From the NCBI GenBank assembly GCA_000708835.1, contig DF236998.1, positions 1 to 44,774 of the forward strand: a stretch of DNA of 44,774 nucleotides, read 5' to 3'. The stretch comes from Klebsormidium nitens (Eukaryota; Plantae; Klebsormidiophyceae). Positions 1 to 44,774 of this stretch are shown one piece after another (positions within the stretch are counted from its first letter, which is position 1; each line of letters starts with the position of its first letter). The notes below the pieces were generated by a model. That model had not been told where the DNA came from. It did no database searches and worked only from the letters and a program-made list of their open reading frames with translations. The position numbers were made by a program, and so were the translations under genes.

Positions 1-121
1 CTATGCAAATGGGAGGAGCAACTCAACGAAGGTAAGTGCGCGTGCGGAGTTTACCGCCGCGGCAGCCATTGTACAGTGTGCAAATGTGGACTGCTGTGCA
101 GTGTGGCACCTGTGACCTACC

Positions 122-816
122 GGTAAAGTATACGCAGGAACTTTACTCCAGCTAACTCTGCTCCAGCTAATCCCGGCCGATTTCTTGAGCCAGCGTGGCA
201 ATACTTTTACAGTACCCCGGGCAGGGGTTGCACCGAGTAGCACGTACCGAGCATGGAGAAGTCTGCGTACCGAGTGCTCCTGTCGCCGATGAGTCAGAGG
301 GGTTAAGGCTTGGTTAGGGAGTTGAAGCAGCGGTCTACAGTAGGATTATCATGTGAAGGACTGGATGTTGATACTAACCATGTGTACCTTTATCATGTCG
401 ATCTTGCTCGCGCTCGAGCCTCGGGGTCTTCCATTTCATCCCCGGTGATTTGGAGTCTCGTCGGTCCTAAGAACTGGGACCTAAGAATCCAACTGGGCAG
501 TGGAGTATGCCCAGGTAGGCCTGCTCGGCAGTAGGTACGGTACCCCGATACCGTGGCTCTACGGTACTCTGTGCAACGCAAGTCAAGAATGTTGGGACAC
601 TGAACCGGAAAAGTGGCACGGTTAGTCCGGCCAGGCTCATGTCTGACCCCCGGGTACCTACCCCTAAGGTTTGAGACTTGAGTGCTGACGCATATCCAAT
701 CGCAAGCAAGCATATTGCCACGCTGGCTTACTTCTGTGCACGTCGGACCTTTGAAATCGGGCCGGAGTTAGCTGGATCGGACTTAGCTGGAGTAAAGTTC
801 CTGAGTATGGTAAAGT
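122..816. mobile_element. Non-autonomous TIR DNA transposon (MITE-like, 130-808) with 8-bp target-site duplication
   Basis: TIRs ATACGCAGGAACTTTACTCCAGCTAA (130-155) and TTAGCTGGAGTAAAGTTCCTGAGTAT (783-808) are reverse complements at 25/26, with weaker pairing out to about 184/752. A perfect direct repeat GGTAAAGT lies at 122-129 and 809-816. No transposase ORF inside. Confidence 0.85.
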
Positions 817-3397
817 GACCAAATCCGTTGAACTTGGCCTGACATCACGTGGAGATGCACTCATCACATTGTACCGAACGGAACCGCGCACATGGCGGCC
901 AGCCGGGCAAGAAGTTTCGACAATCGTCCGATGCATATTTGACTTTGCCGCAATCGCTTTAAATCGTCCGATGGAATCTGTCAGAACCGAAAAAGTTGGG
1001 CTCGGCAATCTGAAGATCACGCCGCGCTCGACCCTCGCTTGCCAAATGAAGGCGGGATTGTGCATTATTGACAGTGACGTCAGTCAGTGTCGCGGCCGAG
1101 GCCGCGCCTCGGCCTACTGTGGCGGCACGCCCGGCGCCGTCCGACGCCACATGCGCAATTACGTGCGCCGTTAAGGGTGGAGGCTCTCATGCGGTTTAGT
1201 TCCAAGTGGCGCCACATCCTGCAAGCCTGACCAAAATCCTGACCCACTACAGTGATTTACATTGAAGGCTATCTACACGTCGCAATGGTCGATTCAAGCA
1301 AGAAAGGCGACGAGGATTAAATCTTTCGGTCCTCAAAGCTCTCATTTGAAACGTGCGATTTCAGACTATAATATGTGAAGCTGATTCCGAATGCAGGTTA
1401 TAGATCCTCCAAATGGTTCGCCAGCCGCAGGCCCCGCGTAGGCGATGCCGAAAAGGGCGCCCGGAGTCAACGTTAACATGACAGGCAGCTCGTCAGAGGA
1501 GCCAAGAAGCAAGCCCCACGAACGTAAAAATAGACGACGCCTTCTCGTCGACCTTGACTCTCGCAATCCTGAGAATCAACTACTCTGCAAAACCGTGACG
1601 CTTCGAGCTGAATCCACTTTCCATCGCCAGTGCCATGCCAGGAGCAGTGGACTTTCAAACTTCGAGCGGACCTGTTATTCGTTAGTGCTGAGCTCCCGAA
1701 GTGTACCGGCCGAAGCTAATTCCTTGCCGTAAGGCCTGCGGAATCAACGCTAAGAGTCCACATCATTTCGTCCGGCGCTCAATCAGAAACTACTTATGAC
1801 AAAAGGCTCTTGCGTCTACTTCCTAAACCCTGACTTTGACAGCCACGGCGGCTTGATCCTTGCCTCTGAAATTAGAAAAGAACCAGCGGGTTTGCAATCA
1901 AAAAAGACTCTTTGCCATTTTAAGAACGCCAAGGATGCCCCTTCATCTACCTGTCGCCGTTCTGCACGGTGGCGCCTCGTGTATACCATTACGCCGTGCA
2001 GAGCAAAGTTGGCAGGAATCAAGGATCCGAAACGCAACACCCCTTTCGCACATCGTGCACCAGTCAATGAATACAGAGCAGTATGAACCAGGCCGCGGAG
2101 GCATCGTCATAAGCTGCTAAGGATCGACAAGTTTTCTCCTCCCCTGACCTAGTCGGAGTGATGGGGCGCTCGCTCCTTAGAAATATGACAGATCGAAACA
2201 TTTCCTTATGGAAACAAGCTAGCTTGCATCGCTGGCAGAGCGGACCCCACCGACTTTGTCTCTGATACACAAGCTGCGTCTTTCGACCATTTAATTTTGC
2301 GAACGATATAATCGAACCAGAGAGAGTTTGAGAGACCGACGAGACATTTTCTTCCCAACCTGACCGTAGCGTCACAAAGTTCTAGTCTTGTTGTACCGAG
2401 AGGGGTTGCGTGTTGCCACAAGTCTTTTCGGCACCACTTGAAGAACATGAGCTGGAGAGAGCACGAGAGAGCACTATCGTGCCGCCCCGTCCTGCCGAGA
2501 AACCTGTATAACAGCGAAAGCGGCATGTGTACCGCCAGAGTCCTCTCAAGCAGGACGAAACGGCCAGAGGAAAATGTGAGTCACTAGCAGAAGTTTGACT
2601 GCGAATGCCGCCCAGTCATTCTGCTTGTAAAGGGCATTCTGACAACCAGACTGATGATACTGCTTTGGCCTAGGAAACCATAACAGCTGTCGTCCTTGCC
2701 GTCTTCCGAAAAAGCGATGTTTCCAAGCACGCAGCGTGCTTCCCATCTTGACCACATTATAGTCCACAATATGCGAAGAGTACTGTTGAAAGAGGATTCA
2801 AATGGGCGCCCAGTGTTGAAGACGAGCGCAATGAAAACGTGGTCAGAACGTTGGCAAGGGCAACTCGTGTCAGATTGACGCCTTTTAGCAAATGTCAAAA
2901 ACAGAGTAACCTAGGCTGTTGTTTGGCCAGTCTTCCACGACCCGTCATCCTATGCACGGAGGGCCCCAAAGCGTACTGGGGTCTTCTCTTGAGGCAAGAG
3001 GTACGAAGCGAGCTACTACGTACGTGTCAGCATCGCCTCCTGACGAAGCTTTGACTGATTACCTTGATGGCGGCAGCAGCTTGAACTTTGCTGCGGTGCA
3101 ACGGCGGAGCAAATGTGCGCGTTGGAAGGTCAAGTTTTACAAAAAAGGTCGGCCAGTCATCGAGGATTGTAGGAGAGACGACGCACGACAATCAGACGAG
3201 ATGAGAAGGGGCCACATGAGGTCACACCGCCTCGACGTAGCGATTAGTCGCGGATCAAGAGGGAGTTAACACAACAAAGGCAGTGGCATGCGATTGATCA
3301 ATTACCAAGGCAAGCGACTAGGTTCAGCAAGACAGGAAGGTGATCTCTTCCACTCTGATCAGGAATCATACAAATAAGCGACGCACAACATTTGACG

Positions 3398-3464
3398 TGG
3401 CAATCAAAACTCTGGTTTCCCATCTGCCTTCCTCAGGCTTGGCAGGCGCTAGTCATCATTGCCT
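3398..3464 (-). ncRNA. Box C/D-like small RNA unit
   Basis: Minus strand reads aggca-ATGATGA-ctagcgcctgccaagc-CTGA-ggaaggcagatgggaaaccagagtt-TTGA-ttgcca: canonical C box, internal D'-like CUGA, UUGA D box, GGCA/UGCC stem. Confidence 0.5.
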
Positions 3465-3846
3465 CCAAACAGCAATATTTGGCCATGATCGGCCCGTCAG
3501 CTCGCAGGAAACGAGCAGCGGGCAAGCGGAAATAACAGCAACAACGATGGTAGCTGATCTCGGAGATTGCAAACCGGCTCAAGGCGCCCGCGGCATATGT
3601 TTCCTCATTGCTTGAAAGAAGGAAAGCCAGTTGGCTCGCATGCGTCAATTCTGGTCTGCAAAGTATGCGGAATAGCAATCCTTTGTGCGTGCTGCAGGCC
3701 GAGCTGGCAGTATACCAAGAAAGGTTGCGAGCGTTTACAACGCTTGCAGACGCGTTCGCAAATCATATATATGTCCGCTACGAGGGATCAAGAATGCAAA
3801 AGGAGCGCTTACTGGGTTGCTCTACGACAGCCGGTGTTCTCTGATG

Positions 3847-3921
3847 AGGCAGTCAGAGGTCCGACTTTGAAAAGGAATCCCCCCTGGGGGCGGGATCCGC
3901 GATGAATCGTCCTCATTGCCT
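3847..3921 (-). ncRNA. Box C/D-like small RNA unit
   Basis: AGGCA-ATGAGGA...CTGA-c-TGCCT: 5-bp terminal stem, canonical D box, one C-box mismatch. Confidence 0.45.
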
Positions 3922-5259
3922 TGTGTAACAGTCGACCAGCTAGTGCCGAAACTAGAGCTCCAAAAGTGCTCGTTAAGACGTAGGAGACTTCATACAAGCG
4001 TATCCCGGACCTCCAGGACTGCAAAGCTGTACGGAGGGATTGACAGCGCTGTGCCCTCTTCGTGCAGATTGATATGGATACAGATGTGGGCACGAATTGC
4101 GTCAAGTCGACTGCCTCTTTTGAGTCAGTTCTCACTGAAACAGCACCGGAACTTGACTGGAATCCACCGCCATTGCTGCATATTTCAAGATATTTACAGA
4201 GGAAACAAAACCTTACCCGATAGGACTTCTACCAATTGACAGAGGAAAAACAAGGAACAGGCTTTTCGCAAGCGATTCTCCATGCAACGGAATCGTCGAT
4301 CAAACGTGCCACCCGTAAATTACTGTTACCGCTTTGGTCCTGATGGGCCATGGGGAAGTGTCATCCTTGCCCGCACGAAGGAGCCAAGTCACCGGCAAAA
4401 CGTGCGTGCCACTGGTTCAAGCCTAACGCCGTCAGCGTGGTTTCAGCGATTCTATCATTATACAGCTGGCCAAGGACATGTTGGGAAGAAGACAGGTATT
4501 CAAATCCTAGAACTACCCCCGCAACAAACTGACGCGGCCTCAAAGATGCCAAAGTGGTTCGGACCAGATAGGCGGCCAACGTAACTACTTTTGTTTGACA
4601 TTACACAGGCACCGAAATGCCTCAAATGACCAAGTGACGCCAAACTGAGACGTGCTTTTCAGGCGACCATAAATGCTTCAAGGGCAGCTTGATGACTTTT
4701 TGGTCACATTGTGGTGACTGCTGATCGATCGAGCGGATAACATTACAGCAATCAGGCACGGGCATGGGTGGCGCCCCTCTAGACCGAGGGGGGGCGGGGG
4801 GGGTTTGTGATGGGCCCTTATCTAGCAAGAAAGGCAATCGAAGGACCAACACTAACAATCTTCGGTCCTGAAAAAACACCAGTCGCTTCTCTCCACTGCC
4901 AGAAAGGAAATGCTCATCAAGTGGCCGTGGTAAAAGGTCGCCAAACCCATGTTCATTGTCAACGTACACATAAAGGACATCAACAAATGATAAACCAACG
5001 CCGCGCAGTGCAAATCGGGCGCGAACCAGCTTGTTGAAGGTTTGACAAATAAAGTCGAGCATTGGGCACGTGACGTTATATGTGCAAACTAATTAGGTTT
5101 CTCGAGCATCCCGGCCGACGTGAAACATCAGGACACGTACACTCTGTGATACAAGCGTCCCACAGCGCAGTCCACGTGAGATTATCCCATTCAGCGCTCT
5201 ACTACCCCGTGCTGAACTTCGTAACATACAATCTTATCGTCTAGATGCAAGAGAGGCGG

Positions 5260-8200
5260 CCAGCTCACATTCAAAACGAAATTACCGATTCATGGAGTTG
5301 TCAAATACAAGATTTGAAAATATCGAATGCAGGTAAACAATTCGTAAGATTGTTCGATGTTGAAACTGAGCAGAAGGGCGCCTACAGTCAACATGACAGG
5401 CAGCTTGTCAGAGGAGCTGAGAAAGAAGCCACGAGAACGCAAAAGTCGGGGCATTTATGTCATAAGCCAGCAAACTTGAGTATCGAAATCTCGAAAATCG
5501 GACTACGTCAGGACAATCCTGAAGCTTCGAGTGCACATTCACTCTCCAACGCCAGCAGTAGCAGTGAGTTCGAGCGGACTTGTTCTTTGCAGTGCTGAGC
5601 TCTGACTCTTGCTGGAAGTGAACTGGCCAACGCTAGTGCCCTCCGAAACGCCAGCAGGATAATCAACGCTGTCCACAATCCTAACCCTTTCGACCGGCGT
5701 CCAATCACGAAATGCCAATGTATGAATACGGCCTCTTACGCCACCTATGCAGCCCTGGCTTTGACGAGTCATGGCAACTTGCAATCATTGCCTTAAACCA
5801 AGAGCCAGCGGTCTGCGTTCAAAAGCGCGTTTTCGACAACGCCAAGGCCGATGTTCCGATTGCATTGATCATGCTGCCTTCCGCAAGGTCGCGCGAATTG
5901 TGTGCACCGTCCAGATCAAAGCTGGCAGGAAACAAAAATAAACCTGCAATGCCCCTTCCGCACATCGCGCCTCAATCGGCAAGTAATCCAGAGCAATATG
6001 AAGCAGAACGGATCGTCATAGTTTGCGAAGCAAAGCGACGACATTCAGTGTTTAGTAGACGAAGTTGCGAGGGCGCTGACCCGTTAGGACCATGGCTCAA
6101 TGCTCTTGTTGTCGTTCTATTAGGAAGTTGTCAGCTTGCGACCGCGACGAAGCGGCCGTTTCTAATCTTACGTCCAGTACAAAATCTGCGTCTTTCCAAA
6201 TTTGACCTTGCCAGGGTCGGTGAAATTGCAACGTGTAAAAATCAGAGCAACGTCGAGACGTCTTATTCAAAACTTGTCCGAGCGGCTCAAAATCTTCGTA
6301 CTGCACCGAGGCGATACAGTTTTGCGACCTTCACCTCGTTGGCAGCACAGCCTGAGGGGAACCGGCTGAAAGAGATCCCGCAATCGCAAACTTCTTCGAA
6401 GAGTAATGAGGCACAATTCTGATGGAAGATTCTGTATCAAGGCTGCACGGGAGGGCAATCGCCAACAGGAGTTCTCTTCAGCATTTGACTCTTGAGGGCT
6501 GAGGGAGTCGGAGATCCGTCGAAGGTTCTGAAAGTGCCGCCCATTCGGACTGCTTGCAATCGGCTTTACGGTCAGACCAAATTCTATCTGGCCTAACGGG
6601 CCACAACAGCTGTCGTCCTTGCCGTCAAAACTAAAAAGCAACGTTTTCAAGCACGCCGTGCTTCCAATCTTGACCACATGAGAGTCCAGATTATGCAGAT
6701 TGTGACAGGCCGGAACTTGGCGCAGTAGTACATTCTTTTAGAGTGAAGAGCGCCCAATGTCGAAGACGCAAAAGAGATCCAGACACGACGTGGTCAGAAG
6801 GCTGGCAAGGACAACTCTTGCCAAACCGACACCACGGTCAGCGGATCTCAAAGATTTGATCTCCTCACTCGTTCAGCCAGATTGTCCGACCTGTAACCTA
6901 TTTACTGTGACGGGCAGCCAAAAAGCGTTACGAAGCCGAGCCTACGTGTCGGCGTCGCCTCCTGAGGAAGCTTCTGATTATCTGACGGCGGCAGCAGCTT
7001 GAACTTGCTAAGGTGCGCAGAGCAGAGCAAAGGGGCGTGTTCAAAGGTCAACTTTTCAGAAGAAGTCGGCCAGTCAACGACAGTTGTAGGAGAAACAGCA
7101 CGACAATCAGAAGAGACGAGCAGGGGCCACATACGTCCACAACGCCTCTGATTCATCTGCTAATTATCGCATATCATGCTAATTATAGCGTATCAGGAGG
7201 GAGGTGATCACAGAACAGAAACCGTGGCACGCGATCTGAGTATCGAGGCAAGCGATTATCCAGTTTGGTTTCAGCAAAACAGGAAGGTCTCGCTTACTTC
7301 GGACTCAAGCCGAAGTAAATAAGCGACGCACAAGATGACGGGGCAATCAAATTCTCCGGATTGCACTGCCTCCTTCAAGTTGAGGCTTGGCAGCTGATCA
7401 ACATTGCCTCCAAACAGCAATTGTTGGCCACATTGATTGACCGGTCAGATCGCAGCAAACGAGCAGCGGGCCGCAAGTGAAAATAACAGCAATAACGACG
7501 GTTATGCGAGATTGCAAACCTTCTCGAAGAGCTCAAGGCGCGTTTATGTTTTCACGCTCGGCCTAAAACGCCCGCGACATCTGCTTCATCCTTGCATGAA
7601 AGAAGGAAAGCCACTTGGTTCGCAGGGACGCACGCTAGCGCATCAATGCCAGCGTCAAGTCAGACTGGCAGCCTACGCAACGTCGCAACCCTTGTGCGTG
7701 CTGCGGACTGAGCTGGCGAGACACCAAACCAAGTTGTCAAAAACCTTTGCCACACCAGCAGACGCTTTCGCAAATTTCAGTCATGAAGGACCGAGAATCC
7801 GCAAGAAGGGCTCATTTTGTTGCTCTACGGTGGCCGGTTTGCCGTAAATGGCAGTCAGGGATTCTTCAAACACAGCAGTGGCCCCACTGGGGTCAAGGAT
7901 GGTTCGTCCTCATTGCCTTCGGAACAGCCGACCAGCTTGGTACTAAAGAAATTGCGGCTCTCGTGAAGAAGACGATTCTGAGTCCAAGCTGCGCGTTCCG
8001 GACGTTCAGGTTTGCAAAGCTTTACGGAGCGATTAAAAAGCGCTGTGTCCTCTTAGCGCAGAGAAATAGGTATAGAGGATGGCGTCATGTTGCATGAGTC
8101 AAATGCCTCTCTCCCGAGACTGTTTTCGAGGTAGCATCGGGAAGTCTGCTGGCTGCAATCACCGCCAAGTGCATCTCACTTGAGAGTTACGGAGGAGACA

Positions 8201-8530
8201 ATCCTTACCTGCAAAATCATATACCGGCGCAAAATCATGTACCGGTTGAAAACGTTGGGATAAGGAGACAGTTTCCCGCAAGCGATTCTCCAACCCGTTC
8301 GTTTGGATGTGCCGCCAAATATAGCATATTGGTTACGGAGGGCAATCCGGCAGCCATGGCACCCTTTTGGCCTATCGGCCATGGTGACGTGTCATCCTTG
8401 CCCGTACGAAGGAGCAGAAAGTCTCGACAAAAAGAGCGCGCCACAACTCTAGCCTAAGGGTAAGGGCGGTGTTCCATACTGTCAATCAACATACAGTGGC
8501 CAAGGAAATGTTAAGAAGAAGAGGTGAACT
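5260..8530. repeat. Diverged ~3.2-4 kb direct duplication, unit 2
   Basis: Partner of 1330-4530. Many indels and no shared reading frame found. May begin near 4830 (aatcttcggtcctgaaa resembles 1320). Confidence 0.85.
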
Positions 8531-11500
8531 GGTACCACGTGGTGTCGACCCGTCCTGAAGGAAGATATGATCGCTTGTGCTGGGAGGATTACACACCAAA
8601 AGCGCTGTACCGTGAAATGTCAGTGTAATGCACGGCCTTCCAAGATTTTACGACCTTGAAATCGTGCGTGGCTGGCAAAAGCTAGTGGTGACTTACAGAC
8701 AAGTGACATCCTGCTCTTGCGTTCAAAGGGCATCCGAACGGAAGTGCGGCGCACTGGCTGAGGGCCCTGGCGGCTTCTCTTCATCGCCCTCACCAGTAGC
8801 TCAAATGGAAATTGACTACGAGAAGCAGGACGCGTTTGCTGCTGCCGTAGTGCAGGGAGAGATCTGAACGTTGCAATGATGGACTTGGGAAAGAGTGCGG
8901 ACAGTCACCAACGATACACAGAATTAGGAGCGAGTGCCAGACTGACGACGATCTAGAACGGCGCCGCACGTTCTCGCAAGACAGGCTTGTCGTCGGCTCT
9001 CCTCGGTGCACAGTGGAAAGTGCAAAACAAGGCCGTCAGTGCACCAGATCCACTCCCGCAGCAAGCTGCTTGGTTTCATACTGAACGAAAGTCAATCGTG
9101 AGCCCTATCAGAAACTTGTACCTTGAAAAGTGACCCGGCAATCAAGACCAGACTGTTCCTGCCCTAAGAGGCACTTAGTGGTCCTGAATACCACCGCCTC
9201 AGAACAAAGGCCATCGACTCGAAGGGAGTCAAAGCAATAGAAGAGAAGTCCACTCAAACATACGAAGCAGAAAGTCCAACGGATGCCAGGAGCTCGCCTT
9301 CAAAGCCGCCCAAGACTCGAGAGGCTCGCCGAAGGGCTCAATAACGAGAGTCCAGCGAAGCACTCTTTAAGGGGGAGAACCCACTTTGACTTACTGAGAA
9401 CGTTTTCGCTAGCCCACCTCGGTTACTGCATACAAGTTGTTCCTTGAAAGGCGGTCGGACTTTGCTTTGCGAGCCAGCGTCTTCCCTGAAGCTAAAAATC
9501 CCGGCAGTCAAAAATAAATCATATGCGGTCAAGAAGGAAGCAAGTGAGCAGTCAGAAATTGACAGCCTGCGCCTCGGCTCAACGTATGTCACGACTTCCG
9601 TCGCATTTTGATAGATGGGAAGCTAGACGTCAGAGGGCCTCAGCCACTCGACGTACATGAGTCAGGTGCTGCGTCATCTGACTCTCTTGTAGTATGCTTG
9701 TCAAGCTAAAGGCGTTCAAAAAGTACTGTGAGAGACTCTAACTTTTGTGAGCTGAGATGGCACGAGACACGGTCTGGCAAATTTACTTGCGAGCGACCAA
9801 TTGGCAGCACCTACGCACGCAACCTATCCGTGGCAGCAATCGGACATGGCGCCACCTACTTGGCCACCAGAGGAGCCATATATGCTCTTCGTCACTGCCG
9901 TCACAGGAAAGCACGATTGAAAGTCCTGCGGTAAAAGTTGGCAAAAGGCGCTTCTTGTGAAAACGAACACTACATAAACGACCGTTGCTAAGCAAATGTC
10001 CAAGCAGAATATGGATGCTCCTATAAAAAAGCCCAACAGCAGTTGAGATTACACTATGCTTAGTAAAGTGGAGCCTCGCTTTACTTGGGGTAGTGGACGG
10101 CTGATTGCACCAGCTTTTGGATGCACAGACTGTGTTCAGATGGGCGCAGACTGCTGTAACGCATTCCTATTACTCAAAGGTGTTCAAGAAACCCGCGCCC
10201 TAGGCGCACACTAAAGATAATAGGTAGCTTTCGTGCGATCCTCAAAGTCGTTACAAAGCTTGAGCAAGCCCATGGAATCTGCTGAGAACTTAGGTTCAGA
10301 TGTCCCTTTTCTGACATCACCTTCATATCGGACTGTACTGTTGCACGTAGCAAGGCATCAGAATACAAGTTCTTTGGTCCAGTGGCGCCTCGTGGGCAAG
10401 TCCTGCTTGTCTTCGTTACCATGATAAGAAACGCCAATTAACACTACAAAGCCAACAGAGTCCTCTATCTCGCTTCGCCCACGTACATGCAAGCAACAAA
10501 GAACTGTGTTTCAGAAAGACGAGTTCTAAGATAGATTGACGCATTCTCTGGAACATATGATTGAAGTGTTGCGCATCAACCGCAGACGAATTACCCCCAA
10601 GACGACCCTCACGAGGAAAGCCAAGCTTTTGAAGATCCTCCAGAAGCTGATTCGAGGCGCGGCGCCATCAGCTCGTTATAAGCATTTCCCGTCAAACCAA
10701 ACGGATCCGGGCTCACAGTCGAAGGTCGAACGACCGAGCTACATGCTGATAATATGCTATCATGAAGTGCTACGCGGTCTCAAAAGTATGCTGTTACCGA
10801 CAATCCGCAACATGCCTTTTCGAGTTCCCCGCGATTAGCCCTTAGGGCCATGACCCTCGGCTTTGAAAGTTGCAAGCATTGACACGCCGGCAGAATTAAG
10901 GAGCCCGAAGCGACTATGTACATGCTGAAACCGCGCAGTGTGCGGTGACAATCAGACGCGGCAGAGCGGGCTGTTCACATACATAAGCACGGCGGCTCGT
11001 CGTCAAGGTGGTAAAAGCATTGGCTCCGGGATTTGCTGCTCATGCAATGGCAAACATCAAGGCGACGAGCTAATTTGCAGCCACTTGTCCTGTGCACACG
11101 ACAAAAGGCGATCGCACACATTGCTCCAAGTTGGCCCAAAGGGCTGTGGGGCTGGTTTGCCTTGGCTTCGAAAGAAATGCTTCAAGACTGTTTGAACGAG
11201 AGACAGAGAGCACCTCTGCTAAGGTGGGAGGAACAGCGGAAACCTAAATGCACTTGCCGTGATCACCCAAACGTTGAAACCGCTCCAAATGATGGTGCAA
11301 CTATAGACAACACCAGGCGTACTTCTTAAGCAGTGTTTGCAATCTACAGACTTGCCACTAGCGCCATCCACATTTAGGCAGAGACTCCGACTTGAGCGCG
11401 ATATTTGATCGCGATGGCCATCATGGTTTGTCTTCATTGCCCTACACCAAGCGGCCAGAAAGCTTGATTCTGCCGATCGAAGAAGAAAGAGGCCCAAGTC

Positions 11501-13905
11501 GGCAGCGCTGAGCAGCCTAACCGCCGCGGCCGGCCGGCCGCTCGGGCTTCCTTACGGAGTTCGGACCCGGAACTGGAACGAATTGCAACCGAAGGCCGTC
11601 AAAACGACACGGAGGCGCCCTTCCGGTCCGCCTAAATCAAACCCTTGATGGGGAAACTCGGTAAGAAAGAGGAAACCAACCTTACTAACCCGTCGTCCAT
11701 ATGTTCCAACGTACAGTAGGAGAATATAAAGCAAGCCAACGCCAAAAGCTTTAGATCTTGTCCTGATCCAATCTGTTCCCACAGCCGGGACGGCAACGGC
11801 CACGGCATCTCTCTGTTGCTCCTCTACAAGGAAACCAAGACGGCTCGAATCAGACGAGGAGGGCCGTCGCTTTTCCGGCCGCGGAGCAAACAGCGGAAAA
11901 CAACACACTCCACAAGCGAACGGCATTTGTTGGACCGCGTGCGACATAGTTTGTCAGAACTTGTGCTGGGATTTCTGTGCAAAAACCTTGCATACATGTT
12001 TAATAAAACCAATCAGATCGCTGCCGTGGCTCTTCAGGCCACGGCGTCTGGTCTTCATCGCTCTAGGAATAGAAGCAACCAACGTGATGTGATTCCAGTA
12101 AGAACGAGCAAGGCCTTCGATCTTGGCTACAGCATCAAGTACGGAGTTTGTGCACAATCTGCAGAAAGACGTTCCTACGACCAGACCCAAGCATTGCCAT
12201 CCAGATAATTGGGGTGGAATACTTGGCCATCGAACTATCTCAATACTGCTGACTCCAATAGCACTGTTTGTGGTTGCAATTGACAGAAAGGCAAATGAGC
12301 AGCCTCCCTAAGTCAACACAATCGAGACAAGTAGAAGGGAAAAGACGTAAGGCTTCCTAGAAGTCAAGGGCTCTCAATAAAAAGAAGCCAAATCAGCATG
12401 CAAAGTTGAACGGAAGACCAGGCGAAGGGGCTGTCGGTGTTGCATTCACCGTAACCAATATTGGCCCGAAAAGACCATTGGCTCGACGTCATCGCCCTCA
12501 GAGTAATAGCTTGAGAGTCATGGGATTGTGACGAATGTGGCTTCTGAACAAAATTGTGGACAGCGTGTTTCAAGACTATTGTCTTACACCCAGATGAGGG
12601 TTGTCCCACAGAAGGCGATTATTTGTCTTCGGGGGATGCAGTGTCAGGCGGTCTGTGGTTAAACTGTGGGATGAAGCCCGACGTTCGTCCAGAAGCGGAG
12701 CAATAATCACAGGGAATGATCAGCGACGGAGAGCTTCGGAACTCGAGCCGGTGGAGTGGATAAGCAATCGCAGATTGTTAGCAAGACTAAGCATAGCAAG
12801 CTAAAGGCGATCACGTCCATCAAAGTGCAAATGGTCCTAATCAACCAGGGCATCATTGCCATCTGAAATGTCAAATGGAGCGCAGATTGGAACAAGCTCC
12901 AAGCACGGTTGGGAGCATGCATCTGTGGCGCCAACGAAATGAACTCCATCGGATGCACAGCAAATGAGTGGAGCGATATGGCAACAGACCCGTCGAAGGA
13001 GATCAGGATAACTGCAAGTGTTTTGGCTCAAGTGAAAGCACCACGACAGCAGGGTGCTAGATTTCAAGCCCCAAAAGCGCCTTGAAAGCAATGCGTTTAC
13101 TACGGGTTTGGCAACCCCTTTATGATTGAGCAAGAGGCTAGTCATCAGGTGGACGTGAGAATGTCGACTTGAAGATGCATGGAACGGAGGGTTTGGCAAG
13201 AGACGTCAGCATGTGGTCAGCATGCAGTCAACTCTGGTGACGTCATCACTGGTCTTCTCTGATCCCCATGGACTAGTGCTGACGTCACCGGAGTTTGCTA
13301 TGGCCATTCATAAGCCGTTGCCTGCTCGGCACGCCCATCGGACTCTGAAGCTCGCTCACTGTGGCTTTGAAAAGGCCAAGGCAGTCTGTCTTCATTGTCC
13401 TCAAACAACACTATAATTGGAACCACTCACAGGAACCGGCCAGATGGCAACGCAAGTTGGAAAGGGCCGTAGAAATAAGGAGCTTGCTGTTTCCAAGACA
13501 CGCGAAGCAGATAGGACAGCCCGCATAAGACAAGGGTTCGGCACGCAAGTCAGCTTCCGTCCTGACTCGACCTGAGAATTGATGCATTTCTTTTCAGACA
13601 ACACCAGTAAGCGAGAAAACGTGATTCGAAGTGCGACAGAATGCTGGGAAGTGACGCTCCTAGGCGGGAGCTTGATGCAAACGAATGTTTTCCGTGAATA
13701 TTATTGGAAGTCTTTGGGTGCATGTAAGGTGACTTGATTTGGTAAGGAGAGACAGAGAGTGGCTTCATAACAGTCGCCTTCAATGCAAGACTTAACGCAT
13801 CCAAGTGTAACACGCTGTAAAACGCTTAAGGGTTTTGTACCGTAAAGAGATGTCACACGTCGTTGAAAGTTTTGATCAAACGCACAACAAAGCTACTGGC
13901 GACTC

Positions 13906-14077
13906 TCAGTTTCTGCTGTGCATCCTCCCGCTCTCGGATCCAGCGAACGGGTCGATGATGGCATTGATGACGGCCGGCTTCTTTGCGGCAAACGCTTCCC
14001 GGCAGGCGGCGGCGAGCTCGGCCGGGGTCCTCACAAAGTACCCCTTGCCTCCGAAGGCCTCGATGATCTGGTCGTAT
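13906..14077 (-). CDS. HACL1: Duplicated terminal exon 13b (HACL/OCD C-terminus ...SGRMHSRN*)
   Basis: Acceptor ttatccag|ATAC; [21 protein letters not shown]...[19 protein letters not shown]; 172 nt like exon 13a. Expression unproven. Confidence 0.7.
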
Positions 14078-14530
14078 CTGGATAAAAAGAGAGGAGGAGA
14101 CTGTTTAAAAACAAGTTTATCGAGACGACGAGAGACGAGAACGCGGTGAAAATGCACTGACGGTAAAGCGTTATATAGACGTCAAGCAGACAGAGATGTT
14201 TCGGCTTGGCCCGGTGCATTAAAGAGCAATGAGCCGTGACTTGGAAGGAACAAGTATGATTGCTGCAATTTCCTATCTGACCTTTTTTCCCCGAGAAATC
14301 TGACAATCATCAGCCAGGCACCGGTTACCAACCAAAACAGCGCGAACGTCAGGAAGCACAGCGTTAAGCCTTGAAACGTCAACGGTATCGAGGCATCAGC
14401 CTCCAGATCTCCCAACTTTGGGCACTATCCTGGATCCCCAACTTCGAAGTAGCCGCTCTGTCCGTGTGAGCTTAAGGATACGAGAGACTGCCGAAGCAAG
14501 CGGCATAGCGTAAACGGAATACGTCCGTAC

Positions 14531-14673
14531 CTTGCTTCGGACACAAAGTCGGTGGGGGCCGGGTCGGACGCATACGGACCGCCGAGCTCCGCGTCCTCCC
14601 GGCGGACGCCGCCATAGATGCCGCTGTTGTTGAACACAATCACGACGAACGGTAGGTTGTACCGGACAAGCAC
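14531..14673 (-). CDS. HACL1: Duplicated exon 12b (ThDP/Mg-binding NN segment)
   Basis: cag|GTGCTT..AAG|gtacgg; [48 protein letters not shown]; 143 nt. Confidence 0.7.
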
Positions 14674-15057
14674 CTGCAACATGCGAACGTCCAGATTTTG
14701 ATTGCGAAATCAAAACAAAACTTGCGTGGGGGATTCATGGGAAGAAGTTGGAGACAGCCGTACATACAGCAGGTTACAAAGATGCGGAATGAACACTGAG
14801 CTTCGAATGGCGCAGAAGCCAAAAATCTTATGCTTTCCGCCTGGCTAGTCGCTTGCAACATGCAATTCCGGAGTCTTTTGAGAATGTTTTGAACACCCAA
14901 TTGAGTGTTGCGTTTGCGTGAGAGGCGTTCGAAACAGCGTCTCAAGAATGCGCACTCCGCGCATTGCAACAATGGGAAACGAACACCTAGCGTCGGGGGG
15001 ACCAGAGGCCGAGGACTCGATGTATGGGCCTGGGCTTTGCAGACCAGGACTCGCTGG

Positions 15058-15360
15058 ATGCCGAAAGCGGGGTCGACTTCGACGGCCGCCACAAACCGTT
15101 TTCCGTCCTTCCTCGGAAAATCATACCCAACAAACTTGGAAACTGACTATGATGAGCTTTTTGTTGCCTCAATCTCAACGGCATTGATAGCGAAGTTCCC
15201 CTCTTTGGCGACCACCCGGCGTTTTCCGTCCTCTTACAACAGTCCTACAGTTTTTGGCTGCTTAGCCAACGATTTTAAAACGGGTTAGGAGAATTTTACC
15301 TCAAACGCAACGACGCGAAACTTAAACGCAGGAATTCCCTCAACAACGACTACGACTTGA
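15058..15360 (-). pseudogene. Decayed copies of the 3' half of exon 11 in intron 11b
   Basis: 15058-15112 reads DGKRFVAAVEVDPAFG; 15166-15230 reads [21 protein letters not shown]; 15300-15359 reads [19 protein letters not shown]|gtaaaa. Compare exon 11 [23 protein letters not shown]|gt. Confidence 0.75.
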
Positions 15361-15411
15361 CGCGGGGTTAATACCACCAGAGCTGGTTACGAACGAAGGG
15401 TTTGTTTTTAC

Positions 15412-15645
15412 CTCGACTTCAACCGCGCTAAACCCGACCGCGGAGTCCCCCTCGACGGCAACCACGAGTCGCTTCCCGTCGTTGACAACCGCGGCCGCAA
15501 TCGCGTACCCCATGCCCACGCCCATGGTTATACCCCACGTGCCAGCGTCGAGGCGCGTACGCGGCTCTTCCTGGTTGAGAACCGTCCGGCCGACGTCCAT
15601 CGTATTGGCGCCCTCGGAAACCAGGATCGGGTGGGGGCCTTCAAC
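15412..15645 (-). CDS. HACL1: Duplicated exon 11b (GDS ThDP motif), with one extra codon
   Basis: ccag|GTTGAA..GAG|gtaaaa; [20 protein letters not shown]...[13 protein letters not shown]...[13 protein letters not shown]; 234 nt vs 231 nt in copy a. Confidence 0.7.
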
Positions 15646-15752
15646 CTGGAGAGTTGCACAGAGGGTTAGTAACGTTTGTGGCCTTCAACCGATCATGCTT
15701 TACAAAGAAGTTAAAGAATTTTGAAGTAGTGTCAAGAGTCCACAGCTTCGGT

Positions 15753-16630
15753 CTAGTTCAGTAGCGTCCGGCCGACGTCCAGCATGTCGGCACCCTCGGA
15801 AACCAGGATCGGGTGGGGGTTCTGCACCTGAGACAAAGAAGAGATTAGAAGAGGGGTAAAGGAAAAAAGTTGGCGGTACCGGGATAGAAGAGGGCGTCAA
15901 GGCGCGTACGCGGCTCTTCCTGGTTCAGCAGTGTCCGGCCAACGTCCATTGTATTGGCGCCCTCGGACACCAGTATTGGGTGGGGGCCCTCCACCCAAAC
16001 AGAAAGGGGTTTTAAAAAGGGGTTAGGATTGGTTTGCACAAGCCGGGGCTTGAAGAGGAAGTCGAGGCGCGTGCGCGGCTCTTCCTGGTTGAGCACCGTC
16101 CGGCCGACGTCCATCTTATTAGCGCCCTCGGAAACCAGATTTGGGTGAGGGCCCTCCACCTGAATGAAAGTAGGGCTAAGAATTGGTTTTGGACCTGTGG
16201 GGTTCGACAGAGCGTTGGTGATATTTAAGGTCGGGTTAAGTTGTGGTTTCACAGTACGTTCTGTTTGAGTACCGTCCGACCGACGTGCATCGTGTTGGCG
16301 TTCTTCCGAGACCAAGATCGGGTGAGGGGCCTCATCCTGAGAAAACTGGTCGAGAAAAGGAGGTCAAGGTAGCTGAAAAGAACGAAGCTTACAGAGGGCG
16401 CCTGAGCTGCATACGCTGCTCTTCCTGGTTGAGCACGGTCCGGCCGAGGTCCATTGTACTCGCGCCTTCGGAAGCTAGGATCGGGGGTCCTTTGACCTAC
16501 GGTTTAACAAGGGCTAACTCAAACCCTGAGTCGAGTCAAAGGTTCATAGCGCGCATTCTTAACCCACTCTTACCCCACTCTTCTTTCCACCTTGGCGAGC
16601 TTGTCCCGCACGACCCGCATGCTGTACTGA
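15753..16630 (-). pseudogene. Stutter array in intron 10b: five copies of acceptor + 5' part of exon 11, and one copy of the exon 10 end + donor
   Basis: Copies start at 15827 ([24 protein letters not shown]), 15994 (acceptor lost), 16159, 16336 (frameshift) and 16496 (VKGPPILASEGASTMDLGR). 16591-16629 reads YSMRVVRDKLAK|gt. Confidence 0.85.
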
Positions 16631-16753
16631 CTTTACATCACGGTTTTGCAAGCGCCCACTTACTGGGCAAGTCACAACCCAACCCCGGTAGACAAATTGA
16701 AGTTAAAAGCCCCATCGCATTGAAACCCATCTCACAACCCGTTCCTAACCCAC

Positions 16754-17011
16754 CTTGGCCAGCTCGTCCCGCACGACCCGCATGCTGCACTGGAAGTTCA
16801 TCGGCACCACGTCCTTCGCCAGCGATTCCGCCAGCTTCATTCCGTTCGCTTCCGCTTTCTCGCGGAGCTTGGCCACCCAGGGGTGGTCTTTCCCAAGCGA
16901 GAACGGTTCGTCCTTGATGGCGACGTTGATCTGCTCGAGGACAGCGTTGGCGTCGCCGAGAAGGGGCACGGCGGGCTTGCGCAGCTTGAGCTCGTCCTCC
17001 GAAATGTCAAT
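16754..17011 (-). CDS. HACL1: Duplicated exon 10b
   Basis: tgcag|ATTGAC..AAG|gtgggt; [21 protein letters not shown]...[11 protein letters not shown]; 258 nt; 12 differences from 10a, 10 of them synonymous. Confidence 0.7.
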
Positions 17012-17374
17012 CTGCATAAGAGAATTGTTTTGTTCTGACAGTCTCTTACTTTTCTGCTCCGGCAATGTGCTTTATTGGTTGTGGAACGGAACCGCCAAAG
17101 TTCTGACTTACTCACAAAACTTCGACGGGTTAGGAGATTCGGGAAATAAACAGCCAGGCTACAGAAATTTGTCTTTGCAAACTGTGAAAACAATCAGAAA
17201 TCAGAGAGAGGCGACGTTGCATTGCCGCTTCAGTGTCCAACCAAACCACCAATTGTACAATCGACATCTTTGCGAAGTCAGCAATCACAACATGGAAGTC
17301 AGAGGAAGGTCCTTGACGATTCTTAGTCTCTTCCTCCGAAAAAAGAAAAGCTGAGTGTGATCTAAGGGTATTGC

Positions 17375-20300
17375 AGAGGGCCTTCAGAACATCAGGACTG
17401 GATGGCCAAGGGTGACCACGCATGTCGTCTTCATTGCCCTTCAACAAAAAGCCATCAGCTTCAGAAGCAAAAGCGGTAACCCTTCTTTGCGGGGCCAAGA
17501 CCGCAGGCGACGAGTGCACGTGCGCTTAGCGGCAGCTATTCAAGGACATATGAGACCTGAAATGACTTCGAAAGCCGTCCAGCATAGAGCAAAAACAGAA
17601 GAAAACCTGTGAACTGCGGTTTTGTGGAGGTTCAGTTTGCAAATCACTTGAATTGCTCGTTTCAAGATTAACAACCGAGCGACCAGAACCCAGATACTAG
17701 AATTGCAGATTCCAACGTGCTTCGTTGCGTGCAAGGGCAATCACAAAGTCGGAGTTCCTGGCCACGCACAATGACCGTCATCATCGCCCACGACAAAAAG
17801 CGTATCAGAGGTTACCAGGAAAGGAAGGGTCCACCAGCGAAGACGTTGCCCATATTCAAGCAAGAGAGGTGGACAATCTGCACTTGCCGATGCGGGGCGA
17901 ACTAGCGTCAAAATTCAAGTGAAGAACTTAAGCACCGGACCATGGTGTCCCGCACACTTTCCAGAACGTGAGTGGGTGACGCCATCGGGACCAAGTACCG
18001 TTCACCAGTTGAGACTAGTCAAATGATGACACGGCAAGGATGCCGGACTTGCAGTCTTTACATGCTGCAGTGCTGCGCTCACTAGATCTCAATGCAGGAC
18101 GTCAAGAGTCAGCTAGATACGTAAGCTTTGTGATTTCTGCTGCCGCGTATTTCGGCGTATTAAGTCACGGGCTCCCGGTTCAAAACTTTGAAAACTGGCC
18201 CAGACGGCCATGGTGGTGAGTCGTCCTCGCCCGTCATGTTTTACAACATCCAAAGATAGCAGCAAGAGTTCTCCTGCTTTGGGGACCAACATTCAGCAGC
18301 TCTTAGCAGATTGACGACGACGGACTGGACCATGCGTCAGATGGGCGAGCAAAAGGCAGAAGAACGATTTGCATGTTACCAAAAGCTTGCTAAAAATATG
18401 AAGAGGAGGCGGCAATACGGTAGGAAGAAGATTTAATGAGACGCTGTCACGATGGTTCCGAGGTTCTTTAGATTATTCGCGGGACACAGTTTCAGAATGA
18501 TTTGACAGGCGATCCGATTTGGGAAAATGGCCCCTAAGGGGCCAGGAATTTATTTATTATCGCTCTCAAAATCAGCAAAGTGAGTGTCGAACCTGATTCG
18601 GTTCTCAACGAAACTCTCTAAGCAGACGGCTTCAGTCCAACTGTTTTCAAAAACCAGGAAAATCAAACTCCCCGGACATGTACAGCCAGGCGCGATGGGA
18701 TTCGTCCTTCGGCTGCAATCGCAATGAGATCTAGAACACTGTACTGCCGTTTCGCTAGTCAAGCTAAGCACCAGTTGTTCACAGGACAACGCGGCTTGTC
18801 TGTAAGCACAGCGAAAAAAGAGAGATCAAACTTCCTTCGAAGTCGAAGAGATAATCTATCCCTTTGATTCTGTACACACTGGAAGGTGAATAGTAATCCA
18901 CGGCTGCAGAGGGCATTCAGAACGGTTACACAAAGCCGGCGTGCAGCGGCCAAGATTAACCCCGCACGTCATCTCTCACTGCCCCCTATACACAATCCTG
19001 TCAGCTTCAGAAGTGGCATGCTTCTACTTTAGGCCAGCACTCGAGGCCAAAAACGTGTGTGCCGCTAGCGGCAGCTATCTGCTGTACTGTACATGAGGGG
19101 ATCATACAACCGATTCACAAAAGTGTCATGTAGGCACTGAAAAATTACACAACCTACGGTTTGCGGTCTAATGTATGTTTTGACTGTAAAATACACAGGA
19201 TTCGACGTCCCCGGTGAAGAGAAGAAAGCGGGCAGAAAATAGGGGAGGCCAGTATGCTAACACGTCATCATCGCCCATGTGAAGAAAACCCGATAAGGTT
19301 CTCAAATAGGTGGGGTAAGACAGCGAGGGTAGTTGACGATATCAAGCAAGCAAGTAAACAGTCGCCAACTGACAGGTAGACTAGTTTCACAAATCACCTT
19401 GTAAGCACATGTGCTAGCGCTGACCATCGCGCCGACAAGCGTTTTTTTCAGGTCGACGTCCGTGGTATTTGATGCTCGTCACCTTATCAAACTACGCAAG
19501 ACATATATAGGCAAGGAGGCAGCAACCATGAGGTTATCGCATGCTGCATTCCTGCAAATCCTGGAGACTAAGCATCACGCTCCAAGTCGGCTCGCTTCCT
19601 ACGGTATGCTTGACAACATAGTCCGCAAGATGACTCACAGGCTGTCCGGGATCGTCCACCTATGGCCCAAGACGGCCATGGCGGCAAGTCGTCCTCGCCT
19701 GTCAGCTTACGACTTCCAAAAATAGCAGCAGGCAACGCCCTTGTTAGGGCCTCAATATTCAGCAACGAAGCAGCAAGGACGGACTGGAGCAGGTGCCAAA
19801 TAGACGAGCAAAGGCCGCACGGTCAATTCTGCAAGCCGGCAGATGCTCGCTTAGGAGTTCAACAGGAGGAAGTAAAAAGCAAACCGGACAAGAACCTGCA
19901 CGGCCCTAAAACCCTAAAACCCGAAGAAAAGTTGTTTTTCCGGAATCTGGCGAGATCAATCTCAATTGGTCGTTCGAAATTTAGGCATCCGAAAAGCTGA
20001 ATGGCCCCTCAAGAGCCAGGAGCTTTGACGTCATCGCCCTCAGAAGCTTGCAAAGGGGCCCTCGATGCTGTTTCCCAGCATGTGAAGCGTCAAACACACT
20101 TGCTAACCTGCCATGACTAGGATACTAACTGCCAGACCGGACTGGAGTCCTGAGTCGGAACATGCTGAAACATCCTACTTTTGAACCGTCCACAATGCGA
20201 CCTCTAAAATTTAGCAAAAGACGTGGCGGCAACCGGACACCGATGATGGTGAGTACAGACACCGATGCTGACGTCATGCGACTCCTAAGGCTTGCGAAAA

Positions 20301-22906
20301 TTCTGACATCGGCCACTGTAATCGACCATGACAGCATCTTAGGGGAACAGACAGCATGTTAGCGTTCCCCTTCCATAAAGAAGAATCAGCAACAGTACCA
20401 TGTCTACTGCCAATATGTAACAACCAATCCAAGTCAGCAGCAAGCCCGCTAAAAAGCAGCTTTGAGGACGGCAATGGTTCATGCTTCTTCAGGCGTTGAA
20501 TACTTTATCGAAGCTCGGCCGCTCCGGACTAGGGGGCGAAGACCATCGTAGCCCTTGATAGAAAAGCCAGCTTGACTTGACGACACGTCGGCCCTCCTTG
20601 GCAGAATTACGCAGGCGCTTTTGTAATTTCAATCGCTTGTCAGAGTCGGCACTGTTGCGGCAAACGTGAAAGAGAGTGAGAAAACTCCATGATCTGATCC
20701 AATCTGGACGTCGTCTTCTGCAGATGTAAGAACATCGTCTTTCGCTGGGTCCGAAACATCGCTTGTCGGCGAGTCAGTTGCCTCCTATCCTCGTGTCAAA
20801 GTTGTCGATTCAGCAGCACTTGAAAAAGCACAGAAAGGCAGGCATGCACGCGGACAAGATCTCCACATAACTCAAATACACCTCGCTGGAAGAAAAAGTA
20901 AGGATGTGATTGCGGAGACAGCTGTCCCTAATGCATACGAAGCGGGGAGCGGGGCCGAACTCGTTTCTGAAGGAACGGGGCAGGCTTTGAAACGTCGCCC
21001 GTTTCCCTATGCCACGTCAGGTTGCTTTTCAAGGGCAGTCTGGTGGTACCTTTTCTGCTTTAGGCCCTGACGGCCCACTAAGACGGTTGCATCCTCGCCC
21101 TTACCAGCATAATTCTGGGCGTGCCTCTACTGTTTCCTTAGAGATGAGCAACTGTGTAGGTTTCGAGCCCGCTTGTGACGTGCTGGTTTGAGAGACCGGC
21201 CAAGTGATGTCAACCAGGGAACATTGAATAACCGAATGAAGGAACCCCGACAACAAAGAAATAGAGGATGATAACTAGAGTAAGCTCCAGAGAAGGACAG
21301 TGAGTATCGCTGCGACGTGCGCTTTCACGTGCAATAAAGCGTCATCAGCAAAGACTTTTACAAACGAACTAACAAGCCAGCAAGACGAAGGGGGTGGGAC
21401 GCGCCCTTCTCTTGCACTAGTGCAGCAATCCGCTTTGCGAAAAATAGTACATAAGTTCCAATTACTTGGTGATCAATAGTCTGCGAGTGTTCCACCAACC
21501 TACCGGCTCTTTCGAAGTCGTTCTTTAGAGGGCAATCGAGCCGATCCGCAAATGCTTGTGCCCTTGAAGGCGGTGGCGGCTTCTCATCATCGCCAAAGGG
21601 TGTCCCCTGATAGTGTTGACAGCGCCAGCAGGGAGCGCTTGCTTCTGGCGCGTAGAACAGGGCAAACGCACAACGCGTCCAGCGACAACCAGGATAACCT
21701 TCAGCATCGCAAGAAGCCAATTCTGGTCAGCCAACCTCCACATTTGACGAGAGAGTGACGTGGCAATCAGACCCACCAAACACGTAGCCCTGCTGGGCCA
21801 AAAGCGCTGGTCATCATGACCTCCGAACAAAGACCGGCACCTCGCACCAGATGAGCAACGGGCGAGGCGAGCCAGGACAAAGAACAAGGAAGCAGAGCCA
21901 GGGTGCGATGTTGTTGAAGAAGTATATCAGATCTCGACGGGGCTCTGACTATGCTCCGAGTGACCTGGGCTTGAAGTGGCCGTGCCAGCTTGTCATCACT
22001 GCCTCACAGAACGGCTTGTCATAAACTTCAAAAGACCGGCAGATTGCACAAGAGCAACACTCAGGCATTCCGGCTTGCATTGTGGCGTGGCCCAGAGTGA
22101 CCAGAGACATAATGTCATTGCCTGAAACCCGAGCGTGAATGCTTGATATGTGGGACCAGACTCTTCGACTTTTCCACCGTAATGGGAATCACAACATGTC
22201 GCGCGTCAAGCAGCGATACTGAAAATGCACAAATGACCGATTAAGACGGAGCTAGAATGACAATTTTGCATGCTGTTCCAGAGTAATAGTGAACCCCTAG
22301 CCCTTGGGCGTCCTAGGATGACGCGAAAGAAGGGTCAAACAACGACCGCGTCTCCTACATTACCGTCCAAAGAAGAGTGGCGTTTGAGAGCAGTAGCGGA
22401 TGAGTGATAAGAGGACTGTTGGAGCCGTCATTGAAATCCAGCGGGCACTTTAGCCATCCATCTCAAACGGAGATTTCAAGTCCGGACATCGACAGACAAG
22501 GGCAATCAAAGAGTAGGTAGTTGGGTTGGGAATCCCAAAATCAACTTCTCATCATGGCCCCAACGACTGGACAGTGTTTTTCAAACAAAGCGGTCCATCA
22601 GCGAGGCAAATTTTGCACTTGCACGGCAGAGACAGTCACCTCTAGATCACGCGCGTTCTAACGTTTCCATGGCGGTCACATATTTTCTCCAATCGCAAGG
22701 GCGAACTCTAGGCCACATATCGGAGAGGCAAAGGAAAGGTGCGGCAAGACAGCGCGAACGTCGAGATTCCCGTACCACAAACAACATCGATTTTGAAGTG
22801 TTAGCCAGCATCCACAATCACATAAGCAAAAACCTGATATGGAGGGCAATCTGGTTCTGAGCACAGCATTGGCCTTGAGAGGCCGCAGCGTAGGTCTTCA
22901 TTGCTC
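17375..22906 (-). ncRNA. Array of box C/D-like units in intron 9b
   Basis: 3' arms on the + strand (GTCATCATYGCC-like) at about 17427, 17777, 18220, 18553, 18968, 19264, 19688, 20027, 21089, 21583, 21810, 21992, 22548 and 22894. Most have a GGCAATC-like arm 55-75 nt upstream. Confidence 0.55.
21761..21822 (-). ncRNA. Box C/D-like unit with canonical C and D boxes
   Basis: ggtc-ATGATGA-ccagcgcttttggcccagcagggctacgtgtttggtgggt-CTGA-ttgcca. Confidence 0.55.
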
Positions 22907-23391
22907 GCAAACGACTGAGGAATCTGCCAACTTCCTAATTCCTATGCAGAAACGGACACGAAATCTCCCTTGCACAGAAGAGGAAGGAACTGAGAGTGCA
23001 CTGTGGCTCTGATCACGACTCATCTTTCGACAAACGACGAGTCGCGAAGGACTTTTGTGATACCAGCTTTACGAACAAGAGACACGCTGATCGTTCCCAA
23101 GGCTGCTGGCAACGTTGGACATCGTTCAGCAGCGACAGGCCGTACAGTGACTAGTCGCAGCGGAATCAGACGACGAAGAGCAGTCACGACAAGCCGCAAT
23201 TCCTTGTAGAAGCCCAAAGACTGCCAAAATGAAATGCCCAAAACCTGCATTTACGGCACTATCCGACACTATCCCACAGTCCAACCCAATGATTGGCAGG
23301 ATAGTCGATGGCCGAATTCTGGGCCTATGATGATCCAGAAAGCAGGTCTGTGAGCGACGTGACGTCGGTGTGACGCCACACGGCACCTCAC

Positions 23392-23543
23392 CTGGACGTA
23401 CTTGACGTCCTTGCTTTACCATGGTGGCTCCCCGGAGTGCAGCAGCCAGTTGAGTTGCGCGCCCACGACGAGTACCACGTCAGCGCCCACGAGCGCAAGG
23501 CCCTGAGCGGCCCCTGCGTTCAGCGGCTCGCTTTCCGGCACGA
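23392..23543 (-). pseudogene. Truncated copy of the 3' end of exon 9, marking the duplication junction
   Basis: [49 protein letters not shown]|gtgagg, homologous to 35983-36134. In-frame TAA at 23416-23418 and no acceptor. Confidence 0.9.
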
Positions 23544-24058
23544 AAGTATTGGTTGGCGTTTGACCGGAAATCCGGTTTGGTCTGCGAGCTTATTGCATGG
23601 TGGTAATTGATCACACCAGTCTTCAGTGAGGCATGTACTCTCCTTAGATGCCTAAAGTACGACACAACTCTAGCCTTCACAACCAACCTAGCCTGTTCAC
23701 AAACTCAGCATTTGATCTGGAAGGGACGAGCGCAAGAACGTGGCGCTCCCTTTGAGGCCGGGTGCTTTTCAATCGTAGAATGGGTAGGAAAATGATGGCC
23801 GTGCGATCGAGTGCATGAAGTCAGCGCTCCCAGGCGGAAGCTCGACAAGGCCTTTTTGTAAGCCTCTGCATGGCCGCTTTCAATCGGAACGCAGGGAGGA
23901 TAATGATTTCACTTCCGTCGCCTTCAACGGCAGACGGTATTTAAGAATCAGACTGTACACGCTCTGAAGCTTTCAAGTCTGCTATCGTAAAGAGGTGTCA
24001 AACGTCGTTAAAGTTCTGATCAAACCCACAACAAAGCTGCTGGCAAGCGAAGCAACTC

Positions 24059-24230
24059 TCAGTTCCTGCTGTGCATCCTCCCGCTCTCGGATCCAGCGAA
24101 CGGGTCGATGACGGCGTTGATGACGGCCGGCTTTTTCGCGGCAAACGCTTCCCGGCAGGCGGCCACGAGCTCGGCCGGAGTCCTCACGAAGTAACCCTTG
24201 CCTCCGAAGGCCTCGATGATCTGGTCGTAT
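24059..24230 (-). CDS. HACL1: Exon 13a (terminal)
   Basis: ttcag|ATAC..AACTGA; [12 protein letters not shown]...SGRMHSRN*, matching the plant HACL C-terminus (AESGRLQHKN, recalled). Confidence 0.92.
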
Positions 24231-27200
24231 CTGAATCAGGAAAGAGGCAAAAAATATTTAGAGACGAGATTGACAAGACCACAAGAGACGAGAACGCGGT
24301 GCCGCTGCGCTCCGTGCAGAATCCTTATGTAGACGTCAAGTAGACAAATATGTTCCGGCTTGGCGCAGGGCGTCGCGGACCAGTAAGCCGTAACTAGAAG
24401 GAAATGAGTGGGTACTTTTGCTGCAGATTTCCTTTTCAACCTTGTTTCCCCAGCGGATCTGACGAACATCAGCCCCACAATTGAAACCGAAGCGCGAACG
24501 TCAGGAACCGCGGGTTACCAGCATTGAAGACGTCATCTATCAGGGCTCAGCCTTCAGAGCTCCAACTTTGGGCAGAATGGGCAGAATAATGGACACCCGA
24601 CTTCGAAGAAGCCGCATTATCCGTGTGAGCTAAGAATGCAGAAGTCTACCAAAGCAAGCGGCATAGTAAAATGGGACTACGTCCGCACCTTGCTTCGGAC
24701 ACAAAGTCGGTGGGCGCCGGGTCGGACGCGTACGGACCGCCGAGCTCCGCGTCCTCCCTGCGATCGCCGCCGTAAATGCCGCTGTTGTTGAAGACGATCA
24801 CGACGACCGGCAGGTTATACCGGACAAGCACCTGCAACGTGCGGACGTCCGAAGTTTTGAGAAAGTTTCGATCCGGGCGGTCTGCAAACCTTGCGCAAGA
24901 GGCGTATGGAAAGAAGTTGGAGACATTGCGAACGGCAGCAAGTTACAAAGAGGCGAAAAGAACACCCAGCTCCAAATGACGCAGAAGCCGAGAATGATAA
25001 GTTTTGCGCATCTGCAACACGCCGGTTCCGAAGTTTCTGGAGAAGGGGTTGTTACGCGCACAAAGTGTGTGAGAGGTTTTCAAAACAATGTTCTAGACAC
25101 TGCGCACTCCGCGCGCTTCAACAACGAGAAACGAACACCGAGCGTCGAAACGACCGGAGGCCGAGGATGTCAGATTCGAGGCCTGGGCTTTGCAGTCCAG
25201 GAAGGCTGAAAGCCAAGAGCCAAGTCGTCTTCGTCAGCCGCCTCAAAGCGCTTCCTGTTCTTCTCCGAACATCAAATCCTGACAAATTGCAAATTGATTA
25301 TAACGGAGCTCTTCCTTGCCTCGCCTCAACGGCACTGAAAGCAAAGTTCCCCTCTTTGGCGACCAAGAGGGGCTTCTCGTCCTTCCCGAAAGAGTGTGAC
25401 TGTAAAGCCGAAAGTCTAGTTAAGAAACTCTTCTCCTTACCCCAACCTCAGTGGCACTGAAGCCAAAAGCGAAGCTTACCCTCGACGACGACTACGAGGC
25501 GCTTCGAGAAAGGTATTCCAAAAGATCGAAATGCTGGTTAGAAGAAAAACATTTCCCTGGCCTCGAGTGCAACGGTACTAAACCCAACAGTTGTACAGAC
25601 TGGTCAACACAAACCCTTCCCTCACCTCGACCTCAACGGCGCTAAACCCGAAAGCGGAGTCCCCTTCGACGGCAACAACGAGTCTCTTCCCGTCGTTGAC
25701 CACCGCAGCCGCGATAGCATACCCCATGCCCACGCCCATCGTGCCCCACGTGCCGGCGTCGAGGCGCGTACGCGGCTCTTCCTGGTTGAGAACCGTCCGT
25801 CCGACGTCCATTGTGTTGGCGCCCTCGGAAACCAGGATTGGATGAGGGCCTTCAACCTGTGGGTTTACAGAAATTTGGTGACCATTTTTGGCCTTCGGCT
25901 GATAGTGTTCCAGAGGGTTGGTGGGGTTTTGAGTCGGGTTAAGGTAAGGGTTCAAGTGCGTTCTGGTCGAGCACCGGCCACTCAACGTCCTCCGAAACCA
26001 GGACTGGGTGAGGGCCCTCGACCTGAGAAAAAGGGTTGAAAAAGGGTGTTAGGGTAATTGCGAGGGCGTCGAGGGGAGTGCGGGCCTCTTCCTGGTTGAG
26101 AACCGTCCGTCCGACGTCCATCGTGTTGGCGCCCTCGGAAACCACGATCGGGATGGGGACCTTTAACCTAGAGAATTATACGGAGGGTTAGTAACATTTT
26201 ATGGCTTTCAACCGATTGTGTTCCACAGAAGGTCAGTGGATTCCTTGAATTGGGGTAAAGGTTTATAGAGCATTCTGGTTCAACACCGTCCGGTGGACGT
26301 CCATCCCGTTGGCGCCACCGGGAACCGATGTGGGCCGTCGACCTTTGGGATTCTGCGGATGGTTAGCGAGGTTGTTGATTATTCTAATATGACACGGTGT
26401 ACTTGCTCCGCATGCCGGAGCAAACCTAGGAACTACTGAACGGAAATCGGGTTGCAGTATGAGAGTTTAAACTCTGCCAACCCTTCACAAAGCAAACTGC
26501 CTGGTGGAAGCCCGTGGATGCCTCTCAGCAGTACTGGTAGACCGCTTGAAGCAGATTCAGCCTTTTTGAATTTATCTCACAACTTCAAAGAGCTGGAAAA
26601 ACCCGCGATTTGCTGCCAAACCCTCTTCAGAACAGTTCCGAACCCGTCCTTGATCCAACTCACAAACCATGTCTCACCTCCCAGGGGGAACTCGTTACGC
26701 AAACCTTGCATTCCGCTTCTTAATGGACCAGAAAAAAAAATGCTGTGTGCGCTCTCAGCGCCTTCAAACCAACTTTATACCACCGCCGAACAATCTCGAT
26801 TCACCCCGAGACTTGAGGTCGTCTGGGGGTGATCCAAAGTTGGTTTGGAGGAGCCAACCCACATCAGCCCACACTTGACCCACTGGAAACCACTCCCACA
26901 TCACTCTCCACGCACTCTTAACCTACCTTTAACTCACCTTTGGCCATCTCGTCCGATACCACCCGCATGCCGCACCAAACAGTCCCAGCACCACAATCTT
27001 CATCAGCACCATATTCCCCCAAGGCAAATCGAAACCCCTCCATACAAACGGAAATCAGCCCCAACTATCTAAAACCGATCTCAAAACCGGTCCTAAACCC
27101 ACCTTGGCCAGCTCGTCCCGCACGACCCGCATGCTGCACTGGAAGTTCATCGGCACCACGTCCTTCGCCAGCGATTCCGCCAGCCTCTTTCCGTTCGCTT

Positions 27201-30200
27201 CCGCTTTCTCGCGGAGCTTTGCCACCCAGGGGTGGTCTTTCCCAAGGGAGAACGGCTCGTCTTTAATGGCGACGTTGATCTGCTCGAGCACCGCGTTTGC
27301 GTCGCCGAGAAGGGGCACGGCGGGCTTGCGCAGCTTGAGCTCGTCCTCGGAGATGTCAATCTGCGAAGAAACCACAAACCTTTTGTTTGGATAAGACAAA
27401 GTCTTGGTATTTCTTATACTGCTCCGGCACTTTGCTCTGATAAGGTGCGAACACCACTGCTACAGTTTATGTTACTCACCAAAAGCTACGAAGTTCGAGA
27501 TCCCTGAGCACGTACAGTCAGCTGGATAAATGCTTCTACAAACTGCCATTGCTAAAAACACCGCACTCACTGCAATGCCATCACTTGTACACAAGACAAG
27601 GCAACGCAAATGTAAGGCAAGCACGTTGGGGGAAGTCAAAGGGAGCTTTCTCTCATATGGCTTTGTTCGGCATACAGAGTGTGATTTGGAGGTTTGAGAA
27701 AGGCAGTCAAACCGCTGCAAGAAATCAGGTGGCCAAGAATGACCAAGCATGTCACATTTCATTGCCCTTCTTACTAACATCTTTTGGAGAAGCCGCGAAG
27801 GAACTTCACGCTTTTCCATGTGAAACCTGGAGGCGACACAGATGTGCAGCTAGCAGCGGCCATCCAAGGACGTACGAGAACCGAAAAAGCGTGCAAGCCG
27901 TCACGTACAAAGTGAAAGAAGGAGGACAACCTCTGATTTGCGGTTCCGTGAAAAATTGGGTTTGCAAACCAGATTAATGCTCGAGTAAACAACTAAGCGA
28001 CCAGAGTACAGATACTATCAACGCAAAGTGCGACGGTGCTTCGCTGCGTGCAAGGGCAATCATACGCATGCAGGCAAAATTGCCCCCTCCAGGATTTTGC
28101 ACAACTGACACGTCATCATTGCCCACCAAACAGCGTGGTAGAAGTTACAGGAAAGGAAGGGTCCACCAGCGAAAAAGTTGCCCGGGATCAAGCGAAAGAG
28201 GTGCACAATTAGCGACTTGCCAACTGCGAAGTGAAGTAGCGGCAAATATCGTGTGAAGCATGTAGCACCGGAAAAAATCATGGTGTCAGGCAAACGTTTC
28301 AAAGCGTAATTGGATGACGTTAGAGGAGTTAAAAACTGTTCACCAATCCAGGCTGGTCAAGACATGACAAGGCGAGGAGGCAGGAATTCCAGTCTTTATA
28401 TGCTGCTGTGCTGTACTTCGTTGAAGTTCAATGAACGACGTCAAAAGTCAGCTAGATACCAACGGTTTGTGGTTTCTGCTGCCACGTACTTTGCAGCAAA
28501 ATCCCGGACTATCCGAACGCAACGCTATTCAAGATTGGCCCAGACGGCCATGGTGGTGAGTCGTCCTGGCCCGTCATGTTTTGCAACATCCCCAAATACC
28601 AGCAAGAGCTCTCCTTGTTTGAGCAACAACAAATTTCAGCAGCTCTTAGCAAACGGACGACGACAGATTGGACCATGCGTCAGATGGACGAGCAAAAGGC
28701 ACAAGAACAACTTGCATGTTACCAAAAGCTTGCTTAAAACATAAAGAGGAGGCGACAATGGAGTAGAAAGTACATTCGTTGAGAAGCTGCCACAGCGTTG
28801 TAACCTTGGCAAAACCACTCAGGTCCTTTCGAGCGTTTGCCGGACAAGCTTCCCCAAAGTCAGCCAAACAATTCTGGACCTCGAATGGCCCCTTAGGGGC
28901 CAGGCAGTATTGCATCATCGCCCTCAGCTTTCGCAGAGGGCCTCTCTAACCTGTCCGGTAAGGAAGGTGTGAATCAGACGACATCAGGCTTTCTTTACTT
29001 TGAGGAAGCAGGGAATTCGAATACCCTGTACATGTACAACCAGGCCCAATATATTCGTCCTTACAGCTGCCAGCAATGAATAAAATCGTACGAGACTGCT
29101 CCCGCAATCAAGAAAACGACCTTTTGAATACAAAAGGGGAGACAGAAACAGAAACAGAAAACCGGGGTGACATAAGCATATCTGAGGTCAAATGAAAGCT
29201 CCTTTGGGGTTTCTTCCTTTAAATTTGTGTGGCGGCATAAAGCGAACCGTGATTCGCGGCGAGGTGCCGAGGGCATTCCGAAGGAGTAGGCAGAAAAGCG
29301 AACGGCAGTGGCCAAGAGTCACCCCGCACGTTATCTTCACTGCCCTTCATTGAAAGGTCTCTCAGCATCAAAAGTGGCATGCTTCCATACTAGGCCAGCA
29401 CTGGAGGGAAAAACTATTCGGGTAAAAGCGGCAGCTATCTGCTGTACATGAGCGGATCGACCGAGCCTGAAATCGGCTATGTAGGCACCCTAAAAACACA
29501 CAACTTATGGTTGCGGTCTTATGTATGTTTTGACTTCAAAAAAGACATGTGTCGCTTCTCCGGTGAAGGAAAGACAGCGGGCAGAAAACGCATCATAATC
29601 ATCCACGACCGGCGACGTGCGTCGTTGCTTGCACGGGCAATCACACGAAAGCACAAGCTCTGGCCCCTGGCCATGTATGCTGAAACGTCATCATTTGCCC
29701 TTGAAAAAAGGCCATTAAGTTCCTCAAAAGGTAGGACCCAACACTAGCGAGTGCATTTCACGACATCAAGCAGCACGTCAAGAGCTAGTCGCCAAACGAC
29801 AGGTTGACGAGTCTCAAAAGTCCCCTTGTAAGCACATGCGATAGCACTGAACACCGCGCCGACAGCGCTCTTCTGAAAACAGATCAGATTGACATCAGTG
29901 GGATCTGGTGCTGGTCATCTTCTCATATCATTCGGAATTTTACAAGTCAAGGAGGCAGGTATCGTAGTCTTCACATGCTGCATCCCAGCAGGTTGTGGAG
30001 ATTCAGGCATGACGCCCAAAGTCAGCTACCGTCTTACGGTATGTTTGGCAATATTAGTCCGCAAGACGACTCACAGGCTGTCCGGGTTTCTCTTACGACC
30101 TCTGGCCCAAGACGGCCATGGCAATAAGTCGTCCTCGCCTTTTAGCTTTCCAGAGATATCAGCAAGAAACGTCCTTGTTGGGGCCTTAACATTCAGCAAC

Positions 30201-33200
30201 TAAGCGACAAGGACGGACTGTAGCAGGCGTCAACCTAACAAGCACAGGAGACCCAAATCAGTTTGCAAGCTGGCAGACGCCCGAAAGGGAGTTGAACAGA
30301 AGAAAGTGGAAAGCAAACCGGACGTGAAGCTGCCACGGTACTGTAGTCGACGGCGTCGCTCCTATACTCGAAATGTTTTTGGGGTATTTAACGAGACCAA
30401 TCTCAAATCAGTCTCAGATCGAACTTCAGGCATTCTGATAAAGGCGCTCTGGCCCCTCAAGAGCCAGGGGCTTTGACGTCATCGCCCTCGGAAGCTTACA
30501 AGGCAACCCGCTGCTACTACCCAGCATGTGTAGCATCAGAATAGTTGGTAATAGCGTCATATCTACGTAGGAAACTGTTAAGCCAGACTTAAGTCCTGGT
30601 CGGAACATGCTCGTTGCGTCGGCCACTCTGATTGACCACGTCAGCATGCCAGCTTTCCCCTTCGTTATGGAAAAAACCAGCAATAGTGCGAGAGTCGAAC
30701 ACGAAGCGGAGGCAATCGTGAGAGTCTTCCCTCTGTGCGGCCGTCAGGGACTATAAAATCGTCAAGGCCTCGAGCCATCCTTTTGATAGTAGGACAGTTT
30801 GGATAGAAAGTGCCGCCTTAAATTCGACAGTCGAAACCCAGACCCTGACAGCGAACAGGAGGTAATATAAGCCTATGACGTCAGGAGCACTCAAACAAAA
30901 TCAAGCCCCTTTTTTGCATAAAGGCATCAGGGGAAGAACATCTTCCACATGGCCCCAAGGAGACCATGGGCGGTTCGTCGTCGTTGCCACTCAGGAAAAG
31001 TACTGAAGCCAACAGTCAGCAACACAAAACCCCAAAGCACGCATCTGAATCTCGTCTGCAGCACATGGCAATTCAGAAAACTTTGCTTATGCATTGCTCA
31101 GCAAGAGCGCCGGGCGCCTCAAGGTCCTTATCAAGGTATAAGCTCCGGAAAGCACGGACCTGTCCAGTAGACGATCTAGTCCGAAAGATTGAAAGTCGCC
31201 CACTCGTAAGGCAGTGACAATGGTTCGAGACAGAATTGACGAGAATTGGAGAAAGAACCGACGCAGTCCTGAGATCTTCGTCGTCTGCGTTCATCCGCTT
31301 CGTGAAACGACCTTGACCGCAGACAATGGCAGCGCACAGTGACATCCTAAACCTGGCAAACAGAGCCCAGCAAGACACCAAGCTCGTTTCTGTTCTGCCT
31401 TCACGATAGGGTGACGCAACGTGTGACGTGGCCGTTCATGTGCCACATCATATGCCCTCCTAGGCTACTGTGGCAGGTCATCATTGCCTCCACGCAAAGA
31501 GCAGCGGACGGACAAAATCGGTGCCGTGAGCTGAGCCGCGAGCAAAGGAATGTATTACGTCGCAGGCTACAAACTGTTTCAACACTGGAGCATTTCACCA
31601 AGATGCCGGCCTTGGTCTTAGGGGGTCCCGGACGGCTTGTTTTCACCACCTGACCCACAGAAAAGAGGACCGAAAGGGAACCTGACAGCTTGCACTTGAA
31701 GGGATCGAGCACGTGGCGACTGCCTTGCATTGCATCGATGATGGCCAGTTCCCAATTTTCTGCACCGTGCATATTGGAGGAGCCAAGACTCAACGATATT
31801 CTAAGCATAGCAACAATCAATAGTAGGTAACAGCGACTCAAGTCAGCAGCAAGCCCGCTAAAAGGCTGCTCTCTGGACGGGCATGGTCCATGCTTCTTTG
31901 GGCATCAGTCCTCCCCGAAGCTTGGCCTCTTTGGACCAGGGGAAAAAGAACATCGTAGCCGTTGATTGAACACCAAGCGTGACTTGTCGACACGTCGGCC
32001 CTACTTGGGCAGTTCTACGGAAGGCCTTATAATTTCGGGCATGTTAAAGTCGGCACTGCTGCGACCAACGAGAAAGAGAGCGACAATGCTCCATGTATCT
32101 GACCCAATCTGGACGTCTTCTCCGAAGCGAGGACGTCGTCTTACGCTAATTCTAACACACCGTGGTTTGGTGAGTCACTTGCCCCCTATCCTCATTTCGT
32201 CCTACAAATAGCAGCACTTTGAAAAAAGAAAGAATCAACACACGCACACCTGCATAAAGGTCTAAACAAACTCCAGACTTCACTTTGATGAAAGCAAAAC
32301 AGCTCTGTGACTCGGTTGTCCCTAATGCACAAAGAACGGGAAAGGGGGCCAAAATTAGTCCTGCGCGACAATGAAAACCTCAAGGAACGAGACAGGCAAT
32401 ATCTTCATTCCTCCATGCCAAGTCAACTTGCATACGGGCGGCAGTCAGTGAATGCCACCATTTTCTGCGTAGGCCGTGACAACCCATGAAAGCGCATTGC
32501 ATCCTTGCCGTAACCAGCATAAAAGCAGGGCGTGCCTAAGCAGACCCGGCAACAAAGAAAGAATAAATAACCGGCTTTAAAAACCTCCAGAAGGGACGGT
32601 CAGCGACGCTGTGATGTCCAAATTTCACGTGCAGATAGGTGTCATCAGGGAAAACTCCAAGAGGCGAACGACATCGTCTTTTTGTTGCCTATCTGGCCAG
32701 CAAGACGAAGGCGGGTGGGCATGAGCCTCTTTTAACACGGATGCATACGTCCGATTTGCAGGAAAAAGTGCACAGGTTCCAACCGCTTGTAAAGATTCAT
32801 ACTCCGCAAGTGTTCCACCAACCTGTGCTCTTATTGCCCTCCGTAAAGGGCAATCAAGATAGGATCCAAATGCATATGCCCTTGAAGGCGGCGGCCCCTT
32901 GTCATCATCGCCAAAGAGCCTCCCAAAAACAGAGTTGGCAGCGCCAGAAGCGAGCGTTTGCTTCGGCGCGTGGAACAGGGCAAACACACAACGAAGCAAC
33001 CGACGGGTGATACACAGATAAGCCAGTCAAGGCGACTTGTGACAAAAGGATAAGCAAAAGATGACGACAAAAGAGAAAGGAACCAGAAGCGGCCAGGACG
33101 TCTTGTCGCCTGCATTTCTCAACGAACCAAAGACAAGGTGAGGAACAGAAGCATTAGCAGCGTGATGTGCCATCCAAGAAAAGCAATGATAATTCGAGCA

Positions 33201-36200
33201 GCACAAGGGAATCGGTGTCAGTCAACCATCCTCCACATGTGACACAGAGAACGACGTGGCAATCAAAGCAACCCTGGACCTTAGCCCTGCTGGGCCATAG
33301 CCACCTGTTCATCATTGCCGTCAAGCAAAGAAAGACAGCTCACATCAAACAATGGGCGAGGCAAGCCGGCACAAAGGATAGCAACTTAGACCTCGTAACG
33401 AGATAATCATTTCTGCAACCATCCTCTGCGCAGGCAAAAACCACCTTCAATCCGAACCCCGGACACCTGTTCCAAAGAACGTTGCATTTTGTGGAAGGTA
33501 GAAATTAAGACTTCACAATATTGAACCACCTTTCAAGGAAGAGTGCGCAACCTCAGAGAGCGCATTCCGACCGATCTCGCCAAAATAGTTAGCCGAAAAA
33601 CATTGTCCTAGAGCTTTAGTAGAGCCAAACGCCACCTTGGCAGAACAGCTCTCGAGAAAACACCTGTCAGCGATTGTTATAGAGGACACTATCGTTGGAG
33701 TCAACGGGGCTGCGAAAGGAGAGCACGTAAGTATGAAAACGCCAACACCTTTCAATCAGCAACAAGCACTTCACGGCGTCCGGCACAAATCCAAGGTTGG
33801 CAACGCGGTGCACATCTTAAACGCAGGCTTTACTGAGAAGCGCCAATGAAAGCGAAAGTCTCATAATGTCATGCCGCGTACACTAGCCAGCGTCTGCTTT
33901 TTATAAGACACGGTGCTGAGGCGGTCAGGCGTCCTCCGCTCCGAACCGTGACACAAAGGCCGTAAAAGCTGTTAGAAGCTGATTGTCGCTTACATGTGCC
34001 TCAAGGCAAGCCCGTCTTCTAACCCAGCGCAACGTGAGGTGCAATTCATGTGGATGACTAGCAACCGGCAAAGGCAAGAGACAGGTCAAAATTGGATAAG
34101 GCTTGTACAGCGAGACCAGAGGAAGCACATTGAAGAAGGCCAAGCCAACTTTCACGTGTGGATTCGGCTGACACTTCAACACTCACGGAGGTTTTTACGA
34201 TTCTAATAGCACCAAAACCCAGCCTGTCCGGACGATCATCATACATGGCATGGCGTCAATATTTCATGGCCCGTAAGCTGGCCAAAGGCGCCATTCATCA
34301 CCGCCAAGCTTCTTACGACCTCCAGTACTCAAACGAGGCACCCCACCATGCTGCTTTCAGCACAAGAAAGAACAACGTGCTGCAAATCTTGGATACTGCA
34401 CACAGCGAGACTTGCTGCATATGGGCACTAAAGAAATGATTGAGCTCGTCACGCCCGTTCACGCTGCTTTCACAAAAGAAGAATGGAACTGTTGACAATC
34501 TGGCGGTTGATGGCCCGCAACATCCTGCAATATCTGATCTCTGCTCTCAGTTCTTGAAAGTGTGCATCTCCCGATCCACGTATGCAGGTGATGGGCTATC
34601 AGACAACAGGGATATAATACCTGCCCTTAAGGCCAACCTAGTTGGTCATAAAAGCCCTCAATAGTACCGTTTGAGCAACAGTCATGTTAACAAAGTAATT
34701 GCTTCAATCGCGTTTCCCAAGCCTGAAACTGTGCATTGCAGTCAAAATCATATGAGCGAGTATTCCTTGAATCTGCTGATCTCACCACATATCGCACCAG
34801 GCAGGCCAGCGTACTCGTCACCAACCAACAGAAGCGAAATGTCGGACGGAGGCCGTTCCGTGATGTCACAGGCTCAGATTTGCTTGATCCTAGTGGACTC
34901 GGACTACCCAAAAGTTCTCACGAGCCTTTCCTAGCATGGCACCAACGAAGGGTTGAATAACGTTTGCATCTCCTAGCATCACCGACCTTAGAAGGGTGGC
35001 CTTAGAGAACTGTGGTGTGATGTTAACAAGGTGACTGTTTGAGGCGTCACCAAGGATCTAAGCAGACTTTCGTAGAGGGAAGCAAACTTAATTCCACAGG
35101 CGAGGGCGTCGCAAGTTGTAGGAACGTGTGGGTTGCAAACACCAAACCAACTTTTCTTCATGGCCCAAAAGACCGGCGACTGCATATCTAAAAAAACGGC
35201 TAGTAGCGGAACGACATGTGCAATAGCAATACGGGCTGAGACACACAGCGCTAGAGAACGCAAGGTCTCCAATTGGAAGGACAATAATGGACGACAGGCT
35301 GAGAGGGCGTGAAACTCGCGCGGCAGGGTAAGAGAAAGTCAACAAGAGGGTTCATATGGCGAGGACATATTGCAGACTAAAGCGTCTGCAAGAACTTGGA
35401 ACCTAGCGTGCGCAACAGCAGCAGAGGGACAAGGGCAATCGACTACACTTTCCTGATTGGCCCTGAGATGCCGTGGCCTGAATCTTCATTGCCCGAAATG
35501 AACGACTGCATTGCCAAATAGTAAGTAGCATACACGAAAGACAAGCCTTCTGCCGCCAGCGCGAATCAGGGCGTGGACGCAAGTGCTTGGGGGTGTTGAC
35601 CCATTGGCCACATATTTCCACGACGATGTCGCAAAGGCTTCGTGAAATATGGCCTCATGAACATGAATTCCTGGTAAAGGCAATTTAAGGCGGCTGGCGG
35701 CATTGCCGTCGTCATCAGCTGGAGCGAATACTACAGGTAGACGGGAAACACTTACATGGGATTACTCCAACAAGTGGATCAGCGGTATAAGCACTCGGAA
35801 ATTTGTTTTTCTTTGAAGGACAACAGACGAGGTCAGAGTTGACACTCCTGCTTTCAACCTTTCACAAGTTTGACAGTCATTTCACACTGAATGACAAACG
35901 TATTCCCTCTCGGACAATTCTGACTTTGAAAAGCAGGCTCCAGAGCAACGTGACGTCACGCTGACGTCACCTGCAACCTCACCTGGATGAACTTGACGTC
36001 CTTGCCCCACCGCGGCGGCTCCCCGAAGTGCAGCAGCCAGTTGAGCTGCGCGCCCACGACGAGTGCCACGTCAGCGCCCGCGAGCGCGAGGCTGCGCGCC
36101 GCGCCCGCGTTCAACGGGTGGCTGTCCGGCACGACGCCCTTCCCCATCGGCGTGGCGATGAACGGAATTCCGGTCCGGTCCACGAGCGAGCGGATCCCGT

Positions 36201-39200
36201 CCTCCGCGTGCGCGTACGCGGCGCCTTTGCCGAAGACGACGAGCGGGCTCCTGGCGTTCCGGAGGAGGGAGACGGCGGCGGCGACGTCGGGGGGGGGTGC
36301 GGAGAGGGCTTTGCGGAGCCCCCCCGGAGTGTAGAAGGGCTGGATGTCGACCAGCGCGTTGAGCAGGGCGGCGGCCTCGGCTTCCGAAACCTCCTGGTGA
36401 AGAACCTCTGCATGACGAAAAACTTCAAATAGGACAAATTAAGGAACTTAAACCCGGTTTGAGTAAGGGTTAGACATACAGCAGGCAGCAAGGGTTAGGT
36501 ACTGGCGTTTCTTCGACATTGGACGACTGTGAGACGGTCTTTACGACAATGACGTGGTGTGGAAAGAACTTGGGAAAAGACTTGACTCAGTGAGACGAGT
36601 TTGAGGACAAGCTTGCGCTAGGATTTGGAAGAAGGCGTCCGAGCACCCCAGGTCATCCTTGGGTTTCGGAGTAACAGTACAATTCTTTGAGGTCAGGACT
36701 ATCCGTGAACGAGGTTGGAAAGAGGTTCGGACGCTTTGTGAACGAGGCGAAAGCAACAAGTTCAAAAACCGACGGGATTTGCCAACTTTTGACAAGTGCC
36801 TTGAAGTGGATGAGCGAAGACATGGGACACAGTATGTGCGTCATTGAGTAGACCCTCCCGAGCTGGCAAAACCTTCATGACGCATGAAACACCAGCAATT
36901 TGGCACAATTCGTAGTCCAAAGTCCCTCCATATCCAGCCCTTTCAATAATTTCCTCGGATTTGTGTCGAAAGAAAAGAAAACGACAGAAAAGAAAAGAAA
37001 AGAAAACGAAAAACTCAAAAGATCGACCGACCTGCCGGCACGTCGACGTAAGCGGCCCCCGGCCTGCCCGCGGCCGCGGCGGACACCGCTGACTGGACGG
37101 TGTTGGGAACCGCGCGAACGTTCTCAGCGCGTCCGGCGTACTTGACAAACGGTTTTACGATCGCGATCTGGTCGAATTCCTGGAAGCCGCCCCTCCCGAC
37201 CTGCACGGAGTGAACGCACTTCTTTGAGCTGCCGTTTACAGGGCCTCACATCCGCGCCTATGGTTATAGAACAGACTCCTGCAAAGTCCCGGTCCTGAAG
37301 GCACGCACATATGCTGTCACAATTCAGCGCATCAACTTGGCAGGGCAGAAAACAGACTCATGTCAACAGAAAGGAGACCGTCAATTCCGTTTCAGTAAGG
37401 CATGTCGTGCCGTGCTTTGTCCAAAGTAGAGGCGAGCTAGACCTGCACCTCCGTAAGAGACAGAGATGGAACTGACTAAATCAATCTGCTCTTAGGAGCT
37501 TGAAGATGTTTGGTCACCACAGAATGATACCCCGATCGAGCTGAAACCGTAATAACAACGTGCTGACAGCAAAGTTTCGACACTGCTTCCAACAAAAGAG
37601 GATGCGAGTCCCCTTTGCTAACAAGCAAACGACGGCAAGGTAAGCAGAATAAGCGCGAAGCTCACCTCCTCAGTCGGAGCGCTCCCCGAGATCATAACGA
37701 TCGGCCAGCTGTTGGCTAACCCGTTGCTCAACCCGGCTAACCCATGTACCGCCCCCGGGCCAGACACGGTTAAGAGAGCCCCCGGGACGCCGGTTAGGTA
37801 ACCCGCAGCGCCAGCAGCGTAACCCGCGGCTTGCTCGTTTCGTAAACCGATGAAGCGAATGCCTGCTTTCTGAGCGAAGGTTGCGAGGGCCGTTACAGGG
37901 ATGCCAACAACACCGAAGAGATACCTGGGGGGAGGGGGTTGGGATGGTTGAACGGAAAACTAAAGCGACGATAAATCGAAACAACTTGACCAACTACTGG
38001 GAGAGTTTCGACTTTTGCAAACAGAATTCGGGGGTATTCTCAGCGACCAGAATTCCACAAGCTATCGAAGATTTTTGAAGAACAGAGATCCGAAGATGCC
38101 TGAGTATGCATTCAATGTCCCGCACGTCCTTTACATTTCCGTGATTTTTCTTTGACAAGTTTCTGCCGTTCAGCTGACACCGCTCAGAATGACCTAATCT
38201 TGCAGCATCTGCAAGTCCTGCAGATAGCTGGTTACATTGATGACTCAAAAGATATTTGGGCGTGTTCCCTGCCCTCAAGCAAAGCGTAGCTTCAGGTACC
38301 AGACTAAACGATAATCAGTGGTAGTAACTCTTTCACTGGCTCTTGCTTGCAATGGGCAAGACGATCCGGACAAGAGTCGAGAAATGCACACACTTCCCGG
38401 ATAGCCCTACGAAGCCTGCCGAAGGTGCCGTTTCCACACACTTCGTCAACCAGAAGCCGTCCTTAGAGACACGGAGCCACGTCCACTATGCTCAAAATGG
38501 CCAATTATCTCAAGAAGCTTTCACCCCGTTGCAAGAGAAGCTTGCTGATTACTACTGCCTCCTACATGGACAGAGAAATTCTGGGAGAACCTTCCAGTAC
38601 CTTATGAAAGGTGCGCAAAGTGCACATAAAAGCATTCACAGAATTTGAAGACTAGAGAAAATTCTCGATCAAACAAACGCTACGCTCGCTGTACGTTGTT
38701 TGCCATAAAGTTCGAAAGATCGAAGGCTACTACAGCAAATGACAATGCGTTCACTAAAAGGAGCTAGCAGCCACCAGAGTCGTGGAAAAGGAATTTTGAG
38801 AGAGGTTTGCTGATGACATTTCTTCAGCAAACTTTCCAGGCGGATAGCTGCATAAGCTGAGCATCTATGCTACCGCAACCATGGCCTTCTCCGGATGAAC
38901 AAGACGAAGAACGACGACAGCAAGCAATCAGATTATGATGAGATACTAATGTTTACAATTGACAAGTGCGGTCACGAGTTTGTTCAAACTACGTTCTACG
39001 ACTCCTCAACTTCTGCCTAGACGCTTGTCCTTCTACCGCCTTCATTTCCAGCCCTTCCAATTCCTGAAGCCACCGCTAGAGCCCTTCGTTTACGACTCTT
39101 TTTGCGTCCCCTCGTAACGCTCAACCCCGCTACGAAACTCCGACCCCAATTGAGCGGCGTGGAAGGATTCCACTCACTTGACGCCCATCTTCGCCAGCGA

Positions 39201-42200
39201 GCGGGCGACCAGGTCCGCTCCATCAACGGGCTTTGCCTGCGAAGTCCCCGTCGAAGCCACAGAGCTGGTCGCCACTTCCTTGAGCGGCTGCCCCGCTTTT
39301 TCCGCCTTCTCCGCGGCGCCGAGGAAGTGCTCGGCGACCTTGCGGCGCTGGATCTTGCCGGTGGCGGTGCGGGGCATCTCGGTCGCGATGAAGATCTGCA
39401 AAAATAATCTATATTAAAAGACAAGAGCACAAAGAACGAAAACTCATCTAAAGCTTTAGATGAGAGTGTGGGAAGAAGGGCCGCAAACATCCAGTAGGTG
39501 GACACAAGCAGATGAAGGAGAGAGAACCTAAAAGAGCGGCTCGCTTTGGATGACTGAGAATGGTAGTGGGGAGGCGGAAGCGCTGGCGAGTTTTGCGAGC
39601 TGTTTAGCCCAGATTGTGGGCCGCTCGATTCAGTATGCGCTTGGCGCCTTGATTCATCTCACAAGGTTTTCAGTGCTTCAATGAGTAGCAACAAACGTCA
39701 AAGGAACTGACCACCCTCGGTGACGGAATGGCTTCTTGAACCCGATGAATTCACAACAGCTCATACACCTCCGAATCCACTTCCAATGCGACTAGAGGAA
39801 CGAACTGTAGCTCTGGGAGCTACTGGAATCCCCAACCAATCCAAAGCAACGTCGACGAGTACCTCCTGAAAGTCTGTGATCGGTCGCTTATCGCTGAGAG
39901 ATTGGGCAGCTTTGGTCATGACGATTCAAGGAAAAGCAGCAGTCCCCATCCTTTGCTCCTGCTCACCTTCTTTGGCAGCTTGAAAGCCGAGAGGCGGTCC
40001 TTAATGTGCGCCAGAATATCTTCCCCGGTAACCTTCTCGTTCGAATTAAGCACAACCGCCGCGTTGACCTCCTCGCCGTACTTCTCGTCGGGCGCCGCAA
40101 ACGCCACCGCCTCCGATACGGCGGGGTGAGCCAGGAGCGCTTCGTCGACCTCGATCGGGGAGATCTTCTCGCCTGCGACACACAGGGGAACCATCACTAG
40201 GCTGCTCAGACGAAGGTCCAACCGTTTTTGGCGCAGAGTGTCTTTATACTTCTAGCAGAATTCCGCTCCGCGTCTAGCAGCACGACCCAAGCACCCTCTC
40301 ACCCATTGGCAGGAACACAAATACGAAGGGCGATGAGGTACACAAAGCTCCCATCACCATCGCCTATCGCCAGCAATCTTGCAGAGAGTCGCCGCATCTT
40401 TTAGCGACCGTGTTCTAAATAAAAGGCGCTTTTGCTAGCAAAACGAGGCGCTTTCAGGTCTCCCAATCACTAGAAACAAGAGATTGCGGTCATTGAAATC
40501 TCGGGTCCAGCTGATCCTCGCGCTTATATCCTAAGGTCACCGAATCCTCGGGTCTTATCCTGGGTGTCCACCAATCCTCGCATCTACATCTTGGCTCACC
40601 TAGAAATCTTGCTCTTCGTTTGTTACTGCACGAGGAACTTTGAGATTTCCTGCTTGATACAACGGGAAAGCACTGTAAGACATGGCAAGAAAGGCTTACC
40701 TCCCCGGTTGATGAGCTCCTTGATGCGCCCCGTCAACGTGAGATAGCCCTCGCTGTCCAGCTTGCCGCGGTCCCCAGTGTGGAACCACCCGCTGGTAAAC
40801 GCAACCTTGTTAGCCTCCGGGTTAGCCTTGTAACCCTTGGTTACATTAGCGCCCTTGATGCTGACCTCACCAATCTCCCCAGTGGGCACCTGGCGACCAC
40901 GAGAACCGCGTTTGTCAGCACAGAAAAGTTTCGTCCGACGTGAATCTTTTCCTTTGCAAGTACTTATATCACCCAACGGTGAACAATCTACATCGTCCAC
41001 CTACTGTAGGAAGTGCTCGACAGGTGGCATGCATGGCAGAAAGCCTCGTGACCTGATCCAGACCACGACACGAAAGCAAGAAACACCAGTCCTCTCCCCT
41101 CAGAAATTTTCCTGCCGACATCCGCTTGTCCTACATATTCCCCGCAAGGAGAGAGCTCGTCTGCGAGAGCAGGTGCACTTCAACCGTGTGCTTTCGCAGA
41201 AAATGACCTGAAAATCTATTCGAACTCTCCCTTTTCGGTAAAACACGCAGCCAAGCGCCCGGCAGGAGGCCTCACCGGCCGGTCCTGCTCGTCCAGCACC
41301 GCGAGCTCGATCCCGGTCGCCTTGCCGACCGTCCCGGGCTTGTGCGCCCCGTGCTTCGGCAGCGGGTTGCTCGTCATCTGGTGGCTCGCCTCCGTCATCG
41401 CGTACGCCTCGAGCACCGGCGCGTCGAACTCCGCCTCTAGTTTCTCCAGCACCGCGGGCGCGAGCGAGCTGCTGCAGCTGCGGATGAAACGCAGCGTCGG
41501 GCGCTTCTCGGGCGGAACGGGCGCCGTCTTCTGCTTCGCCAGCAAAATTTGGTGGATCGTCGGCACTGCGGTGTACCACGTGATTTGGTGCGCGAGCGCG
41601 TCCTCCCAGAAAGTGCTAGCGCTGAAGCGGCCCCCCGCGGGGAGCACGACGGTGCCGCCCGAGGACAGGGTTGCGAGGAGGGAAGCCATGAGCCCGTGCA
41701 CGTGGAAGAGGGGCATCACGATCTGGGGAGAAGGAGGGTACGTGTCGATTTTGTGAGATGTTGTGAAAAACAGACTTCGTAACGGTTGGAATTCCAGTCG
41801 AGATCTATGTCGGGCATCATCATAAAGCGATGGAGGGGTCTTCTGAAGTTGCAAGGCTTCGAAAATGAAGGGGTTATGAGGGATGTTCTTTACAGTGTGC
41901 ATCGGAAAAGAAGGGAAAACAAGGCAGAGGAAAGATGAGCTAATCGACCTGCAGGCTTGAGAATATAAGAGAGGCATCGAATTGCAGAATGAGAAAGCAG
42001 GTACTGTCTTTAGGCATACGACTGAGCACGCTGAGGACTGGCAAATCCTCAATCTCGAAACCAGCAACTCAGAAGAAACTTATGTGTGGACTGATCAGGT
42101 AACCCTGCCACGTGTGTGCAGATTGATATGGGTGAATGTGCAATCCTCTCCCCTCTTCGATGACACCTGTAGAACCGGCAACATGTAAAGACAGTGCGCT

Positions 42201-43572
42201 TCTCATCCGATCAGAAGCTCACCAGTGTCCTGTCCTCTGAAGTTAGCTCGTACGTCTTGATGATGTTGCGAATCGACGTGGCCAGGTTCAAGTGCGACAG
42301 CGGCACGCCCTTCGGCCGGCTCGTGGTCCCCGACGTGTGCAAAAACAGGGCCTCGTCATCTTCCTCTGGCAGCGGCCCTGCATCCTTAACCTCCTCTTTC
42401 TTCGCATCGAGGTCTCCTGACTTCCCCGCAACTTTCACCCCCTCTTCCAGGCTGGGGAAGGAGACAACTAGGGTGGGAAGGTTGAGGGTCTTGGCGGCGG
42501 CCTCGGCGTTCGGGACGCCCTCCTTTGGGACAACGAGGAACGACGACTTTGCGTCCTCGATGTAGAACGTAAACTCGTCCTCTTTGTAGGCGGCGTTCAG
42601 GGGCGCGGCGACCGCGCGGATGCGAGCAACCGCCAAGAAAGCAACAACAAACTGCAGGCAGAGATGAAGACGGACCTTCTGTTGCTTGACCAGGAATAAT
42701 GCTGATTGGGCATTGCTCGAACTTCATAACATATCTGCAGCTTTTCAGACTAGCGGCTCGAATGCAAGTAGTAGATAACGGCTTAAGGTCTGATTCCAAT
42801 TGCCCCAAACTTGTGGCACAATTCGAGAGCATCTCAGCTTTTGGACTCTTGTTCATCAGATTCTGTTTGAGGTAGGATTGTGGGGAAACACTGTCTATGT
42901 GGCCAAATAGACAGACCGCGCAAGGGGAGCTGCATTAGAACTTATTTGAATCCAGAGAAACATGCAATCAGCCCATGGCTATGACTGCCTGCATGAAGTG
43001 CTTGCCTAACAGTGGTTGCAGACTTTGATGAGCTTTGTTTGTGGGGCAACCATTTGTCAAAACATTTTAGACCAGAACTTTATTGATGGGAATTCACCAG
43101 CCCCACAGACGAAGAAATTGGTCAATCAAGTTTTCTGCACCAGTTAAATGCACCAAGATATTCAAAAAGTTTCTGTATTGCTGCGCCACAGCCACCATGC
43201 CACACATGAGGGTCAGACTGTTGCTTGCATTGGCACCTTCTCAATTCAGGAATCCTTTAGCAAAGACCTGGCTAGAGAGCTACCATTGCTTCTGCAAATC
43301 ATCACAATATACTCATGTAACCTGAGGGTGCTTATTGAATGTTTGTTTGAGGGCGAGCGCACCTCGATCGTGTTGGGGAACGCAAGTGTCACTAGGTCCC
43401 CAGGCTTCACCCCAAAACTCCTGAGCTGAGCCCCAACCGACTCAATCTGCTCAGTCAACTGCGCATGGGTCAGCTTTGGACCACCACCAGCAACTACCAA
43501 CCCAGGGGCGCTTCCTTTCTTGGCGCCATCGAGCACTCCTGGCAAGGTCGAAGCAGACACTGATGATGTCAT
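24059..43572 (-). CDS. AAE3-HACL1: 13-exon fusion gene: oxalate--CoA ligase (AAE3-type) + oxalyl-CoA decarboxylase / 2-hydroxyacyl-CoA lyase (HACL1/OCD1-type), about 1118 aa
   Basis: Join of 43572-43363, 42651-42223, 41722-41276, 40889-40700, 40172-39967, 39395-39178, 37924-37666, 37200-37032, 36407-35983, 27360-27103, 25856-25626, 24831-24689 and 24230-24059. All junctions are GT-AG, phases agree and there are no internal stops. Motifs: [40 protein letters not shown]; then [21 protein letters not shown]. Confidence 0.92.
24689..24831 (-). CDS. HACL1: Exon 12a
   Basis: tgcag|GTG..AG|gtgcgg; [25 protein letters not shown]...[11 protein letters not shown]. Confidence 0.92.
25205..25590 (-). 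pseudogene. Decayed copies of the 3' half of exon 11 in intron 11a
   Basis: 25205-25262 reads [16 protein letters not shown]; 25321-25387 reads [16 protein letters not shown]; 25443-25508 reads [19 protein letters not shown] (1-nt shift); 25561-25590 reads VGFSTVALE. Confidence 0.7.
25626..25856 (-). CDS. HACL1: Exon 11a
   Basis: cacag|GTT..GAG|gtgagg; [22 protein letters not shown] and [10 protein letters not shown] are ThDP-binding motifs. Confidence 0.93.
25950..26976 (-). pseudogene. Stutter array in intron 10a: three copies of acceptor + 5' exon 11, and one copy of the exon 10 end + donor
   Basis: Copies start at 26022 ([12 protein letters not shown]..), 26167 (frameshift, then [26 protein letters not shown]) and 26342 (deleted). 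26938-26976 reads [12 protein letters not shown]|gtgagt. Confidence 0.85.
27103..27360 (-). CDS. HACL1: Exon 10a
   Basis: tcgcag|ATT..AAG|gtgggt; [13 protein letters not shown]...[20 protein letters not shown]. Confidence 0.92.
28054..28124 (-). ncRNA. Box C/D-like unit
   Basis: GGGCA-ATGATGA...ATGA-t-TGCCC: canonical C box and a 5-bp stem. Confidence 0.5.
33257..33320 (-). ncRNA. Box C/D-like unit
   Basis: cGGCA-ATGATGA-acaggtggctatggcccagcagggctaaggtccagggttgct-TTGA-t-TGCCa; paralog of 21761-21822. Confidence 0.5.
34251..34306 (-). ncRNA. Box C/D-like unit with a compensated stem
   Basis: TGGCG-GTGATGA-atggcgcctttggccagcttacgggccatgaaata-TTGA-CGCCA. Confidence 0.5.
35983..36407 (-). CDS. 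HACL1: Exon 9 (HACL central domain)
   Basis: tgcag|AG..CAG|gtgagg; [23 protein letters not shown]...[13 protein letters not shown]...[21 protein letters not shown]. Confidence 0.93.
37032..37200 (-). CDS. HACL1: Exon 8
   Basis: gtgcag|GTC..GCAG|gtcggt; [18 protein letters not shown]...[13 protein letters not shown]. Confidence 0.92.
37666..37924 (-). CDS. HACL1: Exon 7 (PYR domain, catalytic Glu in RNEQ)
   Basis: ccccag|GTATCTC..GAG|gtgagc; [11 protein letters not shown]...[18 protein letters not shown]...[17 protein letters not shown]...WPIVMISGS. Not in the ORF track; translated by hand. Confidence 0.93.
39178..39395 (-). CDS. AAE3-HACL1: Exon 6, the fusion exon (ligase C-terminus + linker + ThDP-enzyme N-terminus)
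   Basis: [73 protein letters not shown], with no stop. Confidence 0.94.
39967..40172 (-). CDS. AAE3: Exon 5
   Basis: [25 protein letters not shown]...[13 protein letters not shown]...LSAFKLPKK. Confidence 0.94.
40495..40602. repeat. Degenerate 30-bp minisatellite (about 3 units) in intron 4
   Basis: ATCCTCG at 40514, 40544 and 40574 with similar ATC(C/T)T..CACC tails. Confidence 0.6.
40700..40889 (-). CDS. AAE3: Exon 4
   Basis: [27 protein letters not shown]...GWFHTGDRG...[10 protein letters not shown]. Confidence 0.94.
41276..41722 (-). CDS. AAE3: Exon 3
   Basis: [11 protein letters not shown]...[14 protein letters not shown]...[12 protein letters not shown]...[19 protein letters not shown]. 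Confidence 0.95.
42223..42651 (-). CDS. AAE3: Exon 2 (AMP-binding P-loop)
   Basis: FVVAFLAV...APLNAAY...[23 protein letters not shown]. Confidence 0.95.
43363..43572 (-). CDS. AAE3: Exon 1 (coding start by homology)
   Basis: [14 protein letters not shown]...LTHAQL...[17 protein letters not shown]|gtgcgc. The Met aligns with the AAE3 N-terminus, but the frame is open further upstream. Confidence 0.85.
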
Positions 43573-44429
43573 GCTTATGTGCTCTGGTGCTTGAAGCTCA
43601 GAGCTGATGGGGCCAACAGAAGTTGTTTTAGCTTTAAATTTGTTGGGAGGCGACGAAAAGGTCAATAGTGGATTCACCACCCTAATGAGGCGATTCTGAG
43701 CCGCTGAGAGATGAACAAAAGCAGGTCTGCAACGGTGATCACAAACCCTTGTGGGAAGCTGGTGCACAAATAAGAACGGATTGCTCTGCAAACTAGAGCA
43801 GCAAGTAGACATGTGCAACTTCTTGCAACGAAGCCCGGTGCACCTCCTGAAGAATGCAGATCAAAGCCCTTGCATGTAAGGATGTCAGCTTAGGTATCTG
43901 AATGTGCATGTGCAAGCGCTCCAGCCTCCAGCTTGAAGTTTCAGAAGCTGTGTTCAGAAGTGTGTGGAGAACAGCAGAGGCTCTGGAGTCTGCATTTGCT
44001 GTTTTGCTGATCCGAGTCGAGGGGTACGAACCGGTGCACTGAACTTGGCTTCGCAGCCTTCTGGGTTAAAGATGGTCAACACCAGCCGGTAATTTTCTCC
44101 ACGCGGGAAGGAAAGGTTCACAAGTGACACAGAGGGGGCGATTTTAGCCCGGGAGTCCGGCCGAGGGTCCCGTGGTTTACGCTTGACGGCGCTAATGTAA
44201 ACTTGACCCAACTGGTACAACCTTGGTTGCATGTTCCACCGTCGGCCTGCAGCTGCATTTTCAGATGGAACCATCGTACGGTGCGCTGCGCTCTCCACAA
44301 CAGTTGACACCATAATACTTGAACCCCACTACCTAGTCCCTTTCTTACCTGGACACCGCCGCACACCGGGTAGCACGTGTAATAGCGAAACGACTGCCTG
44401 GTGTCAATGCTCGATCCTCGGGCGTGTAT

Positions 44430-44774
44430 CTCGACCTCGACCTCGACCTTTCACCCCTTAGGGTGTCGTTCCACGAGCGGTGGAAGTAGAAATATAAATT
44501 CCCTGATTGGCCCAAATTGTTTCTGCCGTCGGTCAACGGGCGGACTTCCGGGCAAATAAATGCCACGTCGGCGGCACAACTTTTATTAAAACTCGACCCG
44601 AGTATTTGTAGGGTCGAACAAAAATATTTTTCTGTGCCAGGACGTGGCACTCAATCAGCGAATGAGAGGACGCCATGTCGGATTCTGCAGTAAGTGCGTA
44701 TTTTTTAAATGCCACTTCCACCGGCGAGCTGTTCCACGAGCGGCCGGAAATTGGTAATATATCGAACTTCCGGG
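44430..44774. repeat. Short direct and inverted repeats upstream of the gene, possibly a transposon end
   Basis: (CTCGAC)3 at about 44430-44448; GTTCCACGAGCGG at about 44468 and 44732; AAATGCCAC at about 44558 and 44707; GACGTGGCA at 44641. Confidence 0.35.

What the first reader, a model, noticed from the sequence alone, without database searches (positions are those of the whole stretch)
13906..17011. Second, intact 3' exon cassette with a purifying-selection signature: possible alternative C-terminal half
Exons 10b-13b keep every splice site, phase and the stop codon. By manual count they differ from copy a at about 45 synonymous sites but only 7 amino acids plus one inserted codon over about 267 aa, while flanking introns are far more diverged. 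Copy b has no 5' end of its own. It could be expressed only by splicing the exon 9 donor (35982) to the 10b acceptor (17012), skipping copy a over about 19 kb. That would give two isoforms differing in the ThDP-binding half.
Basis: partly seen in the sequence, partly recalled or inferred. Interest (0 to 1): 0.75.

Follow-up and report, generated by a model that had tools for sequence, protein, structure and literature searches.

The report
Spare, selected 3' exon set in algal HACL gene
A green alga's oxalate-breakdown gene carries a second, intact copy of its last four coding segments that natural selection has kept readable as protein. The copy most likely serves as an alternative back half of the enzyme, but no RNA evidence could be reached to show that it is used.

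Summary
The window is Klebsormidium nitens scaffold DF236998.1 and is not human. The minus-strand oxalate-CoA ligase/HACL fusion gene has a second exon 10-13 set (17011-13906) with every AG/GT site, phase and the stop kept.

- **Copy a versus copy b:** 48 synonymous and 7 non-synonymous differences plus one inserted codon (dS 0.30, dN 0.012, omega 0.04).
- **b branch alone (two single-copy relatives as outgroups):** 15 synonymous and 5 non-synonymous changes; neutrality rejected at P=2.5e-6.

New facts:
- The tandem duplication starts inside exon 9. That 5'-cut fragment (23585-23392) decayed neutrally: 16 N/7 S, a TAA stop and a 7-nt deletion. It serves as an internal control.
- Synonymous divergence is close to intron divergence, so exon-only gene conversion is not the cause.
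- GenBank already lists copy b as a separate truncated gene (GAQ80210.1). This is an Augustus model with an implausible extra exon.
- Four of the six b-specific changes hit positions that are invariant or nearly so in 181 homologues, in or near the ThDP-binding motif.

Splicing of the exon 9 donor to exon 10b is the most economical route. Cassette b starts inside the middle domain, and that orphan piece is still constrained. The route remains untested because no transcripts could be reached. Recent loss of function cannot be excluded.

Other notes of this scan report duplicated alternative exons elsewhere in this genome.

The parts
16754..17011 (-). Exon 10b. It encodes the last part of the ThDP-enzyme middle domain plus the linker. 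It differs from 10a by 12 nt and 2 amino acids (K58M on the b branch, K59R on the a branch).
   Evidence: Pfam PF00205 profile positions 101-137. Exon 10 starts at residue 351 of P0058, inside PF00205, which spans 251-379.
15412..15645 (-). Exon 11b, the start of the ThDP-binding (PP) domain. It carries the inserted Ile codon (15531-15529) in GTWG^TMG, and F155V in GDSAFGFS.
   Evidence: Exon 11b scores 79.3 bits against OXC/HACS 8vzc; exon 11a scores 88.6.
14531..14673 (-). Exon 12b, which holds the rest of the GDS-X24-NN ThDP motif. It carries V172F and D186V.
13906..14077 (-). Exon 13b with the TGA stop (13908-13906). It carries V251I. It ends in HSRN, as in copy a and in both outgroups.
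13841..13900 (-). The first part of the 3' UTR of copy b. It is 54/60 identical to the matching stretch after exon 13a, which is as conserved as the exons.
   Evidence: Binomial P=6e-4 against a 72% neutral identity.
23392..23585 (-). Exon 9b fragment: only the 3' 190 nt or so of the 425-nt exon 9, with no acceptor. It has an in-frame TAA (23418-23416) and a 7-nt deletion, and the PMGKG motif is destroyed. The GT donor at 23391 is still present. It acts as a neutral control of the same age as cassette b.
   Evidence: On the b branch it shows 16 N/7 S and 0.145 substitutions per site.
17015..17017 (-). A b-derived in-frame ATG two codons upstream of the 10b acceptor. It is the start codon of GenBank model GAQ80210.1. 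Its context is weak (T at -3, C at +4).
15753..16498 (-). Five decoy copies of the exon 11 acceptor plus the first 99 nt or so of exon 11, lying inside intron 10b with a period of about 165-180 nt. Two keep the reading frame, and GenBank's b model builds a 72-aa exon from them. None is followed by a GT donor.
   Evidence: (families D1-D5).
24059..27360 (-). Copy a, exons 10a-13a. These are used in GenBank model GAQ80211.1 and translate exactly to its C-terminal 268 residues.
35983..36407 (-). Exon 9a. It ends in phase 0 at the CAG|gtgagg donor, the only intact donor that could feed exon 10b in frame.

Best explanation
A tandem duplication specific to the K. nitens lineage copied the segment from the middle of exon 9 to at least 270 nt past the stop codon. 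Unit a spans about 36180-23788 and unit b about 23585-13615.

The exon 9 piece of unit b arrived without an acceptor and decayed. Exons 10b-13b and the start of their 3' UTR were kept by purifying selection as translated sequence. Exon 10b starts inside the middle (R) domain and in phase 0. The only intact upstream partner is therefore the exon 9a donor.

The most likely mechanism (inferred, not shown) runs as follows. Some transcripts read through the poly(A) site after exon 13a. They then splice 35983 to 17011, skipping cassette a. This would give a full-length ligase-HACL protein whose last 268 residues come from cassette b.

That half carries four unique changes in or near the ThDP-binding core. 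The b isoform would therefore be either catalytically re-tuned or beginning to lose function.
For: Shown:
- Intact splice sites, phases and stop codon.
- Omega 0.039 between a and b.
- On the b branch, 15 S/5 N, with neutrality rejected at P=2.5e-6.
- The exon 9b fragment, of the same age, evolved neutrally: 16 N/7 S, a stop and an indel. Fisher P=0.006 against exons 10b-13b.
- dS of 0.30 is comparable with intron divergence.
- Relatives L004 and L001 have a single cassette and short introns, so the duplication is recent and lineage-specific.
- The first 57 codons of 10b, the tail of the middle domain, show 4 S/0 N on the b branch (P=0.0035). Exon 10 starts at residue 351, inside Pfam PF00205, which spans 251-379.
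- The 3' UTR start is 90% identical between the copies.
- No other coding ORFs lie between exon 13a and exon 10b.

Inferred:
- The 9a-to-10b junction itself.
- At the birth of the duplication this route needed no new promoter or start codon.
Against: - No transcript, junction read or peptide was seen. The protein collection holds only the two GenBank models.
- The route needs read-through of the cassette-a poly(A) site and removal of a 19-kb intron, in a lineage where the relatives' intron 9 is under 1 kb.
- No docking/selector RNA complementarity above chance was found.
- Copy b has an in-frame ATG at -6, and GenBank models it as its own gene.
- The amino-acid changes in b fall on conserved columns as often as random changes would (3 of 5, against 1 of 25 for ordinary divergence, P=0.009). 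Together with a unique in-frame insertion, this fits a copy whose constraint was recently relaxed.
Confidence: 0.5

Rival explanations
1. Copy b is an independent, separately transcribed gene, as GenBank GAQ80210.1 implies. It would start at the ATG at 17017 and give a protein of about 270 residues: an orphan tail of the middle domain plus a stand-alone ThDP-binding PP domain. That protein could pair with a PYR domain supplied by another polypeptide.
For: - A b-derived in-frame ATG lies two codons before exon 10b.
- GenBank and UniProt list it as a gene.
- Split ThDP enzymes with PYR and PP on separate chains exist in other families (general knowledge, not tested here).
Against: - The model is an Augustus prediction, not transcript-based (PMC4052687).
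- The model contains a 72-aa exon made of intron-10 decoy repeats, joined through a weak GAC|gttggc donor.
- The ATG has a poor context, and an ATG in an 18-codon open stretch is expected by chance about 1 time in 4.
- The ATG is derived in b, so it cannot explain constraint since the duplication arose.
- The constrained first 57 codons are only a small terminal part of the middle domain, Pfam profile positions 101-137 of 137. That piece is unlikely to fold alone.
Confidence: 0.15
2. Cassette b was functional for most of its history, by whichever route, but is now silent or freshly relaxed. On this reading it is a very young unprocessed partial pseudogene that has not yet acquired a disabling mutation.
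For: - The b-branch amino-acid changes hit positions that are invariant or nearly so in 181 homologues. F155V: F in 180 of 181. Ile insertion: no indel in any of the 181. D186V and V172F: never seen.
- Their distribution over conserved and variable columns looks random rather than filtered.
- The numbers fit neutral evolution over roughly the last 7% of the branch. This is my own estimate.
- The 11b donor changed from gtgag to gtaaa.
- The conserved GTGTACA element in the 3' flank is interrupted in b.
Against: - There are still no stops or frameshifts, and every splice site is intact.
- The one indel is in frame.
- Four of the six changes cluster within 63 residues of the ThDP core, which could equally mean directed functional change.
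- The 3' UTR start is still 90% conserved.
Confidence: 0.25
3. The similarity of the exons is kept up by gene conversion from copy a into a non-functional copy b, not by selection on b.
For: - One run of 30 identical codons (codons 60-89), borderline against shuffling at P=0.047.
- Intron 10 shows repeat copies that look locally homogenised.
Against: - dS of 0.30 is close to intron divergence.
- The differences that remain on the b branch are themselves 3:1 synonymous, whereas neutrality predicts 1:3.
- The identical run spans intron 10, so it is not one genomic tract.
Confidence: 0.05

Closest known systems
Alternative or mutually exclusive exons born by tandem exon duplication (general class; see PMC6071210 for the mechanism and for competing RNA structures)
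   Same: Tandem homologous exons of equal length and phase, with conserved splice sites, and both copies under purifying selection.
   Different: - Here a block of four exons plus its own stop and 3' UTR is duplicated, so this is an alternative last-exon cassette rather than one internal exon.
- Alternative use is not shown.
- No selector/docking complementarity was found.
Oxalyl-CoA decarboxylase / 2-hydroxyacyl-CoA lyase (ThDP enzymes; PDB 8vzc, 7ayg, 2c31, 2q27)
   Same: Cassette b encodes the end of the middle domain and a complete TPP_enzyme_C domain with the GDS-X24-NN motif. It is 97% identical to cassette a.
   Different: Cassette b has an extra Ile in GTWG^TMG, plus F155V, V172F and D186V. 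None of these was seen in 181 homologues. On its own it lacks the PYR domain and most of the middle domain.
GenBank GAQ80210.1, '2-hydroxyphytanoyl-CoA lyase' (K. nitens, 342 aa)
   Same: Covers the same DNA (17017-13906) and the same four exons.
   Different: It treats the cassette as a free-standing gene, and it adds a 72-aa exon made of intron-10 repeat copies. It is an Augustus prediction.
Unprocessed partial-duplicate pseudogene
   Same: It arose by segmental tandem duplication without the 5' exons or promoter, and its exon 9 fragment is a true pseudo-exon.
   Different: Exons 10b-13b show no disablement, and omega on the b branch is about 0.11.

Membership tests
ThDP-dependent OXC/HACL family | TPP_enzyme_C (PF02775) domain above the Pfam threshold | tested here: met
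   P0167 (the copy-b model) scores 89.7 bits against a cut-off of 21.9. Copy a scores 94.3 bits.
ThDP-dependent OXC/HACL family | ThDP-binding motif GD(G/S)-X24-27-NN intact | tested here: met
   Copy b reads GDS + 24 residues + NN. Two positions inside the motif are uniquely changed: F155V and V172F.
ThDP-dependent OXC/HACL family | Complete PYR, middle and PP domains on one chain | tested here: not met
   Cassette b alone has only the last 29 Pfam-matched residues or so of the middle domain plus the PP domain. The feature would be met only if b is spliced to exons 1-9.
Alternative 3' exon cassette from tandem duplication | Homologous tandem exons with the same lengths and phases, and conserved splice sites | tested here: met
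   Exon lengths are 258, 234 versus 231, 143 and 172 nt. All sites are AG/GT.
Alternative 3' exon cassette from tandem duplication | Both copies under purifying selection at the protein level | tested here: met
   The a branch shows 2 N/21 S and the b branch 5 N/15 S. Both reject neutrality.
Alternative 3' exon cassette from tandem duplication | Transcripts that contain one cassette or the other, joined to the common upstream exons | not testable with these tools
   No transcript-derived protein of either copy turned up in the searches, which covered lengths of 58-185 and 340-1934 aa.
Pseudogene (unprocessed partial duplicate) | Disabling mutations, or omega near 1 | tested here: not met
   Not met for exons 10b-13b. 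Met for the exon 9b fragment only.
Independent gene as annotated (GAQ80210.1) | Its own start codon, and a product that can fold by itself | tested here: inconclusive
   An ATG is present at 17017 in a weak context. The product would start with an orphan fragment of PF00205. Promoter and transcription start are not testable here.

The most novel reading that the evidence does not exclude
K. nitens uses one promoter and one set of ligase, PYR and middle-domain exons with two interchangeable ThDP-binding halves. Cassette b, with its unique insertion next to the cofactor-contacting TMG and its changes inside and just after the GDS-X24-NN motif, gives the bifunctional enzyme a different catalytic behaviour. 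One example would be a shift between oxalyl-CoA decarboxylase and 2-hydroxyacyl-CoA lyase/synthase activity. The choice between halves would be made by poly(A)-site read-through and long-range splicing.
Probability: 0.2. Interest if true: 0.75.

Novelty: new member of a known kind. Interest (0 to 1): 0.5.

Why it matters
If the b cassette is spliced onto the common exons, this would be a clear, datable case in a streptophyte alga of a protein's catalytic half being swapped through a duplicated multi-exon terminal cassette. Documented mutually exclusive or alternative duplicated exons are scarce in the green lineage.

It also corrects the public annotation. The locus is split there into three gene models, and one of them (GAQ80210.1) is probably not a gene of its own and contains a spurious exon.

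The b-specific changes at positions otherwise invariant in the ThDP site give a small, testable set of residues for anyone engineering OXC, HACL or HACS enzymes.

Tried and rejected
- **Transcript evidence through the protein collection.** I searched with the exon 10b ORF, with the C-terminal region of a Chlorokybus fusion protein, and with the C-terminal region of the K. nitens protein P0058. These returned only the two GenBank models and foreign relatives. Cluster look-ups gave singletons. Proteins of 186-339 aa stayed unsearched.
- **Representative-library search with exon 10b.** It gave no K. nitens entry beyond fragments of relatives.
- **Metagenome scan with P0058.** It returned only one distant hit at 44% identity, so no further close relatives were found to test whether the duplication is shared.
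- **Literature.** No paper mentions GAQ80210, GAQ80211 or this locus. The genome paper says the nuclear genes were predicted with Augustus.
- **Docking/selector RNA pairing.** I compared the start of intron 9a with the regions upstream of 10a and 10b. The longest complementary words (9-10 nt) are no longer than in shuffled sequence. An RNAduplex version timed out.
- **Alternative 5' exons between 13a and 10b.** No convincing coding ORF was found.
- **Assembly artefact.** Rejected: there is no N in the window, and the copies differ by 7% in exons and about 26% or more in introns.
- **Human origin.** Rejected: the window matches GCA_000708835.1 coordinates exactly.
- Exons were searched by reference, or through database protein ids. 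Exon joins were made only inside local scripts, for codon counting.
Full report
**Source and setting**

The window has no N and about 51% G+C, and it carries a multi-exon gene on the minus strand. Exact look-ups place it at positions 1-44774 of Klebsormidium nitens scaffold DF236998.1 (GCA_000708835.1), and record coordinates equal window coordinates. It is not human.

The gene joins an AMP-binding oxalate-CoA ligase to an oxalyl-CoA decarboxylase/2-hydroxyacyl-CoA lyase (OXC/HACL). One exon (ORF 39174-39401) runs from the ligase C-terminus into the ThDP enzyme N-terminus.

GenBank splits the locus into three Augustus models (PMC4052687):
- a 511-aa ligase;
- GAQ80211.1 (618 aa, 39377-24059), which ends in cassette a;
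- GAQ80210.1 (342 aa, 17017-13906), which is cassette b.

**The observation**

The b exons are listed below.

| Exon | Coordinates | Length |
|---|---|---|
| 10b | 17011-16754 | 258 nt |
| 11b | 15645-15412 | 234 nt |
| 12b | 14673-14531 | 143 nt |
| 13b | 14077-13906 | 172 nt, with TGA |

Each has an AG acceptor and a GT donor, and together they give an open frame of 268 codons.

Against 10a-13a there are 55 nucleotide differences in 804 aligned sites, distributed 5/4/46 over codon positions. Nei-Gojobori gives Sd=48, Nd=7, dS=0.30, dN=0.0116 and omega=0.039. Copy b also has one inserted codon.

**Extent of the duplication**

A comparison of the window against itself shows that the repeat is much larger than the four exons. 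It includes most of the giant intron 9 and the 3' part of exon 9 (35930-36134 matches 23339-23543 at 81% identity).

Exon 9a is 36407-35983. Its b counterpart begins only about 190 nt before the donor, so the upstream breakpoint lies inside exon 9. Downstream, a/b homology runs at least 270 nt past the stop, to a 23788 and b 13615.

The exon 9b fragment has no acceptor, a 7-nt deletion, a scrambled PMGKG motif and an in-frame TAA at 23418-23416. Its GT donor survives.

**Outgroups and branch-specific selection**

Searching with the exon 10b ORF found genomic contigs of two related algae:
- Logan SRR14092358-60 (loci L001-L003);
- a 51-kb JGI metagenome contig (L004).

Both have the same exon structure and 267 codons. 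Intron 9 is short in both relatives: under 1 kb in the Logan relative (read in L002) and about 0.6 kb in L004. L004 has a single cassette, with no second copy in 8 kb downstream. L001 has no exon 9 fragment within 1.2 kb of its stop.

Third-position distance is 0.17 between a and b but 0.45 between K. nitens and L004. The duplication is therefore specific to the K. nitens lineage.

Polarising each a/b difference with the two outgroups gives the counts below.

| Branch | Non-synonymous | Synonymous | Approx. omega |
|---|---|---|---|
| a | 2 | 21 | 0.03 |
| b | 5, plus the codon insertion | 15 | 0.11 |
| unresolved | 0 | 12 | n/a |

Against the neutral 3.1:1 site ratio, the b-branch count has P=2.5e-6. 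The a and b branches do not differ significantly (Fisher P=0.22).

The exon 9b fragment is the same age and gives the neutral picture on its b branch. It shows 16 N/7 S, codon positions 6/7/10, and 0.145 substitutions per site against 0.025 in exons 10b-13b. The Fisher test against the cassette gives P=0.006.

**Gene conversion**

Synonymous divergence (0.30) is of the same order as intron divergence. Local blocks are about 74% identical, and global JC distances are 0.39-0.45 for introns 11 and 12 and the 3' flank.

The remaining b-branch differences are themselves mostly synonymous. Conversion into a dead copy cannot produce that pattern.

The longest identical run (30 codons) is borderline against shuffling (P=0.047). 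It also spans intron 10, so it is not one genomic tract. I reject exon-confined conversion as the main cause.

**How cassette b could be expressed**

Exon 10 starts at residue 351 of GAQ80211.1. That lies inside the Pfam middle domain (PF00205, residues 251-379). Cassette b therefore begins with an orphan piece of that domain.

Those first 57 codons nevertheless show 10 synonymous and 0 non-synonymous a/b differences. On the b branch the count is 4 S/0 N (P=0.0035). They have therefore been translated, and in a context where they matter. This points to junction with exons 1-9.

The only intact, phase-compatible donor upstream is that of exon 9a. No other coding ORF lies between exon 13a and exon 10b. 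At the moment of duplication this route needed nothing new.

The first 60 nt of the two 3' UTRs are 90% identical (P=6e-4 against the neutral level). This suggests that both ends are used.

I found no selector/docking complementarity.

The rival, a free-standing gene, rests on a b-derived ATG at 17017-17015. That ATG has a weak context, and the Augustus model around it also splices in a 72-aa exon made of intron-10 repeat copies.

**State of cassette b**

I aligned 181 homologues of the C-terminal half. The two a-branch changes (K59R, A233V) lie at variable columns. The b-branch changes are listed below.

| Change in b | State in 181 homologues |
|---|---|
| Ile inserted in GTWG^TMG | no homologue has any indel there |
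| F155V (second residue after GDS) | F in 180 of 181 |
| V172F (inside GDS-X24-NN) | only V or I elsewhere |
| D186V (seven residues after NN) | D in 159; V never |
| K58M | variable site |
| V251I | variable site |

Ordinary divergence avoids conserved columns: only 1 of 25 differences between a and L004 falls at columns with at least 80% conservation. For b the figure is 3 of 5 (Fisher P=0.009). Exon 11b also scores lower than 11a against solved OXC/HACS structures (79.3 versus 88.6 bits).

Two readings fit:
- directed change of the cofactor site;
- constraint relaxed during roughly the last 7% of the branch (my estimate), which would yield about this many random changes and one indel.

The data cannot separate the two readings.

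**What could not be done**

No transcript-derived protein of either cassette was found in the length ranges searched (58-185 and 340-1934 aa). A metagenome scan gave no further close relatives. The literature holds nothing on this locus.

I did not send a joined spliced model of the hypothetical isoform to any search or folding tool. Exon joins were made only inside local scripts, for codon counting.

**Verdict**

The rivals are a recently relaxed relic (0.25), an independent truncated gene (0.15) and gene conversion (0.05).

Other notes of this scan describe duplicated alternative exons elsewhere in this genome, some with transcript support. I did not check them. They raise the prior slightly but are not evidence for this locus.

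Noticed in passing
window 15753-16498 and 26066-26177 (minus strand); also L004:10871-10931: Intron 10 of both cassettes is partly built of tandem units of about 165-180 nt. Each unit carries a copy of the exon 11 acceptor plus the first 99 nt or so of exon 11. There are five extra copies in b and at least one in a, and one more in the relative L004. Two b copies keep the reading frame and are 88-90% identical to the real exon. None is followed by a GT donor. They are decoy 3' splice sites, and GenBank model GAQ80210.1 wrongly builds an exon from them.
   Followed up: partly
window 16587-16629 and 26935-26977 (minus strand): The same intron also holds a copy of the last 43 nt or so of exon 10. 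It is 93% identical in b and 67% in a, and lies about 163 nt downstream of the real exon end. The exon 10/intron 10 boundary has therefore been tandemly duplicated as well.
   Followed up: no
window 24059-43572 (minus strand): GenBank splits what is evidently one ligase-HACL fusion gene into two models. GAQ80211.1 starts at an internal Met of the AMP-binding C-terminal domain. The single exon ORF 39174-39401 spans both enzymes.
   Followed up: partly
window 13780-13800 and 23950-23970; L004 about 12390; L001 about 3120: A short element, GTGTACA(A/G)(C/T)T..GAT, lies about 110-150 nt after the stop codon in copy a and in both relatives. In copy b an inserted T interrupts it (GTGTTACAC). It may be part of the poly(A) signal.
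   Followed up: no
window 17012-23391 and 27361-35982: Intron 9 is 6.4 kb in unit b and 8.6 kb in unit a, but only about 0.6-1 kb in the two related algae. The expansion predates the duplication, because the two introns share homologous blocks along most of their length.
   Followed up: no
L002 112-603 (-) and 1415-1906 (+): The Logan contig L002 lists the same 163-aa product twice, on opposite strands. This may be an assembly palindrome.
   Followed up: no

Follow-up and report, generated by a model that had tools for sequence, protein, structure and literature searches.

Do the short, similar units in the giant intron of this gene represent box C/D snoRNAs? The original prediction read them in this way, and we followed it up in the window, i.e. 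the whole analysed stretch of 44,774 nt. The reading held in part. The units are intronic, co-oriented and on the sense strand of the host gene, and they have asymmetric ends and a 4-6 bp stem; however, the boxes, the spacing, Rfam, the rRNA targets and covariation did not agree with it. The interpretation we prefer, to which we give about an even chance, is that the units are a lineage-specific, tandemly amplified orphan family of box C/D-like, kink-turn-type RNA modules.

Host gene and transcription of the intron

The host gene lies on the minus strand and encodes a ThDP enzyme of the oxalyl-CoA decarboxylase / 2-hydroxyacyl-CoA lyase type. RNA contigs and the Pfam domain order placed the units in the intron(s) that follow the exon ending at 35983 and precede two alternative 3' cassettes starting at 27363 and 17014:

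35983..36198, minus strand, host exon preceding the arrays; TPP_enzyme_M positions 31-108; GT donor, 35982-35981
27097..27363, minus strand, cassette B, first exon; twin of its counterpart in cassette A
16748..17014, minus strand, first exon of cassette A; TPP_enzyme_M positions 101-137; acceptor AG immediately upstream of 17014

Contigs from four RNA runs broke at 17014 and continued with the end of the 35983 exon, the 3' end of which is the sequence spliced onto 17014/27363. Both cassettes have AG at their acceptors, the donor has GT, and TPP_enzyme_M continues across the junction in order (31-108, then 101-137). The two first exons have only 2 differences across the 45 nt adjoining the acceptor. 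Both cassettes were used, B more than A as judged from contig depth, since the contigs with the two other letters were deeper.

The intron over the arrays is transcribed. It was wholly covered by RNA-library contigs from six studies at about 3-10% of the exon depth, the runs behind this coverage amounting to only about 40 Mb of contigs in total. Contigs of 1.2-3.5 kb spanned several units unspliced, and only one internal acceptor, at 21700, was seen in RNA contigs within the array region.

Units and arrays

As the original prediction had suggested, we built a covariance model (R1, from 19 units) and searched both strands of the window with filters off. There were 30 matches at E<=0.01, which we call firm units, and 40 at E<=0.1. 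All of them were on the minus strand, so the claim that every unit follows the sense strand of the host stands (40 minus versus 0 plus at E<=0.1). The best plus-strand match (E=0.17) overlapped a minus-strand unit, and a simple 5'-motif pattern matched 27 times on the minus strand versus 3 on the plus strand. R1 had no matches in the remaining introns or exons of the window; the units were restricted to three blocks:

27701..35494, minus strand, array B; 11 units firm, about 4 weak; intron separating the 35983 exon from cassette B (R1, splice junction, Pfam order)
17378..22906, minus strand, array A; 10 units firm, about 4 weak; between cassettes B and A (R1, colinear A/B alignment)
2640..12063, minus strand, array C; 9-10 firm units at 3398-11442 and weak matches; downstream of cassette A (R1)

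The count of about 30 units in 17375-35495 was fair, because this range holds 21 firm and about 8 weak units. Its limits were too narrow, since cassette A, the second exon cassette, is followed downstream by about 9-10 more firm units at 3398-11442. Unit length ranged over 47-95 nt and was mostly the predicted 55-75 nt, and neighbouring units were mostly 245-440 nt apart.

Array A is a paralogue of array B. Four unit types (a-d) make up a 1.5-kb module and two modules follow each other; this block and the exon cassette were duplicated as one, the copies lying about 10.3 kb apart. The predicted single-family tandem expansion was borne out as many co-oriented copies of one scaffold, but the copies form a hierarchy of modules and not a flat tandem. 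Array C has an internal 3.9-kb duplication (1453-4492 = 5374-8522 by self-BLAST), and tblastn found no copy of the cassette in it. The units are listed below with their C-like / D-like boxes and R1 E values; all are firm except 18169..18232.

35433..35494, minus, array B, AUGAAGA / UCGA, E 1.1e-5
33257..33320, minus, array B, AUGAUGA / UUGA, E 2.1e-7
32848..32913, minus, array B, AUGAUGA / UUGA, paralogue of 21530-21595, E 5.3e-10
31429..31489, minus, array B, AUGAUGA, 3' end weak, E 4.7e-3
30922..30989, minus, array B, C box degenerate / CUGA, E 7.5e-4
30428..30487, minus, array B, type d, shortened C box / CAGA, E 2.6e-3
30046..30140, minus, array B, type c, AGGACGA / CGGA, E 7.7e-3
29635..29699, minus, array B, type b, AUGAUGA / GUGA, E 6e-7
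29271..29345, minus, array B, type a, GUGAAGA / CGGA, E 1.9e-9
28054..28124, minus, array B, type b, AUGAUGA / AUGA, E 2.8e-10
27701..27767, minus, array B, type a, C box degenerate / UUGA, E 4.1e-8
22844..22906, minus, array A, AUGAAGA / CAGA, E 2.9e-3
22500..22560, minus, array A, AUGAUGA / UUGA, E 6.3e-8
21761..21822, minus, array A, AUGAUGA / CUGA, E 7e-4
21530..21595, minus, array A, AUGAUGA / UCGA, top model score, E 1.2e-11
19983..20039, minus, array A, type d, shortened C box / CGGA, E 6.9e-3
19639..19700, minus, array A, type c, AGGACGA / CGGA, E 5.9e-3
19230..19276, minus, array A, type b, AUGAUGA, without D-like GA, E 2.3e-4
18911..18984, minus, array A, type a, C box with 1-nt insertion / CUGA, E 7.5e-9
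18169..18232, minus, weak unit, type c, AGGACGA / GGGA, E 0.17
17735..17789, minus, array A, type b, AUGAUGA / GUGA, E 1.1e-5
17378..17439, minus, array A, type a, AUGAAGA / CUGA, E 1.3e-9
11376..11442, minus, array C, E 5.2e-4
9834..9900, minus, array C, GUGACGA / CCGA, E 7.1e-8
8728..8789, minus, array C, AUGAAGA / CGGA, E 2.9e-9
8340..8403, minus, array C, AGGAUGA / CGGA, E 1.8e-6
7849..7918, minus, array C, AUGAGGA / CUGA, E 6e-9
7341..7409, minus, array C, AUGUUGA / UUGA, E 7.4e-7
4832..4901, minus, array C, E 8e-4
3847..3921, minus, array C, AUGAGGA / CUGA, E 8e-9
3398..3464, minus, array C, AUGAUGA / UUGA, E 1.3e-9

Protein-coding mini-exons (a GDDD...WP frame) were also considered and rejected. 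Many units contain in-frame stops, the ORFs overlapping units have no Pfam family, and no AG/GT signals flank the units.

Anatomy of the units

The consensus was GGGC-R-AUGAUGA-C ... UGGCC hairpin ... NNGA-UU-GCCC. It is close to the one predicted, except that CUGA is not the consensus of the D-like box. The ends are asymmetric as expected, with a C-like box at one and a D-like GA at the other, and differ consistently beyond 7 bp. A canonical RUGAUGA was present in 11/30 firm units (about 12 in 17375-35495 when weak units are counted), in line with the predicted minimum of 10. The other C boxes vary chiefly at position 5, as in AUGAAGA and AUGAGGA, or at both position 2 and position 5, as in AGGACGA. 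Both GA dinucleotides are mostly retained, although per-position conservation of the C box is partly circular because the initial unit pick required GA-N-GA. The 3' motif GA-UU-GCC, which was absent from the picking pattern, follows the 5' motif at a distance of 55-75 nt in most units. The D-like boxes of the 30 firm units were CUGA (6), UUGA (6), CGGA (6), UCGA (3), others (7) and none (2); variable boxes that nearly always keep the GA had been foreseen, and GA was found in 28/30. Only one unit, 21761-21822, combined RUGAUGA with CUGA.

The terminal stem, GGGC(R)(A)/(U)(U)GCCC, comprises 4-6 bp. It was paired in 85% of cells, versus 16-55% when the partner was slid, and it was closed in most minimum-energy folds. 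No significant covariation was detected in it. Among the 19 units compared in the non-canonical stem, G6 was opposite a D-box C or U in 15 and A7 opposite U in 14, with position 5 mostly mismatched. This pattern fits the rules of the C/D motif. However, 24/30 firm units have two extra bases, usually UU, between the D-box GA and the stem, and the canonical kink-turn geometry is therefore broken. The canonical 3-nt bulge before G3A4 is missing, with a 1-nt bulge or a 3x2 loop instead. The extra bases can pair with the AA preceding the U, and RNAfold paired GGGCAAU with AUUGCCC straight through, as a possible continuous 7-bp helix. The predicted stem-C...D-stem architecture is present in its closing stem, C-like box and D-like GA, but with mostly non-canonical boxes and shifted kink-turn spacing.

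Constraint, origin and possible role

We aligned the four 1.5-kb modules without reference to the units. The 5' halves of the units were the best-conserved blocks, and therefore some constraint is likely acting on them, as judged from the alignment. The top four conserved 20-nt windows of the module all fell inside units, which make up about 17% of it. Conservation dropped abruptly at the stems of the units. The units are conserved above most of the spacer, although some spacer blocks are conserved as well as units.

The units might instead be a non-functional relic, left by unequal crossing-over that multiplied an ancestral intronic snoRNA, or another short hairpin repeat, whose copies are now decaying, the likeness to C/D RNAs being inherited and not maintained. 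We regard this as possible but rather unlikely. The mostly non-canonical boxes, the presence of both canonical boxes in only one unit, the lack of covariation and the lack of an rRNA target among proxy rRNAs would agree with decay, as would the loss of a box in several units (19230-19276, the type d units, 31429-31489). The putative guide seems to evolve neutrally: in the A/B comparison the identity was 0.63 for the stretch that precedes the D-like box, versus 0.67 for spacer. The end motifs had an A/B identity of 0.81, which ascertainment alone would produce, since intactness in A was the basis for choosing the units. Decay does not readily explain the top conserved windows, nor the survival of a recognisable unit in 16/16 positional slots (four types in four modules) where modules 1 and 2 are only 51-53% identical, nor the same ends retained in four unit types that share no alignable spacer.

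A role in cis on the pre-mRNA or DNA seems improbable. Under this explanation, protein-binding hairpins would structure the 19-kb intron, delay or direct splicing or sway the choice of cassette, or pairs of units would protect intron segments as in sno-lncRNAs. Each cassette is preceded by an array, the unequal use of the two cassettes and the unusually good representation of the intron among RNA contigs would be in keeping with it, and conservation is highest in the C box and in the 5' interior that carries the UGGCC hairpin, and not in a D guide. However, the third array (2640-12063) has no cassette after it inside the window, and complementarity of the units to the host transcript did not exceed chance.

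Intronic sense-strand clusters are the usual snoRNA arrangement in plants and green algae. This arrangement would suit a plant-type polycistronic cluster of ordinary rRNA 2'-O-methylation guides, which is nevertheless a very unlikely explanation. We searched 16 metagenome rDNA loci as proxies for the rRNA of the alga itself, with reversed, antisense or complement rRNA, shifted anchors and spacer as controls. Neither unanchored complementarity (14 versus 7-19 in controls) nor complementarity anchored at the D box (16 versus 12-16) was in excess in these proxies. Four units (18169-18232, 7849-7918, 3847-3921 and 29271-29345) have 10-16 nt complements to conserved rRNA beside a D-like box, but none of these was retained in a paralogous unit; the one in 18169-18232, which could pair over 16 nt (2 G-U) with a conserved part of LSU rRNA, is absent from its paralogues. 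The D boxes are mostly non-canonical. The Infernal comparison with Rfam 15, which had been proposed as a check, gave no match at the gathering score and no family, C/D or other, for any unit even at E<=5. The units are most likely orphans, not rRNA methylation guides.

That they are copies of a miniature inverted-repeat transposable element, for which their hairpin folds and a perfect 7-bp terminal inverted repeat (GGGCAAU / AUUGCCC) might speak, is hardly credible. All 40/40 matches in the window are on one strand, none lies in its other introns or exons, and no target-site duplications were found, the longest exact flank repeats of 29/30 units being 0-4 nt. Beyond 7 bp the asymmetry of the ends, which the original prediction also took as speaking against a TIR, is consistent, and the unit order inside duplicated modules is fixed.

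In the preferred reading, an orphan family of kink-turn-type modules, the anatomy, co-orientation, intronic position, intron transcription and unit conservation were observed, and protein binding, excision and any downstream role are inferred. Each module is a hairpin of 55-75 nt with an internal UGGCC...GGCCA hairpin in its middle, and its ends would join the 4-6 bp stem to a tandem G-A motif of kink-turn type, built from the C-like box (R-U-G-A-N-G-A) and the GA of the D-like box. The modules are transcribed within the host pre-mRNA, on the sense strand, in the giant intron(s) preceding the two alternative 3' cassettes. During or after splicing, an L7Ae-family protein of the Snu13 type, possibly with a Nop56/58 scaffold, may bind the closed end, the putative binding motif being GGGCAAUGAUGA / UGAUUGCCC. 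The bound protein would shield the unit from exonucleases, and each unit might then accumulate as a small RNP. In a broader version, which we consider fairly unlikely, giant introns and long non-coding arrays across the genome of this alga would yield a family of several hundred orphan small RNAs closed by kink-turns, with a variant closing motif (a 2-nt shift, only the D-box GA being required) and a job other than rRNA methylation. If true, such a family might stabilise intron-derived RNAs, titrate the L7Ae-family protein or tune the choice of the alternative 3' cassette.

The predicted likeness to SNORD115 and SNORD116, the orphan box C/D RNAs of mammals, holds for the tens of same-strand copies of one family, tandem duplication, location in introns of a host transcript and lack of rRNA complementarity. 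There are three differences. SNORD115 and SNORD116 have canonical C and D boxes with kink-turn spacing, whereas those here are mostly non-canonical with the spacing shifted by 2 nt. They occur as one copy per small intron between repeated host exons, whereas here a single giant intron of a protein-coding gene appears to contain many units. They are known small RNAs, whereas the units here are known from sequence and intron-spanning RNA contigs.

The unit ends could fold into a helix with tandem sheared G-A pairs closing it beside a bulged U, resembling the U4 5' stem-loop, the SECIS core and the L30e site. Those are single elements in specific RNAs, whereas the units are amplified in arrays and their protein binding is putative. 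The tandem snoRNA clusters of Euglena gracilis are similar in their short (about 60 nt) C/D units and their tandem repeats born by duplication. Those of Euglena lie outside introns and are canonical guides for rRNA, in contrast to the intronic units here without detectable rRNA targets. The snoRNA clusters of rice, Arabidopsis, Chlamydomonas and Ostreococcus contain a handful of different guides with canonical boxes and identifiable rRNA targets, whereas 30-40 units of one scaffold without detectable targets were found here. As in our arrays, one intron of such a cluster contains several sense-strand units with U-rich spacers a few hundred bases long between them, and the array described here belongs, like the land-plant clusters, to the streptophyte lineage.

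Host gene, exon cassettes and the giant intron

Pfam searches placed an AMP-binding (acyl-CoA ligase) part on exons of the minus-strand gene at 39.9-43.8 kb, and a ThDP enzyme of the oxalyl-CoA decarboxylase / 2-hydroxyacyl-CoA lyase type on its exons from about 37 kb downwards. The two sets of exons follow each other head to tail (36-44.7 kb, minus strand), an order consistent with a putative ligase-decarboxylase fusion. The locus contains a duplication about 10 kb long (13734-23589 = 23879-36187). Therefore, the 3′ exon cassette exists in two copies, each with non-coding sequence before it. Both cassettes contain minus-strand tandem repeats of a roughly 175-nt segment that encodes part of the C-terminal region of the ThDP enzyme (with the residues RLDA). 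Just one of these copies per cassette can be a normal exon.

Exon cassettes and their internal repeats
13.7-17.0 kb, minus strand: cassette A (block duplication)
15545-16520, minus strand: tandem repeat of about 175 nt in cassette A, five to six copies
23.9-27.4 kb, minus strand: cassette B (block duplication)
25755-26345, minus strand: tandem repeat of about 175 nt in cassette B, three to four copies

TPP_enzyme_M positions 31-108 lie on the exon that ends at 35983, with its donor GT at 35982. Positions 101-137 are encoded by the exon starting at 17014 and by its twin at 27363. RNA-library contigs from four runs matched up to 17014 and then went over into the terminal bases of the exon ending at 35983. 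Contigs without mismatches represented cassette A, and those with two mismatches, which had a higher depth, represented the twin in cassette B. Thus, the same upstream exon is spliced to both cassettes, and the giant intron 9 of the original prediction is real (17015-35982, with a shorter version at 27364-35982). Judging from contig depth, usage of cassette B exceeds that of cassette A by a factor of roughly 5-15 (1030 vs 193 and 95 in run X1; 116 vs 7 in run X19). In loose contig ends, the end of the upstream exon also occurred in a third form (GTTCGTC in place of GTTCATC), which suggests a further paralogue or allele beyond the window.

Distribution and anatomy of the units

A loose pattern of the 5′ motif matched the minus strand 27 times and the plus strand three times. 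We aligned 19 clear units, with the closing stem as the sole structure, into a covariance model (R1) and ran it on both strands without filters. At E<=0.01, the search gave 30 matches (firm units); a cut-off of E<=0.1 raised this to 40, and every one was on the minus strand. On the plus strand, the best match (E=0.17) was the palindromic shadow of a unit on the minus strand. The matches form three arrays, and none was found in the exon cassettes or in the other introns at 36-44.7 kb.

Arrays of R1 matches
27701-35494, minus strand: array B
17378-22906, minus strand: array A
2640-12063, minus strand: array C, downstream of cassette A

The observation of the array is solid. About 30 units had been predicted at 17375-35495, and R1 recovered 21 firm and about eight weak ones there; the predicted extent is right for this range and too short overall, having missed array C. 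No third cassette follows array C inside the window. Array C has its own 3.9-kb duplication (1453-4492 = 5374-8522, 63% identity), with paralogous unit pairs at 3398/7341, 3847/7849 and 4345/8340.

The units are mostly 55-75 nt long and neighbours are mostly 245-440 nt apart. Their consensus reads GGGC-R-AUGAUGA-C, about 10 nt, a small UGGCC...GGCCA hairpin, a variable stretch and NNGA-UU-GCCC, with the closing motif GGGCAAUGAUGA...UGAUUGCCC. Information content rises abruptly at GGC and drops abruptly past GCC; the flanks are random save for a weak U-rich tract upstream. In the closing stem, 85% of cells are paired. The positions beside the G-A pairs follow the C/D-motif pattern: G6 opposite C or U, A7 opposite U and position 5 opposite a mismatch. 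The units fold as closed hairpins with a modest mean z-score (-1.2).

RUGAUGA occurs in 11 of the 30 firm units and CUGA, the predicted D box, in only six; a single unit, 21761-21822, has both. In canonical C/D kink-turns (SNORD115, SNORD116, U14, U24), the GA abuts the stem, with a 3-nt bulge opposite. Comparatively, two bases, mostly UU, lie between the D-like GA and the stem in 24 of the 30 firm units. A scanner for boxes in the canonical stem register returned almost no matches, which is how this 2-nt offset was recognised. The UU can pair with the two A residues that precede the U, which leaves one bulged U or else closes a continuous GGGCAAU/AUUGCCC helix, as RNAfold predicts. The units thus keep both GA dinucleotides and the stem of the C/D signature, but not CUGA or the 3-nt bulge. 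Infernal comparison with Rfam, a check proposed with the original prediction, gave no family at the gathering score or even at E<=5. The term "box C/D snoRNA-like" is apt for the architecture, but membership of the snoRNA family fails on three tested features: D box, kink-turn spacing and guide.

Constraint, targets and alternative readings

Between arrays A and B, identity was 81% in the unit end motifs and 67% in the spacer. We discounted this difference (p about 0.001-0.003) as evidence of selection, because the units were picked as intact in A and only the B lineage was free to change, so that neutrality predicts about 0.82 (observed 0.81). A better test of constraint is a four-way alignment of the 1.5-kb modules (copies A1, A2, B1 and B2, each with unit types a-d), which was built regardless of unit positions. 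Identity between modules 1 and 2 is only 51-53%, and still all 16 unit slots were recognisable. The four best-conserved 20-nt windows all fell within units: in type b, the C box with the 5′ stem; in types a and c, the 5′ interior together with the UGGCC hairpin; and in type d, the hairpin. As units make up about 17% of the module, the chance of this is roughly 0.001. The four types have their ends in common and no alignable spacer in common, which points to selection acting on the closing motif and on the 5′ half.

Any D guide would sit upstream of the D-like box, in a stretch that evolves like spacer (0.63), and several spacer blocks are almost as conserved as the units. Covariation was not significant in the terminal stem or in the stem beside the G-A pairs. 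Two readings are weighed as serious rivals: that the units are a decaying relic, and that they have a cis-acting role on the giant intron.

The longest well-conserved A/B block (18233-18450 = 28577-28793, 84-86% identity) is spacer directly upstream of a type c unit and is conserved in the older module copies too. Considered as an H/ACA RNA, it gave no convincing consensus structure.

Proxies were used in place of the alga's own rRNA. From 119 metagenome rDNA loci of green-plant type (found by a 5.8S pattern), we used 16 with SSU and/or LSU. Against these proxies, rRNA complementarity of the units was equal to controls. Unanchored runs shared by at least four references numbered 14, and the controls gave 12-17 (reversed, antisense or complement rRNA; reversed or reverse-complemented units) and 7-19 (spacer segments). 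Runs anchored directly upstream of the D-like box numbered 16, vs 12-16 in controls. The best single guide candidate is the weak type c unit 18169-18232 (minus strand). A 16-nt part of it, which includes two G-U pairs and is followed by UUGA, is complementary to AGAACUUUGAAGACUG, an LSU rRNA stretch conserved universally. This complement is absent from the three paralogous units, and the match is probably due to chance. Complements of 10-11 nt abut CUGA in 7849-7918 and 3847-3921. None of the single matches was kept in a paralogous unit. A 14-nt perfect match in one rDNA locus (L095) was rejected since it falls in non-rRNA spacer, and complementarity of the unit interiors to the host transcript was at chance level. 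With both boxes and targets failing, it is unlikely that the units are ordinary rRNA guides; as far as the proxies can tell, their sequences are those of orphans.

Coding mini-exons are also unlikely: G-D-D-D...W-P can be read in frame in several copies, but stops are frequent, and there is no Pfam match, splice signal or third-position substitution bias. A transposable element is unlikely too, as the units lie on one strand in a fixed order and the window scan revealed no target-site duplications at their flanks, in line with the earlier view that their ends are not those of a TIR element.

Significance and transcription of the array

We favour, at roughly even chances, the reading that the locus is a lineage-specific orphan family of C/D-like, kink-turn-type RNA modules. 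Large orphan C/D snoRNA arrays are so far known only from mammals (SNORD115/116), where what they do is still a matter of debate. For Klebsormidium, a full-text search yielded no publication on snoRNA arrays. A comparable expansion arising independently in a streptophyte alga near the land-plant lineage would provide a second setting in which to study array function, and the partial C/D signature would test which features are truly needed for snoRNP-like assembly. If no stable RNA comes from the units, they would be merely an amplified intronic repeat of minor interest.

The entire intron is covered by contigs of RNA-labelled runs (six studies). Its word depth is about 3-10% of that of the flanking exon, and the unspliced contigs are 1.2-3.5 kb long. 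With only about 28-43 Mb of contigs in each RNA-labelled run, against a genome of roughly 100 Mb in the published assembly (less than half its size), the intron contigs are unlikely to stem from uniform DNA contamination. These contigs show that the array is transcribed together with its host. None of the unspliced contigs ended at unit borders. The libraries found were all of mRNA type; as contigs, they carry no read ends and say nothing on small RNAs.

One minus-strand RNA contig (depth 16) joined the A copy of the upstream exon (ending at 23392, donor GT) to about 21700, a weak acceptor about 100 nt upstream of unit 21530-21595. Array A thus contains a cryptic exon onto which the duplicated "pseudo" upstream exon is spliced.

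What the first reader, a model, noticed from the sequence alone, without database searches (positions are those of the whole stretch)
24059..43572. Bifunctional oxalate-degradation fusion: oxalate--CoA ligase joined to an oxalyl-CoA decarboxylase/HACL
The AAE3-type ligase end ([13 protein letters not shown]) and the HACL/OCD start ([15 protein letters not shown]) sit in one exon, joined by a ~30 aa Ala/Ser/Thr/Lys-rich linker, so this is not a gene-prediction merge. In land plants AAE3 (oxalate to oxalyl-CoA) and OCD1/HACL1 (oxalyl-CoA to formyl-CoA + CO2) are separate genes for consecutive steps (established). I do not know of a described fusion, but cannot search for one. It is Rosetta-stone support that plant-type HACL acts on oxalyl-CoA and suggests substrate channelling. 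It is also a candidate single-gene tool for oxalate reduction (inference).
Basis: partly seen in the sequence, partly recalled or inferred. Interest (0 to 1): 0.88.

Follow-up and report, generated by a model that had tools for sequence, protein, structure and literature searches.

The report
Oxalate ligase–decarboxylase fusion gene, widespread
The Klebsormidium nitens gene really does join an oxalate-CoA ligase to an oxalyl-CoA decarboxylase/HACL in one protein, but the same fusion is already in public protein sets for dozens of green algae, bryophytes, a red alga and Chromera, so it is an old, common arrangement and not a new one.

Summary
A 13-exon minus-strand gene runs from the ATG at 43572 to the stop at 24059 and encodes 1118 aa. 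Exon 6 (39178-39395) holds the last 25 residues of an AAE3-type oxalate-CoA ligase, a 32-aa linker and the first 16 residues of an OXC/HACL thiamine enzyme.

Spliced RNA contigs from four studies join exon 5 to exon 6 and exon 6 to exon 7.

The window is Klebsormidium nitens scaffold DF236998.1. The public annotation wrongly splits this gene into a 511-aa ligase model lacking exon 6 and a 618-aa HACL model that starts at an internal ATG of exon 6.

The fusion is not new. 47 protein clusters carry all five Pfam domains. They come from Chlorokybus, Zygnematophyceae, Sphagnum, two liverworts, many chlorophytes, Galdieria and Chromera. Trees of both halves follow the species tree, and the unfused vascular-plant genes nest among the fused bryophyte genes. 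The fusion is therefore ancestral and was split later.

I found no paper describing it.

One new detail: about half of the transcripts read through the exon 6 donor, hit a stop at once and end about 260 nt into intron 6, giving a ligase-only isoform. One contig carries an untemplated poly(A) tail at 38920.

A word search of this scan's notes found no earlier record of the fusion.

The parts
43363..43572 (-). Exon 1: start codon at 43572 and start of the AMP-binding domain
   Evidence: Pfam AMP-binding on 43360-43572. The exon 1/2 borders were chosen by best fit to Sphagnum and Mesotaenium orthologues, with GT..AG. The intron position after ...FPNT(I/L)E is shared with Marchantia and Sphagnum.
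42223..42651 (-). Exon 2: AMP-binding domain with the P-loop [10 protein letters not shown]
   Evidence: Pfam AMP-binding at 79 bits. The 3' border is fixed by the RNA contig's loose end at 41723, which reads the end of exon 2.
41276..41722 (-). Exon 3: core of the oxalate-CoA ligase
   Evidence: Best solved matches are oxalyl-CoA synthetase 6qjz (E 3.7e-54) and Arabidopsis AAE3 5ie0.
40700..40889 (-). Exon 4: end of the large ligase domain and the hinge (…[10 protein letters not shown])
   Evidence: RNA joints in four runs. The phase-1 intron after INRG is shared with the bryophyte genes.
39967..40172 (-). Exon 5: AMP-binding_C domain
   Evidence: Pfam AMP-binding_C at 52 bits. The RNA joint 39967|39395 is present in four runs.
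39178..39395 (-). Exon 6, the junction exon: last 25 aa of the ligase (with the GKIQRR lysine motif), the 32-aa linker and the first 16 aa of the HACL/OXC half
   Evidence: It is spliced to exon 5 and to exon 7 in all four runs.
38920..39177 (-). Alternative 3' end. Read-through of the exon 6 donor gives AAG TGA (a stop at 39174-39176), then about 255 nt of 3' UTR inside intron 6. The product is a ligase-only isoform.
   Evidence: Contigs 38847/38920/38940/39036-39205 occur in all four runs, while the rest of intron 6 has no cover. One contig (X7) carries 23 untemplated T before 38920, which is a poly(A) tail on the minus strand. A TGTAA motif lies at 38953-38957 and the genome has no A run there.
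37666..37924 (-). Exon 7: TPP_enzyme_N (pyrimidine-binding domain, with the NEQ glutamate)
   Evidence: Pfam at 78.5 bits. Best solved matches are OXC/HACL 8vzj and 6xn8. RNA joints.
37032..37200 (-). Exon 8: end of the N domain
   Evidence: RNA joints. P0202 threads exactly.
35983..36407 (-). Exon 9: TPP_enzyme_M
   Evidence: Pfam at 94 bits. RNA joints are, and the loose end at 35983 reads exon 10.
27103..27360 (-). Exon 10, reached across the 8622-nt intron 9
   Evidence: Exact threading of P0202. The RNA loose end matches 27331-27360 with 0 mismatches, against 2 mismatches for the copy at 16982-17011.
25626..25856 (-). Exon 11: start of TPP_enzyme_C with the GDS…NN thiamine diphosphate motif
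   Evidence: Pfam and threading.
24689..24831 (-). Exon 12: TPP_enzyme_C
   Evidence: Threading. The intron position after …EVE is shared with Marchantia, Sphagnum and Selaginella.
24059..24230 (-). Exon 13 and the TGA stop. The protein ends -SRN, which is not a PTS1-type ending.
   Evidence: Threading, Pfam and the comparison of C-termini.

Best explanation
This is one gene of Klebsormidium nitens encoding a 1118-aa bifunctional enzyme.

The N-terminal half is an AAE3/Pcs60-type ANL ligase. It would convert oxalate, ATP and CoA to oxalyl-CoA. [quoted passage not shown] By analogy with solved OXC tetramers, the decarboxylase half probably forms the oligomeric core with the ligases tethered around it, so the labile intermediate is made next to its consumer. 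That arrangement is inferred, not shown.

The fusion is the ancestral state of the green lineage and is shared with Galdieria and Chromera. It was later split in vascular plants and probably in some algae.

In K. nitens the locus makes two mRNAs. A spliced one encodes the fusion. A second reads through the exon 6 donor, stops at once and is polyadenylated in intron 6; it encodes the ligase with a 48-aa tail (the 32-aa linker plus 16 HACL residues).

Shown here: gene structure, splicing, domains, orthology and distribution. Inferred: both activities, substrate, channelling, cytosolic location, and any regulation of the isoform ratio.
For: - Domains and best solved relatives.
- Exon 5 to 6 and exon 6 to 7 splices in four runs from four studies, all GT..AG.
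- A full 13-exon open frame of 1118 aa, matching the 1089-1162 aa of most fused orthologues compared.
- The public HACL model P0202 begins with the ligase's own tail ([12 protein letters not shown]…). The public ligase model ends at 39751, before exon 6, so it lacks that motif.
- 47 clusters carry all five domains. They include complete ORFs from transcriptome assemblies (Trinity, MMETSP, TSA) and an intron-free contig (2-5 kb length class) carrying the whole Sphagnum protein.
- The ESM Atlas holds a cluster with the fused architecture.
- Trees of both halves mirror each other and the species tree. Klebsormidium is sister to Zygnematophyceae plus embryophytes (SH-aLRT 97 and 96).
- Three intron positions are shared with Marchantia and Sphagnum.
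- Contig depths: the ligase exons are roughly equal to the HACL exons plus the intron 6 tail. X1 733-1000 versus 418+352; X7 341 versus 138+109; X19 47 versus 19+35.
Against: - No single contig spans both halves. The graph breaks at the 39176 branch point, and the exon 6 to 7 joint has only 30 letters on the exon 6 side, one short of the tool's own bridging rule.
- The runs are only guessed to be RNA, though the spliced joints and a poly(A) tail argue that they are.
- Contigs cannot exclude a transcription start inside exon 6 that would give a HACL-only mRNA.
- In run X9 the HACL plus tail depth (107+25) exceeds the ligase depth (102).
- No enzyme activity, protein size or localisation was tested.
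- Whether the C-terminal half prefers oxalyl-CoA over 2-hydroxyacyl-CoAs cannot be read from sequence. Its best solved matches are labelled both ways.
Confidence: 0.85

Rival explanations
1. There are two separate neighbouring genes, as in the public annotation (a 511-aa ligase and a 618-aa HACL). The exon 6 to 7 join would then belong to a HACL mRNA that starts inside or just before exon 6.
For: The GenBank annotation of GCA_000708835.1 calls them separately. Contigs cannot show transcript starts, and no contig spans both halves. In run X9 the HACL depth equals the ligase depth although a short isoform is also present.
Against: - The annotated ligase would lack the conserved C-terminal lysine motif. 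That motif sits at the start of the annotated HACL model, 51 residues before its TPP_enzyme_N domain.
- Exon 5 is spliced to exon 6 in all four runs. The HACL contig's only upstream continuation is exon 6, with no alternative first exon.
- All streptophyte-alga and bryophyte orthologues found are fused, including transcript-derived ORFs.
- In three of the four runs the depths fit ligase = HACL + short isoform.
Confidence: 0.05
2. The fusion is real but works on other substrates. For example, it could activate a 2-hydroxy acid and cleave the 2-hydroxyacyl-CoA (alpha-oxidation-like), or run in the synthase direction, rather than degrading oxalate.
For: The closest solved relatives of the C-terminal half are labelled both 2-hydroxyacyl-CoA lyase/synthase and oxalyl-CoA decarboxylase. 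UniProt names the fused proteins 2-hydroxyacyl-CoA lyase. Chlorophyte and Chromera members end in PTS1-like tripeptides such as -SKL, -AKL and -SKM, pointing to peroxisomes, where alpha-oxidation takes place in animals.
Against: The ligase half's best solved matches are all oxalate-specific enzymes: Lathyrus OCS, Arabidopsis AAE3 and yeast Pcs60. The C-terminal half is orthologous to vascular-plant OXC, whose Arabidopsis member decarboxylates oxalyl-CoA (PMC8004701). Fusing two consecutive steps is the simplest reading.
Confidence: 0.12
3. The short read-through transcript is splicing noise or a decay intermediate, not a functional ligase-only isoform.
For: Only one contig shows a poly(A) tail, and contig ends differ between runs (38847, 38920, 38940, 39036). 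A stop straight after a phase-2 GTGAGT donor is automatic, not a designed feature. Contig depth is a poor measure of abundance, as the tool itself warns.
Against: The first roughly 250 nt of intron 6 are covered in all four studies at about 0.2 to 1.9 times the HACL depth. The remaining roughly 900 nt of the intron have none, unlike the uniform, low retention of introns 3-5 seen only in X1. The tail is untemplated, and a TGTAA motif lies 33 nt upstream. The encoded ligase is complete.
Confidence: 0.3

Closest known systems
Fused AAE3-HACL proteins of other algae and bryophytes (e.g. Chlorokybus Chrsp75S07584 = P0005, Mesotaenium ME000129S00316 = P0157, Sphagnum fallax BDL97_09G066300 = P0151, Marchantia paleacea Mapa_006291 = P0152)
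   Same: They have the same five-domain order and nearly the same length (1100-1105 aa against 1118). Each half is about 65% identical to the nearest of them. Three intron positions are shared with the two bryophyte genes examined, and the trees are congruent.
   Different: In K. nitens the whole junction lies in one exon, and the next intron comes 16 residues into the HACL half. Marchantia and Sphagnum instead have a phase-1 intron inside the linker. The linker sequence is not conserved (14-68 aa). The K. nitens gene is split in the public annotation.
Arabidopsis AAE3 (oxalate-CoA ligase, PDB 5ie0) and Lathyrus OCS (6qjz)
   Same: They are the best solved matches of the N-terminal half. The P-loop, hinge and C-terminal GKIQRR motifs are present. 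The ligase part ends at the same point as the 514-aa Arabidopsis protein.
   Different: Those are stand-alone cytosolic proteins of about 515 aa. Here the chain continues into a linker and a second enzyme.
Plant OXC / HACL (Arabidopsis AtOXC, PMC8004701), bacterial oxalyl-CoA decarboxylase (2c31, 2q27) and HACL/HACS (8vzd, 6xn8)
   Same: The C-terminal half has TPP_enzyme_N, M and C over the full length, the cofactor-activating glutamate and the GDS…NN motif. E-values are 1e-149 to 1e-139. It is orthologous to vascular-plant OXC.
   Different: Those enzymes are stand-alone and start at the point where the linker ends here.
Yeast Pcs60 (oxalyl-CoA synthetase, 8aff) with the separate peroxisomal thiamine enzyme Pxp1
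   Same: Pcs60 is a solved homologue of the ligase half. From my own knowledge, Pxp1 is a homologue of the C-terminal half; it was not compared here. The chlorophyte fusions carry PTS1-like ends, like the peroxisomal yeast pair (PMC7474679).
   Different: These are two genes in yeast. The K. nitens protein ends -SRN, without a PTS1-type tripeptide.

Membership tests
ANL superfamily, AAE3/Pcs60-type oxalate-CoA ligase | AMP-binding (PF00501) plus AMP-binding_C (PF13193) domains | tested here: met
   exons 1-4 cover PF00501 positions 15-383, and exon 5 gives PF13193 at 52 bits.
ANL superfamily, AAE3/Pcs60-type oxalate-CoA ligase | Core motifs: the P-loop [ST]SG[ST]TxxPKG and the C-terminal catalytic lysine motif PxTxxGKIxR | tested here: met
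   [10 protein letters not shown] is in exon 2 and [11 protein letters not shown] in exon 6. The latter aligns to 5ie0 residues 487-511.
ANL superfamily, AAE3/Pcs60-type oxalate-CoA ligase | Closest characterised relatives are oxalate-specific ligases rather than other acyl-CoA synthetases | tested here: met
   only four solved sequences pass E 1e-5, and all are oxalate-CoA ligases (6qjz, 5ie0, 8atd, 8aff).
ANL superfamily, AAE3/Pcs60-type oxalate-CoA ligase | Oxalate-dependent oxalyl-CoA formation | not testable with these tools
   Needs an enzyme assay.
Thiamine-diphosphate OXC/HACL family | TPP_enzyme_N, M and C domains in order | tested here: met
   (P0202 is the window's own C-terminal half).
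Thiamine-diphosphate OXC/HACL family | Cofactor-binding GD[GS]…NN motif and the activating glutamate in the N domain | tested here: met
   EGDSAFGF…VFNNSG spans exons 11-12 and [11 protein letters not shown] lies in exon 7. I read the role of these residues from general knowledge of the family.
Thiamine-diphosphate OXC/HACL family | Nearest relatives are OXC/HACL rather than acetolactate synthase or pyruvate decarboxylase | tested here: met
   OXC/HACL chains score 430-503 bits. On exon 7 alone, acetolactate synthases score at most 45 bits against 102 for OXC.
Thiamine-diphosphate OXC/HACL family | Preference for oxalyl-CoA over 2-hydroxyacyl-CoA | not testable with these tools
   It is inferred only from orthology to Arabidopsis OXC (PMC8004701).
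Fused AAE3-HACL family of algae and bryophytes | All five domains in a single open frame, in the order ligase-linker-HACL | tested here: met
   for the window. for 47 clusters elsewhere.
Fused AAE3-HACL family of algae and bryophytes | Both halves orthologous to the fused proteins (congruent trees) | tested here: met
   the window groups with streptophyte fused proteins (SH-aLRT 97 and 96). These are quick-search trees without bootstraps.
Fused AAE3-HACL family of algae and bryophytes | One mRNA molecule carries both halves | tested here: inconclusive
   The exon 5-6 and exon 6-7 joints are present in four runs, but no contig bridges the branch point at 39176. Long reads are needed.

The most novel reading that the evidence does not exclude
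The K. nitens locus may be a living intermediate of gene fission. A polyadenylation site in the intron just after the junction lets the same gene release a free ligase or the bifunctional enzyme. An equivalent linker-adjacent intron may have been the breakpoint at which vascular plants split the gene: the bryophyte fusions have a phase-1 intron in the linker, and the unfused Selaginella HACL has a phase-1 intron at the same relative place, 7 residues before the DGN motif. If the isoform ratio is regulated, it would set how much oxalyl-CoA escapes decarboxylation.
Probability: 0.25. Interest if true: 0.6.

Novelty: new member of a known kind. Interest (0 to 1): 0.4.

Why it matters
- It corrects the gene model of a reference streptophyte alga: three public models (ligase, HACL and a C-terminal fragment) where the first two are one gene.
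- It shows that the AAE3-OXC pair studied as two genes in crops was a single gene in the ancestors of land plants, and still is in mosses and liverworts.
- That is independent genomic support that the two enzymes act in one pathway.
- It offers natural single-chain enzymes for oxalate-removal engineering.
- It offers a possible case study of gene fission through intronic polyadenylation.

It is not a new kind of enzyme. The fused proteins have been sitting in public databases, mostly unnamed or labelled only as 2-hydroxyacyl-CoA lyase.

Tried and rejected
- I considered using the 72-aa junction exon as the query for the one exhaustive protein search. I chose exon 3 instead. later showed the ligase tail alone scores only about 20 bits, so the junction query would probably have failed.
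- The spliced 1118-aa protein has no reference, so I could not hand it to the database, structure or cluster tools. I used the orthologues P0005, P0151 and P0157 and the public half-model P0202 in its place.
- My early guess that the organism was a chlorophyte or a dinoflagellate (long introns, TGTAA motif) was wrong. P0202 threads at 100% and the record is K. nitens.
- Use of the second exon 10 copy (16982-17011) by the main mRNA is rejected for the abundant isoform. The RNA loose end matches exon 10 at 27331-27360 exactly.
- Treating the stop right after the exon 6 donor as a special feature is rejected. It follows automatically from a phase-2 GTGAGT donor.
- Rfam at gathering thresholds finds nothing in the window.
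- Eight literature searches and five papers read gave no description of a natural fusion. That library lacks most subscription journals, so this is not proof that none exists.
- I did not run a structure prediction. A single-chain model would not fix the relative placement of the two halves.
Full report
**What is there**

On the minus strand the region 24059-43572 holds stop-free stretches that translate into an acyl-activating enzyme followed by a thiamine-diphosphate enzyme.

- Pfam places AMP-binding on four exon pieces and AMP-binding_C on a fifth. It places TPP_enzyme_N, TPP_enzyme_M and TPP_enzyme_C on the later exons.
- The largest ligase exon matches only oxalate-CoA ligases among solved structures: Lathyrus OCS 6qjz at E 3.7e-54, Arabidopsis AAE3 5ie0, and yeast Pcs60 8atd/8aff.
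- The C-terminal half matches oxalyl-CoA decarboxylases and 2-hydroxyacyl-CoA lyases/synthases at E 1e-149 to 1e-127. Acetolactate synthases score far lower.

**The junction**

Exon 6 is 39178-39395, bordered by a ...tttttgcag acceptor and an AA|GTGAGT donor.

- Its first 25 residues align to residues 487-511 of the 514-residue Arabidopsis AAE3, which is the very end of that enzyme and includes the GKIQRR lysine motif.
- A 32-residue linker rich in Ala, Ser, Thr, Lys and Glu follows.
- From VDGADL onward the chain aligns with residues 3-10 onward of solved OXC/HACL proteins.

The ATG is at 43572 and the stop codon ends at 24059.

**Gene model**

I laid Logan contigs from four runs of four different studies on 35900-41750. 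Every run showed the same six GT..AG joints, which define exons 3 to 9.

- The contig carrying exons 3-4-5-6 runs without a branch to the end of exon 6.
- The contig carrying exons 7-8-9 extends 30 letters across the splice into exon 6.
- The break between the two contigs is a graph branch point, because a third set of contigs continues from exon 6 straight into intron 6.

The public K. nitens protein P0202 (618 aa) threads onto the window at 100% identity across eight exons. That fixes exons 6-13, including the 8622-nt intron 9. Exons 1 and 2 were set by the RNA loose end and by best fit to the orthologues.

The result is 13 exons and 1118 residues with no internal stop.

**Identity of the genome and the annotation error**

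The window is scaffold DF236998.1 of Klebsormidium nitens GCA_000708835.1, with the same coordinates. The public annotation has three models here:

- a 511-aa ligase (43572 down to 39751, ending in intron 5, so it lacks exon 6 and its lysine motif);
- the 618-aa 'pyruvate decarboxylase family protein', which begins at an internal ATG of exon 6 (39377). It therefore starts with the ligase's own last residues, [12 protein letters not shown]…, 51 residues before its first thiamine domain;
- a 342-aa TPP_enzyme_C model on a duplicated 3' cassette further downstream.

The RNA joints contradict the first two models.

**The fusion is not new**

An exhaustive HMMER search with exon 3 against 1.84 billion cluster representatives listed several long proteins among the best 150. 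Pfam showed that two of the nine I scanned, P0005 (1105 aa) and P0010 (1233 aa), have the same five-domain order. The other seven are NRPS-like, reductase or unrelated fusions.

Searches seeded with P0005 and P0151 then found 47 clusters at 90% identity with all five domains, plus fragments that span the junction. Named sources are:

- streptophyte algae: Chlorokybus, Spirogloea, Mesotaenium, six Closterium strains;
- bryophytes: Sphagnum fallax, Marchantia paleacea, Calypogeia fissa;
- chlorophytes: Trebouxia, Myrmecia, Symbiochloris, Coccomyxa, Botryococcus, Chlorella, Micractinium, Auxenochlorella, Chromochloris, Chlamydomonas eustigma and UWO241, Polytomella, Ostreobium, Chloropicon;
- two Galdieria species and Chromera velia.

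Several are complete ORFs from transcriptome assemblies. The exact Sphagnum protein also sits on a contig in the 2-5 kb length class, too short to hold the gene's introns, so these are real fused mRNAs.

UniProt names many of them 2-hydroxyacyl-CoA lyase. One Coccomyxa record is labelled 'probable 2-hydroxyacyl-CoA lyase at C-terminar half'. The ESM Atlas has a 51-member eukaryotic cluster with this architecture.

**Evolution**

Trees of the HACL half and of the ligase half are congruent with each other and with the species tree.

- K. nitens is sister to Zygnematophyceae plus embryophytes (SH-aLRT 97 and 96).
- The unfused vascular-plant proteins nest inside the embryophyte clade together with the fused moss and liverwort proteins (99 in the HACL tree).
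- In Selaginella the HACL gene is flanked by F-box and PPR genes, not by a ligase, so that separation is real.

The fusion is therefore ancestral and was split on the way to vascular plants. Dunaliella, Haematococcus, Pyropia and Porphyridium appear unfused, but given the K. nitens case some of those may be annotation splits.

These are quick-search trees without bootstraps, and Chromera sits on a long branch.

**Gene structure compared**

Marchantia and Sphagnum share three intron positions with K. nitens: after …FPNT(I/L)E, after …ELINRG (phase 1), and after …EVE.

They differ at the junction. The bryophytes have a phase-1 intron inside the linker, 11-13 residues before the DGN motif. K. nitens has no linker intron, and its next intron comes 16 residues into the HACL half.

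The unfused Selaginella gene has a phase-1 intron 7 residues before DGN, preceded by two short unrelated exons. This fits a fission at the linker intron, but it does not prove one.

**A second product**

In all four runs, contigs continue from exon 6 into intron 6 and stop at 38847-39036. The remaining roughly 900 nt of the intron have no cover.

One contig carries 23 untemplated T before 38920, which is a poly(A) tail on the coding strand. The genome has no A run there, and a TGTAA motif lies at 38953-38957.

Read-through turns AA|GT GAG into AAG TGA. The short mRNA therefore encodes the complete ligase plus a 48-aa tail (the 32-aa linker and 16 HACL residues), then stops.

| Run | Ligase exons | HACL exons | Intron 6 tail |
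|---|---|---|---|
| X1 | 733-1000 | 418 | 352 |
| X7 | 341 | 138 | 109 |
| X9 | 102 | 107 | 25 |
| X19 | 47 | 19 | 35 |

These depths roughly fit ligase = HACL + tail. That argues for two 3' ends of one transcription unit and against an abundant HACL-only mRNA. Contig depth is a weak measure, so I treat the isoform as likely and its function as open. The immediate stop is an automatic consequence of a phase-2 GTGAGT donor and is not evidence of design.

**How it most likely works**

By orthology, the N-terminal half makes oxalyl-CoA and the C-terminal half decarboxylates it to formyl-CoA. AtAAE3, MtAAE3 and yeast Pcs60 are oxalate-specific, and AtOXC decarboxylates oxalyl-CoA (PMC8004701).

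The linker is unconserved in sequence and varies from 14 to 68 residues across the family, which is typical of a flexible tether.

Streptophyte and Galdieria proteins end in -HRN, -SRN or -SHN, and AtOXC is cytosolic. Most chlorophyte proteins compared and the Chromera protein end in PTS1-like tripeptides, so the location probably differs between lineages.

Activities, channelling, oligomeric state and location are all inferences.

**Literature**

Eight full-text searches and five papers read gave no description of a natural ligase-decarboxylase fusion. Comparative papers on plant OXC list Physcomitrium and Chlamydomonas sequences without mentioning it (PMC9090294).

The library lacks most subscription journals, so this absence is weak evidence.

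A word search of this scan's own notes returned nothing on the fusion.

**Verdict**

The novelty claim fails at the level of architecture.

What is new is the corrected K. nitens gene model, the mapping of the fusion as ancestral with bryophytes still fused, and the ligase-only isoform made by intronic polyadenylation. Interest is moderate.

Noticed in passing
window 13909-17020 (minus strand): A second copy of exons 10-13 lies about 7 kb downstream of the gene's stop. It is 88-96% identical in protein to the real exons, with no stops in the aligned parts. GenBank annotates it as a separate 342-aa TPP_enzyme_C gene. The abundant mRNA uses exon 10 at 27360, not the copy at 17011 (2 mismatches). 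A C-terminal half alone could not bind thiamine diphosphate productively.
   Followed up: partly
window 23389-23541 (minus strand): This is a degenerate partial copy of exon 9, about 74% identical in protein, with an in-frame stop where the real exon has …PPRWGKD. Together with the cassette at 13909-17020 it suggests a tandem duplication of the gene's 3' part, from mid-exon 9 onward. Only the last four exons stay intact.
   Followed up: partly
window 26065-26175, 26266-26466, and 15747-16496 (minus strand): There are several extra copies of the first part of exon 11 (…[17 protein letters not shown]…). They lie in intron 10 and in the matching intron of the second cassette, forming a local tandem array of pseudo-exon fragments.
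   Followed up: no
window 30207-30234 (minus strand), inside the 8.6-kb intron 9: In two runs (X1, X7) exon 9 is also joined to an exon that starts at 30234, after a ttag acceptor. The frame runs into a stop after 13 codons. This minor isoform would truncate the HACL half; it may be a decay target or a non-coding host transcript.
   Followed up: partly
window 17375-35495: Earlier notes of this scan describe box C/D snoRNA-like repeat units in the giant intron. Rfam at gathering thresholds finds no known RNA family anywhere in the window. I did not examine the units.
   Followed up: no
L002:5535-5995 and L003:8154-8985 (Marchantia paleacea and Sphagnum fallax fused genes); L004:6267-6325 (Selaginella HACL): The bryophyte fusions carry a phase-1 intron inside the linker. 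The unfused Selaginella gene has a phase-1 intron at the same relative position, just upstream of the DGN motif, preceded by two short unrelated exons. This may mark the fission point.
   Followed up: partly
C-termini of P0156, P0163, P0176, P0187, P0010, P0186 and other fused proteins: Most chlorophyte fused proteins compared and the Chromera protein end in PTS1-like tripeptides (-SKL, -AKL, -SKM, -SKI, -ANL). Streptophyte and Galdieria ones end in -HRN, -SRN or -SHN. This suggests a peroxisomal location in one group and a cytosolic one in the other.
   Followed up: no
P0001 (3462 aa), P0004/P0170/P0180 (about 1600 aa, Closterium): Some Closterium records are about 500 residues longer than the other fusions. 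One representative of 3462 aa matches the ligase exon four times. These may be tandem-gene merges or larger fusions.
   Followed up: no
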